Shown: positions 1 through 64,000 of the stretch, one piece after another
How positions within the stretch are numbered: the first letter of the stretch is position 1
Layout: each line of letters opens with the position of its first letter
DNA from: a bacterium
GTDB lineage: Bacteria > Patescibacteriota > Gracilibacteria > BD1-5 > UBA6164
Direction: 5' to 3'
Assembly: GCA_024635485.1 (NCBI GenBank)
Contig: JAGXIV010000036.1
Location: 18,663-82,662 of the forward strand
Length of the DNA stretch: 64,000 nucleotides
The notes under the pieces: generated by a model
What the model saw: only the letters and a program-made list of their open reading frames with translations
Told to the model about the DNA's origin: nothing
Database searches by the model: none
Translations under genes and position numbers: made by a program

Positions 1-1808
1 AATAATGGATATTTTCCATCAGTTTTAAAGAGAAAATCACACATTTGTAGAGATTCAAACAAAGCATTTACTGCAGCACTTGAATATTCTCTGAGTGCTC
101 CATAATGCTCATATAAATCTAAATTCCAGTCAGAAATTCTCTTTTCGTTGCTTCCAAGTAGGACTTTTGCTATCAGTGTTTGACCAAATTTCTCATTGTA
201 TTTTTTTACTGTTTCAAGAATAATTCCGTAACTACTGGCTGGAACGAGCTTATCTTTTTGTTCACTCGTAAATTTATTTCACTCGAGACAATAATCACAG
301 AGTCCACAATTATCTTTGAGATTTTTTACATCCTCTACATCTCCAAAGTATTCTAAAATAAATCTTTTTCTACAACTTGGATAAAACAAAAGCCTTTTAA
401 TTTGTTCGAGCTTAAAATAGGCTTCATCTTTGAGGAGCTCTTGTCGCTTCCAATCAATCATGAGATGTGCGTGCTGTCTCTTTTCTTGAAGCAGTGTCAA
501 TCATCGTCATCTAAAATCTGATTCTCGGTCTGTTTCCTCAAGTCACCTACGAAGTACATTATATTTTTCCAAAATTTTTATAATACTCCCAACAATCATA
601 TCATTTCCAACTCCAGATTCACTGGCCATAACATAGTATGTTTTTGCAACTCTCGTCCCTGAACCTTCTCAAATTTTTGATTCTTTATAGAGATAATCAT
701 AAAAATCTAAAATAAGTTTTTTTTCTGGATAAGTATTATCAATAAAAAATTCTTGAATTTTCGTATCTCCATAACTTGCAAGTACAATCCCATAACTCAT
801 TCTCGCGTCACGTCCAGCTCTCCCAACTTCTTGATAATAATTTTCTATACTACCAGGCAGATTGTAGTGGATGACAAAACGAATATCTTTTTTATCAATT
901 CCCATACCAAAGGCATTGGTGGCTACCATGACTTTATACTGGTCATTCATGAATTTATTTTGTTCTGATTCTCTGACATCAGCTGATAAATCTCATTTAT
1001 AGACTCCCGTTTTAATTGATTTTGAAAGCAAGTATTCACTCAGTTCAATCACATGCTTTCGACTCGAACAATATATAATCCCAGTTCCAGGAGTTTTTTC
1101 TATAATTTCAAGAACTTTTTTTTGCTTATCTTCTTTTGCTGAAATTTCTCGAACTACGAGAATAATATTTTTTCGATCAAAACCTGAAATAAATTCTTTA
1201 TAACTTTTTAAGCCAAGTCTTTCTACTATATCTTTTCTTACTTTCAGCGTTGCGGTTGCAGTTAATCCAATAATTGGAAAATTTCTCTGAGAACCAGAAA
1301 GGCTCTCAATGAAAGTTTTAATTTTCATATAACTTGGACGAAAATCATGTCCCCACTGAGAAATACAGTGCGCTTCATCTATGGCAACGGCTGCGATTTT
1401 TACCGTTTTTAAAATCCCAATAAACTCATTTGAATTGAGTCGCTCAGGAGCAATGTAGAGAAATTTAATAGGGTTCTCATCATCATTTGAAAAATACCTT
1501 AGCTCGTGCAAGATATCTTGTTTTTCACGTCCAGAAAGAGTCGAATTAATAAGTTCGGCTCGAATTCAAAGTTCACGAAGACTATCAACCTGATCTTTCA
1601 TAAGAGAAATAAGAGGAGAAATAACAATCGTAATTCCTTCTCGTACCATTCCAGGAAGTTGATAGGTTAAAGACTTTCATCCTCATGTCGGCATAAAAAC
1701 AAGCGTATCTTTTCACGCAACGATATGCTCTATTATTTCTTGTTGTCAGTCACGAAATGACTCCAGACCAAAGACATTCTGAAGGATATTTTCTATATTT
1801 TTTTGCAT
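1..1808 (-). CDS. recQ: ATP-dependent DNA helicase RecQ (C-terminal end lies beyond the window start)
   Basis: Track fragments 279-500, 669-950 and 993-1511 share one frame and are separated only by TGA. With TGA=Gly they give [11 protein letters not shown], Walker A MPT-G-G-GKS (two Gly are TGA), [17 protein letters not shown] and the zinc finger CRKRF..CGLCDYC. ATG at 1808. I translated the frame codon by codon and it stays open down to base 3. Confidence 0.9.
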
Positions 1809-1924
1809 AGACCCATTATGCTCCATTTGTTTTTTAATTCAACTGAAATACAAATAATTTACTTAATTTTGAAGCGTGAAAATAAAATGGTACAATGAAT
1901 ATATACATTCAAATAATTTAAAAA

Positions 1925-2461
1925 ATGAGCATAGAACAATCTCCTGAAGAAAATGAGGAGTTAGAAATATTAGTAGAAAAAATAAATGTATTTTTTCTAC
2001 TTTCTGAAGGTGAAACTGAGGCATTAAAAATGACGAGTGAATGAAAAAGACATAAACAAATAGCACACGAATTGCAACTGACTGAGTCAGCAATAAAAGA
2101 AAGAATTAGATGAGCTAGAGAAAAAATTTCTAAAAATCAGAATTTTTCTTCGAGTTATGAAGGATTTTATTGAGAGATTAAGTGACTTGCAGAAGCTATT
2201 TCATTAATAATTTGACTCCACAAAAATGATATTTTGTCAGATAAAATATTATTTTTAGAATGAATGAAAATACTCACTATTATAAGCTCTGAAAATGGCA
2301 AAGAAAGAGCGTTTAAAATAAAAATTGACCATATAGCAAGAAAGGAAAATTGATTAAATAAGAAAGTTTCTGGTTCTAAGAAAAAATGATTAAATACGCA
2401 AGTTTCTGGTTCTAGGAAAAAATTTAAATGAAAGGTCCACAAAACTATTACTTCTTCATAA
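1925..2461 (+). CDS. LuxR/GerE-type HTH protein (178 aa)
   Basis: ATG 1925, TAA 2459-2461, several in-frame TGA. The N-terminal HTH reads LSEGETEALKMTSE-G-KRHKQIAHELQLTESAIKERIR-G-AREKI. The rest has no domain I recognise. Confidence 0.6.
2351..2422 (+). repeat. 36-bp tandem duplication inside the 3' end of the LuxR-type gene
   Basis: tgattaaataagaaagtttctggttctaagaaaaaa is followed by tgattaaatacgcaagtttctggttctaggaaaaaa. They encode GLNKKVSGSKKK and GLNTQVSGSRKK. Confidence 0.7.
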
Positions 2462-4286
2462 CTTCATTTCCGATTTCTTTATATTTTTCGTAATATTCTT
2501 CCACAAATTTTCTACATTTTTTATCATTTGGAAGATACACTCAATTTTCTTTTACAACAAATTCATAGAGGAAATTTCCTGCTTCCATTTGATTTAAGTA
2601 GGTGAAAATGAGTTGTGTATAGGTTCCAGTGAGTAAATCTTTAAAAATACTGAGCGTTTCAGGCGAATAGTGAAAAGAAATTTTTCCAAACCTATAAGTC
2701 AAAATTCATGATTCAAAAAGAACGTGAAGATGAATGAGGCATTCACAATAATACGGAAGAATATCCTCAACTTCTCTATATCTCATCATTCGAATAGAAC
2801 GAACGAGATAGGTAATAAGAACATCTTCATCAAGCTCAGTATTTCATCCAGCGATAAAATAAGCTACTATTCATCCAGCTGTTGCCTTAAATTCTTCTAT
2901 ATTTTTAAAAAGTCATTTTTCCCCCATGGCAAGTTCACTTTGAGGAGTGAGCCAGAGCGTGTGCCCAAATTCATGACCAATAGTTTCTATATCATAAATT
3001 TCATAATATCTGTTTGCATCTCAGGCTAGAAAAGCTCTATATTTTTCTAAAATTTGACTATCTATCATCTCATAATCAAGCTTCATTTTAGGAGCTGATT
3101 TTTGTGATTCAAGGACGTACTTTGGGAAGGCAAAGATTTTCTTTCCGTAGATTTTACTGACTTCTCCATCATTTGGAACGACTTGAGCACTGTAGGCTCA
3201 AGTTAAAAATGAAGCGTACTGTAACACAGGAGCTCAAATATAGAGTTGGACTTTTTTTTGATTCTGAAGTGAGTATTGATAACTTTCATTAAAATTCTCT
3301 CGTCCAATTTCATCAAACATCGCTTCATACATATGTTCGATATTTTTAGATACGTGAGATTCCATAAGACTTGGGTCTGAGAGTCGCATATCAAACTCTA
3401 TAGCCACACTTCGTCTATACGCATCATCATAATATTCCATGAGATGGCCTGGTTGTACCGGTGTATCAATATCCATCCAAAGAGTATCTACCTCACTCCA
3501 TTTTTGTACACAGTGGTTTACATTCGTTTCATTCAAAGCTTGTTGAACCGCTTTGAAATATGCAATATAGGCTTGTTTTTTATTATAGACTGGATCTTCA
3601 AGTTGTTCTAAATTTTTGATAAAAATATCATAGGCTTGTGATATTTTTCAAACTTCCTCTGGAAAAGCTTCTGCGTAACTGACAGAAGTGTATCACTCTC
3701 CTGATTTTTGTAATACTGAATAACATCTATCTGCAATTTCTCCATGATGTCCCAGGTCAAAGAGATTATTTTCTTCTAAGAAAAAAATAATTGCATCTTG
3801 ATTATCATTAAACTTTGCCTCAAGTTCTCTATTTTGTTCAAATAATATTTTTCTGTTCCAAACAAGAAAAAGATTACTATAGAGTTTACCAAGAGTATGA
3901 GTTCACTGAAATATTTCCATATAAAATTCTGGAAGAAGATTTTGAGATTTTAATTCGCTTAAGAAAATCTCTTGTTTTTCTTGATAATAGTGACTCACGT
4001 AGCTATAACTTTTCTCAAAAATCTCATCTCTCTGTTGTTGATTATATCAAAGTTTTGTAACATATACATCAAGTGATTCACATTTTTTATCTGAAAGTCG
4101 AGCACTCACAGCATATCTTGATGTTGCATTTTTTTCTAAGCCTAAATAATCAAGAAAATTATCTAGAATTTTTTGAGCAGCAAGATCGTCATGGACTCAA
4201 TTACTGAGCGTGTTGAAATGAGATTCAGTTGCTTCAAAGAGTCAGTGAATTTTTGTTATATTTTTTTCAAATTGTTCCTGTGTCAT
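2448..4286 (-). CDS. pepF: M3-family oligoendopeptidase F (612 aa)
   Basis: ATG 4286, TAA 2448-2450. Track ORF 3234-3536 is in frame. The zinc motif ETIGHEFGHTLW is encoded at 2952-2987. I translated the 3' 270 nt codon by codon without meeting TAA or TAG. Confidence 0.8.
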
Positions 4287-4302
4287 AAATATTATGTATC
4301 AA

Positions 4303-4330
4303 AAAAGTAGTATAAATACATACTACTTTT
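4303..4330 (-). terminator. Rho-independent terminator hairpin
   Basis: 10-bp stem aaaagtagta / tactactttt with an 8-nt loop, flanked by A and T runs. It lies just downstream of the 4365-4904 gene. Confidence 0.6.
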
Positions 4331-4364
4331 TGTTTATTAAATGTAAACCCGAGAATAATTTCTC

Positions 4365-4904
4365 TTATGCTCTATCTTTTGGTATAATTTTTAAAATTCT
4401 CCTGTCATGTAGTTGAATTCCTTCTCTATTGAGTTCTACGCGAAGAGTCCAGCTATATTTTTGTGGTTTTCAAGCCCTATTATAGTATCATCGATGTATG
4501 AGTTTTGTGTCGGTATCTTTTGTGAGTTCTGGAATCTCATCTAACTCAGGTAATGTAAAATCAAAGGTAAAATTTTGGCTGGTTCATGATACATAGTGCG
4601 CAGCATCTGCAAGTTCTTGAGAAAATCTTCTAATTTCCGATTTCATAGAATTCGATCGACCATGTGCATAGGCTACTTTTCTTTCACGTAAAATAAGATG
4701 AATAGAAACACCATCGGTATTCATATCTCTTTTTGTATGTAATCGTACACTTCCATGGATAATCTCTCCATAATGAAATACTTTTTGAGGAATGTTAATC
4801 TTAATATTTCCCTTCAAAAATTTCCTAAATTGCATACAAAGAATGTATCAAATTAAACCTAAAAAAACAAAGGCAAAAAGTGAAAGTATAAATATTTGTA
4901 GCAT
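4365..4904 (-). CDS. Hypothetical membrane-anchored protein (179 aa)
   Basis: ATG 4904 gives an N-terminal TM helix MLQIFILSLFAFVFLGLI-G-YIL. Track ORF 4584-4835 is in frame. It extends through 3 TGA over exactly 74 codons to TAA 4365-4367. Confidence 0.5.
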
Positions 4905-4967
4905 AATAAAAGACTAAGAAGTATCTTAGTCTCTAATTATAGGAATTTTATTTAAAATTGCGAGTGA

Positions 4968-6794
4968 TTATTTTTTCCATCCGTAACTATTTCCTCCAGA
5001 ATCACGTGATGAGCCACTCGAAGAATTTCTTGATCGACTTGCTCAAGCTCCTTTGTATCCCGAACCACCAGAACTTCGACCTCCTCCAGAGAAGCCACTT
5101 CAACCTCCTTTGTATCCTGAACCTCCTGAGCTTCGACCTCCTCCAGAGAAGCCACTTCAACCTCCTGAAAATCCTCTACTACCTCCTCCTTCATTATTTC
5201 GAGACTTTGCTTGAACCACGAGTGGTTTTACTCTATCTTTTGCTTTATAAAAATCAAGAACTTGTTGCGCGATATCTTGTTGGAGATTCATATAAGAAAA
5301 TTTTTCGAGAACGTCAATTTTTCCAACATCACCAAGTCGAATCCCTACTTCTTCTTCGAGCATTCTGATTAAACTTCCAGGATCAAGATTATCCATTTTT
5401 CCTTTTGCGATAAAGATTCTTTGTTCTCCGTTTGGAGCCATTTGTGGAGTTTCAGCAATAATATTATATGATTTTTCATCAAACTTATCTGCGTGAGCAT
5501 CTTTGAGAATTGCAGCAAGTACAATTTCTGGAGTTCCTAGTTCGAGTAAACTTTTTGCCATTGATTCAAAATCTGAAAGTTTTGCATCACTGATAAGGTT
5601 TCAAATATTTTCAACCATTCTCTTTTTTTGTATTTCTACTACTTCTTTTGCTCCAGGAACTTGTCCTTTTGTCATTTTTTGTTTGAGAAGTCTTTCAATT
5701 CCAAAGAGTTTTCTACTATCTGTTCGTGAAACGAAGTTAATAGCAGTCCCAGTCTTCCCAGCTCGAGCCGTTCGACCAATTCTATGTGTGTACACTTCAG
5801 CATTATCTGGAAGAGAATAGTTTACGACGTGAGTCAGGTCTTCAACATCGATTCCTCGAGCTGCAACATCAGTAGCTACGAGAATAGATATTTTTTTAGA
5901 TTTAAATCGTGCAAGTACTTTTTCTCTGTTTTTTTGTTCAATATCACCGTGAATTGCTTCAGCTTTGATTCCTCGACCAATAAGTTTTGATGCTACTTCA
6001 TCAACATCCATTTTTGTTTTACAAAATACGATTCCATAAAAATCTTCTGTCATATCAATCACTCGAGAAAGAGCTTCAAACTTATTTCTTGGAGCTACCT
6101 CGTAGTAAATTTGTGTAATTCTATCTGAAATAGTTGTTTTCGATTGAATCGCAACAGTATCATAATTATGCATATATTTTTTCGCAAGCATAAGAATTTC
6201 TCTTGGCATAGTTGCAGAAAAAAGAAGCGTTTTTTTATTGTCTGGAGTATGAGTCAAGATTTCTTCGATTTCTTCTCGAAACCCAATATTGAGCATTTCA
6301 TCAGCTTCATCTAAAATGAAATAAGCTATATTTGAAAGGTCGAGAGTTCTTTTTGTAATAAGGTGATCCTTTACTCTTCCTGGTGTTCCAACTACAATAT
6401 GTGCTCAATTTTTTAATTCTCGAAGTTCATCTCGAATATTTTGTCCTCCGTAGAGAAGTGTGATTTTTACTTTTGGATCAGCAAATGACTTAATCTCATT
6501 AGCTACTTGAATCGCAAGTTCTCGAGTTGGAGCTAAAATCATAGCCTGAACTCATCTTGCAGAAATATCGAGTCTATCTAAAAGTGGAAGTCCAAATGCT
6601 GCAGTCTTCCCTGTTCCTGTTTGTGCTTGACCAACGATATCGTTGTCACCATTGAGCAGAAGTGGAATAACTCCCGCTTGAATATCTGAAGGATGAATAT
6701 ATCATTTTTTTTCAATTGCCGAGAGAAGTTTTTCTGAAAGACCTAAGTCTCTAAAAGTAATTTTATTCTCAGGAGTCGCTGTTGTTTCTGTCAT
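4968..6794 (-). CDS. DEAD-box ATP-dependent RNA helicase with DbpA-type RNA-binding domain and Gly/Arg/Ser tail (608 aa)
   Basis: ATG 6794. Motifs [25 protein letters not shown] and [10 protein letters not shown] are present. Track ORFs 5601-6296 and 5157-5561 are in frame. The tail runs through 3 TGA to TAA 4968-4970 (64 codons counted). Confidence 0.9.
5048..5161 (-). repeat. 57-bp tandem duplication encoding the RGG-like tail unit
   Basis: The unit encodes [19 protein letters not shown], and the first Gly of each copy is a TGA codon. The two copies are adjacent and differ at a few bases. Confidence 0.7.
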
Positions 6795-6814
6795 GTAAAA
6801 TTTTTACAAAAAAT

Positions 6815-6926
6815 AAAAGAGACACAATCCTAAAGCCTCGAAAGCCGTAGGAACCTACATACAAAATACTAAAAAATCTCGCAGTGAAGAGATTTCCAAG
6901 TGTATTTCGCGTGTGGAGTGTCTCTT
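6815..6926 (-). promoter_or_regulatory. Structured 5' leader of the DEAD-box helicase gene (candidate attenuator or thermosensor)
   Basis: A long-range 9-bp pairing joins aagagacac (6816-6824) and gtgtctctt (6917-6925). It encloses an inner hairpin aaatctc..gagattt. On the mRNA strand both hairpins are followed by U runs, and the second ends about 20 nt before the ATG. Confidence 0.3.
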
Positions 6927-7073
6927 CTAAATGGTCATCAGTAATTGCTTACCGATGTATGTCGACGCAGACTATACAAAAATATTTTATGATTGCAAGT
7001 TTTAATTTCAATTATTTGCCAAATAATAAATAATATGTTTAAATATAAATATATTACTTATTAAAAATTAATT

Positions 7074-7514
7074 ATGGCATTAGACGCAACTCATTTCTGA
7101 GGACAAATACTTGATACAAAAGAAGCAGTTTGAGCACTTAATCCTTATGGAAGTATTTCTAGTTGATATGAAAAAAATTCATTACAAAAAGAATATTTTG
7201 ATAATTTGGAAAGTGCAATCCAAAGTAAAGTTGAAACACTTTCAGCTTATCTTTATAAAAGACAAGATTTACTTGATGCGATTACGTATCAAATAGAGCA
7301 AGGAAATACTTTCAATGCTGAAACAATGATGATGCAAATAGTTGAATCAATTAAGAGAGTAAAAAAGGATGAAACTAAAATGGAATACTTTGAGGCTATT
7401 CATGATCTAATTGAAATACTCAAACTCTCAAATTTTGGTGACCAAATAGATGCTACAAGAAATAGAGTAAAAGAAGTATTAGAATGAGAACAACAAGAAC
7501 GACTCGCAGCGTAA
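7074..7514 (+). CDS. Hypothetical protein (146 aa)
   Basis: ATG 7074 is in frame with track ORF 7206-7487, whose 'M' is actually TTG. There are 4 in-frame TGA, ending at TAA 7512-7514. No recognisable motif. Confidence 0.5.
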
Positions 7515-7531
7515 ATAAAATTTTTAAAATA

Positions 7532-7560
7532 AAAAATCCTCTTAAATGAGGATTTTTTTT
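7532..7560. terminator. Bidirectional terminator hairpin
   Basis: The stem aaatcctc / gaggattt has an A run before it and a T run after it. It sits between convergent genes. Confidence 0.65.
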
Positions 7561-7768
7561 AAAGTTTTATTCTTCGGAGTAAAACTCCAGAACCAAAAAC
7601 TACTAAAATAATATAAATCCAAATATTTCCTGTGAGTAATACTGGGAATATCTTAGCAAGGATAATTCAGACAATAACCATGATAAGCTTAAAGAGTGCA
7701 ACTTCTTCTAGAGAAAAAGTATGGACTACTTTCATGGAAGCTTGAATATATTTTTGTATGTAGGTCAT
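7559..7768 (-). CDS. Small membrane protein (69 aa)
   Basis: ATG 7768, TAA 7559-7561, one TGA. Hydrophobic segments: VALFKLIMVIV-G-IILAKIFPVLL and IWIYIILVVFGSGVLL. Confidence 0.4.
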
Positions 7769-7813
7769 ATACTTAGGATTTATTAGTAAATTATGCAGAT
7801 TAGACCCTAGTCT

Positions 7814-8440
7814 TTAATTTCCTATTAATAATGAAAACGTAGTAAAAAGCATAGAAAAAAATATTCCGAAAACAACAAATCAAATTATAATCAGTAGCAT
7901 TGATTTTTTTGAAACATTATTCAAGTACGCTAATCGTTTGATCAATATAATAAAATAAAAGATTGCAAATATCAGAATCGGAAAAATTGCAATATAGAGT
8001 GGAGCTGAAAATACTGAATAAGCAGCTGTTTCTGGCAAGAATTTTAATGAAGGAACTATCATTTTTTCTAAAATGAAAGTCACTCAAAATTTATTCCATA
8101 ATTGAAATACTGGAATTAATATCACATATACTATTACAATGATGGTAGAAATAATAGAAATTAACAAAATATTATTTAATACTTTTTCAAATATATTTCA
8201 TTCTGATTTTTTAATAAATCTCCCAATAGCAAATATAGAAATAATATATATCGGTAAAATAAAAAAACCTATCAAATTTTCATATCAACTTAAAAATATT
8301 TGTATAAAGAATTCAACTATTACTATCAATACTACAATTCAAAATTTAATTTTTTTATCTAATCAGATAATTGCATCAATAACTTTTGTAGGAATTATAG
8401 ATAAACTTAATATATTTTTTAGAAAATTTAGCACAAACAT
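7814..8440 (-). CDS. Multi-pass integral membrane protein (208 aa)
   Basis: ATG 8440 is in frame with track ORF 7880-8083. It runs through several TGA to TAA 7814-7816. Several hydrophobic helices are visible. The plus-strand ORF 8139-8495 is its antisense shadow. Confidence 0.5.
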
Positions 8441-8504
8441 GGTAGAAGTTTATAGTATAAATTTTATTTATAGTATCTATTTAGAAGAAATTTGATAATT
8501 TTTT

Positions 8505-8532
8505 TTGACACTCAGAAAATAATAAATATATT
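8505..8532 (+). promoter_or_regulatory. Sigma-70-like promoter upstream of the Fur-family gene
   Basis: TTGACA (8505-8510), a 16-nt spacer, then TATATT (8527-8532). Confidence 0.4.
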
Positions 8533-8563
8533 ATATTTACTTAATTGATACTAAGTCGCAATT

Positions 8564-8962
8564 ATGAATATTGAACATATACTAAAACAACATAAAAAAA
8601 ATGTAACTCCAGAAAGAATTCAACTCTTTGAATCGATGGACGCAAAACATATTTTCTCAGCGAGTGATATTGAAGCAGAATTTCCAAAACTCTCTCGAGC
8701 AAGTATTTTTAGAACCCTGAAGCTCTTTTTGGAACTGTGAGTGCTTCGAAGACTTCCTCTCTGAGAAAATGGTGATATGTATGAAATAGAACATGAGCAT
8801 CATCACCACGAGCATATGAAGTGTCAGACTTGTGGAGATATACTGAGTTTTGATTCTGAAGGAATATGCCAAAAAATATTTGAAGCTGCAAAAAAACAAT
8901 GATTTATAATATCAGAGCATTCACTCTGAATATTTGGGACATGTAAAAAATGTATTTCTTAA
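8564..8962 (+). CDS. Fur-family metalloregulator (132 aa), possibly Zur given the adjacent ZIP gene
   Basis: The winged-helix part reads ASIFRTLKLFLEL-G-VLRRL. The metal sites read EHEHHHHEHMKCQTCG and GTCKKC. TAA at 8960-8962. Confidence 0.8.
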
Positions 8963-8969
8963 AAAAAGA

Positions 8970-9233
8970 ATGATTATGAATAAATATTGGTTTCGACAAA
9001 AAAATTATGGCTATGGATTCACTCCTATTAGTTGGGAATGATGGCTGATGACAATCCTGCTTGCTATACTCATTGTATGGATGGTACGATTACAAATAAA
9101 TATTATTGCTGAAAATTTTATAGGTTTATTAATCGTTCTTCTTGAAATTGCTATTGTCTCAATAATATTTTTAAAACTCTCTCAAAAAAGAAGTACATGA
9201 ACTCTCGGCTGGAGATGGGGAAATAAAAAATAA
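8970..9233 (+). CDS. Small membrane protein (87 aa)
   Basis: ATG at 8970 (or 8976). Two hydrophobic helices: WLMTILLAILIVWMV and FIGLLIVLLEIAIVSIIFL. TAA 9231-9233. Confidence 0.4.
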
Positions 9234-9299
9234 TTTTCTCTATTTGAAAATAAAAAAGTATTTGTAGTATCACACTACGTATTATTGATATGTAATAAA

Positions 9300-10040
9300 A
9301 TGTCTTATCTTGTCCCCTTTATTCTGCTTATAGCTATTTCATCAAGTTGATTTTTTCTGTACGGAAAAAAGAAAATTTCTAGATGTATTTTAAATATGCT
9401 CATTGGCCTATGAGCGGGTTCTATGATTTCTCTGGCACTCGTGCATATTTTCCCAGAAGCTCTTGAAGAAAATGCTTTTGCTGTCTATAGCTTTATTACT
9501 GGATTTTTACTCATATATTTAGTAGAAGAATTTCTCACTCCTCATCATCACGATCATGAACATGGAAATCATAGTCACGAAGATCCACATGAACATTATG
9601 ATCACGTTGCCATGGTCTCCTTTATTTGAGTCTTCATTCATACGCTATTTGATGGAGTATGAATAAGAGCCTGATTTTGATTCTCACCAGAGATTTGTTA
9701 TGCAGCAATATTTGCAGTCGCCTTACATCAAATCCCTGTGTCCCTTTCTCTTGCTGCTATATTTCGTGAAAGTAAATTTTCAAAACATATTCAACTCATA
9801 CTTCTCTGACTTTTTGCCATAAGCTCAAGTATTGGTTTTTTGATTTCAGATGTAATATTTATGTTTATGAGTGAAAATATAATCCCAGTAATTGCAGCTT
9901 TTGCTGGAGGTTCTCTTCTCTATATTGCAACGACTGATCTCATGCCTGTGATTCATGCCCAGAATCAAAAAAAATATCTCAGCATCATTTCTTTTCTCAT
10001 AGGATGTATCTGAATGACTCTGATAAAATTCTTTGAATAA
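9300..10040 (+). CDS. ZIP-family divalent metal (zinc) transporter (246 aa)
   Basis: Track ORF 9423-9629 is in frame. There is a His-rich loop HHHDHEHGNHSHEDPHEHYDH and ZupT-like helices (HTLFD-G-V-G-I, ALHQIPVSLSLAA). TAA 10038-10040. Confidence 0.8.
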
Positions 10041-10043
10041 TAA

Positions 10044-10069
10044 AAAAACTCGCAAACGCGAGTTTTTTT
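10044..10069. terminator. Bidirectional terminator hairpin
   Basis: aaaaactcgc-aaac-gcgagttttt, between convergent genes. Confidence 0.7.
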
Positions 10070-10073
10070 ATTA

Positions 10074-10580
10074 TTAATTTCTTTCTGCTTGAAAAATATA
10101 GTAATCATAGCCAATAACAGAAGCAGCATAATTCAGAACGGCTACTGTTTTAGAATCTGCAGAATTATTATCTTTCTGCTTTTGAATTTTTTGAACAATA
10201 GCTGGAAAAAAAGATTTTTTTATATAGCTTCTCCCCTTTTCATTCAAAGCTTCGTCTCTATATGCTTCTCAAGTATTGGTACCCGAATAATAATTATTTT
10301 TTTTGAAATATGATTTCATAATAGCAAAAATTCTATCTTGTTCTGCTGAAGTAAGTTCTTGCGTTTCTATACAATTTCCATCATAGGCAGTTGGAATCAT
10401 CCAGTCACTGGTATCACTTTTTCCTTGTGAAATCGTCGTAAAGCTTTCACCACTAATACTACATACTGGATCAATAGTAGTGTTTGCAAAACGAGCTTGA
10501 TCTCACATATCTGCTGCTTGAGCTCCTGCAAATGAAGCTAAAATAGTTCATACAACAAAAGTTCCTATATATTTTTTCAT
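10074..10580 (-). CDS. Secreted hypothetical protein (168 aa)
   Basis: ATG 10580. Signal peptide MKKYIGTFVV-G-TILASFAGAQA. I checked the whole frame triplet by triplet and found no TAA or TAG before 10074-10076. Confidence 0.5.
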
Positions 10581-10711
10581 TCTAATACATTTAAAAAATA
10601 AACTTCTTATGTAGTATAACGAAGAACTAATAATTGAGTGACAAAAAAGAATAAAAAAATTATTACATTTTTCTTACATCTTAGCCTTAGAATAGTTTCT
10701 ATTAATTATTA

Positions 10712-11212
10712 ATGAACAACATTATGGCACACAACGACCACGCAAATATTGGACTTGAAAGCGCTGATATTCAAAAAATTTCAGATATTTTACAAAAATA
10801 TCTTGCTACTGAGATAGCACTCAATCTCAAAATCAGAAACTATCATTGGAATGTAGAAGGAGCTATGTTTCGAGATCTTCATTTATTTTTCGAAGGACTC
10901 TATAACGACGGAGCGCAGTACGCTGATGAAGTAGCTGAAAGAATAAGAATGCTTGGAGTACATACTCACGCAAGTATGGCTGAATATATTGAAATGACCA
11001 TCATTTCAGAAGAAAAAAATATTAGCCTTCCTGCTATGGAAATGCTCGCTAATTTGCTTAAAGATACTGAAACTATCATACGAGAAATGAGAAAGGACAT
11101 AGATATAGTGTGAAAAATGGGTGATCAAGGAACCGAAGACTTTCTTACGGCACTCATCCAAAAACATGAAAAAGATGGTTGGATGATTCGAAGTTTATGT
11201 AAAAATAAATAA
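10712..11212 (+). CDS. dps: Dps-family DNA-protection/ferritin-like protein (166 aa)
   Basis: Track ORF 10712-11113 carries NYHWNVEGAMFRDLHLFFEGLY and ADEVAERIRMLG. It continues through one TGA to TAA 11210-11212. Confidence 0.85.
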
Positions 11213-11224
11213 TCTAAAAAAACT

Positions 11225-11252
11225 AAAAAATCTCGCAGTAGCGAGATTTTTT
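11225..11252. terminator. Bidirectional terminator hairpin
   Basis: aaaatctcgc-agta-gcgagatttt, between convergent genes. Confidence 0.7.
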
Positions 11253-11255
11253 AGT

Positions 11256-12968
11256 TTAAGAGAGATACGTAATAAGTCATTCTATAGTATCTTTTCATGG
11301 ATTTCAATCTATTTGCTGCTGAGTTGAACCATCAAAATTTAGATATTCAGCTTGAATTATTTTAAGAGCGTTTCCAGATTTATTTCCCCATAGGGCATCT
11401 ATAGTCCCCATAGTATTTCTTACATCAAGCATTGAAATTGCTACTTGAAAAATATAAGCATATATAAGAGAGTCAGGACGTACAAGAGGAAATTTTTGTC
11501 ATCGTATACTTTCTAAAGCTCTGAGTAAATCCGCTCTTGATTCAATTGGAGGGAGTAGGTTTATTTCTGATTCCGTGAGTCTTGAAAAACTTATTTCATT
11601 ATGGATACTTAATTCGGGAGTTTCTTCTTGCAATACTTCTATTTCTACTGGTACATTTTCTGGATCAGGAGTACCGTAATCAGGATGTTCAAATGGAATT
11701 CCTAAATCTGGAACATCTTTATCAACGGGTCTATTGGGATCTAGATAGCTTATAGGTGGGAGTGTTGTTGTCGTTATTTCTTCGGGTTCAGTAAACTTTG
11801 AAGTTACTCAATCTTCAGAATTATTTCTAATAATTGGGAAAATAGGGGCAGTCCTATTTAAATATTCATTTTGATTTCATCCTATGTAGGCTGATATTTC
11901 TCCACTTGGAGCTATTGGCTGAGTTGGTCAAACGGTCATGATAGCAAGATTTTGTAATTGTTGTTCTTGCGTCTCGCATAAAAGTATCTTTGCATCAATA
12001 GTTGCTTTGAGTTCATTAATTTTGATAAGAGTCATTCCGTCTATACTTTGTAATCCTGCAATTGCAGTATTAATTTTGGAAATTTCAGTATTTAATTGCA
12101 GTCTTACGGTTCAGATATCTAACAATAATGTATCTATCTTTGCATTTGTTAGCGTATCAATTTCTCATAGGAGTTTTATAGACTCACTTAGAGTAGCTAC
12201 TTGATTATTAAAACTCTGAATCTGAGAAGAAATATTTTGAATATCTCATTCAATCAATCTGATTTTTTCTGTGAGTGCATTATTATCTTCAATGAGAAGA
12301 TTCACTCTATGTTGTTGCATATCTTTATATACAGCATCTCGTACTACGGAAGATTCTGAATCTATAGTATTTATTCTTTCCATTTCAGAACCTGTCATAT
12401 CATCAATCGAAGTATATTTCGCAATATCATACCATTCTGGTTTCTGAATATTTGTATTTCAAGAAGAGATTGTTCCTAGAAAATCATTATTTCTTAGGCT
12501 TATATTTTTTACAAATACATTTAAGTCTCAATTTGAAAGTTCAAAAATTATTTCTCTTTCTTCTGGTTCTATAATTTTTTCATCGTATTCAAAAAATCAA
12601 GAACCATCTTTTATAATAACCTTTGTTTGAAGATACTCTCTATTAATTTCATAAATATCCTGAATATTAAAATCAAGCCCAGCAAGATCTATTATTTTTT
12701 GTAATTGCAGCATTCAATCTATATCATGTACCATGAATCATTGTATCAATGAATCTTGAAGTATATCTTGGAGTACACATTTTGATCTCTCATATACATT
12801 TTCAGTATCATTTCCCAGAGCTTCATACAGAGTTGATATAGTCTCAGTATCATTTGAATCAAGTTTTCAATCTGATATCATTTTTTGAATTAATTCATCG
12901 AGATTTGAATTATTAGCGTTTGAGTCCTGAACTCACTCTGAATTTGAAATTATATGTTCGAATCCCAT
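11256..12968 (-). CDS. Hypothetical protein with a central coiled-coil-like region (570 aa)
   Basis: ATG 12968 and TAA 11256-11258 are in the same frame. My translation is continuous, with many TGA. The centre has heptad-like runs (LIE-G-DIQNISSQIQSFNNQVATLSESIKLL). The C-terminal half is rich in Pro, Asp and Glu. Confidence 0.5.
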
Positions 12969-13098
12969 GATAGAGTTAATTAGAAATATATAACTATATT
13001 GTAACATAAAACTCTATAAATAGTCAAATTAGGAATGATAATACATAACTCATACAAAAAAAAGGTACATTTAAAACAATTAACATTGAAAATATGAA

Positions 13099-14220
13099 AT
13101 GAAAAAAAATACAAATAGTGTGACTTGGATAGAACTTTTCTTTGATTTAGGATATGTAGCACTTATCGCTCAGCTCGCTTATAATATAGTTCCTGAAGAT
13201 GGACTCCTTTCTCTTTTTAAATTTTTGATAGTTTTTATTGCTGTATTCTTTCTATGGTGGATGACAACTGTAAATCGAAACTTGGATGATACTGAGGAGT
13301 CTATAAAAATTTTTCTCATACAAATACAATTATTTTTTATTATGACTATTTCTATTCTATTACATAGTATAGAAAACTTGGGAATTCAATATATACTAGC
13401 AGCGATATTTGCAGCAAGACTGACCATATTGTGATTAATCTATCTTCATAAAAAAAGTACTAATAATAATCTTGCTTCAAATTCCAGATGAAATTTACTT
13501 GTATGATATTCTATTTCTACTGTATTATATTTACTCATTGCTTTTATTTGATGAGAACTTATGTATTTCTATTTTATTCTTCTGATAGTTTATGATTTTC
13601 TTCTTCCAGAAATTAAGGAGAAATGACATAAAAATCCTCTGTATAAACTTGATAATAATCTCATATATGAGAGGTTATGACATTTTAAAGTTTTAGTTAT
13701 TGGTGAAAGTATTCTCGTAGTTTCGCTCGTGAGTGAGTGAGCTTGAAATATAAATACCTTTCATGGAGCATTTTATGCGGTGATGTGATTTATTATTCTA
13801 TGTACAATGTGGTGGGCTTATTTTCCTATGGCACAAGAAAAAATCAAACAAAAAGAAATTCAAAATCTTAACATATTTCTCTTTACCCATATAGGTATGT
13901 TTATTGGAGTAATTCTTTTTGCTGTATGAATTAAATGAGCGTTAGAAACAGAAAGTGAAAATATAGAAAGTCATTTTAATACGTATCTCGCAGCTGGGAT
14001 TAGCATATATATTATTGCTAATAGCCTACTTCGTATCATGCACACAATTGAAAAAAAGATAATTCTCTCTATAATCGGGGGCAGTATTATCGCAATAATA
14101 ATATGAATGATGGCACTCTCATATATTATTTCTATAAATAGTTATATGTTAGCAAGTACTATATTACTCTGTTTTATTGCATATTCGCTTATTCTCAACA
14201 GAAAAAAGTTATGTAGTTAA
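13099..14220 (+). CDS. LtrA (low temperature requirement A) family membrane protein (373 aa)
   Basis: N-terminal signature VTWIELFFDLGYVALIAQL. It is multi-pass and hydrophobic throughout, with many in-frame TGA. TAA 14218-14220. Confidence 0.7.
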
Positions 14221-15452
14221 AATGTTACAAAAAATGTAGTTCATTTTCCTAGTTCACTCTCAACTCTCAGCTTCCAATTATTTGAGTCTGCAATTTTTTT
14301 GACAAGTGAAAGTCCTATTCAGTAGCCCTCTCCATTTCTACTACTTGAAGCTTGATAAAATCTTTCAAATATCTTTTCTTTATCTGACTGTGAAATTCAT
14401 AATCCATTATCTGCAATAGAAAGTGTATTCTTTTTTATTTTGAGCTCAATTTTCCCTCATACTGGAGTATAACGAATTGCATTTTTTATAATATTAGAGA
14501 GCAGGACATGTAACTCATGTTTGTTTGCATATATTTTATAATCAGGGAGAACGAGTCAGAGATATTCTAATTTTTTCTTTTGAATCATATCTTCAAATTC
14601 TCGATTAATTTCTTCTATTTCTAAGGTAAGTGATAAGTTTTCTTTTTCACTTAAAGTTCACAATTCAGAGAGTTCACGAAGACTTTCAATAAGTCCAGTC
14701 ATAGTATCTATCTCTTTAAATGATTCTGTGAGCAAAAGAGGATCAAGCTTTTTTTCTGCCATCATAACTTGGAGATTTCATCTCATAATTGCAAGTGGAG
14801 TTTTAAGCTCATGACCAGCATTATGTATAAAATCTTTCATATCTTCTAGATTTTGCTCAACCGGTTGTAAGGTTCTTCAGACAAATCTATATCACACAAA
14901 ATAAAATAATACTCAAAAAAGAGTTGTAATAAAAAGAAGTAAAAATATATCAGTAATAAGCTCTGATGAATTGTATGAAAGTTTTTTATAAAAAATTAAG
15001 GTTCACCCAGAATAATAGTTTTCTAATTGATGAGATTTAAAAAAATATCCATTTCGAGTAAATATTTTGTCTCCTGATGCGTTTACAGGAAATGCTACAA
15101 ACTCAGGTGCTTCTACAAAATTTTGAAACACCAGTTGCCCCATATTATCCAATATGAAAAAACTGATATCGAAGCGATTTTTATTTCCTATCTGATCACG
15201 AAATTTTCCAAAACTCTGTTTTTCTTCAATAGCTTGTTTTATAAGAAAACTCTGAGGGAAGTTTGCATCAGTTTCTGCAAGCTTAATAATATCTTGGCTG
15301 AGTAATTCAAACTCTTTCGTTTGAATCCTCATATCATTTAAATATTTAGCTCAAAGTGTAGATAATCCTAACACAAGTACAATACAAAACACCACTCCAG
15401 TAAAGAGTAGTGTAAGTTTTTTATGCGTTTGCTGAAGTTTAGTATCTTGCAT
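14217..15452 (-). CDS. Sensor histidine kinase (411 aa)
   Basis: ATG 15452. Two TM segments flank the region of track ORF 15003-15332. H-box HNAGHELKTPLA, N-box NAIRYTP, G-boxes DNGL-G-I and G-Y-G-IGLS. TAA 14217-14219. Confidence 0.8.
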
Positions 15453-15461
15453 TTTTTATTT

Positions 15462-16124
15462 CTATTGAGCTATATAACCATATCACTTTTTTGTTTCTAC
15501 GATATCTCTCCCTAATTTTTTTCTAATGTATCCTATATAGACATCAACAGTTTTAGAAAACATAAAGTCTCCCTCAAATTCTCACCATACTTTTTCATAC
15601 AATTCTTGTCGTGTTACGACTTTATTTTTATTTTGCGCAAAATATTTTAGTAAATCAAATTCAAGATTAGAAAGATGAAATGATTCTTTGCTATTGTAGA
15701 CTTCTCGCTTCACTAAGTCTATGGTATAGTCAGCAATAGTCAATGTTGTGGTAGATTTATTTTTGAGATTACGTCTTGTAAGTGCATCAAGTCTCGCCAC
15801 AAGAATATCATAATCAAAAGGTTTTATGAGATAGTCATCTGCCCCTGCTTCAAGTCCAGCAATCATATCTTCCTTGCTACTACGACTTGTAAGCATAATA
15901 ACTGGCACATCTTTTTCTTTTTCTCTGAGTTCTCGACACAGAGTAATTCCATCTTTTTCTGGAAGATTAATATCTAAGATGATTGCATCATAATATTTAG
16001 TGGCAGCTTTATATAAACCATCTATACCATCTGGACTAATATCTGCCTGAATATTTTTAGTGGCGAGAAACCTTACGACACTCGTAGCAAGAGCTTGAGT
16101 ATCCTCTACAATTAATACCTTCAT
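15462..16124 (-). CDS. OmpR-family response regulator (220 aa)
   Basis: Track ORF 15582-16124 gives the receiver (ILDINLPEKDG, LIKPF). It continues VW-G-EFEGD..TVDVYIGYIRKKL..KK-G-YGY to TAG 15462-15464. The kinase starts 10 nt downstream. Confidence 0.85.
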
Positions 16125-16161
16125 TTGTGTGTTGTTTTTATGAATTATACGATATATTATA

Positions 16162-16188
16162 CTAAGCGTATCGTAAGAGAGAAGTAAG
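16162..16188 (+). promoter_or_regulatory. Three 11-bp-phased pentamers (CTAAG, GTAAG, GTAAG) upstream of the response-regulator gene
   Basis: The pentamers start at 16162, 16173 and 16184. They lie between the upstream gene's terminator and the RR start at 16124. Confidence 0.3.
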
Positions 16189-16194
16189 GAAAAT

Positions 16195-16218
16195 AAAAAC
16201 TCGCAAAAGCGAGTTTTT
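16195..16218 (-). terminator. Terminator hairpin
   Basis: aaaaactcgc-aaaa-gcgagttttt, downstream of the 16266-17069 gene. Confidence 0.7.
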
Positions 16219-16265
16219 ATAGTTCTGAAATTTATATATTACTTTATTTTTCTAACTTGAAACAA

Positions 16266-17069
16266 TTAATTTGTTTGAATTGATTCCAATTCTGAAGTAT
16301 CATCTTGTTCCATATCATTATCCATTTCTTCTTCAAATCACATATGTCCTATTTTTCTTCCTTTGTTTCAGAATTTCCCTTCTTTCTTTGGAAGCGAGTC
16401 TAGGGTCGCTTGTTCTTCTGAAGTAAGTATTTCTCCGGCACCCAGTTTCATTTTAATTGCTTCAAAGCGTTCTCTTTGAGCTTCTCTCTGAGCATTTTGT
16501 GATTGCATTGTTTCGAGTTGAGTTTTTTCGTCAGGAGTGAGTTCATCTCAAGCAACAAGTTTCGCTATGATATCTCATCTTTTTTTACTCATAGGATGAT
16601 TCATATCATTATTTTCAAACTTTGCAAGAATTTCTAATCGAGTCGCTTCTTCTGCAGCTGTAAGAGATTCACCGGCAATTAGTTTATCAATCACGAGTTT
16701 ATGAGCTTCTTTTTGTGCTATCATAGCTTCTTTTTTTGCAGCAAAAAAAGTTTGTTTTTCTGCATCTGTCATAGATTCAAGAGATGCTATTTCTTCTGAA
16801 GTAAGATTATTAAATCAAGATCTTTTCCCAAAACCATCAAAACCTTTTTTCATTGCTCTGTCTCACAGTACTGCTTTTGCCTCATCGAGGAGAGCTTGTT
16901 CCTCAGCACTGAGAGATTCTCATGATTCAAGCTTATTATAAATTTCACGAATTTCCGATTTTCATCTCAATGTTCCTTTGAGATTTCCACTACTCGCTGC
17001 AGATATTCAAGCAAATCATGTAGAGGCAATTCACAAGACCAAAACGGCGGAAAGTATTTTATTATTCAT
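16266..17069 (-). CDS. Secreted LT/SxxE-repeat protein (267 aa), reminiscent of the LTXXQ (CpxP/Spy) family
   Basis: ATG 17069. Signal peptide MNNKILSAVLVL-G-IASTGFA. Repeated units: GESLSAEEQALL, GESLTAAEEATRL, GDELTPDEKTQL and GEILTSEEQATL. Track ORF 16575-16772 is in frame. TAA 16266-16268. Confidence 0.55.
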
Positions 17070-17124
17070 GGTAATATATAGTTATTTAAATAAAATAGTA
17101 CATACTCAGTATAACATCATTTTG

Positions 17125-17140
17125 GTAAGATACAGGTAAG
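17125..17140 (+). promoter_or_regulatory. GTAAG-N6-GTAAG direct repeat in the control region of the LT/SxxE-repeat gene
   Basis: GTAAG at 17125 and at 17136, an 11-bp phase. Confidence 0.3.
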
Positions 17141-17232
17141 TAAAAATGGCCCTGTTTATTCCCAAAAGAGATACCTGAAATGAGAAATGTTCATAATTCC
17201 GGAATGAACATATACAAGTATGAACTAATACG

Positions 17233-17252
17233 GTAAGAGATGGATAAGTAAG
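17233..17252 (+). promoter_or_regulatory. GTAAG-N6-ATAAG direct repeat in the same control region
   Basis: GTAAG at 17233, ATAAG at 17244 (an 11-bp phase), and an overlapping GTAAG at 17248. Confidence 0.3.
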
Positions 17253-17263
17253 AATTATCACAA

Positions 17264-17292
17264 AAAAAAGCTCTCAAGATTGAGAGTTTTTT
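17264..17292 (-). terminator. Terminator hairpin
   Basis: The stem ctctca / tgagag has A and T run flanks. It lies downstream of the 17307-18110 gene. Confidence 0.55.
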
Positions 17293-17306
17293 TATATTTT
17301 ATATTT

Positions 17307-18110
17307 TTATTTGATGTATGCTGGAAGCTTTGATTGTGATATTGCTGATGGATATTCAAATACATACTCTTCTGTAATCACTCCTTCTTGCCATCTTGCA
17401 AGTGTCATGTACATTTCTTGAGTTTTTGCTGTTCGAGCTGGACCTGCAGAAGGAATGAGAGAACCAGTTGCTGAAAGTTCAATCTTTACAGGAATTTCAG
17501 TGTATACATCTTTGAGTGTTACTACCGCTGTCCATTCACCCTGAGATATTTCAACTGGATATCCAACAATTTCATTTTTATCATTTTCAAGCTTAAGAGC
17601 TACTGCGAGTTTCTTCTCATATGCTGCAAAAGAATCACCAGAAATAGGTCCTTCAATAGTTGCATCAGGTGTATAGAACATAGCGAGATCACTTTGTTTT
17701 ACTTGATCTATAGGAGTTTCTCAAGTTTGTACGAGAGATCCAGAAGCCGTATCTCATTCTCCTGTTCACGAAAGACTCCCTGTTGACGTTGGAGTCGTCG
17801 CTCCGCTTGCTGAAATAAGTGTGCCAGAATTTGTAGCAGATATTTTTGCAGCTGGAACATTGAGAGATTTCATTATTTCTCTTAGAGATTTAAAAGTAGC
17901 TACATTTTCTTTTTCAATAGTCTCTGCATCAGTAATTGCTTGAAGATTTTTAGTTTGCTCAGCTGATTGCGCTTGAGCTACAGTTAATTGAGTTTGTAGT
18001 TCAGACTTATCTGATTCTAATTTCGCAAGTTCACTTTGGAAATAAAAATATCCACCAACTCAAGCTCCAATAAATACAAGTGCCACGACTGCAGCGATCA
18101 TAATGTTTTT
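17307..18110 (-). CDS. Membrane-anchored hypothetical protein (267 aa)
   Basis: ATG 18110. N-terminal TM helix IMIAAVVALVFIGA-G-VGGYFYF, followed by a coiled-coil-like stretch. Track ORF 17307-17681 is in frame. TAA 17307-17309. Confidence 0.5.
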
Positions 18111-18173
18111 CATATAATTGTCTCACTAATAAATAAATACAACAAAAGTGTACAATATATTTTATTCACCATC

Positions 18174-18206
18174 AAAAATCAAGGACTATTTTTCCTTGAT
18201 TTTTTT
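18174..18206. terminator. Orphan strong hairpin with A and T flanks (terminator-like in both orientations)
   Basis: 12-bp stem aaaaatcaagga / tccttgattttt with a 7-nt loop. No CDS ends next to it on either strand. Confidence 0.4.
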
Positions 18207-18307
18207 ATATAATTATGTGAAAGAAAAAAATATCAGTATTTTTTGACAAAGAAAAAAGTATTCATACAAATTAAACACTCCAAAAAATAGAATTGAGGAA
18301 ACTAAAA

Positions 18308-18430
18308 ATGAGCAAAAAAACTAAAATTCTTGGAGTCATTGTCATAATTGGATTCACTATATTGATGATTGATGGCTGTAGGAACGCTGATTGTGTGATG
18401 CCTTGGGATATTTTTGGACTTATAAATTAA
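18308..18430 (+). CDS. Small hydrophobic peptide (40 aa)
   Basis: GAGGA lies 9 nt upstream of ATG 18308. The peptide is MSKKTKILGVIVIIGFTILMIDGCRNADCVMPWDIFGLIN. TAA 18428-18430, followed by a GC-rich terminator. Confidence 0.35.
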   Translation: MSKKTKILGVIVIIGFTILMIDGCRNADCVMPWDIFGLIN

Positions 18431-18485
18431 AGTATAATACAACTCAAAGAGATTGTTTGTATGTTGTTTTGACTTTACTATAAGT

Positions 18486-18509
18486 AAGCCTCCGCTATTG
18501 CGGAGGCTT
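18486..18509 (+). terminator. GC-rich terminator hairpin
   Basis: aagcctccgc-tatt-gcggaggctt, followed by T/A. Confidence 0.7.
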
Positions 18510-18588
18510 TAAAATTCTCTTGATTTTTTCAGTATTTTCGTATTATTCAGCCCGCAAAGAAACATTCACGCTATCAAGGAACACGCAT

Positions 18589-18894
18589 ATGCTGATGAAA
18601 CCACTTGCTTCTCTCGCCCTCATTCTTGCTTTGTCTGGAAATTCTGTTACTGCAGAACAAGTCCAAGAAATATATATTCCCTATCAAGCCCAACTAAGAG
18701 ATGGGAGGATAGAAACGTATCGAGAATTTGTTCAAAGGGAATATGATCGATTGAAAGTATTACAAACACTTTTTGGAAATACTTCTAATGGATGTATGAC
18801 TGAGGTGGTCATCCAAGGATATGACCCCATGTGTATTACAATTCCTCTTAAAAGCGAGAAATGAAAATATAGTGCGAAAAAAATAGGCACATAG
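18589..18894 (+). CDS. Small secreted protein (101 aa)
   Basis: ATG 18589 lies inside track ORF 18520-18864. Signal peptide MLMKPLASLALILALSGNSVTA. One TGA, then TAG 18892-18894. Confidence 0.45.
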
Positions 18895-19036
18895 TTTTCA
18901 TTTTTGGAGTAGTAGTTCTTCTCCTGCTTCTTATTTACTCAGCAGGTTCAAAGGGAGCACCACCCAAATATTCAGGACGAGAATATGTAACAGACAAAGA
19001 ATGATTCGTCATTTCCTCATCTGTACAAAAAATAAG

Positions 19037-19066
19037 AAAAAGCCCCTCCTACGATTGGGGCTTTTT
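19037..19066 (+). terminator. Terminator hairpin
   Basis: aaaagcccc-N10-ggggctttt. Confidence 0.6.
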
Positions 19067-19087
19067 AGCATATGAAATACAATTTAC

Positions 19088-19117
19088 TTGACTTATTTAA
19101 AATTTAATTAATATAAT
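19088..19117 (+). promoter_or_regulatory. Near-consensus sigma-70 promoter
   Basis: TTGACT (19088-19093), an 18-nt spacer, then TATAAT (19112-19117). It lies about 35 nt upstream of the 19153 peptide gene. Confidence 0.5.
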
Positions 19118-19152
19118 ACAAATTAAAACACAAGTCTTGGAGGAGACAAAAA

Positions 19153-19284
19153 ATGAATTCTGGTTACATTGCAATCGCCATTGCAGCTATTTTCCTAGCA
19201 ATTGTAAACTCTCCTATGGGAAAATCATTGCTCAATTCGGGAAGCCAGCATAGCAATAACATAACTTTGAGGACAGACCAATAA
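19153..19284 (+). CDS. Small membrane peptide (43 aa)
   Basis: GGAGGAG lies 8 nt upstream of ATG 19153. The peptide is MNSGYIAIAIAAIFLAIVNSPMGKSLLNSGSQHSNNITLRTDQ. TAA 19282-19284. Confidence 0.4.
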   Translation: MNSGYIAIAIAAIFLAIVNSPMGKSLLNSGSQHSNNITLRTDQ

Positions 19285-19307
19285 TCTCATGACTCAAAGT
19301 ATGGATG

Positions 19308-19337
19308 AAAAAAGCCCCCGCAATGCGGGGGCTTTTT
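19308..19337. terminator. GC-rich bidirectional terminator hairpin
   Basis: aaaaagcccccgc-aat-gcgggggcttttt, between the peptide gene and the end of convergent htpG. Confidence 0.7.
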
Positions 19338-19370
19338 ATAATACTAAAACATTTTTTTAAATAAGTGGTA

Positions 19371-21260
19371 TTAATCCTTAAGATATTCCCCTGCAAATTG
19401 ATTCGTAAGTTTTACAAAATCTGCAATATTTTCTAGCTCTCCTCACTCTAGGAGTATAGCTTGCATATATGCGTAATGGGTAATATCTTTGAGTTTTTTA
19501 GATTTGATATCTAGTTTGAATTCCTTTTTCATCGCTTTCACAAGCTTATTATTTGGATTAAGTTCAAGAATTCGTTTCGTTTCAGGAACCGTTTGCCCCA
19601 TTGCTCGCATCATTTTTTCCATTTGTGGGTTCATGGCTCCATCTGGAGTTTTAAGAGCTCAAAGAGCGTCACCCAGATGAGGATTAAGTTCTACTTTTTC
19701 TATTTTATCAGATCCAATAGTATTTTTTACAAGTTCTAGGATATCTTTGAATTCTTTTCCGAGTTTTTCTTGTTTTTCTTTTTCTTCACTTGTTTCTTCC
19801 TTGAGTTTTATATCACTTGCAGTAATTGCTTTAAGTTTCACTGATTTATATTCATCTAAAACCCCAATCATCCATTCATCTATAGCATCAGTTAAGAGCA
19901 ATACATCAACATTATTTTCTCTAAATTGAGAGAGGTATGGACTTGCTAAGACCTCAGCTTTTGATTTCCCTGTGATATAATAGATGGTTTTTTCTTCATT
20001 CTTTTGTGTATCTAAGTAGTCATCTAAACTCATTTTTGAATCTCAAAGAAGTGTTTCAAATAAAAGTATTTCTGCTACATCTTGTTTCATATCTTGCTCA
20101 TAATACACTCATTCTTTGAGAATACTCCCATAATTATTAAAAAATGTTGTATAATTTTCTGATTTTTGTTCTCGGAGTTTTTTGAGTTCAGCAAGTATTT
20201 TTTTGGTAAGACCTTTTTTAATAGTATCGAGAGTTGTGTTTGATTGTAACATCTCACGACTAATATTGAGTGGGAGATCTGTCGTTTCAACGACTCATGA
20301 AACAAATCTCAGCCATACAGGAAGTAGCTCCTTTGCATGTTCTAAAATAAGGACATTTTGTACATACAGCTTTGGACCATAATCTTTGCTTGGATCTCTA
20401 TTATCTGCAAACATATTCGTAGCTTCTGGAATGTACAGCAGTGAGTTATAACTTACTTTCCCTTCAACAGCATTATGAATATGCCCTAATGGTGCCGTGA
20501 AATCCATGCTTACTGATTGGTAAAAATCTTTATATTCTTCATCTTTAATTTCAGATTTCATTTTTTTCCAAATAGCTTTCGTTTCATTTACTTGATTCCA
20601 AGTTGTCTTTTTATCATCTCATTCTCATTCTTCCTCTTCCATCATAATAGGAACTGCCACATAATTTGAGTATTTTTTAATAAGTTCCTTAATTTTCCAT
20701 TTTTCTAGGAGTTCATGATTTCCATCACCCAGATGCAAAATTACAGTAGTTCCCCTCCCCTCTCTCGTAGATTCTTCAAGTTCATATCAACTTTTTCAAT
20801 CACTCGTCCATCTATGTGCTTTGTGATCAAGTCCAGATTTTGTAATTAACTCGACTTTGTCAGCGACCATGAATGCTGAGTAAAATCCTACTCCAAACTG
20901 ACCAATCATATTATGTTCTCCTCCTTCCTTTGCTTTAGCAAGTTTCTCTACGAATTCTTTTGTTCCAGATTTAGCAATAGTTCAAATATGCTTATGTATC
21001 TCATCAGCCGTCATCCCGATACCATTATCTCTGATAGTGAGAGTTTTGGCTTCTGCGTCTGATTCAATTTGTATTTGAAAAGTAGCATCATCTCAAAGAA
21101 ATGTTGTATCAGTAAGAGCCTTAAGTCTTGCTTTATCGATTGCATCTGAGGCATTAGAAATAAGTTCTCTCAGGAATATTTCTTTATTTGAATAAATGGA
21201 ATGTGTCAGGAGCTCCAAAATTCGGCCTGTTTCAGCTTCAAAATTGTGTTGTTTTGACAT
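19371..21260 (-). CDS. htpG: Molecular chaperone HtpG (Hsp90 family, 629 aa)
   Basis: Track fragments 19443-19634, 19659-20033, 20295-20561 and 21093-21296 all share one frame. ATG 21260 ([10 protein letters not shown]). Motifs [12 protein letters not shown] and [14 protein letters not shown] 19371-19373. Confidence 0.9.
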
Positions 21261-21288
21261 AGTAAAATATTTTAAAAAATAATTTTTA

Positions 21289-21316
21289 TTAAGCACCTAA
21301 AAATAATAGGTGCTAA
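21289..21316. promoter_or_regulatory. CIRCE-like inverted repeat upstream of htpG
   Basis: The sequence is ttAAGCACctaaaaataatagGTGCTAA. AGCAC and GTGCT are separated by 13 nt, the same spacing as in CIRCE (TTAGCACTC-N9-GAGTGCTAA). It lies 29-56 nt upstream of the htpG ATG. Confidence 0.45.
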
Positions 21317-21438
21317 AATTGTAGCGATTTTTCATATGAGGTCAAGAAATAATAGTATTCTGAAACTTATTTAAATATTGACATTTTAAATTTTAATTTA
21401 TAATAAAAATATATTATACTACCTAAATAATAAAATTT

Positions 21439-21891
21439 ATGAACGATGATCTCGTGATTCATTTTGAAAATGGTCCTGCAGTATTACAAGAAGCAATGTC
21501 TGAATTTTCTGATGAAACGAAGCTGTATGTTGAACAAATTTCTCAAGGAATCTTTAATATTCTTGATTCTTCAAAAACTATAAAATTTGATAGACTTATA
21601 CGACTCATAAATTATGTATTTGAAACGCATCCACATGATTATATCAACTGAGCACAAAGATCAGGAAAAGATAGTTTATGAAGTCTTAAAATTTTAACTC
21701 TTTCCCTCTTACTTTGAATTAAAACTGATCAAGCACTCAAATTATTTTGAGAACATTGGGAGAGTGTTAAAAATAATCCTGATGAGAATAATCACCCAAA
21801 TATTAGAGAGTTAGATATGAATTGAATCGAAACCGTTAAAATTTATTGATTTCCTTTTGAAGAAAAAAATCCTTCAAAAAATAATACATAA
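21439..21891 (+). CDS. Hypothetical protein (150 aa)
   Basis: Track ORF 21439-21651 extends through 6 TGA to TAA 21889-21891. No recognisable motif. Confidence 0.45.
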
Positions 21892-21933
21892 AAAATCCTA
21901 CTCAAACTATATTAGAACATTCATATATTATAT

Positions 21934-21960
21934 TCTTACAAATGAGATAAATACTCTTAC
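21934..21960 (+). promoter_or_regulatory. TCTTAC-N15-TCTTAC direct repeat upstream of the second response regulator
   Basis: TCTTAC at 21934 and at 21955, 21 bp apart. TCTTAC is the reverse complement of the GTAAGA seen at 16173, 17125 and 17233. Confidence 0.25.
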
Positions 21961-22020
21961 GATTCTCATACATTAAATAGGATACTATAGGTTGATATAT
22001 TAGAATTAAAATAAAGTAAC

Positions 22021-22683
22021 ATGAAAGTATTGGTAATTGAGGATAACGATATACTCAGAGGAAATGTAAAAAAATATCTAGAAATTAAGTGAATTGAGGC
22101 AGATGATCACTCCACATATGAATGATCTACTTATAAAATAATGACCTGAAATTATGATGTTATTCTTTTAGATATTGGTCTTTGATCAGATGAAGGTAAT
22201 TGACTTGATATTTGTGGTGAAGTAAGAGAAAAATGAAGTAATGTGCCTATTTTAATGCTTACAGCAAGAACTTTAACACATCAAAAAATTGAGGGACTCG
22301 ATATTGGTGCAGATGATTATATGGTGAAACCATTTGATTATGAAGAACTCCTCGCTCGTGTAAAAAGTATGGCAAGACGAAACCATAGTCTCAAAGGAAA
22401 CAAGATTGTGTTTGATGATATAGAAATTTTAGAAGATCAAATGCAAGTGACACAAGATGGAACTGAAATAAACCTATCAAAACTCGAATTTAATCTCTTA
22501 CTATTCCTTGCTCAAAATAAAGGAAAGACGATGACAAAAGAGTTTATCACTGAAAAAGTATGGTGAGAAATAGATTTATTTAAAGAGAGTAGAACGCTTG
22601 ATATCTATGTTGGGTATCTTAGAAAAAAACTTGGAAAAGACGTTATTGATACGGTAAGAGGTGTAGGTTATATCATAAAATAG
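22021..22683 (+). CDS. OmpR-family response regulator (220 aa)
   Basis: ATG 22021. Receiver motifs VILLDI-G-L and MVKPF, with several TGA. Track ORF 22243-22566 is in frame. The sequence VW-G-EIDLF..TLDIYVGYLRKKL..VRGVGY runs to TAG 22681-22683. Confidence 0.85.
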
Positions 22684-22693
22684 TTAGGTTCAA

Positions 22694-23878
22694 ATGGATG
22701 GAAATTTAAAATTACTAGAAAAACATAGACAAAAGATGTGACTCCTTGTAGGTCTTATCATTTTCATGTTTATTTATATTTGTATTATAGTCTTCTGGAT
22801 TACGGCAGTTACTTCTTGGCAAAGAATAGAAGATGAGAATCTTTGGGTAAAAGCTGAAAGAGTAAAAAATATAATTGTAACGAGAAATATTTTTTTTAGG
22901 TACGGAGATCAAGACTCAATTGACATAGTTAGAAAAGTCCTAGAAAATACACAAGTGACTGACTCAAACTGAGAAGTACTCAGTTCACTATGAGCTAGGT
23001 ATCCTGAAAGTCAGCTCATAAAAGATGGAATAATATATGAAAATGGTTTTAAATTTCTATATGTAGAATTTGAAAACGATTCAAAAAAATACGAAATTGT
23101 TATTTCTAGTGACGCTTTTAACGTAGTGCAGTGACATTTGTACTTCATTTTATTTTTAATACTTCTAAGCCCATTTCTTTATAGCTTACTCGCCTTTATA
23201 GGTTGTAGACTCATGCATAAAGTCTATGCTCCGATAAAAGAAATAGTGATTAACTTAGAATGATTTGCTACAAATGTGAATCATGAATTCAAAACTTCAC
23301 TGACGGAAGTTCTTTCTTCTCTGGAACTTGCAAAAGTGACAAAAGAATATGAAGAGGGAGTCGATCATGCAATTTCATCAGCAAAACGACTCAATAATAT
23401 ACTCGATAGTCTCTGAATACTCGTTCGCTTTGTAAATGCTGATTATAGGAAAACAAAAGTAAATATTATTTCTATGCTCAATGAGTCTATTAATGATTAT
23501 CAAAAAGAAATCCAGGCAAAAGAAATAAAAATTATCAAAAAATATAATCTTGATTCTCAAATAATTACTTTTATTGATAAAGAACCTCTTCTTTTATGTT
23601 TTAATAATATATTAAAAAATGCAATCCGTTATTCACATGAAGGTGGAAGAATAGAAATACTTATTTCTAAGCATAAATTTGTAATAAAAGACTATGGAAT
23701 TTGAATAGATACTAAAAACTTAGATAAAATATTTGAACGATACTTTAGAGAAAACTATAATGGAGAGTGAACTGGAATCTGACTTTCTCTCGTAAAAAGA
23801 ATTACTGAAAGATATAACTGGGATATACAAATAAAAAGTGAAAAAAATATATATACCGAAATTACACTTACATTTTAA
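22694..23878 (+). CDS. Sensor histidine kinase (394 aa)
   Basis: ATG 22694. Two TM segments. H-box NHEFKTSLTE, N-box NAIRYSHEGG, G-boxes DYGI-G-I and G-TGI-G-LSLV. Track ORFs 22766-22972 and 23474-23704 are in frame. TAA 23876-23878. Confidence 0.8.
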
Positions 23879-23883
23879 TATAA

Positions 23884-23915
23884 AAAAAACTTCTCAAATT
23901 TGAGAAGTTTTTTTT
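23884..23915. terminator. Bidirectional terminator hairpin
   Basis: aaaacttctca-aatt-tgagaagtttt, with long A and T runs. Confidence 0.7.
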
Positions 23916-23927
23916 ATATTAAAATTC

Positions 23928-24119
23928 TTATCTTCTTCAAATAAGGAAATAAATAATAAGACCAACAAGTGGGAATAATCCAACAATAATAGCCCAAAAT
24001 ATCTTATGAAATAAATCCATATTTGATGAAATAATAAGTACTAAAGCATATATAAAAAGTATTAAGTGAATGAGTGCAAATACTCAACCAAATGGGCTTG
24101 TAAAGAAATCCATATTCAT
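23928..24119 (-). CDS. PLDc_N-type small membrane protein (63 aa)
   Basis: ATG 24119. The sequence KIFWAIIVGLFPLVGLIIYFLI-G-RR matches the K..W..I...P..G...Y...GR pattern of the PLD-nuclease N-terminal membrane domain. TAA 23928-23930. Confidence 0.5.
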
Positions 24120-24316
24120 AAAATTAGGGTAAGTAAAAAGTTATTAATCATATAACTACACTCGCAAGTATAGAGAGAAAGTGTAAGAGAAATGTATAGG
24201 TGATAATGAGAAATTAAGTCATAAAAATGCTACGACTCTCATACGCTTTGTGTGTACATTATAAAAAGTAAATTACTTAACTTACTATTTTTATTAAATA
24301 CTTTATAAATACATTT

Positions 24317-25078
24317 ATGAACAAATACATATATATACTTTGATTTTTATCAATTGCCTTACTCTTAAGTTCATGTGGGGGTTGAACTCTGTCATGAGAT
24401 GAGTTTAAAAGTACACCTGATGCAAACTTAGTAGGAAATCAAGAATGAACAACTTCAGGAGTGAGTACTCAGGAGATAAAAGACTGAAACACAGAAACTC
24501 AATCTCAAGATGATTCAAATATTGCATCAACAAATAATACTGTAGAAACGAAGCAGCAAGTGGAAATACCTGCTGAAGAGAATAAAAATACTTCTTATAC
24601 TCCAAGTACTACAGATTCAAGATCAGTTCTCACTATGAATATGGAAGCTGAGTCTCAAGCAGAGCTTAAAGCAAGACTTACTCCACTTCAGTATGAAGTC
24701 ACTCAAAACGGTGGAACAGAACAAGCATTTTCAAATCCTTATGACAAAAACTATGCTGATGGTATATATGTAGATATTGTAGATGGGACTCCAGTATTTT
24801 CTTCGACTACTAAGTTTGATTCAAAAACAGGATGGCCAAGTTTTGCAAAGCCAATTGAAGCAAATAACATAAAGACTCAATCTGATACTACTCTCTTTAT
24901 CACTCGAACTGAAGTTCTTTGAGCAAAAAGTGGTTCACATATAGGGCATCTTTTCAATGATGGACCAGAATCAATGGGAGGTTTGAGATATTGTCTTAAC
25001 TCTGCAGCTCTCGCGTTCATTCCAAAAGATCAAATGCAAGAGAGGGGCTACGGTGAATATTTATCACTGTTTGATTAA
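24317..25078 (+). CDS. msrB: Lipoprotein peptide-methionine (R)-S-oxide reductase MsrB (253 aa)
   Basis: ATG 24317. Lipobox LLLSS-C, then a low-complexity linker. Track ORF 24560-24922 is in frame and contains GWPSF, with Trp encoded as TGG. The catalytic motif RYCLNS is present. TAA 25076-25078. Confidence 0.8.
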
Positions 25079-25094
25079 GAAACATATATAAAAT

Positions 25095-25122
25095 AAAAAA
25101 TCCTGTACTTCAGGATTTTTTT
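25095..25122 (+). terminator. Terminator hairpin
   Basis: aaaaatcctg-tactt-caggattttt. Confidence 0.7.
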
Positions 25123-25220
25123 AGAATTATTATTTTTCAATGAGCAAGTGTTTTTTTGAGTAATACATTATTGTTGTACCATTTTTTTTGTACAATAAAG
25201 ATATAGTATAATAAAAATAT

Positions 25221-25637
25221 ATGCAATATAAGATTCCCGTACAAATAGAAAACGAAGACCCCATTTTTTTAGGTCTTTCATTGAGGCAACTCACTATACT
25301 TATGATAGGTTTTTGAATAGCTTATCTTATTTTTAATACCTTAACTGAAACTACTGGTCCAGAAATAGCACTCCTTCCAAGTGGTCTAGTAGCTATTATA
25401 ACAACCGCAATTGCGGTGTTTAAATTCAATGAAATGACTTTTATTCCATTTATACTTTCTTTTATTCGATTTAAAATATTTCCGTCCGAACGTAGTTGGC
25501 AAAGTACTATCGATAGTTTCCAACCAATAGATATATGATTTATATCTCACGCGGAAGAAAAAAAGCAACAAAATATAGATATGAATCAAAAAAATGATAC
25601 AATGCAGGAACTTCAAGAAAAATTAAAAAATTTGTAA
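25221..25637 (+). CDS. PrgI-like conjugation/T4SS membrane protein (138 aa)
   Basis: ATG 25221. The N-terminus MQYKIPVQIENEDPIFLGLSLRQLTILMIGF is followed by two TM helices, the layout I associate with the PrgI family. TAA 25635-25637. Confidence 0.5.
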
Positions 25638-25638
25638 T

Positions 25639-26346
25639 ATGGCAGTAAAAACGAAAAAACCTAAAATAGCTGATAGCTCTACTCAACGTCATCTTCCCTT
25701 TTCTCAACTTAGGGAAAATGTCATTTTGATGAAAGATTCTTCCGCTCGAGTTGTCATGAAATGTTCTACTATTAACTTTCTTCTCAAGAGCACAGATGAG
25801 CAAGATTCTATTATTATGAGCTTTCAAAGATTTTTAAATTCTCTCGATTTTCCTGTTCAAATCATGGTTCGATCTACCAAACTTGATATTGATGGATATT
25901 TGGAAAAACTCAAAGAAAAAGCTGTTGCTCAAAAAAATGAACTTCTTCAAAAACAAACCTATGAATATATAGAGTATCTTAAAAAACTTGTAGAAGTGGC
26001 TCAAATAATGAAAAAAGATTTTTATATTGTGATTCCCTATGATCAAGAAGAAGACCGTTCTGTAAAAGATACTGGAATTTTTGGAGTATTCAAAAACTTT
26101 TGGAGGTCTATAAATAATAAAGATGATATAGCAAAGATACGGAGTCAAATTAGAAATTTTGGAACCATGAAAAAATGAATTGCAGGAAGAATAAATACTG
26201 TAAAAACGAGTTTAGAGAGTATAGGAATTCGAGCCACAGAGCTTGATAAATGAGAGCTTGTGAAACTATTGAGTGATTACTATAATCCGAGTCTGTGAAA
26301 TCTTCGGACTATGAAATCTGACCTTTCTGATTATAATCTGATATAA
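25639..26346 (+). CDS. VirB4/TraC N-terminal-domain-like protein without an ATPase domain (235 aa)
   Basis: ATG 25639. The sequence STQRHLPFSQLRENVILMKDSSARVVMKCSTINFLLKSTDEQDSIIMSFQRFLNSLDFPVQIMVRSTKLDIDGYLEKL resembles the N-terminus of Gram-positive and CPR VirB4 proteins. There is no Walker A anywhere. It ends at TAA 26344-26346. Confidence 0.4.
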
Positions 26347-26364
26347 CATACTTAAAACAAATCT

Positions 26365-26709
26365 ATGAAACGAATTATACTCACATTTATGGCTTCTATC
26401 CTAACTATTCAAGCTTCTTTTGCTGCAGATGATAATATCTTATGAATTAGTGACGGAAGACTCAGGAACTGAGATGTTCATCTAGATGATATTCCAGTTG
26501 CAATCAGTTCACTTATAGATTTTTTTATGGGTATTGCAGGTACTATAGCTGTAATTATGATTGTGATTTGAGCCTATAAAATACTCTTTTGATCTATTCA
26601 GCAAGATAAGACAAAATGAAGAGATACTATTATTATGGCACTATGAGGTTTTGCTCTTGCTGCGCTTTCTTGGTTTATAATTAAAATCATACTTTCTAAC
26701 TTTGGATAA
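26365..26709 (+). CDS. Type IV secretion system pilin-like protein (VirB2/TrbC-like, 114 aa)
   Basis: Signal peptide MKRIILTFMASILTIQASFA, then two TM helices: IAGTIAVIMIVI-G-AYKILF and ..IIMAL-G-GFALAALSWFIIKII. TAA 26707-26709. Confidence 0.55.
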
Positions 26710-26710
26710 T

Positions 26711-27181
26711 ATGGCTGAGACACAAAATATTTTATATAGTTGGGAATTTGAAGATACGAAACTAAGAAGTCCAAGCTGGTATATCCTTGCAGTTGCTATA
26801 ATTGTATGACTTGTTATTTGGGGAATAATGACTCGACAATATGGTATGAGTATAGTGATAATGCTCTGAGCATGATTTTTTTATTTTCTAGAAAATAACT
26901 CTGAAGACTTGGTACGAGTTGCTATTACAGAACTTTGAATAGGAGTCCAGGATAATTTTTATGATTATTCGAGAATCTCTTGATACAGTCTCGTATATGA
27001 TGGTGATAAAGCTCTTTTTCTTAGACTTAAACTCAAAAAGAAATGAATTTCATCTGCGAATATTAGAATAGATAATTCTATTGCAGCTGATATTCGGTCT
27101 ATCCTCCCAAATTATATTGAAGAAACAGATAAACTAGAGCTTTCTCTTATAGAAAAAATAAGTCATTACTTAAAGATATAA
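26711..27181 (+). CDS. Hypothetical membrane protein (156 aa)
   Basis: ATG 26711 lies 2 nt after the previous stop. Two TM helices: WYILAVAIIV-G-LVIWGIM and MSIVIML-G-A-G-FFYF. TAA 27179-27181. Confidence 0.45.
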
Positions 27182-27183
27182 TT

Positions 27184-27606
27184 ATGAAAATACTTTTATC
27201 CATACTCCTTAATGCATGTATACTCTATATCATTACATACTTGCTTTGACCAAATTCAGATCAATCAATACAAGCGTGAATTATACTATGATGTAATGAT
27301 TGTGCTTATAATTCAATGGACGCTATAAAAACCTATATCGTATGATGAATTATATTGGGAATCATAAATGCTACAATACGTCCAATTCTCAAGATTCTAT
27401 CACTTCCATTATTCTTTATATTCTTTGGACTTGTCAGTTTTGTTATTAATGGAATGGTACTGTTTATTTTCACATTTATTGTAAATAATCTCTTACTTAT
27501 TGAGGGCGTTGGTTACGAAATAAATGGACTTATAAACTTTGTAATTGCAGTTGCAATTTTTACGGTTTTGAATACTCTCTACTCACTATTATTTTTTAAA
27601 AGGTAG
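27184..27606 (+). CDS. DUF360 / phage-holin-4-type membrane protein (140 aa)
   Basis: ATG 27184 is in frame with track ORF 27355-27606. The sequence IILGIINATIRPILKILSLPLFFIFFGLVSFVINGMVLFI fits the DUF360 pattern. Confidence 0.55.
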
Positions 27607-27610
27607 ACCA

Positions 27611-27826
27611 GTGATACAAATTTTACAAATTACTGAAATTATCCTCGCATTTCTTGTTATTGGGGTAGTTCTTATACAAAACAAAAATGTCAGTTTAAAT
27701 CTTTCTTCTATGTCAGGTGGAATGGGAGCAATTACGAAAAGATGACCTGAGAAAATTTTGCAAAACGCGACAATTATTCTAGGTTGACTCTTTGTTTTGA
27801 ATTCACTCCTTCTGTTTGTAATATAA
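27611..27826 (+). CDS. secG: Preprotein translocase subunit SecG (71 aa)
   Basis: GTG 27611. TM1 is ITEIILAFLVIGVVLIQNK, followed by a Gly/Ser loop and TM2 ATIILG-G-LFVLNSLLLFVI. TAA 27824-27826. Confidence 0.5.
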
Positions 27827-27848
27827 TTTATTATTCAAAACAAATATA

Positions 27849-30062
27849 ATGAGCGACCATATCGTCAAAAAACTCAAAAAATATTTTCTTTTTCTCTCTC
27901 TCCTCTTCTTTTTTTTACTAGGAACTCATCTCGTATACTCATATGTATATAGTGATTCTTTAAGTGAAGCACAACAGTGAGGTACAGTATCAGAAGCAAT
28001 AATTGGATCTTTTCCACATCTAAATCCACTCATTCCATCAAACGACCATAATGCCTATATAAATGGGCTCTTATATCGTTCTCTTTTAGAATATTCAACA
28101 GTGAGTGAGACCTTGGAAAGTGATATTGCTGCATGTAATATTGAGAATCTTTTATACATAGAATGTGTATTAGAAAATAATTTACAATGGAGTGATGGAA
28201 CTCCTATTACGGTTGAAGATATTCAAGCAACCTTCAACATAATTACTCAAACCAAAGTAAATCCTATTGTTGCTTCCCTCTTAGAAAATACTACTATTAC
28301 GACAAGTGATAACACTATTACCTTTGAGAACAATTCTAAGGATATTAATTTTCTTCAAGTTTTTTTGCAACCAATTCTCAAAAAAAGTGTCGTAGAGTCA
28401 CTTACAACTGAAACAGTTGATAAGAAATTTTCTGAAACTGGCTGAATATATTCTTGAAGATTTACTCTGACAAATATAAGTCAAGATGAAACGGTAGGAA
28501 TTACAAAGATCACACTCGGAAAAAATGATATGTATTTTGGGAATGATCTCTATATTCAATTCTTGATACTTAATCTCTATGACGACGAAACTCATTTCCT
28601 CAAAAATAGAAATTCCTTTAACATTTTTAATGATAAAGAATGAGTGATTTGAAACTCTATTCCAAGGCTTAATACCTATGAATATACACTGTCTCAGTTT
28701 GTAGCTGCATTTTTAAATACTGAAAGTATTTCTGCTAATCTAAGAAGTTACATACTTGAATCAATAGATAGAGATACCCTCATTGAAAATATTTGAGAAG
28801 ATAAAGTTCTTACTGCGAATAATCCTTTTCTCTCGCAAGATGATTTCAAAAGTCCATCATCAGACATAAATATTTGAAATTTTATGAAGGATGCATGATA
28901 CTACTCTAAAAAAGAACTGCTTAAGAGTGTAGTTGAAGCAAAAAAAGTTTCAGAAACCGTTGCTCCAGTAAAAGAAACTAAAAAGCCAGAACTTGTTACT
29001 CCAAAACAGTCTGACCTCAAAATCATAACTTCTCCTACAACTCAGAAGTACAATTTCACAAGTGATGATAATATACTCATAGAATGAAAGGTCGATGAAT
29101 GAGTAGATGCTGTCTATATCAATGATTATAAGCTTGAATGATTTGATGCATGAGATGAAAATTTTTTTTATAGACTGCTTGAAAGTTATGATTCGATAGT
29201 AGAGTGAGAAAATGACTATAAAGTGTATTATGAAACAAATGGGGAAAAAAATATAGTAGATGAGTTCGTCTACATCTACCATACTGATGAAGAAAAACTT
29301 CAAGATATTAGTGATAATTTTTTCTCTACTCCGACAGAAAATAGCGAAGTGACTCAAGAAACGGAAAGTCCTGAAAAAGATAGTGAGAAATCAGAATCTA
29401 ATACTATAAGTACCGACCTGACTGTTTCTCAAATTGAATCCTTGAGTGAAGATCTCTTTTATAACACGAAAGGAGAAGCATACAATTTGAAGTTAATTTA
29501 TGCTCAAACAGATGCACAAATGGAGCTTACAGCATCTCAAATAGCAGCACAGCTTGCAAGTGTATGAATAAAACTTCAGCTTATTCCTATGAGCCTTTGA
29601 GATATTACAGTAGGACTTAGAAATGAGAATCTCTCATATGACATAATTCTCATTTGAGTAAATTTATGATATTTTGGATCTAACATTTTTCCTTATTTCC
29701 ATTCAAGCCAAGTTGCTAATGGTTATAATTTCTCAAATTTTAAAAAACTCAGTGTAGATATTTTACTTGAAGAACTCAAAGCAAATACACTCTCTGTCAC
29801 TAAACAAGAAGAACTGGAAGTAAAACTTTTAGATATCATAAAAGAAGAAAGTATTGTAAAAGTACTCTATACTCCAAAAATAAAATTACTCGTAGATAAA
29901 AATCTCAAAAATTTTGTACTACCTAAGTATCTTCCAGATGCTCGTCATAGATATTACCCTTTGATAGCTGCATATCTCTCTGAGAAAAGAGAAATACAAG
30001 CCTGAGATAAATGACTCATTTGATTTGTACAATATATCGTAAAGACTCTTTTCTCAAACTAG
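27849..30062 (+). CDS. Family-5 solute-binding protein (peptide/nickel type), membrane-anchored (737 aa)
   Basis: ATG 27849. Track ORFs 28101-28445 and 29223-29567 are in frame. The segments I translated between and after them (28446-29235, 29568-30062) have only TGA. Motifs GSFPHLNPL and LQWSDGTPITVEDIQATFN. TAG 30060-30062. Confidence 0.7.
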
Positions 30063-30066
30063 AACT

Positions 30067-30966
30067 ATGGCTGATCAATTTACAGAAAATATACTTATCC
30101 CGAGCCTAAACGTAATTCGAAATGATGGAAGGATTAAAAGATTTTATTTTTTCCCATGACTTATTTCTGTTATATTTGTCAGTGTACTTCTTGTGTATCA
30201 AGTTGTGTATACGTATGTTGTTCTCTTGTGAAATGAAGATCAAATATTTCAACTTCTCCTCTCTGTATTTCATTCAAATTTTATAACTCCTCTCCTGATT
30301 GCTGGTGGTATTTTTATTATATCTTATGTAATACTACTTCCTATCTTTGAAGGAGCTCTGATAGGATATCTGCATCAAAGTAGTGAAAAAACAGTAAGCA
30401 GATCTGACGCACTATGATTTTGAATCTACAGATTTTATGCACTTTTTGAGTTTAATAATATTTTTTGAATGTTTAAACTTGCAAGTATTTTGAATTGATT
30501 TCTTTTCACGCTGAGATATCTCGGAATAGAATACGTCTCATGACTTGCTATATTTTTCTTTATTGCTTTTTTATTTTCGATTATACTCAATATTCTTATT
30601 GCCTATGCAAAGTATGAAGTTGTACTTGAAAATGCTGGAGTATTTGAAGCGATTGGAACTTCCTCTCAAATTGCCCTTCTCAATATTAAAACAACTCTGA
30701 GACTTTATGTTTTGATGTTTGCTATGAATATTAAGGTTATCATTAATTTCACGGTATTCTTTATTTTTCCAATTTTTGCAGCGTTCCTTACTGGAGTCAT
30801 TAGTTCTCAAACATTTACAGCAATAGCTTTTACAATATTATGAGTTATTTTTCTATTTTTCATTCTGTTACTATGATACCTTGCAGCAGTTCTAGATATT
30901 TTCACAACTTCAATGTGGTACAGAGCCTATAAAATGGGAAAAGAAAAAATTACAGAAATAAAATAA
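30067..30966 (+). CDS. Multi-pass membrane protein (299 aa)
   Basis: ATG 30067. Several hydrophobic helices and many TGA. TAA 30964-30966. Confidence 0.5.
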
Positions 30967-30992
30967 AAAAAAGCCCTTAGGCTTTTTTTTTT
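30965..30992. terminator. Bidirectional terminator hairpin
   Basis: aaaaaaagcc-ctta-ggcttttttt, between convergent genes. Confidence 0.7.
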
Positions 30993-30993
30993 A

Positions 30994-31770
30994 TTATTCT
31001 TCAGAAAAATTGAGAAAATGCTTTGAGTAATACTTTTGAATATATCTCAAATTTTTTAAAACCATCTCTTCGTTTCAGACTCATATTTCTTTAGGGCTTA
31101 CTTTCAAAGTAAAGTGCCCCTCATAATTAGTAGATTTCATTTTCATAAGAAAACTCTCGAGTGGAAGATGAGAAAGTCCAGCTCACGCTGTTCCAGGCAG
31201 GATTCAGCGATTACTTGCATTTCTATCTGCGAAAAAGATATTTTTTATTGAAGCTCAAAGTTCTGCTTGAGCTCGCATGATATCCATTGTTCCAGTAGTA
31301 TCAATTGCTGGAATATCGAGAGTGGATTTACCAGTTACGGTCTTAATTTTTCCAAGTGTAGCATTTCTATATTCTGGAATCACAAAAAATAGATATTTCG
31401 ATTCTACATTTTGAACACATATTTCTATATCTTCATTTTTTTGTAGTCTTTGAAGTGTCTCACCAAACCATTTTGTATCTTTATCCATAAAGTGAGGAGG
31501 AGAAAAAGTAATAACTTTCACTCAAAGACTTCTTCCTATCTCCATGATTTTATCGAGTTTTTTTTGACTCATGTCTTTTCCTGGTGCAGTAATTGAAACA
31601 ACAGGAATTTTAAAATGCAGTGATAATTCAGAAATATATTCAGCATCCCATAAATCAAAATTCAACATTCCAAGAGATATATCTATTCATTCATATCATG
31701 CATCTTTCGCAAAACAAAAGACTCTATGTAATCCATAACCTGTGAGACTTGAAGTAGAAATAAGGAGCAT
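30994..31770 (-). CDS. Xylose-isomerase-like TIM-barrel (sugar phosphate isomerase/epimerase family) protein (258 aa)
   Basis: ATG 31770. Track ORF 31255-31521 is in frame. The overall pattern includes A-G-YE-G-IDISL, the VKVITFSPPH strand and ICVQNVE. TAA 30994-30996. Confidence 0.55.
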
Positions 31771-31804
31771 AGAAAAGCTTTTAGAAATATTATATACAGT
31801 CTAG

Positions 31805-31848
31805 CATAAAAAGAGTACATTTTCAAAAAATATACTCTTTTTATATGC
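31805..31848 (-). terminator. Terminator hairpin downstream of serS
   Basis: The stem aaaaagagta / tactcttttt has about a 15-nt loop and is extended by gcata / tatgc. Confidence 0.5.
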
Positions 31849-31862
31849 TCATTTTTTATATA

Positions 31863-33125
<1,263 letters not shown>

Positions 33126-33140
33126 AATGGCAAGAGTAAA

Positions 33141-33587
33141 TTAATAATTTTTTTTGAGCATCATCTTTGCTTCTTTATCTAAACTACGTTCTTTCAGACT
33201 TTGTTTTTTCTGGTAGGACTTCTTACCTTTTGCAAGTGCTACTCGTACTTTTATCAGACTTCCCTTAAAATAAAGTTCTGTCGCGAGAAGAGTATACCCA
33301 CCTTCTTTGATTTTGGATCCATAATAGAGTATTTTTTTCTTATGGAGAAATATTTTCCTCGGTCTTTGAGTCTCTATAATATCTCTCGATGCCAGTGTTT
33401 TCCACGGTGAGATATTCATTCACTTTAAAAAAAGTTGTCCCTGATTTACAGATACATAGCTCCCTTTGAGATTTACTTGTTTCGCTCTAATTGATTTTAC
33501 TTCATGACCAGATAACTCGATACCAGCTTCTTGAGAATCAAGAATTTCGTAATCGAAATAAGCTTTTTTATTTTTTGCTATTTCCAT
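33141..33587 (-). CDS. smpB: SsrA-binding protein SmpB (148 aa)
   Basis: ATG 33587 (MEIAKNKKAYFDYEI..GIELSGHEVKSIR). One TGA joins it to track ORF 33141-33419. TAA 33141-33143. Confidence 0.85.
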
Positions 33588-33596
33588 ATGAGTATT

Positions 33597-34760
33597 TTAT
33601 TGAAAAATGTTTTTTTGTGCCTCAAGTGTTTGCTGGATACTCATTCCTTTTGTTTGCCAGTCCCAAGACATATAATCTCAAAAATCATAGCTTCCTGCTT
33701 TTGGAGCATTATATGGATTTTTCATAATTGGAAAATGTACATGAAAATCTTTATAATCAGATTCAGGAACTCCTGAAACTCCAACTTTTCATACTATTGT
33801 CCCTGATGTTACAATCATTCATTCTTGAATATTTTCAGGAACTGAAGCAAGATGGCTATAAAATATTACTTCTCCTTTCATAGTTTTGAGCCATACTTGA
33901 TTTCCTCTGAGTATGTCTAGATTTTTGAGTTTTTGTTCATCAGACATATTCTTACTATAATCAACTCGACTAAAGTCACTTTCTTGAAAGTTATTCACCA
34001 CTCGTACCACTATTCCATCATCGAGTGCAACTATATCAGTATAAAGTGGAGCATATACATCCCAACCATGATGTATACCATCAGTATATTGTGCTCTATA
34101 CGGTCGTCAAGTATTAGGTATTTTATTTACTGCTTCTGGAATAGGTTCACCTGGGATTGGAGAAATATATTTTTTTTCTCGTGCTTTCAGAATTTTTTGA
34201 ATAATATCTTGTTCAACCAAAGACTCATTATAGGTTCTTTGTCCTTTTAAAAAGCTATAATTCTCTGTTATATTTACACCATTATAATTTTTAAATATTG
34301 AATTCTTCTTAATTATTGGCGTCAAATTAGAAGCAATTGTCGTTAAGTCAGCTGAGCTATAATCAAGATAGGTATTGAGCTTATTTACTGAATTTTTAAT
34401 AATGAGATCATGCATAGTCCCAATATATTTTTGGCCAGCATTTTCAAGATATATATTTCCATTACTACATTTTGAAGCATTGGCATAATCAACTTGAAAG
34501 AAGTACAATCCTTGTGCTTGAGTAAGAAATTTTGATTCAATACTACAGAGAGATTGTACCGAAAATGAAGATATATCAGTTTTAGATTGAAATATAATGA
34601 CCGTACTTGAGAGTCCTGGAATATCTGGGTATATATTGTCTGAAAGTGTTGCTAAAAATCTTGTATCTGAGCCAAAAACAAAGTTAGAACCAAATACTAA
34701 TCCATATCAACCTACGAGAGTCATGATTCACAAAAAGAATCATAGAAGAGTTTTTCACAT
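33597..34760 (-). CDS. M23/LytM-family peptidoglycan endopeptidase (387 aa)
   Basis: ATG 34760 (alternative 34724) gives an N-terminal hydrophobic segment. Track ORFs 34107-34508 and 33819-34010 are in frame. Motifs HHGWDVYAP and VGVSGVPESDYKDFHVHF. TAA 33597-33599. Confidence 0.75.
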
Positions 34761-34867
34761 AAGAGCGTTTAAAAGTTTGAAAATCGGCTTACATTATATA
34801 AAAAATCGAGATAATTCAAAAGAAAAATCCCGGTTTTTTGCAATTTCACAAATTGATGGTTTTACAA

Positions 34868-35725
34868 CTAAAAATCATTGAATATTCCTTCTAGTTCTGA
34901 GAGTGGATCAGAATATAACTCTTTCATAGATTCTAATTCTTGAATCATATATCCAACTATATTTTTGTATTTTTCTTGTCCTTCAAATTTTCAAAGTCTT
35001 TCTATGACAACATCAATAGAACTGCTTATCTTTTCGTTAGAAAAGTCTTGTTCTTTGAGTCGATCCACAAAACTTTTGAGAAGGACATTAATCCTTTGTC
35101 TCAGTGCAAGGCTCAGTGTGAAAGTAGATTCAAGCTTCTTTTTTATTTCTGATTTTGTTTCTCACGTACTTTCTTTTTGTTTATTTTCGTTATATTTTTG
35201 AATCTTTTCTTTTACTGATTCACTCATCTCAGATGTTTTTGTTTCTTCTTTTTTCACTTCAGTTTTTAACTCTTCTTTTTTTACTTCTCCTGATGCTCTA
35301 TTTTTTTCTGTGAGTTCTAGTTTTTTTACTTCACTACAATATCTATCTTTTGAATAATCATCATTGACTACTATAGCACAAAGTCTTACGTAATGATATT
35401 TGGAATCTTGTTTCAATTTAAAGCTCGTTTTGAGTTGGAGTCGTTCTCAGATAAATACCGTATCATCTGTAGGATACACTGGCTGTGTATTGCTTGTAGA
35501 ATAAACAAGTTTATACCATTCAAATCCTCTATTATTCGGAAAATCATTCCAAGTAGCATAGGCAGATCCATTTTCTACATTAATTTTGAGTTCAAAATTA
35601 TATGGAATCACTTCCCTGTCTTTCATTTCCATTGAAGTTTTTTCTTCGGAAACAGTTGTTTCTTCTGCAAATGTATAAGAAAATGATACAAGTGACAATA
35701 GCACTACAGCAAGAATATGCTTCAT
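34868..35725 (-). CDS. Secreted hypothetical protein (285 aa)
   Basis: Track ORFs 35447-35725 (signal peptide MKHILAVVLLSLVSFSYTFA) and 35162-35416 share a frame. I translated onward codon by codon to TAG 34868-34870. There is a Lys/Glu-rich middle section. Confidence 0.5.
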
Positions 35726-35774
35726 AATACGGGTATTACAATAAATAAAATACCCTCATATTATACCTATGTCA

Positions 35775-36740
35775 CTACTTTCTCAATCTTCGTAAGAACA
35801 TTATAACTTGATACTTTATTTTTTTATTGATATATATACTTGAGTCTGAGACATGTGTTTTTTGTGGACTCAGTTTCATCTTAAAATCAGTCACTCCAGC
35901 GAGACTAGAGTCTCTCTCGTCTGGTCCTGCAACACCGAGTAAATCATAGGTTTTCATCCCTCTTTTTTTTGCGTGACAGAGTGCCGTCCATTGTAATAAA
36001 TATGGTGCCATAAGATTTCTATGTGCATTTCCTGAAGCTCCATAGTAATACGTCGCAACATCATCATGCATTACAAAAATCCCTGCTGCAATCACTTTTC
36101 ATTCAAAATACGCAAAGAAGAGTTGCGAAGCTTCTACTGTACTCAAAAATGTTTCATAATAGCTCAGTGTATTCCCTGCAAAGTCATCTCTGCTCGTGGT
36201 TTCCTGCATAAGTTCGTAAAACTTTTTAGCGTTATATGGAATCTTTTCTACTTGTTCTACGACGACTCCTTTCTTTTCAGCAAGTCGAATATTGTATCTC
36301 CCCTTTGATTTCATTGCAGCTAAAATCTCATCTTCACTTTGTGTGAGATCTATAAGCGCTGTATAGGGAGGCATAAATTTTTTATAATATCCCTTCTTGA
36401 AAGGAGATGTTGTATCTCAAAGGACACTCTCTCAGATTCATGAGTAATGAAGTGTTTCAATTTGCACAAAAAGACAATTTTCTTCTTTGCAGAGTTGTAC
36501 CAAACTTTGCTCAAGTCTTTCAGATTTTTCTCCTTCAAATCCTTGTATAAATAAAGCAAATTCTCACGCAGAAACACTACGTTTTTCTACAAAAACTTGT
36601 TTTCAGATTCCTCACTTGAATTCTCTCCTTTCAGTCAAAAGGAAAGAAGCTGTATCTTGTTGCTCAATGACAAAATATTCTTCACTTTGTCAGCTTGTAA
36701 CCAGCATATTTTGCCATGATTCTGTTTGCCAAATGGACAT
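35775..36740 (-). CDS. FemAB-family peptidoglycan aminoacyltransferase (321 aa)
   Basis: ATG 36740 (MSIWQTESWQNM). Track ORFs 36099-36374 and 35775-36095 are in frame. The sequence YYYGASGNAHRNLMAPYLLQW is typical of Fem/MurM proteins. TAG 35775-35777. Confidence 0.75.
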
Positions 36741-36864
36741 AAGCTTTTTTTTAAAATAGTTCCCTTCACTATAAAGTTTTTTCGCTTGAAAGCAAAGAGA
36801 GATTTGATTTACCCTCAAAAAAACTCATAATAGAAACAAGAAATATTTTACTCACCACATACGT

Positions 36865-37680
36865 ATGGACAACAATCTTAATTTGGCAGTGCTTATTGAC
36901 GGAGACAATATTCCATCAGCCTATATCAGTGAAATGATTGAGGAAATTACAAAATACGGGAATCCTACTATCAAGCGTATTTACGGAGACTGGACTCGAC
37001 CTGGTCTTGCTAAATGGAAAAATCTCCTGCTTGAAAACGCTATCACTCCTATTCAACAATACGGATATACCACCTGAAAAAATGCTACTGATTCAGCTAT
37101 GATTATTGATGCAATGGATATTCTCTACAGTGAAAAAGTCCAAGGATTTTGTCTCGTATCCTCAGACAGTGACTTCACGCGTCTTGCTACTCGCCTGCGT
37201 GAAGCAGGACTCTTAGTTATAGGAATCGGAGAAAGAAAAACTCCAAATCCCTTTGTCGTAGCCTGTGATAAGTTTATTTATATAGAAATACTTAAAAAAC
37301 AAACCGAAGAAAATAAAGGGAGTTCTGACGGAGTAGAAACACTCTGACCAAAAGAGATTTCTCTCATCGCTTCCAGTATCACTGATTTATCTGATGAAAA
37401 TGGCTGGGCTTTTCTCTGAGATGTCGGAGGACTCATCCAAAAGAAACGTCCGAGTTTTGATGCTCGAAACTATGGTTTTGAAAAGCTCACTCCCCTCATT
37501 GTTTCAACTGGCAAATTTGAAATCGAACAACGAGAAAATAGTAAGTCGAGATATAAACTGATATATGTGAGGAATATTGAAACAAAGCAGAAACTTGCTG
37601 GGAAGAAAACAACTGAGAAACAGAGCGAAGCGACAATTTCGAAGTTGAAGCGAAGTAGGAAAGTTATGAGAGATGAGTAA
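36865..37680 (+). CDS. NYN-domain (LabA-like) protein with C-terminal OST-HTH/LOTUS domain (271 aa)
   Basis: Track ORFs 36865-37077 and 37099-37347 are in frame. The NYN pattern reads LAVLIDGDNI..RIYGDW..-G-KNATDSAMIIDAMD..LVSSDSDFTRLATRLREAG. The OST-HTH-like part reads GWAFL-G-DVGGLI..YGFEKLTPLI. TAA 37678-37680. Confidence 0.75.
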
Positions 37681-37702
37681 TACTATTTAAAACTAAATCA
37701 AA

Positions 37703-38278
37703 ATGATGAATGAGGAAAATTCTTACTATATTTATCATGTAAATAAAGATGGCTCAATTTCTTCTCCAAACAATTGGTTTAACAAGGTTTGAGCAAGAAA
37801 TATAAATGGTAAAATATTTATGCCATTAGATTTCATGCTTGTACCATTATCAGCTGCAAGTAGAGCTATAGAAAAATTTAATAATACTAAAGATTATACT
37901 GAGAAGTTAGAGCTATCTTTACTAATTTCCTTAACAGTTAGAGTTGCTGACACAGCATATTTTAATCATATTGCTAATAAAATATTTAAGGATGTAGACT
38001 TTTCAATTTGTGCAAACTGTATTAGAGAAAGTAATAATTTCAATTGCCATGAAATATTAAGGCTTAGATGAATATGTAATAATTCTATTATACATTCATT
38101 AGAAAACGAAATTTTAATAGACCCAAAGGTATTAAATTATTCAATAGAATATTACAATGAAGTTTTGAAATTACCGTTAATTGATCCAATAGAAATAACA
38201 TCACAATTTAACGTAAAAATCTGCAAAAACTGTATGAAAACTAAAAAAAATAAAAAATTAGTAACTGAAATTAAATAA
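37703..38278 (+). CDS. Hypothetical protein with two CxxC pairs (191 aa)
   Basis: ATG 37703. Track ORF 37820-38071 is in frame. There are 2 TGA. Cys motifs: SICANCIRESNNFNCH and KICKNCMK. TAA 38276-38278. Confidence 0.45.
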
Positions 38279-38393
38279 TTAATTTCTTTTCCTTATAAAT
38301 AATAGAATTCAAGTTAGGATTAAAACCTTAATAATTAAAAATGATTTAAAGTTGAAAGATGAATAATCTCTAATATTAATTTATAAAAACATT

Positions 38394-39278
38394 ATGAATC
38401 ATAATATTCTACAATTAAAACAACTACTAAAAAAAATCACCCTAGAAGAAATAATCTTGAGGATTGAAAAATTTAAGTTGTTGGATTTTCAAACAATAAG
38501 TGATAATAAACTTAGTGAAGAAATACAAAAGGTTTTAGAAATCGAAAATGGCTTTATATTATTACCTAGATTCTCTAGTTATCCGACTAAGACTAAATTC
38601 TATAGAGTAAGAAAATTAAAACCCGACGATCATCATCTCCCTTTGCATGCAATGACATATGAAAAAGATGCATGGAATCCCCCAGAAACATCTATAACTA
38701 AGTTAGGTCGTTTGAATAAGGTTGGTGAATCATTACTATACACTTCACCTATATCTCCTCAAGTTGCAGTAGAAGAAATGAATATTAAAGATAATGAACG
38801 TTTTTGCTTGATAATATATCAATCTCTTGCTGAAATTAAAGTTTCCATAATCGGTGAATGGAAGGATTTAATAGAATTAGATAAAGAAGAAAATTTAAAA
38901 ATGAGAGTTCGCTCCAATTTCCTAAAAGATGAATTCTCAAGAGATGTAGGGCAATGAACTGAATTTTTATATAGAGTTTCCGAAAGAATTACTAAAGATT
39001 ATTTTGACCTACCTCCAAGAGACATTCAAGATGCTTGGTGTTACCCTTCAATTGCATCTAAAGCATCTTTCAATGTATGTTTTAGACCTGAATTAGCTAA
39101 AGAATTATTAAAATTATTAGGGGTTCAAATTTGTGAAGTTAAAAAAGAATGAAGTAATTATTTATTCAAAGTAATAGGAATTTTAGCTGATTTTGATGAA
39201 GATGATCAATTTATATTTCATAAGGTTAATAGTCTTAAATGTTTAGAATTATTTCCAGAAATTTGAATACAATCATAA
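38394..39278 (+). CDS. RES-domain protein (294 aa)
   Basis: Track ORF 38394-38957 extends through 3 TGA to TAA 39276-39278. The RES-type pattern reads FYRVRK .. LGRLNKVGESLLYTSPISPQVAVEEM .. WCYPSIASKASFNVCFRPE, which supplies the Arg, Glu and Ser positions. Confidence 0.55.
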
Positions 39279-39302
39279 ATTCACCTTTTAAAATAATATA
39301 TC

Positions 39303-40742
39303 ATGACTTATAAAAACAAATCATCACTCAAAAACTCCTACAAATCCCTCCCCTCGATCTTTTTCGCTGCCCAAAATCCAGAACAATCAGACAATCCTAA
39401 GTGCGTTTTATATAACAAGGAACTTGCAAAAGAACTGTGAATACAGGAGCTCCTCCCTGCTGAAAATGCTCATAATCTGCTGTCGGGAAACATACTCCCA
39501 GAGTGAGCAAAACCAATTGCGCAGGCCTATGCAGGTCACCAGTTTTGATATCCAAATATGCTGTGAGATGGTCGAGCTCTGTTACTGGGAGAATGGGAAA
39601 CTCCAGAATGAAAAGTTGTTGATATAGTGTTAAAAGGAAGTGGAAAAACTCGGTTCTCCAGATGAGGAGACGGACGAGCGACACTGAAAGCAATGCTGAG
39701 AGAATACTTGATGAGTGAAGCTATGAATGGACTATGAATTGCGAGTTCGAGAAGTCTCGCGGTTGTAAAAACCTGAAATATAGTGCAGCGAGAACAGCAA
39801 GTAGAAGGAGCGATTTTGACTCGAATCATGAGCTCGCATATACGAGTTGGAACCTTTGAGTATGCTAAGAACTTTGCAACTAAAAATGAAATGAAGTCTC
39901 TCATAGACTATACTATTGAGAGACACTATCCTGAACTGAGTAAGCGCAAGAATCCTGCACTCTGACTCTTAGAACACGTGATAGATGTACAAATTAATCT
40001 CGTGATACAGTGGCTGCGAGTTGGTTTTATTCATGGAGTCATGAATACTGATAATACGAGTATTTCGTGAGAGACTTTTGATTATGGACCATGTGCATTT
40101 ATGAACGGCTTTCACTCTGACCAAGTATTTAGTTCGATAGATACCAACGGAAGATATGCATTTGGAAACCAAGCAAATATTATCCTCTGGAATTTATCAG
40201 TATTTGCCTGAACTCTTACTGAATTTATAGATGAAGCTTCAATCAATAGCGTCCTTGGAACGATATGAGAACATATCCATAGTGCATGGCTGGTGATGAT
40301 GTGTCAAAAGCTTGGAATACAGAATCCCCTCTCAAAAGATGAAGCTCTGATTCGAGAACTCCTCTCATGGATGCAAGATATTTGAGCAGATTATACCAAT
40401 ACCTTTTTGTATATTTGATGAAACACTCAGGTAAAAAATATAGAAATATATAGTGAAGAGAGATTTGTTGCTTGGCAAAATATCTGGAAAAAGCGAGTTT
40501 CTATTCAGACTTGAGGATTTGAAAATGCGAGACAATCAATGAAGCAATACAATCCTATTTATATCCCTCGAAATCATATTGTGGAGGAAGTTTTAGATAC
40601 AGCTGTTTTATGAGATTATACAGAATTTCATTTATTTCTAGAAATACTAAAAAATCCCTATGTGTATAGAGAAAATACTGAGAAATATATGGAAAATATT
40701 GATGGATTTGATGAACAATATCAGACCTATTGTGGGACTTAA
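39303..40742 (+). CDS. selO: Protein adenylyltransferase SelO (YdiU/UPF0061, 479 aa)
   Basis: ATG 39303. Motifs [30 protein letters not shown] and [24 protein letters not shown] translated the second half continuously to TAA 40740-40742. Confidence 0.9.
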
Positions 40743-41380
40743 GCTCCTATTTCAATCTTTTCTCCTGAAAATTTAGGATCAACTCCAAATAGATTATCTA
40801 AGAGCATTTTCACTCGAGCGAGTCTTTCTCGAATCCAAACTTTGGGACTCATACGTACTGGAACATCTCGAGCTGGATATCCATATACGGTCAATCCATT
40901 TGCCTGTGCTATATAAATAGCTCTCTCTAAATGAAAAGGTTGAGAAACCACAATAAAACTTGTTTGGCTAAATATATCGTTAGCTCTGACAATAGAATCA
41001 AGCGTTCTAAAACCTGCATAATCAGCGTAAATTCTCTCTTCTGGAACTCAGAGCTCAATTAGGTCACGCTTCATGGTATCTGGTTCGTTGTACTGTGGAG
41101 TGGCATTATCTCCACTGACAATAATATACTCAATTTTACCTGATTTATAGAGCTCTATGATGGCATCAAGACGAAATACATAAAATCCATTTCTTCGTCC
41201 ATCTGCTATATATTTACTCGTTCCTAAGACAAGACCTACTTTTTGAGCAGGAATAGATTGTATATCTTCATAAATAAAATTCTTTGATACAGCTACCGTC
41301 CTCCACTGTGCAAAAAGTATAAGTAGTACACAGACAAGTATCAGTGCAAAAAATATTTTAAGAAGGAGTGATAATGTCAT
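40739..41380 (-). CDS. SanA/YdcF (DUF218) family membrane protein (213 aa)
   Basis: Track ORFs 41048-41380 (TM anchor, SGDNATPQYNEPDTM) and 40739-40951 (SQPFHLERA) are in frame. TAA 40739-40741 overlaps the selO stop. Confidence 0.75.
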
Positions 41381-41385
41381 AGGTT

Positions 41386-42300
41386 TTAGCTTTTGGAAAA
41401 ATGTTTGAGTGATATATATATTTCTTTATAAGATTCCCAAAAAGTTGTTTCTCTGTAGGGAATATTTTGTTCAGCACAATATAATTTTACCACTTTTGCG
41501 ACTTCAGGATAGTTTTTTCGTGGCATCGTTTGATATAAGTGATGTTCTATTTGATAATTGAGTCCTCCAAAAATATAGTTCACCCAAAATCATGGATAGA
41601 GATTTCTTGAAGTTATAATTTGAAAATATCGTTCGTAGGTATCGTCTTGGTGTATTTCTTCCATACCCAGATGATTGGGTGCAAAACTTATTCCCATATA
41701 AATCCCAATAAAAACAAAATGCAGGACTAAGAAAGTGATTCCTTGTATCAGACCCATCGTATATATAAAAAGTGAACTATAAGCTATAAAATTAACTAGA
41801 AGAAGCAATAGTTCATATATCTTCACGGGAGTAATTTTTGTAAAAATATACTGCAAAGATTGAACTAAATACATTAAATATCCAAGTAAAAATGAAAAGA
41901 AAAACAAAATATGGATATGTCTGAGAATAAATGTTCCACCTGGGAAAGATTTAAAAAAGGTCGGATCTCTGAGGAAAGGAAAATCAGGATCGTGGTCTCC
42001 TTGGTTGGTATGATCATGATGTGCATTATGGGTACTTCTCCAAAAACCATGACTCACTCCCATAACAAGTGTCCCTGCTAAGTAGCCAAAAAATCTATTA
42101 TAGGCACGCGTTTTAAAGACTTGGTCATGCGCGAGATCGTGTCCTAAAAATCCAATTTGTACTCGAAAAAACGTTAAAAAAGCAAGTGCTATCACAAGAA
42201 GAAATAGAGAATTTGTAAGAAAGAAAATTGCGATACTTCAAAAAAGCCCAACAAGATTAATAATCGCAAGAGTCAAATAATAGTGATACTGACGCTTCAT
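41386..42300 (-). CDS. Membrane fatty-acid desaturase (304 aa)
   Basis: ATG 42300. Three His boxes: HDLAHD, HNAHHDHTN and QIEHHLY. Track ORFs 41590-42195 and 41386-41583 are in frame and joined by one TGA. TAA 41386-41388. Confidence 0.8.
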
Positions 42301-42357
42301 AAATCACTTCGTAAAAATAGATTTATCGAGAGACTGGAGATTATGCATGTTGGTTTT

Positions 42358-43374
42358 TTATTTTTCTAAGTGATTAATCCCTCTTCCAGTGATTTTTCGA
42401 CCTCGAGGGGTTCGTTCTATGAATCAAATTTGGAGTAAATATGGCTCTACAACATCTTCAAGCGTTGCTTCTTCTTCTCCAAGTGTTGAACTGAGGGTTC
42501 CAAGTCCTACTGGACCTCATTTAAAGTTTTTGAAAATACTTTGTAGATATTTTCTATCGAGATAATCAAGTCATTTTTCATCAATACCTATGTCTTGAAA
42601 TACTCACGCTAATACAAGTGGATCAGAAATATTTTTTCAAATGGTATGATAGTCTCTGAGAATTTTGAGGAGTCTATTAGCGATTCGTGGAGTACCACGA
42701 GATTTTTGTGCTATCAATGTAAGCGTCTCATCGGGAAGATCAAAACCGAGCATTTCACAGTTATTTTTGAGAATAATCGCAATTTGAGGCGTATCATAAA
42801 AATCGAGTTTGAGAACATTTCCAAATCTATCTCGAAGTGGAGAACTCAAAGCAGAAAGTCTCGTAGTAGCTCAAACGAGTGTAAATGGCTTTACTGGAAG
42901 CTTCACACTCTGGGCTCACGTCCCACTTCATACCATTATATCAATCTGAAAATCCTCCATAGCAGTGTAGAGTATTTCCTCTACTTGTGGTCTAAGTCTA
43001 TGAATCTCATCTATAAAGAGAATATCTCAAGATTCTAAATTAGAGAGAATACTCACCAGATCAGACTGTTTTTCGATTGCTGGACCAGAGCTCGTCCTGA
43101 GATGTGAATCCATTTCATGAGCGAGAATATTTGAGAGAGTGGTCTTTCCAAGTCCAGGAGGACCATAAAAAATAATATGCTCTAAACATTCACCTCTAAT
43201 TTTTGCCGAAGAAATAGATACCATAAGATGTTTTTTGATGGTATCTTGACCAATATAATTCTCGAGAGTTTTAGGTCGAAAGCCATTTTGAAAACTCGCA
43301 CTCTCCCCCTTTTTTTCTTCAGGAGAAATCACTCTATCAGCTTGTGTTGTATCTTTTTGAGAAGAAGAAATCAT
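42358..43374 (-). CDS. ruvB: Holliday junction branch-migration ATPase RuvB (338 aa)
   Basis: Track ORFs 43027-43374 (GPPGLGKTT) and 42637-42849 are in frame. LFIDEIHRL and -G-ATTR are present. TAA 42358-42360. Confidence 0.9.
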
Positions 43375-43481
43375 TGAGAGTCCGATAATCCAGTTTTATA
43401 AAATATTCATCCTATAATAACTGGGAAAGTATTAATGGTATTCTAAGTATAGATTCAGAAAATACAAGAAAAAATTTGCAA

Positions 43482-43506
43482 TCGAGTATATCGTGTATAT
43501 ACTCGA
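43482..43506. promoter_or_regulatory. Perfect 10-bp inverted repeat between divergent ruvB and ssb (candidate operator)
   Basis: TCGAGTATAT-cgtgt-ATATACTCGA. It starts right after a TTGCAA (43476-43481) and overlaps a TATATA/TATACT -10-like element. Confidence 0.4.
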
Positions 43507-43564
43507 AAATGTATAGTTCTATTTTGAGATACATATACATTTTTTACTAGCTTATTACACACAT

Positions 43565-44035
43565 ATGGACTTAAACAAGGTACAAATCATCGGACGAATT
43601 ACTCAAGATATTGAGCTCAGACAGACTCCAAACGGACAAAGTGTTACAACCCTTTCGATAGCAACCAATAGAAACTGGACAGATGGACAAGGAATGAAAC
43701 AAGAACAAGCAGAGTTTCATAATGTCGTTCTCTGGGCTAAACTCGCTGAAATAGCTTCTCAGTACCTTCAAAAAGGTAAAAAGGTATATATAGAAGGCAG
43801 AATGCAAACTCGAAGCTGGGAAGCTCAAGATGGTTCTAAAAGATATCGAACAGAAATAATCGGAGAAAATATGATTATGCTTGATGGAAACGGGAATGAC
43901 TCAGGAAATGGGAATAGTGGAGGATATAATCAAAATGATTCCAGTTCACAATCTCCTGCTAATGATACTCCCGCTATAAAAAAATCATCCCCAAAACAAG
44001 AAGAAGAAATTTCTGTTGAGGATCTTCCATTTTAA
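43565..44035 (+). CDS. ssb: Single-stranded DNA-binding protein (156 aa)
   Basis: This is an intact track ORF. It has an OB-fold N-terminus, a Gly/Asn-rich linker and an acidic tail EEEISVEDLPF. It contains no TGA codon. Confidence 0.9.
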   Translation: MDLNKVQIIGRITQDIELRQTPNGQSVTTLSIATNRNWTDGQGMKQEQAEFHNVVLWAKLAEIASQYLQKGKKVYIEGRMQTRSWEAQDGSKRYRTEIIGENMIMLDGNGNDSGNGNSGGYNQNDSSSQSPANDTPAIKKSSPKQEEEISVEDLPF

Positions 44036-44046
44036 GAAAAAAAATT

Positions 44047-44075
44047 AAAAAAACTCCTAAATTGGGAGTTTTTTT
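44047..44075. terminator. Terminator hairpin
   Basis: aaaaaactcc-taaattg-ggagtttttt. Confidence 0.6.
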
Positions 44076-45075
44076 AATAATTTAATAGTTCATACTGTTT
44101 TTTTCCTGAGCTAAATATTATTTTATCTCATATTTTCTGTATTTTATCTATACTCAAATCAGTTGAAAGAAGTATTTTTCTTTCTTTGCTATCTGGATTA
44201 TATTGTACTATGAGATTTCATTTTTGCTCAATATCAAAGTTACTCTTTTTTTGAATTTCATCTTTATAGATGATGCCAATAGTGGTATCACCCTCATATA
44301 CAAAATCTCTGAAAAGATATTCAAAAACAGCAGTATCATCAGCTATATTATAATGAAACGTTCCTTTTTCAGTCACAACAAGATAATTTCCTACAACACT
44401 ATCAGGTTTAATATAGGAAACTGCTACCTCAAATGGAAGAGAGTACAGTCTCACTGAATTCGTATCAAAAATATATGATTGTTTTCAAAGGCTCAGAAAT
44501 ATATTTCAATTTTCACCTATATTTGAAACCTGTATATTCTTCTCAGGAACAGATGTAAAAGATTGTATCTCTCTTGTATTTCCTGAGATAATATATTGCA
44601 TCGCAATTTTATTATTTGTTGTTTCAGTAAACCTTATTTCTGTATCATCTCACAGAGTAAATCGCGCATAGGCAAGGTTATCAGCTCTTAATCGAGCTAT
44701 TTTTTCTTTTGCTGTTTCTATTGCTTTCATATCAAGCACTTCCTCCAGTTTTGCTTTTTTAAGAAGCTCTACAATGAAATCTTGACTCGTCCTTGCATTA
44801 ATAGTTAGATTCATAGTCTGAGTTTCATATCACTCTTTAGAAATACTGAGGTTATATTCAAATGGTGAAACATTTTGAATAACACAGATTTTTTCTGGAC
44901 AAGCTTCTACTCTTTTTTGAGCAAGAGAGGTTGAAAATAAACTTACGGAATAATCCTCTACATTACTATTAAAAGTGAGCGTTGAGGTATAATACACAAA
45001 AAAATAAAGATAAAAAAGTACTAATGCTCAAATAGTTCAAATGAGTATGAGCAGTGCGTAAAGTTTTCGATGCAT
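44074..45075 (-). CDS. Membrane-anchored hypothetical protein (333 aa)
   Basis: ATG 45075. TM helix LYALLILI-G-TI-G-ALVLFYLYFFVYY. I checked 44455-45075 triplet by triplet. Track ORF 44218-44454 is in frame. TAA 44074-44076. Confidence 0.5.
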
Positions 45076-45178
45076 GAGAGTATTTAAAAACATATTAGCC
45101 CTAGTATATTGCTCTACAATAAATTTGCAATGTAGAGAAACTTGCCTACTCTTTTGACAATATTCCTAATTCATCTCT

Positions 45179-46027
45179 ATGAAGTTAGACGGAAAGCTTC
45201 TAGCAGCTAAAATATACGATTCACTTAAAACTGAAATTTCGAAAGAGGAACAAAAACCATGTCTTTGAGCTATTTTGATTGGGGATTCTAATTCTCCAAG
45301 TCTGAGATATATAAAGCAAAAAAGAAAATTTGCAGAGTCTATTTGAATGAATTTTCAACTTTTTCAATATCCAGAAACAATTTCAGAAACACAACTCATC
45401 TGAGAAATTCAAAAAGTAAATACAGACAAAAGTATTTCATGATATATTGTACAACTCCCTCTCCCTCCTCATATACAAACTCATAACATTATTCGAGCTA
45501 TTGATCCAGAGAAAGATATAGATTGATTTCATCCAGAAAATCAAGGAAAAGTCATGATATGAGATAATTCAGGATTTATTCCATGTACACCAAAATGAAT
45601 TTTGAAACTTTTAGAGGAATATAATATAACTCTGGCTTGAAAAAAAATAGTTATCATAGGGAGAAGCAACATCGTTTGAAAACCTATGACACTCCTGTGT
45701 ATAAATGCCGGAGCTACTGTTATAAGCTGTAACTCTCAAACTCCAGATATAAGAGAGTATACAAAAAATGCAGACATAGTAATCCTGGCAACCGGTCAGG
45801 CAGCTATCTTATGAGCTGATATGATTGGTCAGCATACAGTAGTTATAGATGTATGATTTTCACTTATTGGAGGACAAATAGTATGAGATGCTCGTTATCA
45901 AGAGATTTTAGAACAAGGAAACTCCATCACACCAGTTCCAGGGTGAGTAGGACCTATGACCGTAGCGATGCTTCTCACACAGTGTTATGATGCTTTTAAA
46001 AAACAAACATGAAAAACGAAAACATAA
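45179..46027 (+). CDS. folD: Bifunctional methylenetetrahydrofolate dehydrogenase/cyclohydrolase FolD (282 aa)
   Basis: ATG 45179. Motifs S-G-YIVQLPLP, D-G-FHP, IGRSNIV-G-KP and PVPG-G-VGPMT, with the TGA at 45944-45946. TAA 46025-46027. Confidence 0.9.
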
Positions 46028-46251
46028 AAATACTCATTTCTAGTTTTCTCGTGCTTTTTGCATTTTTTCTGTGATATCTCTTTGCTCTCAGGCAACTACA
46101 AATCCAAGAAAAGACTCTGAGCGAAACTCATATGTATGTTGATATATCTACCTCAAAATCTAGTATCGTGATTAAGCAGGCACCAGAAAATATTATCTTT
46201 CGAGTGAATGGAGAAATCATGCAAAGTGGGAGTATAAATTTGAAAGACTAG
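46009..46251 (+). CDS. Small membrane-anchored hypothetical protein (80 aa)
   Basis: ATG 46009 overlaps the folD end by 19 nt. TM helix ILISSFLVLFAFFL-G-YLFAL. TAG 46249-46251. Confidence 0.35.
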
Positions 46252-46327
46252 AAAAAGAGAAAAAAGATATAAAAAATTTTGACAGAGTACATAATTTTTA
46301 TACAATACCCAAGCTTTTAATAGTTAT

Positions 46328-46404
46328 GCGGGTGTAGCTCAATTGGCTAGAGCATCTGCCTTCCAAGCAGAGGGTTGTGAGTTCGAGTCTCATCACCCGC
46401 TCCA
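46328..46404 (+). tRNA. tRNA-Gly (anticodon UCC)
   Basis: 77-nt cloverleaf: acceptor gcgggtg/cacccgc, D arm gctc-aattggcta-gagc, anticodon arm tctgc-cTTCCAa-gcaga, T arm gtgag-ttcgagt-ctcat, and an encoded CCA. Confidence 0.85.
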
Positions 46405-46492
46405 TTATTAAAAACACCAAAAACTTAGGATTTAGGATTGAAAGATGCCAAACATCTAAAATAAATTCTATACCCTAAGTTTTTTATTATAC

Positions 46493-46569
46493 GGGTGTAT
46501 AGCTCAGCTGGTTAGAGCGCACGACTGATAATCGTGAGGTCGATAGTTCAAATCTATCTATACCCACCA
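46493..46569 (+). tRNA. tRNA-Ile (anticodon GAU)
   Basis: 77-nt cloverleaf: acceptor gggtgta/tataccc, anticodon arm cacga-cTGATAa-tcgtg, T arm gatag-ttcaaat-ctatc, and an encoded CCA. Confidence 0.85.
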
Positions 46570-46596
46570 TAAAATAAACAAAGGGATTTATAGCCT

Positions 46597-46673
46597 CGGG
46601 AACTGGCGCAATTGGCTAGCGCACACGCTTTGGGAGCGTGGGGTTGTGAGTTCGAGTCTCGCGTTCCCGACCA
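46597..46673 (+). tRNA. tRNA-Pro (anticodon UGG)
   Basis: 77-nt cloverleaf: acceptor cgggaac/gttcccg, anticodon arm cacgc-tTTGGGa-gcgtg, T arm gtgag-ttcgagt-ctcgc, and an encoded CCA. Confidence 0.85.
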
Positions 46674-46685
46674 TTAAAACTTTTG

Positions 46686-46717
46686 AAAAAAACACTTCAT
46701 ATTTGAAGTGTTTTTTT
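46686..46717. terminator. Terminator hairpin after the tRNA cluster
   Basis: aaaaacacttca-tatt-tgaagtgttttt. Confidence 0.7.
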
Positions 46718-46727
46718 GAGTTTATTT

Positions 46728-47507
46728 TTATTTATCAGTTTCTTGTGCTTTTCTAATTTGAGGAAGCAAGAGTGATTTTGGAATAAATGGAATAAAGTAC
46801 ATGAGTATTTTTCCGGCAATTCACACTCATGCAAGTACATTTCTTTTTCCATCCATCATAGCTTGATATCAGATTTCTGCAACTTCTTTTGAACTTGCAG
46901 TATTTTGAAACATTTTTGTTTTATCCATACCAGAACGACTTCAAAAACCTGTATCTGTAGCTCAAGGTAGTAGAGCAGTTACTGTAACATTTTTGTCATA
47001 TAGCTCTTCATTTATGGCATTTGAAAATGAGGTTACAAATGCTTTGCTTGCAAAATATACTGCTTGATTCGGTCCTGGAAGTAAACTTGCTGTTGAGGAA
47101 GTATTCAATATTTTTCACGAATTTCTTGCTACGAAATCTGGAAGAAATAATCTCGTTAATTCTGTAAGGGCTAAAATATTTAGCAAAATCATGTTCTTAT
47201 CTTTTTCCCATTCTCTCTCATAAAACTTCCCAACTCAACCAAATCATGCATTATTCATGAGGTATTCTATTTCAATACCCTCTGATTTTACTCGCTCATA
47301 TATTTCTTGGCTTGCATGACTCTCAGTAAGGTCATAGGCTAATATTAATACTGAAACAGAGTACTTCTCTTCGATATCTTTCTTCACAGCTTTTAAAGCT
47401 TCTTTATTTCTTGCGATTAAAACAAGATTTCACTCTTTTTCAGCATGAATATAGGCCAAATCTTTCCCAATTCAACTCGAAGCCCCTGTTATTAAAGCTG
47501 TTCACAT
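46728..47507 (-). CDS. Short-chain dehydrogenase/reductase (259 aa)
   Basis: ATG 47507, and the second codon is TGA. Motifs TGASS-G-IG, NNA-G-F-G and YFASK. TAA 46728-46730. Confidence 0.8.
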
Positions 47508-47586
47508 ACTTTTTTATACTTAGTAAATAAGCTTAGAAAAAAGACATACTTACGTATATCTTCTTTCTAAGTAATGATTTATACAA

Positions 47587-48222
47587 CTATGCAGAAGGCA
47601 TAAGTACTGAATCAATTACAAATGTAACTCCATTAGAAGAGATAACATCAGCAGTTTGTATTTCAACTCCATTTACATACCATACATTATCTACATAGGT
47701 AATTTCAAGATCTTCACCTTCGACAGTAGTAAGAATCATTCCATCTTCTAAATCAGCAGAAGTATAAGCACCAGGAACTACGTGATATGTAAGAATCTTT
47801 GTAAGTTGATCTTTATTTTCTGGCATAAGTAGTGTATCTACTGTCCCAGCTGGAAGTGCATCAAATGCATCGTTTGTAGGAGCAAATACAGTAAATGGAC
47901 CTTCACTCTTGAGGGTGTCAACTAATCATGCAGCTTGTACTGCAGCTACGAGAGTAGTTACATTATCTGCGTTCATAGCGTTATCAACAATATCCAATGA
48001 TGGAACCATCATAGCTCCTCCAACCATTACACCTTCTTCGTTCATATTTTGATCTTCCATTCCCATGTCTGTATTCATGTCTTCGTTCATATTAGAACCA
48101 TCCATGGTTTCAGACATATCTGTATTCATGTCAGTAGTAGTATTCATATCTGAAGTATCATTACTTGAACAAGAAGCAAGAATAACAGCTGAAAGAATTA
48201 AGAGTCCTAGAATATTTTTCAT
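47587..48222 (-). CDS. Fasciclin (FAS1) domain lipoprotein with a Met/Asp/Asn-rich linker (211 aa)
   Basis: Track ORFs 47926-48222 (lipobox ILAS-C-SS, DMNT-type low complexity) and 47587-47826 are in frame. Motifs FTVFAPTNDAF and YHVVPG. TAG 47587-47589. Confidence 0.75.
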
Positions 48223-48317
48223 AATTTTTAATTATGTAAGTAAATAGAAAGTTGTATATAAATTCACTTTCACGAAGCTAACTATATAGATGAATTGTAT
48301 GAGCGATGTATGCAATA

Positions 48318-49772
48318 TTATTTTAAATCTAGATATTGATCTATACGTATCTGCCAAACGAATTCATCTACATGGGATACAAGTATCATCCCCCCTTCAA
48401 AAGCATCTAAAGCCTTTGCTATAACCGGTATATGTCGGAAGTTAATATGATTTGTTGGTTCATCAAGAATTAGAATTCCTGGTTTCAGAAACACGAGTCT
48501 ACAAAATGCTACAAGTCCTTTTTGTCCTTCTGAAAGATTTCAAATTTCAGTTTTCATAATATCTCATGTAATAAGAAATCATGCTGCTTTAGGGCGCATA
48601 TCCTGCTCTGTCATTTCCTGCGCAGCCTCTCTGAGACAATCATACACCGTTTGATTGAAATCAAGATTTGAAAAATCCTGACGATAGTATCCTATTCTTA
48701 CTCATGCAGCAAGCTCTACTCCGTCTTCTGCCCCTGAGACTATTTTTTCTAAAAGTGTTGATTTTCCAATTCCATTTGGACCTGCAAGAAGCAGATGGTC
48801 ATCTTTTCTCAGTTCAACATTTTCTTCACGTACTACTACTTCATCATTTTCTATAATATGAACTGAATTTATTTTTAGAAGCACTCATCCAATGTCTTCT
48901 TGAAGAGGAATTTTGAAATCCTTTATAGCTTTATCTTCTTTTCTATTATCTACCATTTCATCTTCCATCTCTTCGGCAGCTTCTTTCATTTTTTTTGCAA
49001 CAGCTCTTAACTTTCAACCTTTATGAGCAAAGACATTTGCCTGGTCTTTTTTTGCTTGGGCTTCTTTTTGAAGTCGAGCATTGGCCATATTATCTTTTTC
49101 TATTTTTCTTTTTATTTGTTCCACTACATCGTGGTAATCTCCAACATATTGTTCAACTCGCTTCGTATGAACATCAAGATAGAGTACTCAATCAGTAAAA
49201 CTATTGAGAAACTCTGCATCATGAGAAATAACTAAAACTGTTTTTTTGTATTCTTGCAGAAATGTAGTGAGATGCCAAATACCTTCTGAATCTAAGTTAT
49301 TAGTTGGTTCATCGAGCAATAAAATATCTGGATTTTGAATAAGCGCTGCAGCTAGTAAAAGTCTTGCCTGTTGTCATCCTGAAAAAGCTGAAATCTTTTT
49401 ATCGAGTTGAGCTTTGAGATTCACTACTTGTAAGGTTTCTCCAATTTGTTTATCTATATTAAAAACACTTTCATCGTTATAATATTTTCTAAAAAACTCT
49501 TGTACTGTCAGTTCTTTATCTTCAGGTAAAACTACTTGATATCCAGTAGCAATCGTAACATCTTTACCAGTATTAATAACTCATGTTTTTTTATCAAGTG
49601 AACCGTTGATAAGTTTAAATATGGTAGATTTCCCTGCCCCATTTTGTCCCATAATAGTTATCTTTGCTCCCTTTCGAACATTGAAGCTCACTTCTTCTAA
49701 AATAGGTTTTCGGAAATCATAGTGAAAATCAACATCCTTAAAGCTGATTACTGTTTCATTATTTACTGCCAT
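48318..49772 (-). CDS. ABC-F family ATPase with two ABC domains and no membrane domain (484 aa)
   Basis: ATG 49772. Walker A GQNGAGKST and GPNGIGKST. Signature motifs FSG-G-QQ and LSEGQK. Track ORFs 49581-49784 and 48702-48884 are in frame. I translated the 3' end to TAA 48318-48320. Confidence 0.8.
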
Positions 49773-49874
49773 AATATCGCACAATTAACATATAAAATCA
49801 GCCCTATTATAGTGAAATACATAAAAAAGAAAGCCTTTTACAAGCTTTATTTTTTTCTAGAATATTTGATGAAA

Positions 49875-50000
49875 TTATTTATTTTGAACTTCAATAGTCG
49901 CTGCTTTTTGTTCAATTTTTTGAGTAAAATAATCTGCTATAAAAGCGATGTTTATGGCAATGGATATTCAAAGTAGCATTAATACAAGATATTGTCGCAT
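49875..50000 (-). CDS. Possible small membrane peptide (41 aa)
   Basis: ATG 50000. The peptide is MRQYLVLMLL-G-ISIAINIAFIADYF.., ending at TAA 49875-49877. There is no clear SD sequence. Confidence 0.25.
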
Positions 50001-50022
50001 AATATTGAGAAATTTTAAAAAA

Positions 50023-51846
50023 TTATTCTACCGTCACAGATTTAGCAAGATTTCTTGGTTTATCTACATCTCTTTCTAGGGCTTCAGCAAGATACAGTGC
50101 AAAGAGATAACTTGAAACAAGACCTGTAAATACTGAAAGTAGTTCAGAGGTTTCCGGAAGTTCAATGGTGTCAGTATAGAGCTCTTTATGTGTATCATTT
50201 GAAGAAATAAACCCTAGTATAGGACCTTTTCGTGCTGAGACTTCTTGGATATTAGAAATAGTTTTTGCGTAAAACTTTCCCATAGGATTAAATACAATAG
50301 TTGGAAATGTTTCACTTACTAAAGCAAGAGGACCATGCTTCAGTTCTCCAGCAGAATAGCTCTCTGAATGGATATACGATAATTCTTTGATTTTGAGAGA
50401 AGCTTCGCCTGCTACAGGATAGAAATAATTTCGACCGAGTACAAACATATCATTGTATACAGAGTACTTTTTTGCAAGTTTTTTAATGTGTGGCCCCTGC
50501 ATAAGTGCTTGTGATATTTTATCTGGAAGTCTTGAGAGTTCACTAATGATCTCACGAGCATCAGATATCTGTAAATCTTTTTTAAGTCAAAGGCTTATAG
50601 ACATCATAAGTAGAACTCATATTTGAGCAATAACATTTTTAGTACTTGCTACTCCTACTTCTACTCAAGCATGAGAATAAAGTCCAAGATCTGCCATTCG
50701 AGCAATAGTAGAACCAACTACATTTACGATTCAAAAAGTCATACATCTTTTAGCTTTGACAATTTTCATAGACTCACGTACATCAGCCGTTTCTCCAGAT
50801 TGGCTTAGAAATATATAGAGAGTTTTGCTATCTGGGATAAATACGTCAGAAAGAAATTCACTAGAAATGATTGCTGAAGCTTGAATTCATGAAAATTTTC
50901 TAAAAAAGTAATTTCATATTTCTCCAGCATAATAACTTGAACCAGAAGAAATAATACAAATCCTTTCTATATCAAGATCAGAGAGTGCATCAAGTGTTTC
51001 ATTGTGAATAGATTTATTTTTAAAATCAATTCTCCCGGACCATACATTTTCAAGAACCGCAGGAATATCAAAGATTTCTTTTTCTGTATAGCTCGTAAAA
51101 TCTCCAAGCTCATCTATTTTTTGCCCTTCTTGAACGGCCTCAGCATCTCTTTCAACTTTTTTTCAAGACATAAAAATAGAGTAATCACCATTTTCAATAA
51201 CTACCATTTCGTTATCTTCTAGAATACTGAAGCTCTCTGCTAAATTGGAGAGTGCATTTATATCACTTGAAATATAGACTCAGTCGTTACTTTTTCCAAC
51301 AATCAAAGGACTTCAGAGTTTTATACCTACTATTTCTCCTGGATTTTCTGAATCGACTACGGCAAGTGAATAAGCTCCAACAAGTTTTGCTACAACTTTT
51401 TCCATAGTTGACTTGAGATTTCCATCGTAGAGAGATTCTACGAGTTTTGCGACAACCTCCGTATCTGTTTGTGAATAAAAGCTATATTTTTCAGAAAGAG
51501 ATTTTTTTAGTTCCTTGTAGTTTTCTATAATTCCATTATGTACCACATAAAATCTTTCATTTGTGGATATGTGAGGATGAGTGTTTTCTACTGTTACCCC
51601 TCCATGTGTAGCCCATCTTGTATGAGCTATTCAAGTAGTATATTTTATTGAATCTCATTTTTTTTCATCTACTTTACTTGCAAGAGCAGAAACTCTTCCA
51701 ACTGCTTTTTCTAAAAAAATATCACTCTCTTCACTCAGAGCCATGATTCCTGCACTGTCATATCCACGATATTCTAACATTCGAAGTCCATTTACAAGCA
51801 TTTCTCGACAATCTTTTGTTCCTGTATACGCAAAAATTCCACACAT
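50023..51846 (-). CDS. glmS: Glutamine--fructose-6-phosphate aminotransferase GlmS (607 aa)
   Basis: ATG 51846 gives MCGIFAY. Track ORFs 51655-51954, 51313-51546 and 50023-50502 (SIS domain, C-terminal KSVTVE) share one frame. TAA 50023-50025. Confidence 0.9.
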
Positions 51847-51952
51847 AGTTAATTGGTTTATATTATAGAGTTTAGTTCTTGTAGAACGATATTTTTTTCT
51901 TGTAAAATTTTTAATTCCCCCTGAGTAAATCATTGATTTGGATCTCTTTCCC

Positions 51953-51970
51953 AAGATGTTATAACATCTT
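51953..51970. promoter_or_regulatory. Perfect 18-bp palindrome upstream of glmS
   Basis: AAGATGTTA|TAACATCTT, located 107-124 nt upstream of the glmS ATG. Confidence 0.3.
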
Positions 51971-52004
51971 TTGATTTCGTTGACATAATTTTATAAGTAA
52001 AAAA

Positions 52005-52382
52005 TTAAAGTCACTTCAGTATACTTGCAAATTGTTTCTTGGTCAAAGTCAGTATCTCTTCACTGTGGTCTAGACTTGTTATATTAAATTGTCTTGAATT
52101 CCCTATATAAAGCGCAGAACGAGTCTCCAAAAAAACGTGAAAGATTTGATCTTCTATCTGATTATTTTTTAGAAAATCATAAAATTTATGGAGTTGCCCA
52201 TAGTCTATTCAAAACTCTCTTGAAAGAGCTCTCCAAGAGGTTTTTTGTGTCATATATTTTATATATGCTTTTGCAAATATAATAGGAGAATGAACTCGTG
52301 TAATAAATCCGTATTTTTTACATATACGGCTAATTTTATTATAATCTTTTGATTTCAGAAGATGGAAGCGCAAAATCCACAT
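52005..52382 (-). CDS. Small HTH-like hypothetical protein (125 aa)
   Basis: ATG 52382 shares one base with the preceding TAA (TAATG). The sequence SWRALSREF-G-IDYGQLHKFYDFLK looks like an HTH. TAA 52005-52007. Confidence 0.4.
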
Positions 52383-52897
52383 TATTTCTTTTCTAAAACA
52401 TGTATTTTTGCTTGATGTTCAGATCCATAACTTATAGTATTATCCTTATATTCTTGTGGTATAGAAAAAACATAAGAATAGATTTTTGTTCATTTTTTAG
52501 CTTCTAGAAGAAACTTTGGAATAATTTTTTTTTGAAGTTTATCAGGCATTCCAAATACATAAATGGCTTCATACTTTCAAAAATCTTCTTTAAATGCATT
52601 GCCTAATTTAAGCTTCATATTTTTCGGACCAAATAATAATTTTCGAGTGAGAGCCATAAAGTATATAGGAAATGCCATCTCAATACCTACTATAGAATTC
52701 TGAGGATATTTTCTCGCAACTGCTGAAGATATGCGAGCATCTCACGCACCGACCTCTAAAAATTTTTCTTTTGGATTTAATTGTAAAATTTCTAGAACTC
52801 TTTCTATATCCTTCTTTCGAGTTGGGACCCAAGGTGCCATTGAATAGCCTGAAATAGCAAGTGATACAATAACTACAAAAAAAATAATTCAGTACAT
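52382..52897 (-). CDS. Class I SAM-dependent methyltransferase (171 aa)
   Basis: ATG 52897. An N-terminal TM helix is followed by motif I, FLEVGA-G-DARIS. TAA 52382-52384. Confidence 0.6.
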
Positions 52898-52941
52898 ATT
52901 TTTTAAAAAAAATAATAATAGCTCAACTATAAAACAAAAAC

Positions 52942-52975
52942 AAAAATATCCTAGAAAATCTAGGATATTTTTTTT
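52942..52975 (-). terminator. Terminator hairpin
   Basis: aaaatatcctag-aaaat-ctaggatatttt, immediately after the stop of the repeat-protein gene. Confidence 0.7.
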
Positions 52976-53750
52976 AATAAGAATAACAAGAATAACCGTA
53001 TACTAGATCAAAATTCGAGCCATAAACATAATGACCGTTTTGATAGCTATATTGTGAATAGTAACAATAATCTGGATTGTATGGAATATAATCAGCACCA
53101 TATATGTAACGTGGATAGTTATTATACTCGATATTGTAGGGTGATTCTTGATTATAATTATTGTAATTTACAGGAAAGTCATTTCACTGGAAATTGTTAT
53201 AATCTATATTTCTATTTGAACCTTGGAAATTATTATAGTCAATATTATTCTTACTGTTCTGAAAACTTTCATAATCTATATCATCTCTACTTCTTTGGAA
53301 GTTATTATAGTCTATGTCATACTCATTTCACTGGAAATTATTGTAATCTATATTTCTATTTGAACCTTGGAAATTATTATAGTCTATATTATTCTTACTG
53401 TTCTGAAAGCTTTCATAATCTATATTATATCAAGATTTTTTATAATTTTCGTAATCAATATTATATTTAGATTTTTGAAAATCATTATAATCAACTTCAT
53501 ACTCACTTCCCTGGTACGTATTGTAATTAATATTATACTTTGATGTTTGAAAATCGTTATAATCGATGTTATAACCTGCGTTTTTGAAGTTATCGTAGTC
53601 AATGTCATATTTATTTTGACTCGGAAAACTATTGTAGTCAATATTGTACTGAGTCTGAGTCGGAAAGCTATTATAATCTATCACTGCATGAGTCACTAAT
53701 GACTGTGATGATACAGTGATGATACAGAGGATGTAAAATATTTTTTTCAT
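52974..53750 (-). CDS. Secreted Tyr/Asn/Asp-rich tandem-repeat protein (258 aa)
   Basis: Track ORF 53430-53750 (signal peptide MKKIFYILCIITVSSQSLVTHA) continues through 3 TGA. I translated every codone down to TAA 52974-52976. There are about 16 units such as YNIDYNSFPSQNK, YNIDYNDFQTSK and NIDYNNFQGSNR. Confidence 0.6.
53050..53660 (-). repeat. Coding tandem repeat, 36-39-bp period, with a higher-order 144-bp duplication
   Basis: About 98 bp at 53183-53280 recur at 53327-53424 with 4 mismatches by my alignment. The short period corresponds to the 12-13-residue (N/D)IDY(N/E)xF(Q/P) unit. Confidence 0.75.
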
Positions 53751-53755
53751 TCTGT

Positions 53756-54508
53756 CTATTTAATATATATTCTTCCTTCTTTTACTTCAGGAAGATTAGG
53801 ATTTACCCAAGTTGGAGTGGAAGTATAATTCATTGTATGAGTTCCATAACAATTTTGAGTATATTCAGAATCATTAAAACGATAATCAGGATACTGAGAA
53901 TAACTATAACAGATTCGAGGATTAGAATTGTACAAAGTTGTTTGTTTTGCAGAATAAATTCTTTGACCAGAAGTTGAGTAATAATAAGTGTTTACATTAT
54001 TATTACTATAATTTTCTTGTCTTTCTATATCATCTATTATTTGTTGTAATTGTTTTTGTCTTGAAACAATATAACTTTTTTCTTGCTCTAAACTATATTC
54101 ATAATCTCTATAATAGTTTCCTTTCATTTTAGAAATATTAATGAGTTGTACATTAATTTGTGCTTCTTTCTTTCTTAAGAAATTTTTTTCGTCTTTTAAT
54201 CTCTTATAATCAGTATTAAAATTTATTGTATTAGATTTGTAATAATTGTTCGCGAAAGTATTCGTTTGCGTGTAATTCTTATTTCTTATACTATAATCTG
54301 AATAATAATATGGTGATTTTGTATTAATATATCCTCCCGTTTTATTAAGATCATAGCTATAGCTTGGAGTCAAAGTTTCCAGAGTATCTGGATCTAAACG
54401 AGATTGGATATTAGAGTTTCCAGTATTTGTATAATATTCAAAAAGTCCTGCCTGAGCTTGGGTAATACTGATAATAAGGAAAAAAACTATTTGGAGAAAT
54501 ATTTTCAT
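53756..54508 (-). CDS. Secreted Tyr/Asn-rich protein (250 aa)
   Basis: This is an intact track ORF with signal peptide MKIFLQIVFFLIISITQAQA. The flanks are Y/N/S/T-rich around a central coiled-coil-like segment (KRLKDEKNFLRKKEAQINVQLINISK). It has a TAG stop and no TGA codon. Confidence 0.6.
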   Translation of the reverse strand: MKIFLQIVFFLIISITQAQAGLFEYYTNTGNSNIQSRLDPDTLETLTPSYSYDLNKTGGYINTKSPYYYSDYSIRNKNYTQTNTFANNYYKSNTINFNTDYKRLKDEKNFLRKKEAQINVQLINISKMKGNYYRDYEYSLEQEKSYIVSRQKQLQQIIDDIERQENYSNNNVNTYYYSTSGQRIYSAKQTTLYNSNPRICYSYSQYPDYRFNDSEYTQNCYGTHTMNYTSTPTWVNPNLPEVKEGRIYIK

Positions 54509-54620
54509 AGAAGTTATTTATGAATTAATATATCTCTATTATGCTAAAAAATGTTATTTGTCAAATATAATTTAATAATGTCAATGAATGATAAAATACA
54601 ATAATGAGACTCATATAATT

Positions 54621-56387
54621 TTATGGACATGTTCCCCATTGAGGTTGAATAGAAGCATTATTTAAAAATCATGAATTAGTATTTTCATCAAATAAATTTG
54701 CCTTTGTTGGAATATTAGTAACACACCATGAAGAAATGTTTTGAACAAAACTTTGATTATTTCTAAAAGTAGCTCACATATTTGTTACTTTAGACGTGTC
54801 CCAATTTGAAATATCTTGGTTAAAATCACTTGGTCATTTAAAAGTTCCAAAGAGACTTGTTACATTCTGCATTTTCCAATTACTCAAGGATTGATTAAAG
54901 ACAGTAGCATTATCAAAGGCATAATTTACAGCTGAACTTCAAGAAAAAGATACTGTATCCCAGTTATTGAGAGGTTGATTAAATACAGATGCTCCTGCAA
55001 ACATACTTCCTATTCTGTATACATTAGAAATTTTCCAATTATTTATATTTTGGTCAAATGCTTTTGCTCATCGAAACATAGCAAGCAGAGATGTCGCATT
55101 ATCCATCTTCCAATTTCAAATATTTTGATTAAATACTTTTGCTGCATCAAACATAAATTCAAAATTTACTCAACTTAAAGTATTCCAATAAGAAATATCA
55201 TTATTAAAAGTAAGATTCGATTGAAATAATTTAGAAAAATCTGTAATTTGACCCGTAAATACTCAGTTTGGAAGAAAGGTTCTAAAAGTCGTACCTCAAA
55301 CAATTACTGCGGGATTAGTAGTATCTGTATCATAGGCAACTACTTGATTGAGTAATGCTCTATCTACAATCAAGAGACCATTACATCACTCCCAACTTCA
55401 AACAATTCAAAGATTACTGGGATTATAACATTCTGCATCTATTACTATAGGTGTATTAGGTACTGAAACATTAAGTAAAATCGTACTAGTAATTCATAAC
55501 TTATTATTCTTCAGAAATTGATCTACTAGAGTAAATTCATTTCAAGGAGTTGTATTAGTAATATTATCATAATTACTTCTATCAGAAATATTAGAATTAG
55601 CATAGTAAGAAACAAGATTCTCTCAGAATGTTTGTTTTATATTTTTTTGTGCAAGAGCAATAATAGGTCAACTATAAATTATTGGTGCTGTATTAGCAGG
55701 CATTGTTCCTGGAATAAAACTACTTCCATCAATTAATGTTTGTCATACTGGAAGGGATTGTGCATAAGATCCTGGAAGACTTTTTGAATTCTTAAGAGAG
55801 AAGCTTTGATTTGTGAGGATTTGTTCCACAGTAACATCTGTTATCTCACTCGTTATAAGAGTTGGAACTCAGAGGATATACAAATAGTCACTTTGTTTCA
55901 CTGCTACTATTTCTTTGTTATAGTTTCCTACTACATTTGTATAATAGGAATTAGCTGCATTCGCTTTTTGAGTGATTAGGTTTCTTACGAGTAGTGGACT
56001 CTCACTTATAGCTCCTAGTTCATATTCACTTCTCGTATTTGTGGTAGAATATGCATAAGGAGTCCCCAGAAGTGGATCTGTTGGAACTTCTGAGATGCGT
56101 GTGACTATGTTTCTCGTAGCATCTCCAAAGACACCTTGCTTCCATGCAAGTGAACCTGAGTATGAAATTGTGATGAAGTCTGTTGGATCAGGATAGTATC
56201 CTTCTGTTGTTTGGAAGAACTCTAAAGAGCGTTGTATTGTTGCAAGGTCAGAGATACGTGCTGATTCTCTTGCTGAGACCGAGTAGCCTTGGAGGGATAT
56301 AAATCCAATGGTTCCCAAAATTGCTAAAATTGTAATAACGACGATAAGTTCAACAAGCGTGAAGGCTTGTTTCTTAAATACATACAT
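54621..56387 (-). CDS. Modular type IV pilin: class III signal/pilin N-terminus fused to a DUF285/BspA-type repeat domain (588 aa)
   Basis: Track ORF 55869-56387 starts MYVFKKQA-FTLVELIVVITILAILGTIGF. I checked all 415 downstream triplets and found only TGA, never TAA or TAG, until TAA 54621-54623. The C-terminus has about 6 units such as FDAAKVFNQNI-G-NWKMDNATSLLAMF and FAGASVFNQPLNNWDT. Confidence 0.7.
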
Positions 56388-56391
56388 AAAA

Positions 56392-56427
56392 AAATCCTTA
56401 AAAATAATAATATATTTATAAGGATTT
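56392..56427 (-). terminator. Hairpin between atpC and the pilin gene
   Basis: 9-bp stem aaatcctta / taaggattt with an 18-nt AT loop. On the minus strand it is followed by a T run that abuts the pilin ATG. Confidence 0.45.
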
Positions 56428-56467
56428 AGTTATTTTATGCAACTAGATAGGATTGACTATATTTTTT

Positions 56468-56899
56468 CTACCGTCTCAAGTCATAAAGTTTTAATTGAGC
56501 TATAGACTTTAGAAGCATATCTTCTGCTTCAATAAATTTTTCCATATCAACTTGATCTTTTGAATACTTGTATTTTTCCATGAGATCTAATGCTCTTTGT
56601 TTTGCTAACTCGGCTTGATCAAGATCAACTTCTTCAACATCAATGAGCATATCAGCCATAATCTTTACTGAAGAGTTATGAACTTCTACGACACCAGAAC
56701 CGACTGCAAAATCTTCTCTTTGATTCATATTATTTTCATCTTTAAAAATAATATAGAGTACACATGGCTCAATAGATGCAATCATAGGACTATGTCTATC
56801 AAGAATAGTAATTTCACCTGATTTGGTCATAACGGTTACCGATATAACACTATCGTTTGAGAAATTTTCTCCAGAAAATGAGAGGACTTTTAATTTCAT
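56468..56899 (-). CDS. atpC: F-type ATP synthase subunit epsilon (143 aa)
   Basis: This is an intact track ORF directly after atpD. It has the beta-sandwich plus helical-hairpin length and layout. TAG stop, no TGA. Confidence 0.85.
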   Translation of the reverse strand: MKLKVLSFSGENFSNDSVISVTVMTKSGEITILDRHSPMIASIEPCVLYIIFKDENNMNQREDFAVGSGVVEVHNSSVKIMADMLIDVEEVDLDQAELAKQRALDLMEKYKYSKDQVDMEKFIEAEDMLLKSIAQLKLYDLRR

Positions 56900-56921
56900 A
56901 GTTTAATTTTTTTGAATTGAA

Positions 56922-58316
<1,395 letters not shown>

Positions 58317-58517
58317 AATGAATATTTTTAATTAGATTTTAAAAATTTTATCTTGTTTATTGCGAAAGAATGATATGTAGTATTTTGGCTACAATTATTG
58401 GTAGCTCATCCAAAATTACTGATACGAACTTGGGAATTCGTATGTACATTGCTTTGTTCAAACGTTCAAACAAAAGAAATTTTTCTTTTACTTGAGGATT
58501 TGAAGAAATCCTTGGGA

Positions 58518-58895
58518 TTATTTAATCTCCTTATCAACATATATTTTTATATCTTCATCTTCCTCATCATCTTCAGAAATATCTTGAGATTTATTAGATT
58601 GAGTATGGCTTGTTTTGACAGTTGTAGTAACAACTTCTGTTGTATTTCGAGAAAATCATATATAGAAGTATTTTCGAGCAATCACTGAAACTACAAGAAC
58701 AAGCAATAATATAAAATATTGAATTTTGTTAAATAACTCTGTATTTTGTGGTATATCTGGATCTGGAATTTGTCATCCAAACAAACCAATAACAATAGGA
58801 AATAAAAGAGAGAACGCTATAGAAATAATAAGAACATAGAGCACGTATAACACTATATTTACTATTACTTTAGCGGCTATTGGTAAATCTCTCAT
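58518..58895 (-). CDS. Two-TM hypothetical membrane protein inserted between atpG and atpD (125 aa)
   Basis: ATG 58895. Helices VIVNIVLYVLYVLIISIAFSLLFPIVIGLF and IQYFILLLVLVVSVIA, then an acidic tail SEDDEEDEDI. TAA 58518-58520. Confidence 0.45.
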
Positions 58896-58953
58896 GGTAT
58901 ATATTTAAAAATAAAACTTTTAAACTCTATTGTAATTTAATATTTTGTCAATA

Positions 58954-59859
58954 TTAGCTATCTTTGAGTGCTTCAACTCAAGCGACAATCTCTGAAACTT
59001 CTCGAGTAATAAGACCTTGTCGAGCCTTATTATAAGCAAGAGTCAACATCTCAGCTATTTTTTTAGAATTATCTTTTGCTGCCTTCATAGCGACCATTCG
59101 AGCCGAATGTTCTGAAGCTTTTGATTCAAGTACGATATCATAAAACATCATATCAAGAATAATAGGAATTACGTCCATAGCTATAGCCTCCATCGAAGGT
59201 TCGATGATATAATCTGTAACGTCATTTTTAATTTCTTTGAGAGCTTCTGGATCATTTACAACATCTTCTAGATATTTTCTGACTGCAGCGTCATCAATTG
59301 GAAGAAATTCACGAGCAATAGGTACTTGCTTGATTGAATTCACGTAATAGTTATAAAAAATAACTACTTTCCCATATTCACCACTTAAATATTTTTCATA
59401 AATAAGTCGAGTTACTGACTTGATAAATAATGGATCAATGTTATCAGTGAATTCTGGAGAGAAATCAGCCAATAAAGTATTCCCAGTTCGCGCTACAAAT
59501 GCAGAGGCTTTTTTTCAAAGTGTTATGTATTCTAATTTTTCAGATACATTATCTTTTACATATTCATTTACTTTTTTAAGTACATTTACGTTGTATCCTC
59601 CACATAATCATTTATTTGAAGTGATAACAATAGCCAATGTTTTTTTACTTTCAAACTTTGAAAAATAAGGAAAGTCATGAAGAAATTCTTCAATTCTTCC
59701 AAAAATCTTCAACATTTCAAGAACGAAATCTTTCTTAGAAAGAGCTAATTCTTGGGCTTTTTTCATTTTTACTGTTGAAATAAGCTCCATTGCTTTTGTA
59801 ATTTTGGCAGTATTTTGAATACTCCCAATTTTTCGTTTTATCTCTTTAGCGTTTGACAT
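58954..59859 (-). CDS. atpG: F-type ATP synthase subunit gamma (301 aa)
   Basis: Track ORFs 59608-59859 and 58978-59472 are in frame. The C-terminus reads ITREVSEIVA-G-VEALKDS and runs through a TGA to TAA 58954-58956. Confidence 0.9.
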
Positions 59860-59874
59860 AAGATGAGATAGTTT

Positions 59875-61380
59875 TTATTTATTAAGTTCTACTACTTTTT
59901 CAATAATATTGATGAGTTTTTTCTCAGTATCTTCTGATATATTTTTTTCATCTGTAATTGCTTTGAGGACTGTTTTTTCTTCGTCGAGTGAAGCGTGTAA
60001 ATCAGATTCAAACTTCAGTACTTTATCTACTGGGATAGTATCAAGGAAACCACGTCCACCAGCAAAGAGTGATGCTACTTGTTTTGGAACTGGAACAGGA
60101 GCATTGAGTCCTTGTTTAAGAAGTTCCATCATTCGAGCTCCTCTATCAAGTTGTTTTCGAGTTGCCTCATCGAGATCAGAAGCAAATTGAGAAAATGCAG
60201 CGAGTTCTCGGTATTGAGCAAGGTCAAGTTTGAGTGTTCCTGAGTTCTTCTTCATAGCTTTCATTTGAGCAGAACCTCAAACTCGAGAAACAGAGAGACC
60301 TACTGAAATTGCTGGTTTTTGTCATGAGTTGAACAGATTTGTATCAAGGAAGATTTGACCATCTGTAATAGAAATTACATTTGTAGGAATATACGCTGAT
60401 ACATCACCTGCTTGAGTTTCAATAATTGGAAGTGCCGTCATAGAACCACCACCCATTTCATCATTGAGTTTCGCTGATCTTTCTAGAAGTCTAGAATGAA
60501 GGAAAAATACATCCCCAGGATACGCTTCTCGACCTGGCGGTCTTCGCAAGAGAAGTGACATTTCTCTGTAGGCTACTGCTTGTTTTGAAAGGTCATCATA
60601 TATAATAAGAGAATGTTGACCGTTATACATGAAATATTCAGCCATCGCACATCCAGTGTAGGGAGCAAGGTATTGCATTGCTGCTGGTTCTGAAGCACCA
60701 GCAGAGACAACAATCGTATAATCCATAGCTCCTGCTTTTCGAAGGTTTTCTACAATTCGAGAAACTTTTCCTTCTTTTTGCCCTATTGCAACGTATACAC
60801 ATGTTATTCCTTGTCCTTTTTGGTTCAAAATAGTATCAATAGCGACTTGAGTTTTCCCAACTTGTCTATCCCCGATAATAAGCTCTCTTTGTCCTCGACC
60901 AATAGGCACAAGTGCATCAATAGCCTTGATACCAGTTTCCATAGGTTCATGAACTGATTTTCGAGCCATAACTCCCTCAGCTTGTCGCTCAACTGGATAG
61001 TTTTCTTTTGATTTAATTTCACCAAGACCATCAATAGGACGACCAAGTGAATCAACAACTCGACCAATCATTTCCGGACCAACAGGAACCTCAAGTGTTT
61101 TACCACTCGTTTTTACTTTTTCACCTTCTTTAATTTTTTGAAATCATGAAAGTACCACAACTCAAACATAATGATCTTCTAAATTAAGTGCAACTCACAC
61201 TGCACCACTTTCAAATTCTAAAACTTCATTGTATGAAGCTTTTGCAAGACCTGAAACTTTCGCAACACCGTCCCCAAGGTAAAATACCTCACCAACATTT
61301 TCTATTTCAGGATTAAGATTTGTAGAATCAATTTTAGTTTCTATCTCTGAAATAATTGACTGCAATACATCGTTTGACAT
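59875..61380 (-). CDS. atpA: F-type ATP synthase subunit alpha (501 aa)
   Basis: Track ORFs 61195-61380, 60322-61071 (GDRQVGKT) and 59875-60264 share one frame. TAA 59875-59877. Confidence 0.95.
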
Positions 61381-61495
61381 ATATATTTTTAGATTAAAGT
61401 ATAATAATTTTATCTATTTTCCTCACACAGCACTCTCTTGGAAGCGTCTAGAATTCGGAGAAAGTAGTGCGTAAGGAAAATACGCTTTTTTGTTT

Positions 61496-61843
61496 TTATT
61501 TTTGCATGAGTCGTTCTACTTTCGTGAAACTCACATCTACCATATTATCATCAACATATATTTTCATTCATCCTTTTATTCCCTCTTTTTCTAAAAAGAT
61601 AACTTCTTCTCGCTTTGGAGTCATAGAAAAGCTCTTTTTAAAGACAGTTTGAGCTTGTTCCCAAGCTGCATCCTCTCAAAAAGCAGGAAAATATTCCACC
61701 ACAAAATTACGTGTATTGTGTAATTTTCTTTGAAAGAGTTTTCTTCCTCTGTTTCAAAGTTTTTGACTCATATCAGCGTAAATTTTAAGATTTCAGAGAA
61801 GTTTTTTTGCTTCTTCAAGGCTCAGATTTTCAGGTAGTTTCAT
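61496..61843 (-). CDS. atpH: Short F-type ATP synthase delta (OSCP-like) subunit (115 aa)
   Basis: It sits between atpF and atpA. ATG 61843 lies 10 nt after the atpF stop. Only the C-terminus (GIKG-G-MKIYVDDNMVDVSF) resembles the delta/OSCP consensus. TAA 61496-61498. Confidence 0.5.
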
Positions 61844-61853
61844 ATACAGTTTA

Positions 61854-62357
61854 TTAGAGTGAATCTATATTTTTTTCAATAAAGTCTTTAGAGACCTTTG
61901 AGTCCTTAAAAAGTTTTTCATTGAGTCTCAGAGTTATATCAACCATATTTTTCTTAATTTGAGAAAGCATAGATTGTCTTTCTTTTTCAATTTGAGATTG
62001 AGCTTGCATTAAAGATTCTTGTGCTTGAGTTTGAGCTTCAAGTAAAATAGAGTCTTTTCTACTTTTTGCCATAGATTCAGCTTCTTCAATCACAGAGTTT
62101 CCCTTAGAACGAGCTTTTTCTAAAAGATCATCCCCTTGTTTTCTCTTTTCTTCAAGAATTGCTTCGGCATTGTTATAGTCTTCTTGGACTTTCTTTTGCT
62201 TCGCCTCCCATTCATCAAGGTATGCAAGATATGGTCGAAATACGAATTTATTTAAAACCCATAAAACAATGAGTATAATAATAAATTGTATTACAAAAGT
62301 CTCAACCGTCACAAATTGAAGGTTAGTAAGTCATGTATTTTCTGCTGGAGTAGCCAT
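61854..62357 (-). CDS. atpF: F-type ATP synthase subunit b (167 aa)
   Basis: ATG 62357 (MATPAENT-G-LTNLQF). Track ORF 61854-62312 is in frame. It has a single TM helix and then a long charged helix. TAA 61854-61856. Confidence 0.8.
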
Positions 62358-62400
62358 ATATTAAATAGGTTCTAAATCTATAAAGTCTCTTTGTGCTCTA

Positions 62401-62634
<234 letters not shown>

Positions 62635-62702
62635 TCAATTATAATAAAAATTAAAATGGCATTCTCTCAAAATATATTTTAAGAAAATGAATACCTTAAT
62701 TT

Positions 62703-63554
62703 TTAGTGGTGTTCCGATGATTGCTTAAAGTATGCTATCATCAGAAATGCAAATACGATTGCTTGTATGAGCGCTACAAATACTTCAAAGAACCAAAATG
62801 GGATAGCAAGTAGTCGACCAGCTTCAAAAAATACACTCGTAGCTGAAGCCATAAGATAACTTATAACTCATATCAGTACAATACCTGCAAAAATATTACC
62901 AAAAAGTCTCAGTGAAAGTGATGCAAGCGTTGCTGGGAGTCCAAGGAAATGCAACCATCCTACAAATACATTTATAAGCTTCATTCCAATATTATCTCAT
63001 TTAAAATTCCAAAGATAAGACTTCGTCATTCCAACAGCCCCTTGAGAACGAACCTGAATCACGAGCATGAGAACTACTGTGATAAGCGAGAGAACAAGAG
63101 TAGTATTGAGATCACTGTGCATTGGCCTCATATATGTTAGAAGTGTTGGTGTCACTGACATTCCAAACCAATCTATAATGAGTCCAAAAAGATTCCCGAA
63201 GAGAATAATTGAGAACATCCCAACTATGAGTGCATAATATTTACGAGATTCTTTTTTTGTGGCAAATGATTCTCTCATCTGATCATCAAAGAATTTTACA
63301 AAATGAAGAAAAAATGTTTTAAGTTTTGAGTCTTTATTTGTTTTAAGTGCTTTATTAGCTAGGAGAGAAACAACAATAACAATAAGAAGGAATATAAACG
63401 TTGTTATACTCGTATTTGAAATGGGTCAATATACTTGTTCTCATTGGATAAGTGGTATGTGAGGCCCCTCAGCTGAATGCTCACTTCCTGTTGCGTCGTG
63501 AAGCTCAGCATCTGTTACATCGTAGGAGTTATTTGTTTGATTCTCTGTTGTCAT
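62703..63554 (-). CDS. atpB: F-type ATP synthase subunit a (283 aa)
   Basis: ATG 63554. Track ORF 62997-63278 is in frame. The hallmark LSLRLFGNIFAG is present. TAA 62703-62705. Confidence 0.9.
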
Positions 63555-63762
63555 TGATAGGTGAAATTGTTTGTATATCTTGTAATAATTTTCATGCTTT
63601 GAGGTACATTATCAAACCCAAAACAGGGAGAGAAAAGCAGATACTTATGAGTCTCATAAGGTTACCAGTGCCAAAAAGCGCGTCGAGTATAAGTCAAATA
63701 AGATAAAAAGCAAGTAAATTACCCAAAATTATGATGTTGATTTTTAAGAGGATTCCCAGCAT
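63529..63762 (-). CDS. AtpZ/AtpI-like small membrane protein (77 aa)
   Basis: ATG 63762. It has two TM helices with LDALFGTGNLMRL between them. It overlaps the atpB start by 26 nt. TAA 63529-63531. Confidence 0.45.
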
Positions 63763-63824
63763 AAAAAATAGACTCAAAAAATAATTTTAAGTCTATTGTA
63801 TGTAAGAATATATAATGTCGAATT

Positions 63825-64000
63825 TTAAGTATCCATTTTTTTAATTTCTTCAGAGATATATTCTCTGTTGACATCATTTTTTCCAAACATCTTTTCATTG
63901 AGTTTCAGAGAAACATCAAGAATATGTGTTTTCATTTGGCCTAACATACTTCTTCGCTCTTTTTCGACTTCTCTCTTTCCTCATTCTAAAATGCTCAGAG
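63825..64000 (-). CDS. Second b-subunit-like protein, C-terminal part only (N-terminus lies beyond the window end)
   Basis: The translation EKERRSMLGQMKTHILDVSLKLNEKMFGKNDVNREYISEEIKKMDT parallels the AtpF C-terminus EKERQSMLSQIKKNMVDITLRLNEKLFKDSKVSKDFIEKNIDSL. TAA 63825-63827. Confidence 0.55.

Follow-up and report, generated by a model that had tools for sequence, protein, structure and literature searches.

Sequence evidence for UGA as an ordinary glycine codon in a 64-kb window of probable Gracilibacteria / BD1-5 DNA

The window, i.e. the whole stretch of 64,000 nucleotides analyzed here, has a GC content of 32% and carries 66 genes when TGA is taken as a sense codon, a set that was counted after two spurious ORF calls had been put right and that covers approximately 89% of the DNA. 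The genes and tRNAs on which the following argument draws are listed in Table 1. A search of the window against Rfam returned the three listed tRNAs and nothing beyond them, and no rRNA.

Table 1. Positions of the window and of the features discussed in the text, with their in-frame TGA and CGG codons
Feature	Position	Strand	Remarks
Whole window	1..64000	.	About 66 genes, continuous only with TGA as sense
recQ	3..1826	-	Continues past the window end; MPT[TGA]G[TGA]KS is among the sites of its 11 TGA
OmpR-type response regulator, first	15462..16124	-	VW[TGA]
OmpR-type response regulator, second	22021..22683	+	VW[TGA]
msrB-like gene	24317..25078	+	Conserved Trp of GWPSF is TGG
TraC-like gene (PF26593)	25639..26346	+	Two CGG: 26140-26142, 26305-26307
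selO	39303..40742	+	17 in-frame TGA; CGG at 39651-39653, one of five in the window
ruvB	42358..43374	-	9 in-frame TGA; 5/9 opposite Gly in E. coli RuvB
folD	45179..46027	+	849 nt; 14 in-frame TGA, e.g. 45944-45946 in PVPG[TGA]VGPMT
tRNA-Gly(UCC)	46328..46404	+	First of three tRNAs
tRNA-Ile(GAU)	46493-46569		After tRNA-Gly(UCC)
tRNA-Pro(UGG)	46597-46673		After tRNA-Ile(GAU)
glmS	50023..51933	-	11 in-frame TGA; final residue matches E. coli GlmS end
atpD (F1 beta)	56922..58316	-	4 in-frame TGA; two in the Walker A loop: 57885-57887, 57858-57860
atpG (gamma)	58954..59859	-	3 TGA, 3/3 opposite Gly in E. coli AtpG; EIVA[TGA]VEAL

The number of stop-to-stop ORFs of at least 300 aa in the 64-kb window was 0 with table 11 versus 29 with TGA as sense, and control stop sets in which TAG or TAA was freed instead gave 0 and 1, respectively. 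This pattern is far beyond chance. In-frame TGA codons amounted to approximately 402 and were spread over 62 of the 66 genes, of which 54 terminated at TAA and 11 at TAG, while one left the window unfinished; no gene in the window required TGA as its terminator. If the standard code applied and these TGAs were true stops, the genes would have to be pseudogenes or products of sequencing or assembly errors, a reading for which the ORF fragmentation under table 11 speaks and nothing else does, and to which we assign practically no probability: the interruptions were TGA alone (in-frame TAA or TAG, 0; frameshifts, 0), they favored invariant Gly residues of essential enzymes, and TGA sites were conserved also in relatives from other samples. 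The preliminary description was right in stating that the fragments of each gene share one frame, that genes end at TAA or TAG, and that a standard-code annotation would be badly wrong, since table 11 gave only fragments, with no ORF above 48 aa in folD.

When translated through TGA, the proteins ran co-linear with the orthologues from E. coli and ended together with them, and all of the 13 pairs compared reached the normal C-terminus, ending at TAA or TAG (for instance, SelO has 479 aa versus 478 aa in E. coli, and GlmS and AtpB align through the final residue). The residue encoded by TGA was then read from these 13 pairs, in which the E. coli partner is from strain K-12: of the 95 TGA sites in the alignments, 51 were opposite Gly (54%) and a single one, in SerRS, was opposite Trp (controls: GGN opposite Gly, 212/316 or 67%; TGG opposite Trp, 11/26 or 42%; background Gly, 8%). 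When all 20 amino acids were tried for TGA, Gly gave the best mean BLOSUM62 score (2.45) and Ala was the runner-up (0.03). PDB alignments for FolD, SelO, AtpD, GlmS and RuvB agreed with TGA as Gly. As a non-circular check, a panel of 80 diverse loci was collected by a FolD-alignment scan of genome contigs, which holds standard-code bacteria only, because the tblastn confirmation penalizes TGA-rich relatives; at the columns of the folD TGA codons this panel had Gly in 785 of 1064 cells and Trp in none, and 10 of the 14 sites fell on columns with at least 72% Gly.

At the level of single motifs, the TGA codons that had been located in atpD (minus strand) and folD (plus strand) were verified. In AtpD the motif reads LKG[TGA]KVGLFGGA[TGA]VGKT, and all four TGA sites of the gene were opposite Gly in the beta subunits of both F. 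nucleatum and E. coli. The motif codons of RecQ, both OmpR-type regulators and the gamma subunit were likewise as described. Selenocysteine was considered as a further candidate for TGA and dropped, as the sites were not opposite Cys or Sec and numbered about 400 across nearly all genes.

We also compared the window codon by codon, with no translation step, with two syntenic relatives (L108 and L112). At 205 window-TGA sites, the relatives had TGA or GGN at 189 (107 TGA, 84 GGN) and TGG at none, with TGA being exchanged for each of GGA, GGT, GGG and GGC. TGG was kept as TGG at 65 of 67 sites, and no exchange of TGG to TGA was found.

These data bear directly on the reading of UGA as Trp (table 4), which is known from Mycoplasmatales and a number of endosymbionts of insects. 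Table 4 is used by Mycoplasmatales, Hodgkinia, Nasuia, Zinderia, Stammera and some Eggerthellaceae, and the window resembles these systems in having a sense UGA in a small, AT-rich genome and fragmented table-11 gene calls; it differs in that its UGA lies on Gly columns and swaps with GGN, never with UGG. The low GC content and the one Trp-facing site in E. coli would fit table 4, as would the public records P0001 (FolD) and P0246 (TraC-like), which equal the window proteins with W at every TGA, although this W is a gene-calling proxy and not evidence. Against it stand the scarcity of Trp opposite TGA in E. coli and its absence from the FolD panel, the lack of TGA–TGG exchange in either direction, and the composition, in which Trp would reach 2.8% under table 4; Gly makes up 4.4% of residues excluding TGA and 6.5% including it. 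Moreover, 'W' and G varied in a complementary way across 120 FolD relatives, with a sum that was about constant, which shows those W to be mistranslated Gly. We consider UGA = Trp extremely improbable here. The conserved Trp of MsrB is encoded by TGG, as had been pointed out, and four independent lines, namely orthologue alignments, BLOSUM62 fit, composition and codon exchange, all agreed with the earlier proposal that UGA is Gly throughout the window.

UGA accounts for about one third of the Gly codons in the window and ranks behind GGA only, and its use varies greatly from gene to gene, being low in atpA, atpD, ssb and deaD and high in others; its share of Gly codons is 16% in the most highly expressed genes versus 37% elsewhere. 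In addition, TGA was opposite Gly in E. coli less often than GGN was (Fisher p = 0.02). Both observations could be taken to mean that UGA is ambiguous, being mainly Gly and in some contexts a stop or another amino acid, and individual peptides in which a UGA position was occupied by Trp, Ala, Asp or Lys have been recorded (Hanke 2014, PMC4032931). Nevertheless, a TGA terminator was needed nowhere, the 13 orthologue pairs all ran to their usual ends, and TGA occurs inside catalytic motifs, e.g. Walker A, whose misreading the cell would not survive, so that we regard ambiguity as very unlikely.

Regarding other codons than TGA, every well-sampled one read as standard in the BLOSUM62 fit against the E. 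coli orthologues. CGA, used at 86 per 10,000 codons, was opposite Arg at 46 of 74 E. coli sites and is clearly Arg. CGG is almost extinct, with 5 occurrences in 18.8 thousand codons (2.7 per 10,000). In 120 relatives of the TraC-like protein, one of its two CGG columns held R (92) or K (28) and the other R, V, T or Q, with W absent from both, and the remaining CGG sites lay in basic, hydrophilic surroundings; CGG thus looks like Arg in the window, five codons being too few to settle it. A variant of table 25 in which CGG, and perhaps CGA, is Trp has been predicted by Codetta for Absconditabacteria (both codons) and for some Gracilibacteria (CGG) (Shulgina & Eddy 2021, PMC8629427), and near extinction of CGG is what one would expect ahead of a codon capture or in the course of it. 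Such a variant is quite unlikely for the window, given the Arg sites of CGA and the two informative CGG sites, both on Arg/Lys-type columns. It is likewise quite unlikely that table 25 is not the end state, with CGG unassigned or in transition toward Trp and the strong avoidance of UGA in the most highly expressed genes reflecting decoding that is still costly or error-prone in an incomplete capture.

Concerning the decoding machinery, the 64-kb window has no tRNA(UCA), and all of its frames lack the GGQ motif of class-I release factors, 64 kb being a small part of the genome. The syntenic loci of L108 and L112 also had no tRNA(UCA); they carried the same Gly(UCC)-Ile-Pro trio as the window or were tRNA-free. 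A pattern scan of metagenome contigs for a Gly acceptor stem with a UCA anticodon gave 15 loci, 6 of them with a normal-length tRNA(UCA), on mixed contigs (GC 25-62%) without a tie to the organism of the window. Only L101 and L106 had a recoded appearance; L101 has a Gly-type tRNA(UCA) on a 25%-GC contig, where a sigma-70 ORF needs TGA as sense. The clade is marked by the presence of tRNA(UCA)-Gly and the loss of RF2 (Shulgina & Eddy 2021, PMC8629427). By analogy with the clade literature, UGA would be decoded by a dedicated tRNA-Gly(UCA) with G1:C72, C2:G71, G3:C70 and U73, and release factor 2 would have been lost, leaving no competitor at UGA.

Taken together, we read the window, with a probability of about 0.96, as chromosomal DNA of a low-GC member of Gracilibacteria / BD1-5 (CPR) using table 25, in which UGA is an ordinary Gly codon and UAA and UAG are the only stops. 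The named top protein matches were all Candidatus Gracilibacteria (AtpD, up to 96% identity; TraC-like, up to 80%; FolD relatives too), and the gene order is common to the window, GCA_010119145.1 and a 991-kb JGI contig. Placement in Gracilibacteria / Absconditabacteria, and with it the CPR assignment made in the preliminary description, is probable on best matches and gene order rather than on a tree.

The recoded clade has been described since 2013; table 25 is reportedly due to Rinke (2013) for Gracilibacteria / BD1-5, and UGA as Gly in Absconditabacteria (SR1) is said to go back to Campbell (2013). The window shares UGA = Gly, a low-GC CPR background and heavy use of UGA among Gly codons with Absconditabacteria, and differs from them in that its CGA is common and reads as Arg and its CGG gives no sign of Trp. 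With table-25 Gracilibacteria / BD1-5 (GTDB class JAEDAM01, order BD1-5) the code is identical, with UGA as Gly, UGG as Trp and UAA and UAG as stops, and the window is one more fragment of the same kind. In a BD1-5 bacterium, whose bin has a GC content of 33%, UGA = Gly was proven by proteomics (Hanke 2014, PMC4032931). The restriction of UGA = Gly to Absconditabacteria and Gracilibacteria, as claimed beforehand, agrees with Shulgina & Eddy (2021, PMC8629427) and the gTranslate preprint. UGA = Gly in this clade is therefore already known, and the window is an ordinary case that confirms it, biologically an unremarkable further member.

Its importance is chiefly practical. Tables 4 and 25 are indistinguishable to density heuristics, e.g. 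those of CheckM and Prodigal (gTranslate preprint), and where table 11 leaves only fragments of this contig, the table-4 proxy of common pipelines turns about 2% of all residues, catalytic glycines included, into Trp. The public records P0001 and P0246 are wrong in this way, and structure predictions, family profiles and phylogenies derived from such records carry the same error.

Two details of individual genes may be added. In SelO, the TGA in AGHQF[TGA] was found as described; in ML[TGA]DGRA, for which TGA had been proposed at both glycines, it held for the first and not for the second. An additional TGA, in SR[TGA]GDGRA, is opposite Met in SelO of E. coli and P. syringae. In glmS, the first ATG probably lies about 29 codons upstream of the true start.

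The window has a GC content of 32%, and with TAA, TAG and TGA all taken as stops it contained no stop-to-stop ORF of at least 300 aa (longest: 277 aa), ORFs of at least 150 aa covering only 17% of its DNA. Freeing TGA alone yielded 29 ORFs of at least 300 aa, the longest being 746 aa, whereas freeing TAG or TAA as controls yielded none and one, respectively, so that the ORF fragmentation under the standard code claimed in the preliminary description was borne out. A greedy non-overlapping selection of TGA-sense ORFs, in which two artefacts were replaced, gave 66 genes that together occupy 89% of the window. About 402 in-frame TGA codons were found in 62 of the 66 genes of the corrected set, and the terminators were TAA (54 genes) and TAG (11 genes), with one gene running past the window edge, in agreement with the claim that genes end on TAA or TAG only. 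The longest table-11 ORF within folD (849 nt) was at most 48 aa. When TGA was read through, lengths agreed with those of orthologues with the same end point, on TAA or TAG (for instance, 479 aa for SelO and 478 aa for its orthologue; the last residues of GlmS, AtpB and SelO were aligned), and this comparison gave no sign of TGA as a terminator in any window gene. The three TGA codons previously pointed out in atpD and folD lie in the frames described, and every motif cited with in-frame TGA was present. Regarding the replaced ORFs, 8551–8958, the longest at its place, was spurious and gave way to a Fur-family regulator on the opposite strand, directly upstream of a ZIP-type metal transporter, and 62378–62638 was in the wrong frame and gave way to the shorter overlapping atpE.

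Coordinates of features in the window, with TGA use where counted
Feature	Position	Strand	Remarks
DUF7897 protein, 612 aa	2448-4286	-	
deaD	4968-6794	-	TGA 7/64 Gly codons
Fur-family regulator (PF01475)	8564-8962	+	4 TGA
ZIP-type metal transporter	9300-10040	+	
Type IV secretion/conjugation-like cluster	25221-27606	+	PrgI family, TraC-like (PF26593), T4SS pilin (PF18895), DUF5673, holin-family membrane protein
SBP_bac_5 protein	27849-30062		TGA 20/34 Gly codons
ssb	43565-44035		TGA 0/14 Gly codons
folD	45179-46027	+	TGA 14/27 Gly codons
Cited TGA codon, folD	45944-45946	+	
Two secreted Tyr/Asn-rich proteins	52974-54508	-	
PF07963/PF03382 protein, 588 aa	54621-56387	-	
atpD	56922-58316	-	TGA 4/44 Gly codons
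Cited TGA codons, atpD	57858-57860, 57885-57887	-	
atpA	59875-61380		TGA 5/46 Gly codons
atpE, c subunit, 76 aa	62401-62631	-	no TGA; between atpB and atpF
In-frame CGG codons	26140-26142, 26305-26307, 27095-27097, 39651-39653, 56471-56473		

The residue encoded by TGA was evaluated by aligning window proteins, in which X stood for TGA, to 13 E. coli K-12 MG1655 orthologues (glmS, atpC, atpD, atpG, atpA, atpB, folD, serS, ruvB, selO, recQ, deaD and htpG). TGA faced Gly at 51 of 95 aligned positions (54%) and Trp at one, where the controls GGN and TGG faced Gly at 212/316 (67%) and Trp at 11/26 (42%), respectively, and the background share of Gly among the aligned E. coli residues was 8%. In BLOSUM62 scoring of each codon against all 20 amino acids, the best fit for TGA was Gly (mean 2.45), followed by Ala (0.03), and all other adequately counted codons returned their standard meaning. 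In a panel of 80 FolD genes of very diverse standard-code bacteria and archaea, obtained from one genome-contig search, 10 of the 14 TGA sites fell on columns of at least 72% Gly, four of them 100% Gly; pooled over the 14 sites, Gly occupied 785 of 1064 cells and Trp none. Both the assignment of UGA to Gly and the rejection of Trp (table 4), as previously claimed, were thus confirmed. PDB residue-level alignments of FolD, SelO, AtpD, GlmS and RuvB gave the same pattern, all four TGA sites of AtpD facing Gly, two of them in the Walker A loop; UGA is shown to be decoded as Gly efficiently enough to occupy catalytic loops of essential enzymes. Composition also agreed with this assignment: counting TGA as Gly lifts Gly from 4.4% to 6.5% of residues, whereas a table-4 reading would take Trp from 0.7% to 2.8%. 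The DeaD-type helicase has a Gly-rich RGG-like C-terminal tail with TGA codons within a repeated GG[TGA][17 protein letters not shown] unit, an internal illustration of the Gly reading.

A translation-independent codon comparison was made with two relatives sharing gene order with the window, L108 (a 991-kb JGI contig; 19 orthologous pairs, mean amino-acid identity 77%) and L112 (GCA_010119145.1 / JAACSU010000007.1, 740 kb, labelled Candidatus Gracilibacteria bacterium; 16 pairs, 82%). At window-TGA sites, L108 had TGA at 66 and GGN at 45 of 123, L112 had TGA at 41 and GGN at 39 of 82, and neither had TGG at any, whereas window TGG was kept as TGG at 39/41 and 26/26 sites, respectively, indicating that TGA and GGN interchange like synonyms but TGA and TGG do not. 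Upstream of the L112 operon there is a further atpB-atpE-atpF set. Within the window, TGA accounted for 32.5% of Gly codons, with strong differences among genes (chi-square p = 1e-10); its mean share was 16% in likely highly expressed genes and 37% in the rest (Fisher p = 3e-11).

The only tRNAs in the window were Gly(UCC), Ile(GAU) and Pro(UGG), none with anticodon UCA, and a release-factor GGQ motif was absent from every frame of the 64 kb. In this clade, the decoder is tRNA-Gly(UCA) with G1:C72, C2:G71, G3:C70 and U73, alongside loss of RF2 (PMC8629427; gTranslate preprint), and by this published mechanism UGA in the window's organism would be read by tRNA-Gly(UCA), with RF2 lost. Proteomics of a BD1-5 bacterium confirmed UGA as Gly, 97 peptides being unique to the Gly version versus 3 to Trp (Hanke 2014, PMC4032931). 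When metagenome contigs were scanned by pattern for tRNAs with a Gly acceptor stem and UCA anticodon, six normal-length genes were obtained, which illustrate the decoder although none is linkable to the window's genome; one lies on a 25%-GC contig (L101) whose sigma-70 ORF needs TGA as sense. Contig L106 (Ga0208460_10000166, 29% GC; positions 145–3197 and 11751–11823) carries a tRNA(UCA) whose acceptor stem is of the Gly type and whose anticodon stem has 4 bp. The ORFs of this contig have 16–29 TGA and just 0–7 GGN codons, and the contig may belong to a phage or mobile element with a table-25 host.

The top named matches for AtpD, the TraC-like protein and FolD were all 'Candidatus Gracilibacteria bacterium' (AtpD best 96%), and they include oral GN02/HOT-871 genomes and an oil-community BD1-5 genome with about 80–83% AtpD identity. 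The window holds no rRNA or ribosomal-protein block, and these best hits together with synteny support the proposed placement in the UGA = Gly clade, suggesting Gracilibacteria. An extended code was considered for the window, as CGA and CGG are also predicted to be Trp in Absconditabacteria, and CGG in some Gracilibacteria (Shulgina & Eddy 2021, PMC8629427). Since CGA is common (86 per 10,000 codons) and faces Arg at 46/74 positions in the E. coli orthologues, the Absconditabacteria variant does not apply, and CGA as Arg fits Gracilibacteria better. On the other hand, CGG is almost extinct (five in-frame codons, 2.7 per 10,000). Two of the five are in the TraC-like gene, conserved in the clade (65–89% identity over more than 100 Gracilibacteria contigs), where, in 120 relatives, one column held 92 R and 28 K and the other 54 R along with V, T, Q, S or A, W occurring in neither; Arg therefore appears the better reading than Trp, five codons being too few to settle it.

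In the public collection, the FolD (P0001) and TraC-like (P0246) records of the 83,145-bp source contig have Trp at every TGA. Among 120 FolD relatives, W ranged from 0 to 23 while G ranged from 30 to 2 in a complementary manner, some having 21–23 W and just 2–3 G, so that TGA is nearly the sole Gly codon there, and TGA columns of the TraC-like family mixed W and G. Together, these patterns are what gene calling with table 4 as a proxy leaves behind; CheckM-type heuristics are unable to tell tables 4 and 25 apart (gTranslate preprint). Close relatives of the contig already carry table-25 annotation at NCBI. UGA = Gly recoding has been known since 2013, and several hundred table-25 genomes exist. 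The preliminary description was correct in both observation and interpretation, on a feature that counts as already known: it matters in practice for annotation but offers little that is scientifically surprising.

Several other genes were observed. The 588-aa protein has at its N-terminus a methylation motif like that of type IV pilins (PF07963), followed by DUF285 repeats (PF03382, a 'Mycoplasma' family), and is kept at the same position in L108 and L112. The two neighbouring secreted proteins have no Pfam match, one bearing about 14 copies of a 'NIDYNNFQ'-like unit. The type IV secretion-like cluster is small. Over its whole length the 612-aa protein corresponds to DUF7897 (E = 9e-174), and it has a HEFGH zinc-peptidase-like motif.

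Follow-up and report, generated by a model that had tools for sequence, protein, structure and literature searches.

The type IV secretion systems (T4SS) most similar to the genes described here are those of the Patescibacteria, which were surveyed in 3,035 genomes by Quiñonero-Coronel et al. (2025, Microb Genom; PMC12102498). In that survey, TrsD was the commonest T4SS component of the group (2,272 copies), the T4CP genes were mostly distant, pilin arrays were common and relaxases were rare. Gracilibacteria were the named exception in which TrsD is unlinked to virB4, so that the dispersed arrangement of these two genes is already known for this class; VirB3/PrgI was found near virB4 in only 4.7% of the Gracilibacteria cases, and VirB6 was undetectable in them (PMC12102498). 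According to Tn-seq work on Ca. Southlakia epibionticum, as it is cited in the same survey, TrsD, PrgI, VirB6 and a pilin array were essential for epibiotic growth; by this cited account, few systems besides the chromosomal T4SS have been shown to be indispensable to epibiotic life in Patescibacteria. Since linkage was measured there only relative to virB4, a PrgI-TrsD pair as a lasting unit was not described, nor was a complementarity of TrsD and VirB4 at residue level.

Outside the Patescibacteria, a comparable set of genes is carried by the trs/tra operon of the Staphylococcus plasmids pGO1/pSK41 (MPF_FATA, pGO1 subclass). The block of pSK41 consisted of a CagC/VirB2-like gene (TrsB), TrsC, TrsD (227 aa) and TrsE (a 672-aa DUF87 protein), contiguous on a conjugative plasmid which also encodes a relaxase, a T4CP and TrbL/VirB6. 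In R388, VirB4 (TrwK) is a single chain of 823 aa, and its N-domain is held at the membrane by VirB3 (PDB entry 8RTB; PMC12102498).

The locus studied here lies in a window, i.e. the whole stretch of 64,000 nucleotides that was analysed, from a draft assembly of 1.14 Mb in 39 contigs with 93% completeness. The genetic code of the window was 25 (TGA = Gly), and three closely packed plus-strand ORFs were open only under this code; with translation table 11 the region was fragmented and the middle ORF ended at 179 aa. The following features were assigned in the window:

25095..25121, strand unassigned: terminator-like hairpin 3' of msrB, 11-pair stem followed by a T run
25221..25637, plus strand: PrgI/VirB3-like inner-membrane protein, 138 aa, two TM helices, PF12666
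25639..26346, plus strand: TrsD-like protein, read as the VirB4 N-terminal domain in the form of a separate polypeptide, 235 aa, without ATPase motifs
26365..26709, plus strand: VirB2-type T4SS pilin, 114 aa, signal peptide and two TM helices, PF18895
26711..27826, plus strand: downstream block of a 2-TM 156-aa protein, a Phage_holin_4_2 protein and secG, assigned by Pfam

The terminator-like hairpin was taken as the upstream boundary of the prgI-trsD-pilin module. It was followed by an AT-rich stretch of 100 nt, with a TATAAT at 25207-25212 that is a putative promoter picked by eye only. The intergenic gaps were 1 nt between prgI and trsD and 18 nt between trsD and the pilin gene. The trsD frame was closed by TAA at 26344-26346, and a second in-frame TAA stood nine bases on, at 26353-26355. 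No VirD4, VirB6 or relaxase gene was found 3' of the locus by Pfam search of the neighbouring ORFs; the genes after the pilin gene encoded, in order, the 2-TM protein, the Phage_holin_4_2 family protein and SecG.

The first gene product scored 47.5 bits with PrgI (PF12666; gathering score 27) over profile positions 1-88 of 91, and two hydrophobic helices forming a two-TM hairpin could be read in its sequence. In the profile search of the assembly it was the sole PF12666 copy above the cut-off. VirB3 is the established membrane anchor of VirB4, and the PrgI protein of this locus is predicted to anchor the VirB4 N-domain in the same way. The third gene product scored 43.2 bits with T4SS_pilin (PF18895; gathering score 26.6), and its match to TrbC/VirB2 (PF04956; 20.2 bits, E 7e-4) was under the gathering score of 27.9. 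Its sequence was read as a signal peptide, MKRIILTFMASILTIQASFA, followed by two TM stretches.

The 235-aa product of the middle gene covered positions 94-238 of 894 in the VirB4 model NF045975 (E 6e-12; 44 bits vs a cut-off of 590) and positions 18-126 of 752 in the CD1110 VirB4 model NF045971 (E 1e-4; 20.6 bits vs a cut-off of 325). The cut-offs of these whole-protein models were not reached, and the matches were confined to N-terminal model positions. The protein sequence contained no P-loop (Walker A) motif and was not matched by P-loop_TraG, AAA_10 or DUF87 of Pfam; the Walker A and B motifs and RecA-like domain of the VirB4/TraC/CagE ATPases were absent from it. An AlphaFold2 model, for which 60 diverse homologs were aligned (pLDDT 85, pTM 0.75), was compared with the PDB by Foldseek. 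The top 14 matches were all R388 TrwK/VirB4 chains (7O41, 7O43, 8RTB, 8RTD) with probability 1.00, E values of 1e-3 to 9e-3 and query-normalised TM-scores of 0.44-0.49. The first match to another protein had a probability of 0.23, leaving TrwK as the only fold match of the predicted model. In the PDB, a match was obtained by fold comparison only; neither the protein sequence nor its profile retrieved any entry.

The relation of this protein to the TrsD of pSK41 was remote. By hhalign, the 60-sequence profile aligned with pSK41 TrsD at a probability of 69% (E 4.4e-5), with 180 colinear columns from end to end, and the curated NCBIfam TrsD model NF041427 did not match the protein at E<=1. Because of this remote similarity and the missing NF041427 match, the protein is called TrsD-like, a name that denotes the broad class as used in PMC12102498 and not the staphylococcal subfamily. 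The Pfam accession PF26593 was precomputed for all of its close homologs. The trsD gene did not lie between a VirB3-like gene and virB4; it was followed by the pilin gene, and virB4 was on another contig. Homologs with N-terminal extensions of 100-225 aa were considered as PrgI-TrsD fusions, which was rejected: Pfam PrgI was not detected in them, and the tails were P/Q/A-rich and disordered.

A preliminary description of this DNA had proposed three consecutive, tightly spaced genes for a PrgI-like protein with two TM helices, a protein resembling the VirB4 N-terminus with no Walker A or B and a genuine TAA at its end, and a signal-peptide plus two-TM T4SS pilin, with small membrane proteins and secG in place of VirD4, VirB6 or relaxase genes next to them. 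These assignments were all upheld by the searches above, and the VirB4 resemblance also by an alignment with a fused VirB4 that is given below. The same description had left two explanations, a decayed T4SS or a minimal module in which the VirB4 N-domain works either with no motor or with one encoded elsewhere, and had suggested a search of the genome for a VirB4 C-terminal ATPase ORF. This search returned a single strong VirB4 match, on contig C5, in favour of a motor encoded elsewhere. The features assigned outside the window were:

G000:C5:11079-12947 (L001:1384-3252): VirB4 ATPase, 622 aa, NF045971, Walker A and B
G000:C36 (L025:442-2955), minus strand: T4CP-like ATPase, PF02534
G000:C31:3-2381 (L023), cut by the contig end: T4CP-like ATPase, PF02534
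C26:10431-12488: six PF18895 pilin paralogs in tandem
C10:30292-31265: three PF18895 pilin paralogs
C15:15435-15993: two PF18895 pilin paralogs
C13:26837-26986: PF18895 pilin paralog

Walker A (GSGKS) and Walker B (VIDEAW) were read in the 622-aa protein. It reached 347 bits in NF045971, over the cut-off of 325, but covered only model positions 174-734, and in none of the VirB4 models tested did it match the first ~170-240 positions. Its sequence match in the PDB was 4AG5, a VirB4 C-terminal domain (E 4e-43), and its alignment with pSK41 TrsE ran from the same starting motif (E 1e-31). The neighbours of virB4 on C5 were genes for a SpoIIE/PP2C phosphatase and a membrane protein, and rplK, with no T4SS genes among them.

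The two proteins were complementary. On NF045971, the 235-aa protein tiled positions 18-126 and the C5 protein positions 174-734. On a fused 831-aa DUF87 VirB4 from a Bacillus mycoides plasmid, the 235-aa protein aligned with residues 26-209 (E 1e-12) and the C5 protein with residues 219-818 (E 3e-71), contiguously and without overlap. Judged by these alignments, TrsD is the counterpart of the N-terminal ~200 residues of VirB4; the remainder, which comprises the latter half of the N-domain and the RecA-like ATPase, is supplied by the C5 protein. Fused and split forms were both found on plasmids. On the B. mycoides plasmid, a pilin gene and a 135-aa PrgI-like gene preceded the fused 831-aa VirB4 gene. 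On the Geobacillus plasmid pGspE55-1, the order was a PF18895 pilin, PrgI, a 318-aa protein and a 636-aa DUF87 protein, with VirB4 split into adjacent genes; the 318-aa protein matched the 235-aa protein (E 5e-21) and the 636-aa protein matched the C5 protein (E 1e-84). From these results, the locus is very probably the membrane-proximal part of a chromosomal Patescibacteria-type (MPF_FATA-derived) T4SS, in which VirB4 is split and its ATPase is encoded on another contig.

Both halves were conserved among relatives. In the same order, TrsD was a single-copy stand-alone ORF of about 226-309 aa (~240) in 40 of 41 genomes; these genomes span three families, and the identity went down to 44% with the same ORF end. 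The 622-aa VirB4 was likewise single-copy in 40 of the 41 genomes, with 64-96% identity. The two genes were never adjacent in the order: they were 127-165 kb apart on closed genomes, and the closest pair was separated by 12.8 kb. An exhaustive HMMER search of 1.8 billion representatives gave about 2,180 clusters of TrsD homologs, and the best 150 of these were all 86-452 aa long, none of them of VirB4 length. Among 151 Patescibacteria genomes, evenly drawn across the phylum, TrsD was present in 143 and VirB4 in 144. Of 136 genomes outside the class of the window, 125 had trsD directly 5' of virB4 and in the same orientation, the two genes being separated by a median of 144 nt. Within the class, none of the five genomes from other orders that held both genes had them adjacent; they were on different contigs in all five. 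TrsD and VirB4 were also on different contigs in all six sampled genomes of family f14, which belongs to another class (G047, G075, G100, G124, G147 and G169), so the dispersal of trsD and virB4 is not unique to Gracilibacteria.

The prgI gene was directly 5' of trsD in all of the 18 loci of relatives examined, across the three families of the order. The pilin gene was 3' of trsD in all loci of family f1 but not in the f2 and f3 loci read in detail (two each), in which unrelated genes followed trsD.

The separation of trsD from virB4 in the order and in the five other genomes of the class, and the retention of TrsD beside PrgI and, in family f1, beside the pilin, would also suit a different explanation, namely that TrsD is an independent accessory protein of VirB4 N-domain ancestry, such as an assembly factor for pilins or PrgI, and that the 622-aa VirB4 is self-sufficient. 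This is distinctly unlikely in view of the tiling of the fused VirB4 without overlap, the position of trsD directly before virB4 in the great majority (125/136) of the genomes of other classes, and the near-perfect co-occurrence of the two proteins across genomes; moreover, the 622-aa VirB4 has no counterpart to the ~170-240 N-terminal positions of all VirB4 models tested.

The first explanation of the preliminary description had been a decayed T4SS, of which a shortened virB4 pseudogene would survive beside prgI and the pilin gene, and the absence of ATPase, VirD4, VirB6 and relaxase genes at the locus agrees with it. It is contradicted by conservation: 40 of 41 relatives have a stand-alone frame of ~240 aa that stops at the same point, at identities down to 44%, and the protein was present in 143 of the 151 Patescibacteria sampled. 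The two in-frame stop codons which close trsD also speak against decay. Two T4CP-like ATPases and no fewer than 10 pilin paralogs have furthermore been retained in the genome, as has an intact VirB4 ATPase that is conserved at 64-96% identity, and the short form of TrsD also occurs in functional conjugative plasmids such as pSK41. Decay of the system is therefore highly improbable, and correct annotation keeps the locus from being classed as a pseudogenised T4SS. An assembly error or frameshift that hides a full-length virB4, which the short ORF and the 39-contig draft might suggest, is very unlikely indeed and can practically be dismissed, because the ORF end is conserved in the closed single-contig genomes of relatives (G003, G017, G018 and G028) with the same gene order and ORF length; the locus is also in the middle of a long contig, and on C5 the gene for the ATPase half begins with a start of its own among unrelated neighbours.

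The split VirB4 system was accompanied by further components elsewhere in the genome. PF18895 matched the genome 16 times, with 10 scores that reached the cut-off, the pilin of the window among them, and these dispersed paralogs fit the variable VirB2 arrays described for Patescibacteria. The T4CP-like proteins of C36 and C31 were paralogs of ~800 aa in which an extended N-terminal region was combined with a P-loop domain resembling that of VirD4/T4CP; their PF02534 scores were 47 and 21 bits, and both were encoded far from all other T4SS genes. These two PF02534 proteins were taken as the VirD4-like coupling proteins of the genome. No relaxase match was found in the 93% complete genome with the two families searched (PF03432 and PF01076), and no VirB6/TrbL match with PF04610 in the same 93%; a homolog of VirB6 or VirB8 was not found in the genome. 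The membrane protein 3' of virB4 on C5 was considered as a hidden VirB6 and rejected: it had no Pfam match, and its position beside virB4 was not conserved across families.

In its components, the present genome matches the chromosomal T4SS of Patescibacteria, with PrgI/VirB3, TrsD, multiple VirB2-like pilins and one VirB4, and it is also alike in that T4CP-like ATPases are encoded far off, a relaxase is missing from the families searched and VirB6 is undetectable; nothing essential differs from the published system (PMC12102498). Compared with pSK41, the architecture of CagC-like protein, TrsC, TrsD and TrsE is the same, whereas the genes here are chromosomal and dispersed, and a relaxase was not found. 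The contact of VirB3 with the VirB4 N-domain in R388 is paralleled here by the pairing of the prgI and trsD genes; in contrast to the single chain of TrwK, the N-terminal subdomain is here a separate gene away from the motor.

By analogy with R388, in which VirB3 wraps the VirB4 N-domain, PrgI would bind TrsD at the membrane. TrsD would then dock the separately made ATPase, so that a complete VirB4 is rebuilt from separate proteins, and we infer that TrsD, VirB4 and PrgI would assemble physically in this way. A hexamer of the ATPase would power the extraction of VirB2-like pilins and their assembly into a surface structure, which might serve the interaction with a host cell. Because no relaxase was found, conjugation is unlikely, and the system probably acts in host interaction, in agreement with the published view.

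A more speculative proposal concerns the Gracilibacteria, in which a conserved PrgI-TrsD membrane platform, with the pilin in family f1, would have separated from the motor in its genetics and perhaps also in its function. TrsD might here be a detachable adaptor that recruits a single, separately regulated VirB4 on demand; we consider this rather unlikely. If it were true, several pilin arrays could perhaps be served by the same motor through the adaptor, and the lineage would be a natural split-protein experiment on the function of the VirB4 N-domain.

To the published picture, the present analysis added the residue-level tiling of a fused VirB4 by TrsD and the short VirB4 without overlap, the persistence of the PrgI-TrsD pair when virB4 moves away, and the position of PF18895 pilins 5' of PrgI in plasmids of Firmicutes. 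These three additions leave the view of the field unchanged.

The origin of the module was considered from plasmid sequences. When plasmids were searched by tblastn for the 235-aa protein, 172 records were returned, mostly from Bacillus, Clostridium and haloarchaea, which is the host range of the MPF_FATA class. A pilin gene was directly 5' of PrgI/TrsC on the plasmids of Geobacillus (L049:5048-5473), B. mycoides (L050:4249-4563) and pSK41 (L061:25115-25432); the pilins of the first two matched PF18895 above the gathering score (30.9 and 36 bits, respectively), and that of pSK41 matched T4SS_CagC (55 bits). VirB2 homologs were reported as absent from MPF_FATA (PMC12102498). Because pilins precede PrgI in these MPF_FATA plasmids of Firmicutes, the order pilin-PrgI-TrsD-VirB4 may be ancestral, rather than co-opted or assembled in Patescibacteria.

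The downstream block is probably not part of the T4SS module, because in two relatives (L035 and L047) the 2-TM, holin and secG genes were ~3.4 kb from the pilin, with other genes between. The 2-TM protein (26711-27181) was tested as a T4SS part and rejected; its matches to DUF5673 and TcpD were weak and below the cut-offs, and it travels with the holin-family gene and secG. The 140-aa Phage_holin_4_2 protein (27184-27606; PF04020, E 4e-15) was found between the 2-TM gene and secG throughout the family. As this position is conserved across the family, the protein probably belongs to the housekeeping membrane proteins and does not derive from a prophage. The ~3.4-kb insert of one relative (G017, L035:6651-9274) encoded a secreted protein of 275 aa and a low-complexity, N/E/K-rich protein of 590 aa; lying next to the pilin, both are candidates for surface or effector proteins specific to the lineage.

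A membrane-anchored SpoIIE/PP2C phosphatase of 402 aa (G000:C5:9753-10961, L001:58-1266; PF07228, E 3e-32) was encoded immediately 5' of virB4. It may regulate the VirB4 motor, or the pairing may be a mere inherited gene order. The pairing of phosphatase and virB4 was found in seven of the eight f1 and f2 loci examined (absent in L057) and in none of the three f3 loci.

Follow-up and report, generated by a model that had tools for sequence, protein, structure and literature searches.

Several described systems share one feature or another with the gene pair reported here. Curli CsgB and CsgA are a functional amyloid pair, a nucleator and a subunit that are paralogous, and the Curlin repeat reads Ser-x5-Gln-x-Gly-x-Gly-Asn-x-Ala-x3-Gln. 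In type IV pilus systems, TcpF docks on TcpB and CofJ docks on CofB, and among the Mollicutes, Vlp of M. hyorhinis is a size-variable repeat surface protein. Modular type IV pilins carry, joined to the pilin part, a bulky module of another kind, which the filament is expected to display for adhesion (Raynaud et al. 2021, PNAS, PMC8179133). In a Gracilibacterium (BD1-5), a PTD-repeat protein was predicted to be extracellular, and its in-frame tandem repeat broke its assembly (Sieber et al. 2019, mBio, PMC6851277). The amino-acid repeat of this protein is kept via synonymous codons, long stem-loops flank its gene, and it was read as a surface or adhesion determinant (PMC6851277).

We analysed a 64,000-nucleotide stretch of Gracilibacteria DNA (hereafter the window, meaning that whole stretch), in which two genes, here called P250 and P258 after the lengths of their products, lie downstream of a pilin gene (Table 1). 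In the manner of the modular type IV pilins, this pilin joins a pilin part (N_methyl) to another module (here DUF285), a comparison that covers the neighbour only, as P250 and P258 are not pilins. P258 belongs to the same phylum-level group as the PTD-repeat protein and shares with it the genetic code, a repeat-fragmented assembly and synonymous codon variation. Unlike P258, however, the PTD-repeat protein has a three-residue Pro-Thr-Asp coil unit, an N-terminal membrane anchor and no reported pilin neighbour, and the two lack sequence similarity. The PTD repeat is also shared with co-occurring Colwellia, whereas the P258 unit was not found in any other organism in our searches.

P258 also resembles the Mollicute size-variable proteins M. 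pulmonis Vsa and Ureaplasma MBA, with which it has in common small-genome, host-dependent cells, a reassigned TGA and dozen-residue in-frame units of variable count (PMC7954426). The neighbouring pilin carries DUF285/PARCEL, which is typical of mycoplasma surface lipoproteins, and the variable unit number between genomes that marks the Mollicute type was found here as well (16 versus at least 31 units; see below). In contrast, the Mollicute proteins have a lipobox Cys, phase-variable promoters and a gene family, whereas P258 has a type I signal peptide, no lipobox, a single copy and no sequence similarity to them. Like CsgB and CsgA, P250 and P258 are two adjacent small proteins, predicted to be Sec-exported, one of them with short, Asn/Gln-rich, imperfect strand-turn repeats, and one could plausibly nucleate or anchor the other. 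They differ from curli in that there is no Curlin match, P250 is no paralogue of P258 (BLASTP E = 0.15), the unit is 12 rather than ~22 residues long, the repeat protein is strongly acidic and very Tyr-rich, and no dedicated export genes are present. The likeness to TcpF and CofJ lies in Sec-signal proteins encoded in or next to a pilin cluster, a mature protein that starts with a conserved peptide including a key aromatic residue, and a large modular minor pilin as partner (PMC9565799, PMC6048534); the differences are a lack of homology, a PARCEL pilin module and another type of envelope.

Table 1. Positions in the window of the features of the pilin-P250-P258 locus.
Feature	Start	End	Strand	Remarks
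Intrinsic-terminator-like hairpin, 14-bp stem, U-rich tail	52942	52972	-	2 nt past P258 stop; ends pilin-P250-P258 unit
P258, predicted exported 258-aa tandem-repeat orphan	52974	53750	-	starts 5 nt past P250 stop
P258 Tyr-rich C-terminal tail, aa 218-258	52977	53099	-	C229 and C255, 26 residues apart
P258 array, 16 units of 12-13 residues	53100	53684	-	consensus [N/D]-I-D-Y-[N/D]-x-F-Q-x-S-x-Y
Recent duplication copy 1, units 12-14	53183	53280	-	4 mismatches in 98 nt versus 53327-53424
In-frame TGA, Gly189, unit position 9	53184	53186	-	TGA at equivalent place in homologue (FQgNDF)
Recent duplication copy 2, units 8-10	53327	53424	-	partner of 53183-53280
In-frame TGA, Gly141, unit position 9	53328	53330	-	Gly is the consensus residue there
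In-frame TGA, Gly107, unit position 11	53430	53432	-	repeat motif goes on in frame beyond
P258 signal peptide, aa 1-22 (...SLVTHA/VIDY)	53685	53750	-	V-H-A/V cleavage context kept in homologue
P250, predicted exported 250-aa orphan	53756	54508	-	family of five members
P250 conserved C-terminal module, aa 183-250	53759	53962	-	invariant alignment columns
P250 charged helical hairpin, aa 97-167	54008	54220	-	AlphaFold helices 97-126 and 131-167, pLDDT 53-67
P250 signal peptide, aa 1-20 (...TQAQA/GLFEY)	54449	54508	-	alignment of five homologues
AT-rich spacer between pilin stop and P250 start, 112 nt	54509	54620	-	two TTGACA hexamers, one 15 nt ahead of CATAAT
Modular type IV pilin, 588 aa, upstream neighbour	54621	56387	-	prepilin N-terminus KKQAFTLVELIVVITILAILG, then DUF285/PARCEL repeats

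The observations in the preliminary description of this locus all hold, provided that the DNA is read in genetic code 25 (TGA = Gly), whose use in the window was seen from in-frame TGA codons at invariant Gly residues of AtpD (GGAgVGKT and FAgVGERTREgND). The pilin gene has 18 in-frame TGA codons, P258 has three and P250 has none. Read in this way, P250 and P258 are real adjacent genes, and the gene models reproduced the strand, both spacings and both signal peptides that had been proposed earlier. The pair is probably co-transcribed. A consensus scan called no terminator between the pilin and P250 and no promoter in the spacer, because the hexamer spacing there falls outside 16-18 nt; the spacer may be a separate promoter. 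The terminator hairpin of the pilin-P250-P258 unit stands after P258 only, its RNA fold (-15.4 kcal/mol, z = -5.8) was as stable in 0 of 200 shuffles, and its sequence also lies 3' of the stop codon of the P258 homologue described below.

The pilin matched N_methyl (2.9e-06) and, over the cut-off, DUF285 (PF03382, 1.4e-46) in Pfam, as well as PARCEL repeat and IV_pilin_GFxxxE models in NCBIfam. Its matches to the NCBIfam PARCEL models were under the curated cut-offs (NF045896, 1.7e-35 and 122.8 bits against a cut-off of 500; TIGR02167, 28.5 bits against 30). A regular-expression search found the prepilin motif only in this 588-residue protein within the window, and Pfam gave no N_methyl match in P250 or P258, neither of which is a type IV pilin or pseudopilin.

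The signal peptides of the pair, MKKIFYILCIITVSSQSLVTHA (before V) and MKIFLQIVFFLIISITQAQA (before G), are classical n-h-c peptides with A-x-A-type sites. Motif and hydropathy scans of P250 and P258 revealed no lipobox ([LVI][ASTVI][GAS]C, within the first 30 residues), no LPXTG-like sorting signal and, beyond the signal peptide, no hydrophobic stretch, with hydropathy over 19 residues peaking there at about -0.15. Aromatic cell-wall or choline-binding repeats, of the CW_binding_1 type and similar, had no match in Pfam or NCBIfam. Judged by their export signals, both products are predicted to be Sec-exported, with neither a membrane nor a wall anchor. They are outliers in composition, as Tyr and Asn together make up 36% of P258 and 24% of P250, versus at most 17% in the other real genes of the window. 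Mature P258 consists of 20% Asn, 19% Tyr and 10% Asp and has a net charge of -18 (about +4 in P250); aromatic residues account for 25% of P258. Peptides within the products of the pair include YNIDYENYK and NNIDYNNFQGSNR.

The 16 units of P258 span residues 23-217 and are encoded by 36-39 nt each. An array of about 16 (N/D)IDY(N/E)xFQ-type units with a Tyr-rich tail had been proposed from a first reading, and all unit and tail sequences quoted then are present. Tandem Repeats Finder (TRF) reported periods of 36, 72 and 144 nt in the array (top score, 399), and two unit-lattice DNA patterns had 4 and 11 matches in the window, as compared to 0 in 100 shuffles. Residues I2, D3, Y4, [ND]5, F7 and Q8 are conserved across the 16 units, and most unit pairs share only 40-80% of their nucleotides. 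Codons of the motif interchange freely (ATA/ATT/ATC, GAT/GAC, TAT/TAC, TTT/TTC and CAA/CAG), such that synonymous and nonsynonymous codon differences stood at 246:239 at motif positions and at 74:541 at variable positions. The repeat motif is under purifying selection. In nearly every unit, positions 1, 3 and 5 carry oxygen-donor side chains of the N/D type, and positions 9-10 are frequently G/S. The recent expansion of the array that had been suspected was also found, and it is in frame: the unit pairs 8/12, 9/13 and 10/14 have 34, 35 and 32 of 36 nt in common, within the duplication listed in Table 1.

P250 belongs to a family in which all five homologues begin, in the mature form, with G-L-[F/Y]-E-Y (A20, G21, L22, E24 and Y25 invariant); a P250 peptide from this conserved N-terminal region is GLFEYYTNTGNS. 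The C-terminal module contains a Tyr-rich loop bounded by two Cys at invariant positions, C200 and C220, and ends in P-[ST]-W-V-N-P-[ND]-L-x-x-[VI]-K-x-G-x-I-x-I-[KHR], the invariant columns being C200, P232, W234, V235, N236, P237, L239, K243, G245, I247 and I249. The flanks are Y/N-rich around a coiled-coil-like core, as first described, and this agrees with the helical hairpin, the sole part of the AlphaFold model with moderate confidence. A 164-residue homologue (P0003) is missing the middle segment (~aa 93-182), and the deletion is repeated in a second assembly (L032), so by the alignment the hairpin appears to be an optional element. Common ancestry of P250 and P258 through the Cys-bounded Tyr loop was considered and found unsupported at the BLASTP value given above. 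The resemblance of the loops (CYYSQYSY and CYSYSQY) is anecdotal.

A syntenic pair is present in a related Gracilibacteria genome (GCA_010119145.1, Ga0210036_1000003), and no other assemblies of the strain from which the window comes are on record, as searched with the exact P250 or AtpC sequence. The P258 homologue in this genome has 437 residues and a net charge of -60, and it shares with P258 a signal peptide, the terminal units, a TGA position, the Cys pair and the terminator. In the pairwise alignment, the tail Cys pair is kept together with its D-Y-[IV]-P...D-Y-C-Y context; the Cys of the P258 signal peptide is not kept. The homologue has at least 31 units, 17 of which have the same protein sequence, DIDYDKFQGSEY, and its array broke two assemblies, each with a gap or contig end inside it. 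The preliminary description had suggested comparing copy number between related genomes, and it does differ. Identity between the window and the related locus was 50% for P250, 45-58% for P258, 76% for the pilin, 90% for GlmS and 96-97% for AtpA, AtpD and AtpG, which makes P250 and P258 the fastest-evolving genes of the locus.

Four loci have sufficient flanking sequence (the window, L001, L002 and L052), and in each of them a P250-like gene adjoins a pilin gene, with the order reversed in L052. In L052 there is no P258 between the P250-like gene and the pilin, and in L053 the P250-like gene is followed directly by a methyltransferase gene, without P258. P258 is thus dispensable for the role of P250 and the pilin, and since it is absent from these two more distant loci, its link to the pilin is looser than its place in the window suggests. 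Because the genomes in which the whole arrangement occurs are closely related (AtpD, 96%), some of the linkage may reflect gene order passed down by descent instead of selection. Of the shared pilin context proposed earlier, therefore, the part that concerns P250 gained modest support, and the part that concerns P258 did not hold in the more distant loci. Of the two, P250 is older, and P258 joined it later as a lineage-specific addition.

As in the preliminary description, neither protein could be assigned to a known family. P250 had no Pfam match and P258 matched no Pfam family at E ≤ 1, including the Curlin repeat (PF07012) and other amyloid or solenoid families; NCBIfam and PHROGs had no match for either, and PDB searches with profiles of the P250 family and of three P258 units returned nothing significant. 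A word-indexed search of 5.8 billion proteins gave no match for P258, for which the Ga0210036_1000003 homologue, as a control, would score E = 9e-58 (local phmmer). By exact look-up, P258 and the homologue fragment were absent in any form tested from a collection of 15 billion proteins, and when 1.84 billion representatives were scanned in full with HMMER, only two chance matches to unrelated repeats came up. Two DNA lattice matches in the genome collection were rejected as homologues, one being a repeat of the FIDYNH hexamer in a Ruminococcus MAG and the other an isolated chance match in a MAG of Sulfurovum. The metagenome scan yielded 47 stretches, 44 of them simple hexamer-type repeats and three from one related organism, and all 12 viral matches were simple repeats. 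Both proteins are orphans, with nothing beyond a narrow clade in the genome, metagenome, viral and protein sets.

Our preferred reading, to which we give a little less than an even chance, is that the pair forms an extracellular or cell-surface layer or adhesive that acts with the pilus at cell contact. P258 would be a structural repeat protein, acidic and rich in aromatic and amide residues, each unit of which would comprise a constrained strand-like core, Y-[N/D]-I-D-Y-[N/D], with Y, I, Y alternating with N, D, N, then x-F-Q and a turn of variable, G/S-rich sequence. The first and last units, which are conserved, and a Cys-bounded Tyr-rich tail would cap the array, and its length would shift by whole 36-nt units or by 72- or 144-nt blocks via slippage or unequal recombination. 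P258 could thereby present a multivalent Tyr/Asn/Asp surface, adjustable in length, through which it might self-associate or bind a polysaccharide or protein. P250 would be the older partner, kept beside the PARCEL-domain modular pilin, and the pair would work with the pilus as the host-dependent cell meets other cells. From these features we infer a beta-type structure, retention of the proteins at the surface, a part in adhesion and joint action with the pilus. Against this reading, neither protein has an anchor or wall-binding domain to keep it on the surface, and P258 is absent from L053. Mean AlphaFold2 pLDDT was only 37.9 for P258 residues 22-106 and 41.7 for P250, at essentially no alignment depth, and the charge-hydropathy index of P258 is negative (-0.28), which is compatible with a disordered as well as a folded chain. 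Models of such low confidence lend no support to the beta-solenoid, amyloid-like or Tyr-crosslinked material that the preliminary description had put forward. A bolder proposal, which we consider improbable, takes P258 to be an extracellular polymer of a new, self-assembling class, for instance a cross-beta or solenoid fibre with 12-residue units or a cement crosslinked through Tyr, that arose from a recently amplified 36-nt seed downstream of P250. The GLFEY N-terminus of P250 would bind the PARCEL pilin at the tip of the pilus, the two proteins together would fasten a Gracilibacterium of episymbiotic or predatory habit to its host, and reach or specificity would depend on array length.

The low AlphaFold confidence and negative index would also fit a P258 that acts as a steric shield or spacer, a largely disordered coat of variable length whose repeat number tunes the exposure of the pilus or surface to phages, predators and hosts. 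In-frame units of 12-13 residues with a copy number that differs in relatives, and the very fast divergence of P258, are in keeping with this idea, as is the finding that the repeat length of Vsa in M. pulmonis governs adherence and biofilm formation via steric hindrance (PMC7954426). However, P258 has neither a lipobox nor another anchor, its aromatic content is odd for a passive spacer, and I-D-Y-N-x-F-Q is kept in old units that have diverged in nucleotide sequence, suggesting that structure or binding, and not just bulk, constrains them; we regard a shield as unlikely. P258 might otherwise be a beta-roll-like repeat whose N/D-x-D-x-N/D pattern and G/S turns bind Ca2+ or another divalent cation, and the acidic protein would then fold only outside the cell, as RTX repeats do. 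The oxygen donors at positions 1, 3 and 5, the G/S at 9-10 and the net charges of P258 and its homologue agree with such a structure, which is nevertheless quite improbable in our judgement. PROSITE PS00018 had 0 matches in P258 and the 437-residue homologue, the EF-hand pattern failing in P258 because Tyr occupies a forbidden position, and neither the RTX nonapeptide GGxGxDxUx (by regular expression) nor Pfam HemolysinCabind or another Pfam Ca-binding repeat matched P258. The PDB matches of its profile to EF-hand light chains were weak (E = 0.2) and covered the I-D-Y-x-x-F half-loop only.

The adjacency of P250-like genes and the modular pilin in four loci, even in reversed order, together with G-L-[F/Y]-E-Y as the best-conserved N-terminal feature of the P250 family, raises another alternative, namely that P250, and perhaps P258, is pilus cargo whose mature N-terminal peptide docks on the pilin at the tip, so that the pilus presents or releases it. 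The type IVb secretion signal likewise resides in the N-terminal peptide, where an aromatic residue is critical, and the cargo is encoded within the pilus operon (PMC9565799). We doubt this strongly. No resemblance in sequence to TcpF or CofJ was found, and the pilin has a PARCEL domain rather than the lectin-like domain of TcpB and CofB. Patescibacteria are generally regarded as lacking an outer membrane, so pilus-dependent export may be unneeded. Finally, the array is repetitive, related assemblies have a gap or contig end in it, and its antisense strand is also open (53031-53699, 222 codons), as might be seen if the genes were non-functional, either a spurious or decaying ORF over a 36-nt satellite or an assembly artefact. 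This is very improbable indeed, as the features shared by P258 and its homologue are kept despite a difference of 3-4% in AtpA, AtpG and AtpD, the synonymous and nonsynonymous pattern fits the minus-strand frame alone, and most units are distinct enough, at 40-80% identity, for short-read assembly. The antisense ORF was rejected as a by-product of Leu-poor coding, the frame being open because Leu codons are nearly absent from P258 (one per 236 residues).

The adhesive-layer reading thus concerns what currently appears to be a clade-restricted orphan pair. TGA recoding and repeat-induced assembly breaks probably keep such proteins out of reference sets, and the surface repertoires of code-25 lineages may as a result be systematically under-represented. 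Type IV pili have been implicated in host recognition and attachment by Gracilibacteria and other Patescibacteria. Proteins that are predicted to be exported, are encoded next to a pilin, evolve fastest in their locus and change in length by whole units are reasonable candidates for determinants of host contact or specificity.

In the window, which has a G+C content of 32%, AtpD carries in-frame TGA codons on the invariant glycines of the Walker A motif and the motifs that follow (GGAgVGKT and FAgVGERTREgND), and TGA therefore encodes glycine (code 25), the code of Gracilibacteria and Absconditabacteria. GlmS contains 11 such codons and the modular type IV pilin 18. With TGA read as glycine across the window, table-11 ORF lists therefore break up most genes here. 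The minus strand encodes, in order, the ATP synthase operon, the pilin, the secreted protein P250, the secreted tandem-repeat protein P258, a methyltransferase-like protein, a 125-aa ORF and GlmS. Every item of the preliminary description of both proteins and their locus was found to be present, and its spacings of 112 nt (pilin-P250) and 5 nt (P250-P258) were measured again as such. A terminator scan of the window found none between pilin and P250; a hairpin of -15.4 kcal/mol (z = -5.8), with a 14-bp stem and a U-rich tail, begins 2 nt beyond the stop of P258. Because TTGACA hexamers are present in the 112-nt spacer, a separate promoter there is possible.

Features in the window and on contigs from other genomes
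Feature	Sequence	Position	Strand	Remark
Pilin, 588 aa	window	54621-56387	minus	code-25 reading
P250	window	53756-54508	minus	code-25 reading
P258	window	52974-53750	minus	code-25 reading
Class I methyltransferase-like protein, 171 aa	window	52382-52897	minus	N-terminal hydrophobic segment; weak Pfam/NCBIfam matches below cut-off
AtpD	window	56922-58316	minus	
125-aa ORF between atpG and atpD	window	58518-58895	minus	
Fasciclin-domain protein	window	47587-48222	minus	Pfam 1.3e-38
608-aa gene, 3' end overlapping a second frame	window	4952-5194 / 4968-6794	minus	second frame encodes acidic repeats
Antisense ORF, 222 codons	window	53031-53699	plus	rejected as gene
P250 homologue P0002	L001	4813-5715		
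Tandem DUF285 pilin-like genes	L001	1519-3297; 3608-4831		
P250 homologue P0003	L002	10001-10495		
68-codon hexapeptide stretch	L003	5369-5572		chance match

In the ORF within the ATP synthase operon, the N-terminal segments are hydrophobic and the tail (DISEDDEEDEDI) is acidic; it lacks a significant Pfam match and is kept in locus L002 (65% identity). The Fasciclin-domain protein has a lipoprotein-like signal peptide (predicted first mature residue Cys18) and a mature N-terminus of about 45 Met/Asp/Asn-rich, low-complexity residues, DMNTTTDMNTDMSETMDGSNMNEDMNTDMGMEDQNMNEE. The 608-aa gene marks a further repetitive stretch.

P258 begins with the signal peptide MKKIFYILCIITVSSQSLVTHA, its cleavage site lying before V. 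Residues 23-217 then form 16 units in direct succession, each of 12-13 residues, in agreement with the repeat structure proposed earlier, and a Tyr-rich C-terminal tail of 41 residues follows. Asn makes up 20%, Tyr 19% and Asp 10% of the mature protein, whose net charge is -18. These units and 31 from a homologue gave the consensus [N/D]-I-D-Y-[N/D]-x-F-Q-x-S-x-Y. Tandem Repeats Finder detected DNA periods of 36, 72 and 144 nt in the array, and unit-lattice DNA patterns matched 4 and 11 times in the window, as compared to 0 in shuffles. The repeated 98-nt stretches reported previously indeed differ at 4 positions. Most unit pairs share only 14-29 of 36 nucleotides, the sole recent copies being units 8-10 relative to units 12-14 (34, 35 and 32 of 36).

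P258 had no match in Pfam, NCBIfam, PHROGs or PDB sequences, nor in a word-indexed search of 5.8 billion proteins; in a local HMMER control, the homologue would be detected at E = 9e-58. Exact look-ups found neither protein in a 15-billion-protein collection, and when 1.84 billion representatives were scanned in full with HMMER, the two matches were chance hits to unrelated repeats. With DNA patterns of two or three consecutive units, the matches among 185,579 species genomes were all non-homologous, one being a hexamer repeat and the other due to chance; viral contigs yielded nothing but simple repeats, and among 241 million metagenome records the L002 organism was the sole find. On L003, from a Ruminococcus sp. 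MAG (JAFXCR010000006.1), the pattern was hit by chance in 68 open codons of FIDYNH / FINYNH hexapeptide repeats.

P250 has a signal peptide with its cleavage site between A-Q-A and G, and Y/N/S/T-rich flanks around a charged core, as described before, and only this core contains moderate-confidence AlphaFold helices (97-126 and 131-167). Its family had no relative in Pfam, NCBIfam, PHROG or PDB, and four relatives were found among 5.8 billion proteins: P0002 on JGI contig L001 (55% identity), the 164-aa P0003 of Candidatus Gracilibacteria GCA_010119145.1 (L002), P0004 (L052, 44%) and P0005 (L053, 27%). P0003 cleanly lacks about 88 middle residues with the helical hairpin while keeping both conserved ends, and the coiled-coil core of P250 is therefore dispensable; this short form occurs in two independent assemblies, L002 and L032. 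The stored P0002 reads TGA as Trp and has 50 surplus residues at its start; together with the missing P258, this illustrates the mis-recording of code-25 surface proteins. In mature P250 and mature P258 alike, exactly two conserved Cys enclose a loop rich in Tyr, with a spacing of 20-22 residues in P250 and 26 in P258; direct comparison detected no relatedness between them.

L002 keeps the whole gene order (atp operon, 592-aa pilin, P250-like, P258-like, methyltransferase, small ORF, glmS). Its P258-like gene agrees with P258 in the opening unit and the final three, in the context of the signal-peptide cleavage site, in the position of a TGA codon and in the Cys pair, and it has the same terminator hairpin; its array is interrupted by a run of N. 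In Ga0210036_1000003, a JGI contig of the same organism, two stored stretches joined in frame give the 437-aa homologue (net charge -60) with 31 units, a minimum since the join was inferred from frame. Seventeen of these are identical in protein (DIDYDKFQGSEY) and near-identical in DNA. In L001, a signal-peptide-like ORF begins 6 nt past the P250-like gene, and the contig stops 50 nt into it. Unit number thus varies at least two-fold among relatives (16 in the window vs at least 31), and the array regularly breaks short-read assembly. Upstream of its P250-like gene, L001 has two pilin-like genes, the second 407 aa as called with a start possibly further upstream, and the window and L002 have one each.

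In L052, atpC (product 82% identical to that of the window) is followed by the P250-like gene and then the pilin gene; in L053, a methyltransferase gene (57%) directly follows the P250-like gene after about 90 nt. P250 is therefore the older gene, retaining its pilin neighbor, and the methyltransferase-like gene is part of the same conserved neighborhood. P258 is a younger insertion, restricted to the closest clade. Between the window and L002, identity was 96-97% for AtpA, AtpD and AtpG, 90% for GlmS, 80% for the methyltransferase-like protein, 76% for the pilin, 50% for P250 and 45-58% for the alignable ends of P258. The genes for the last two evolve faster than any other in the locus, and such divergence is typical of exposed surface components. 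The pilin, which has a prepilin N-terminus, a middle of about 330 residues without family match and DUF285/PARCEL repeats, also diverges much faster than the adjoining ATP synthase genes. Surface proteins of mycoplasma and Listeria are the best-known carriers of the DUF285/PARCEL domain.

The array is unlikely to represent a spurious ORF or to stem from an assembly artefact. Motif residues are kept with alternating synonymous codons (I ATA/ATT/ATC, D GAT/GAC, Y TAT/TAC, F TTT/TTC, Q CAA/CAG); synonymous and nonsynonymous codon differences numbered 246 and 239 at the six motif positions, and 74 and 541 at the other six, which are variable. Of three TGA codons, two fall at unit position 9, where the consensus residue is Gly, and one occupies the same place in the homologue. 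The codon pattern shows purifying selection on the motif in the minus-strand frame. The antisense ORF, predicted to be Ile/Val-rich and hydrophobic, is open because P258 is nearly devoid of Leu codons (TTA/CTA) and TGA is not a stop.

Regarding fold, mean AlphaFold pLDDT was 41.7 for P250 (three-sequence alignment) and 37.9 for P258 residues 22-106, values too low to assign a fold. A disordered shield is one rival reading. In the alternation Y-N-I-D-Y-N, aromatic or aliphatic side chains face one way and amide or acid side chains the other, before a variable G/S-rich segment; the unit would fit a short strand and turn, as well as other conformations. A cation-dependent beta-roll is a second rival, and a pattern scan found no canonical EF-hand or RTX pattern in P258 or its homologue. 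Under a third, P250, and perhaps P258, would be pilus cargo: the minor pilins of TcpF and CofJ are docking sites for the N-terminal signals of these proteins (PMC9565799), and, more speculatively, P250 might dock on the pilin by analogy, through the invariant GLFEY at the start of its mature form. The best-supported reading is that P250 and P258 would form a structural or adhesive component, outside the cell or at its surface, acting alongside the PARCEL-type modular pilin.

The interpretation first offered is partly supported: the exported orphan pair and recent array growth stand, and its fold and function remain a proposal. A sequence motif and hydropathy scan found no lipobox, LPXTG motif or second hydrophobic segment in either protein, and we conclude from sequence that they are an exported, anchor-less orphan pair, P258 being under position-specific constraint with length changing by whole units. 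The closest precedents are the repeat-bearing mycoplasma surface proteins that vary in size (PMC7954426) and an extracellular PTD-repeat protein of another Gracilibacterium, which, like P258, broke its assembly and kept its repeat through synonymous change (PMC6851277). Our verdict is that this is a new family, restricted to one clade, whose general type is familiar: a secreted repeat protein, variable in length, from a bacterium that depends on a host and has a small genome.
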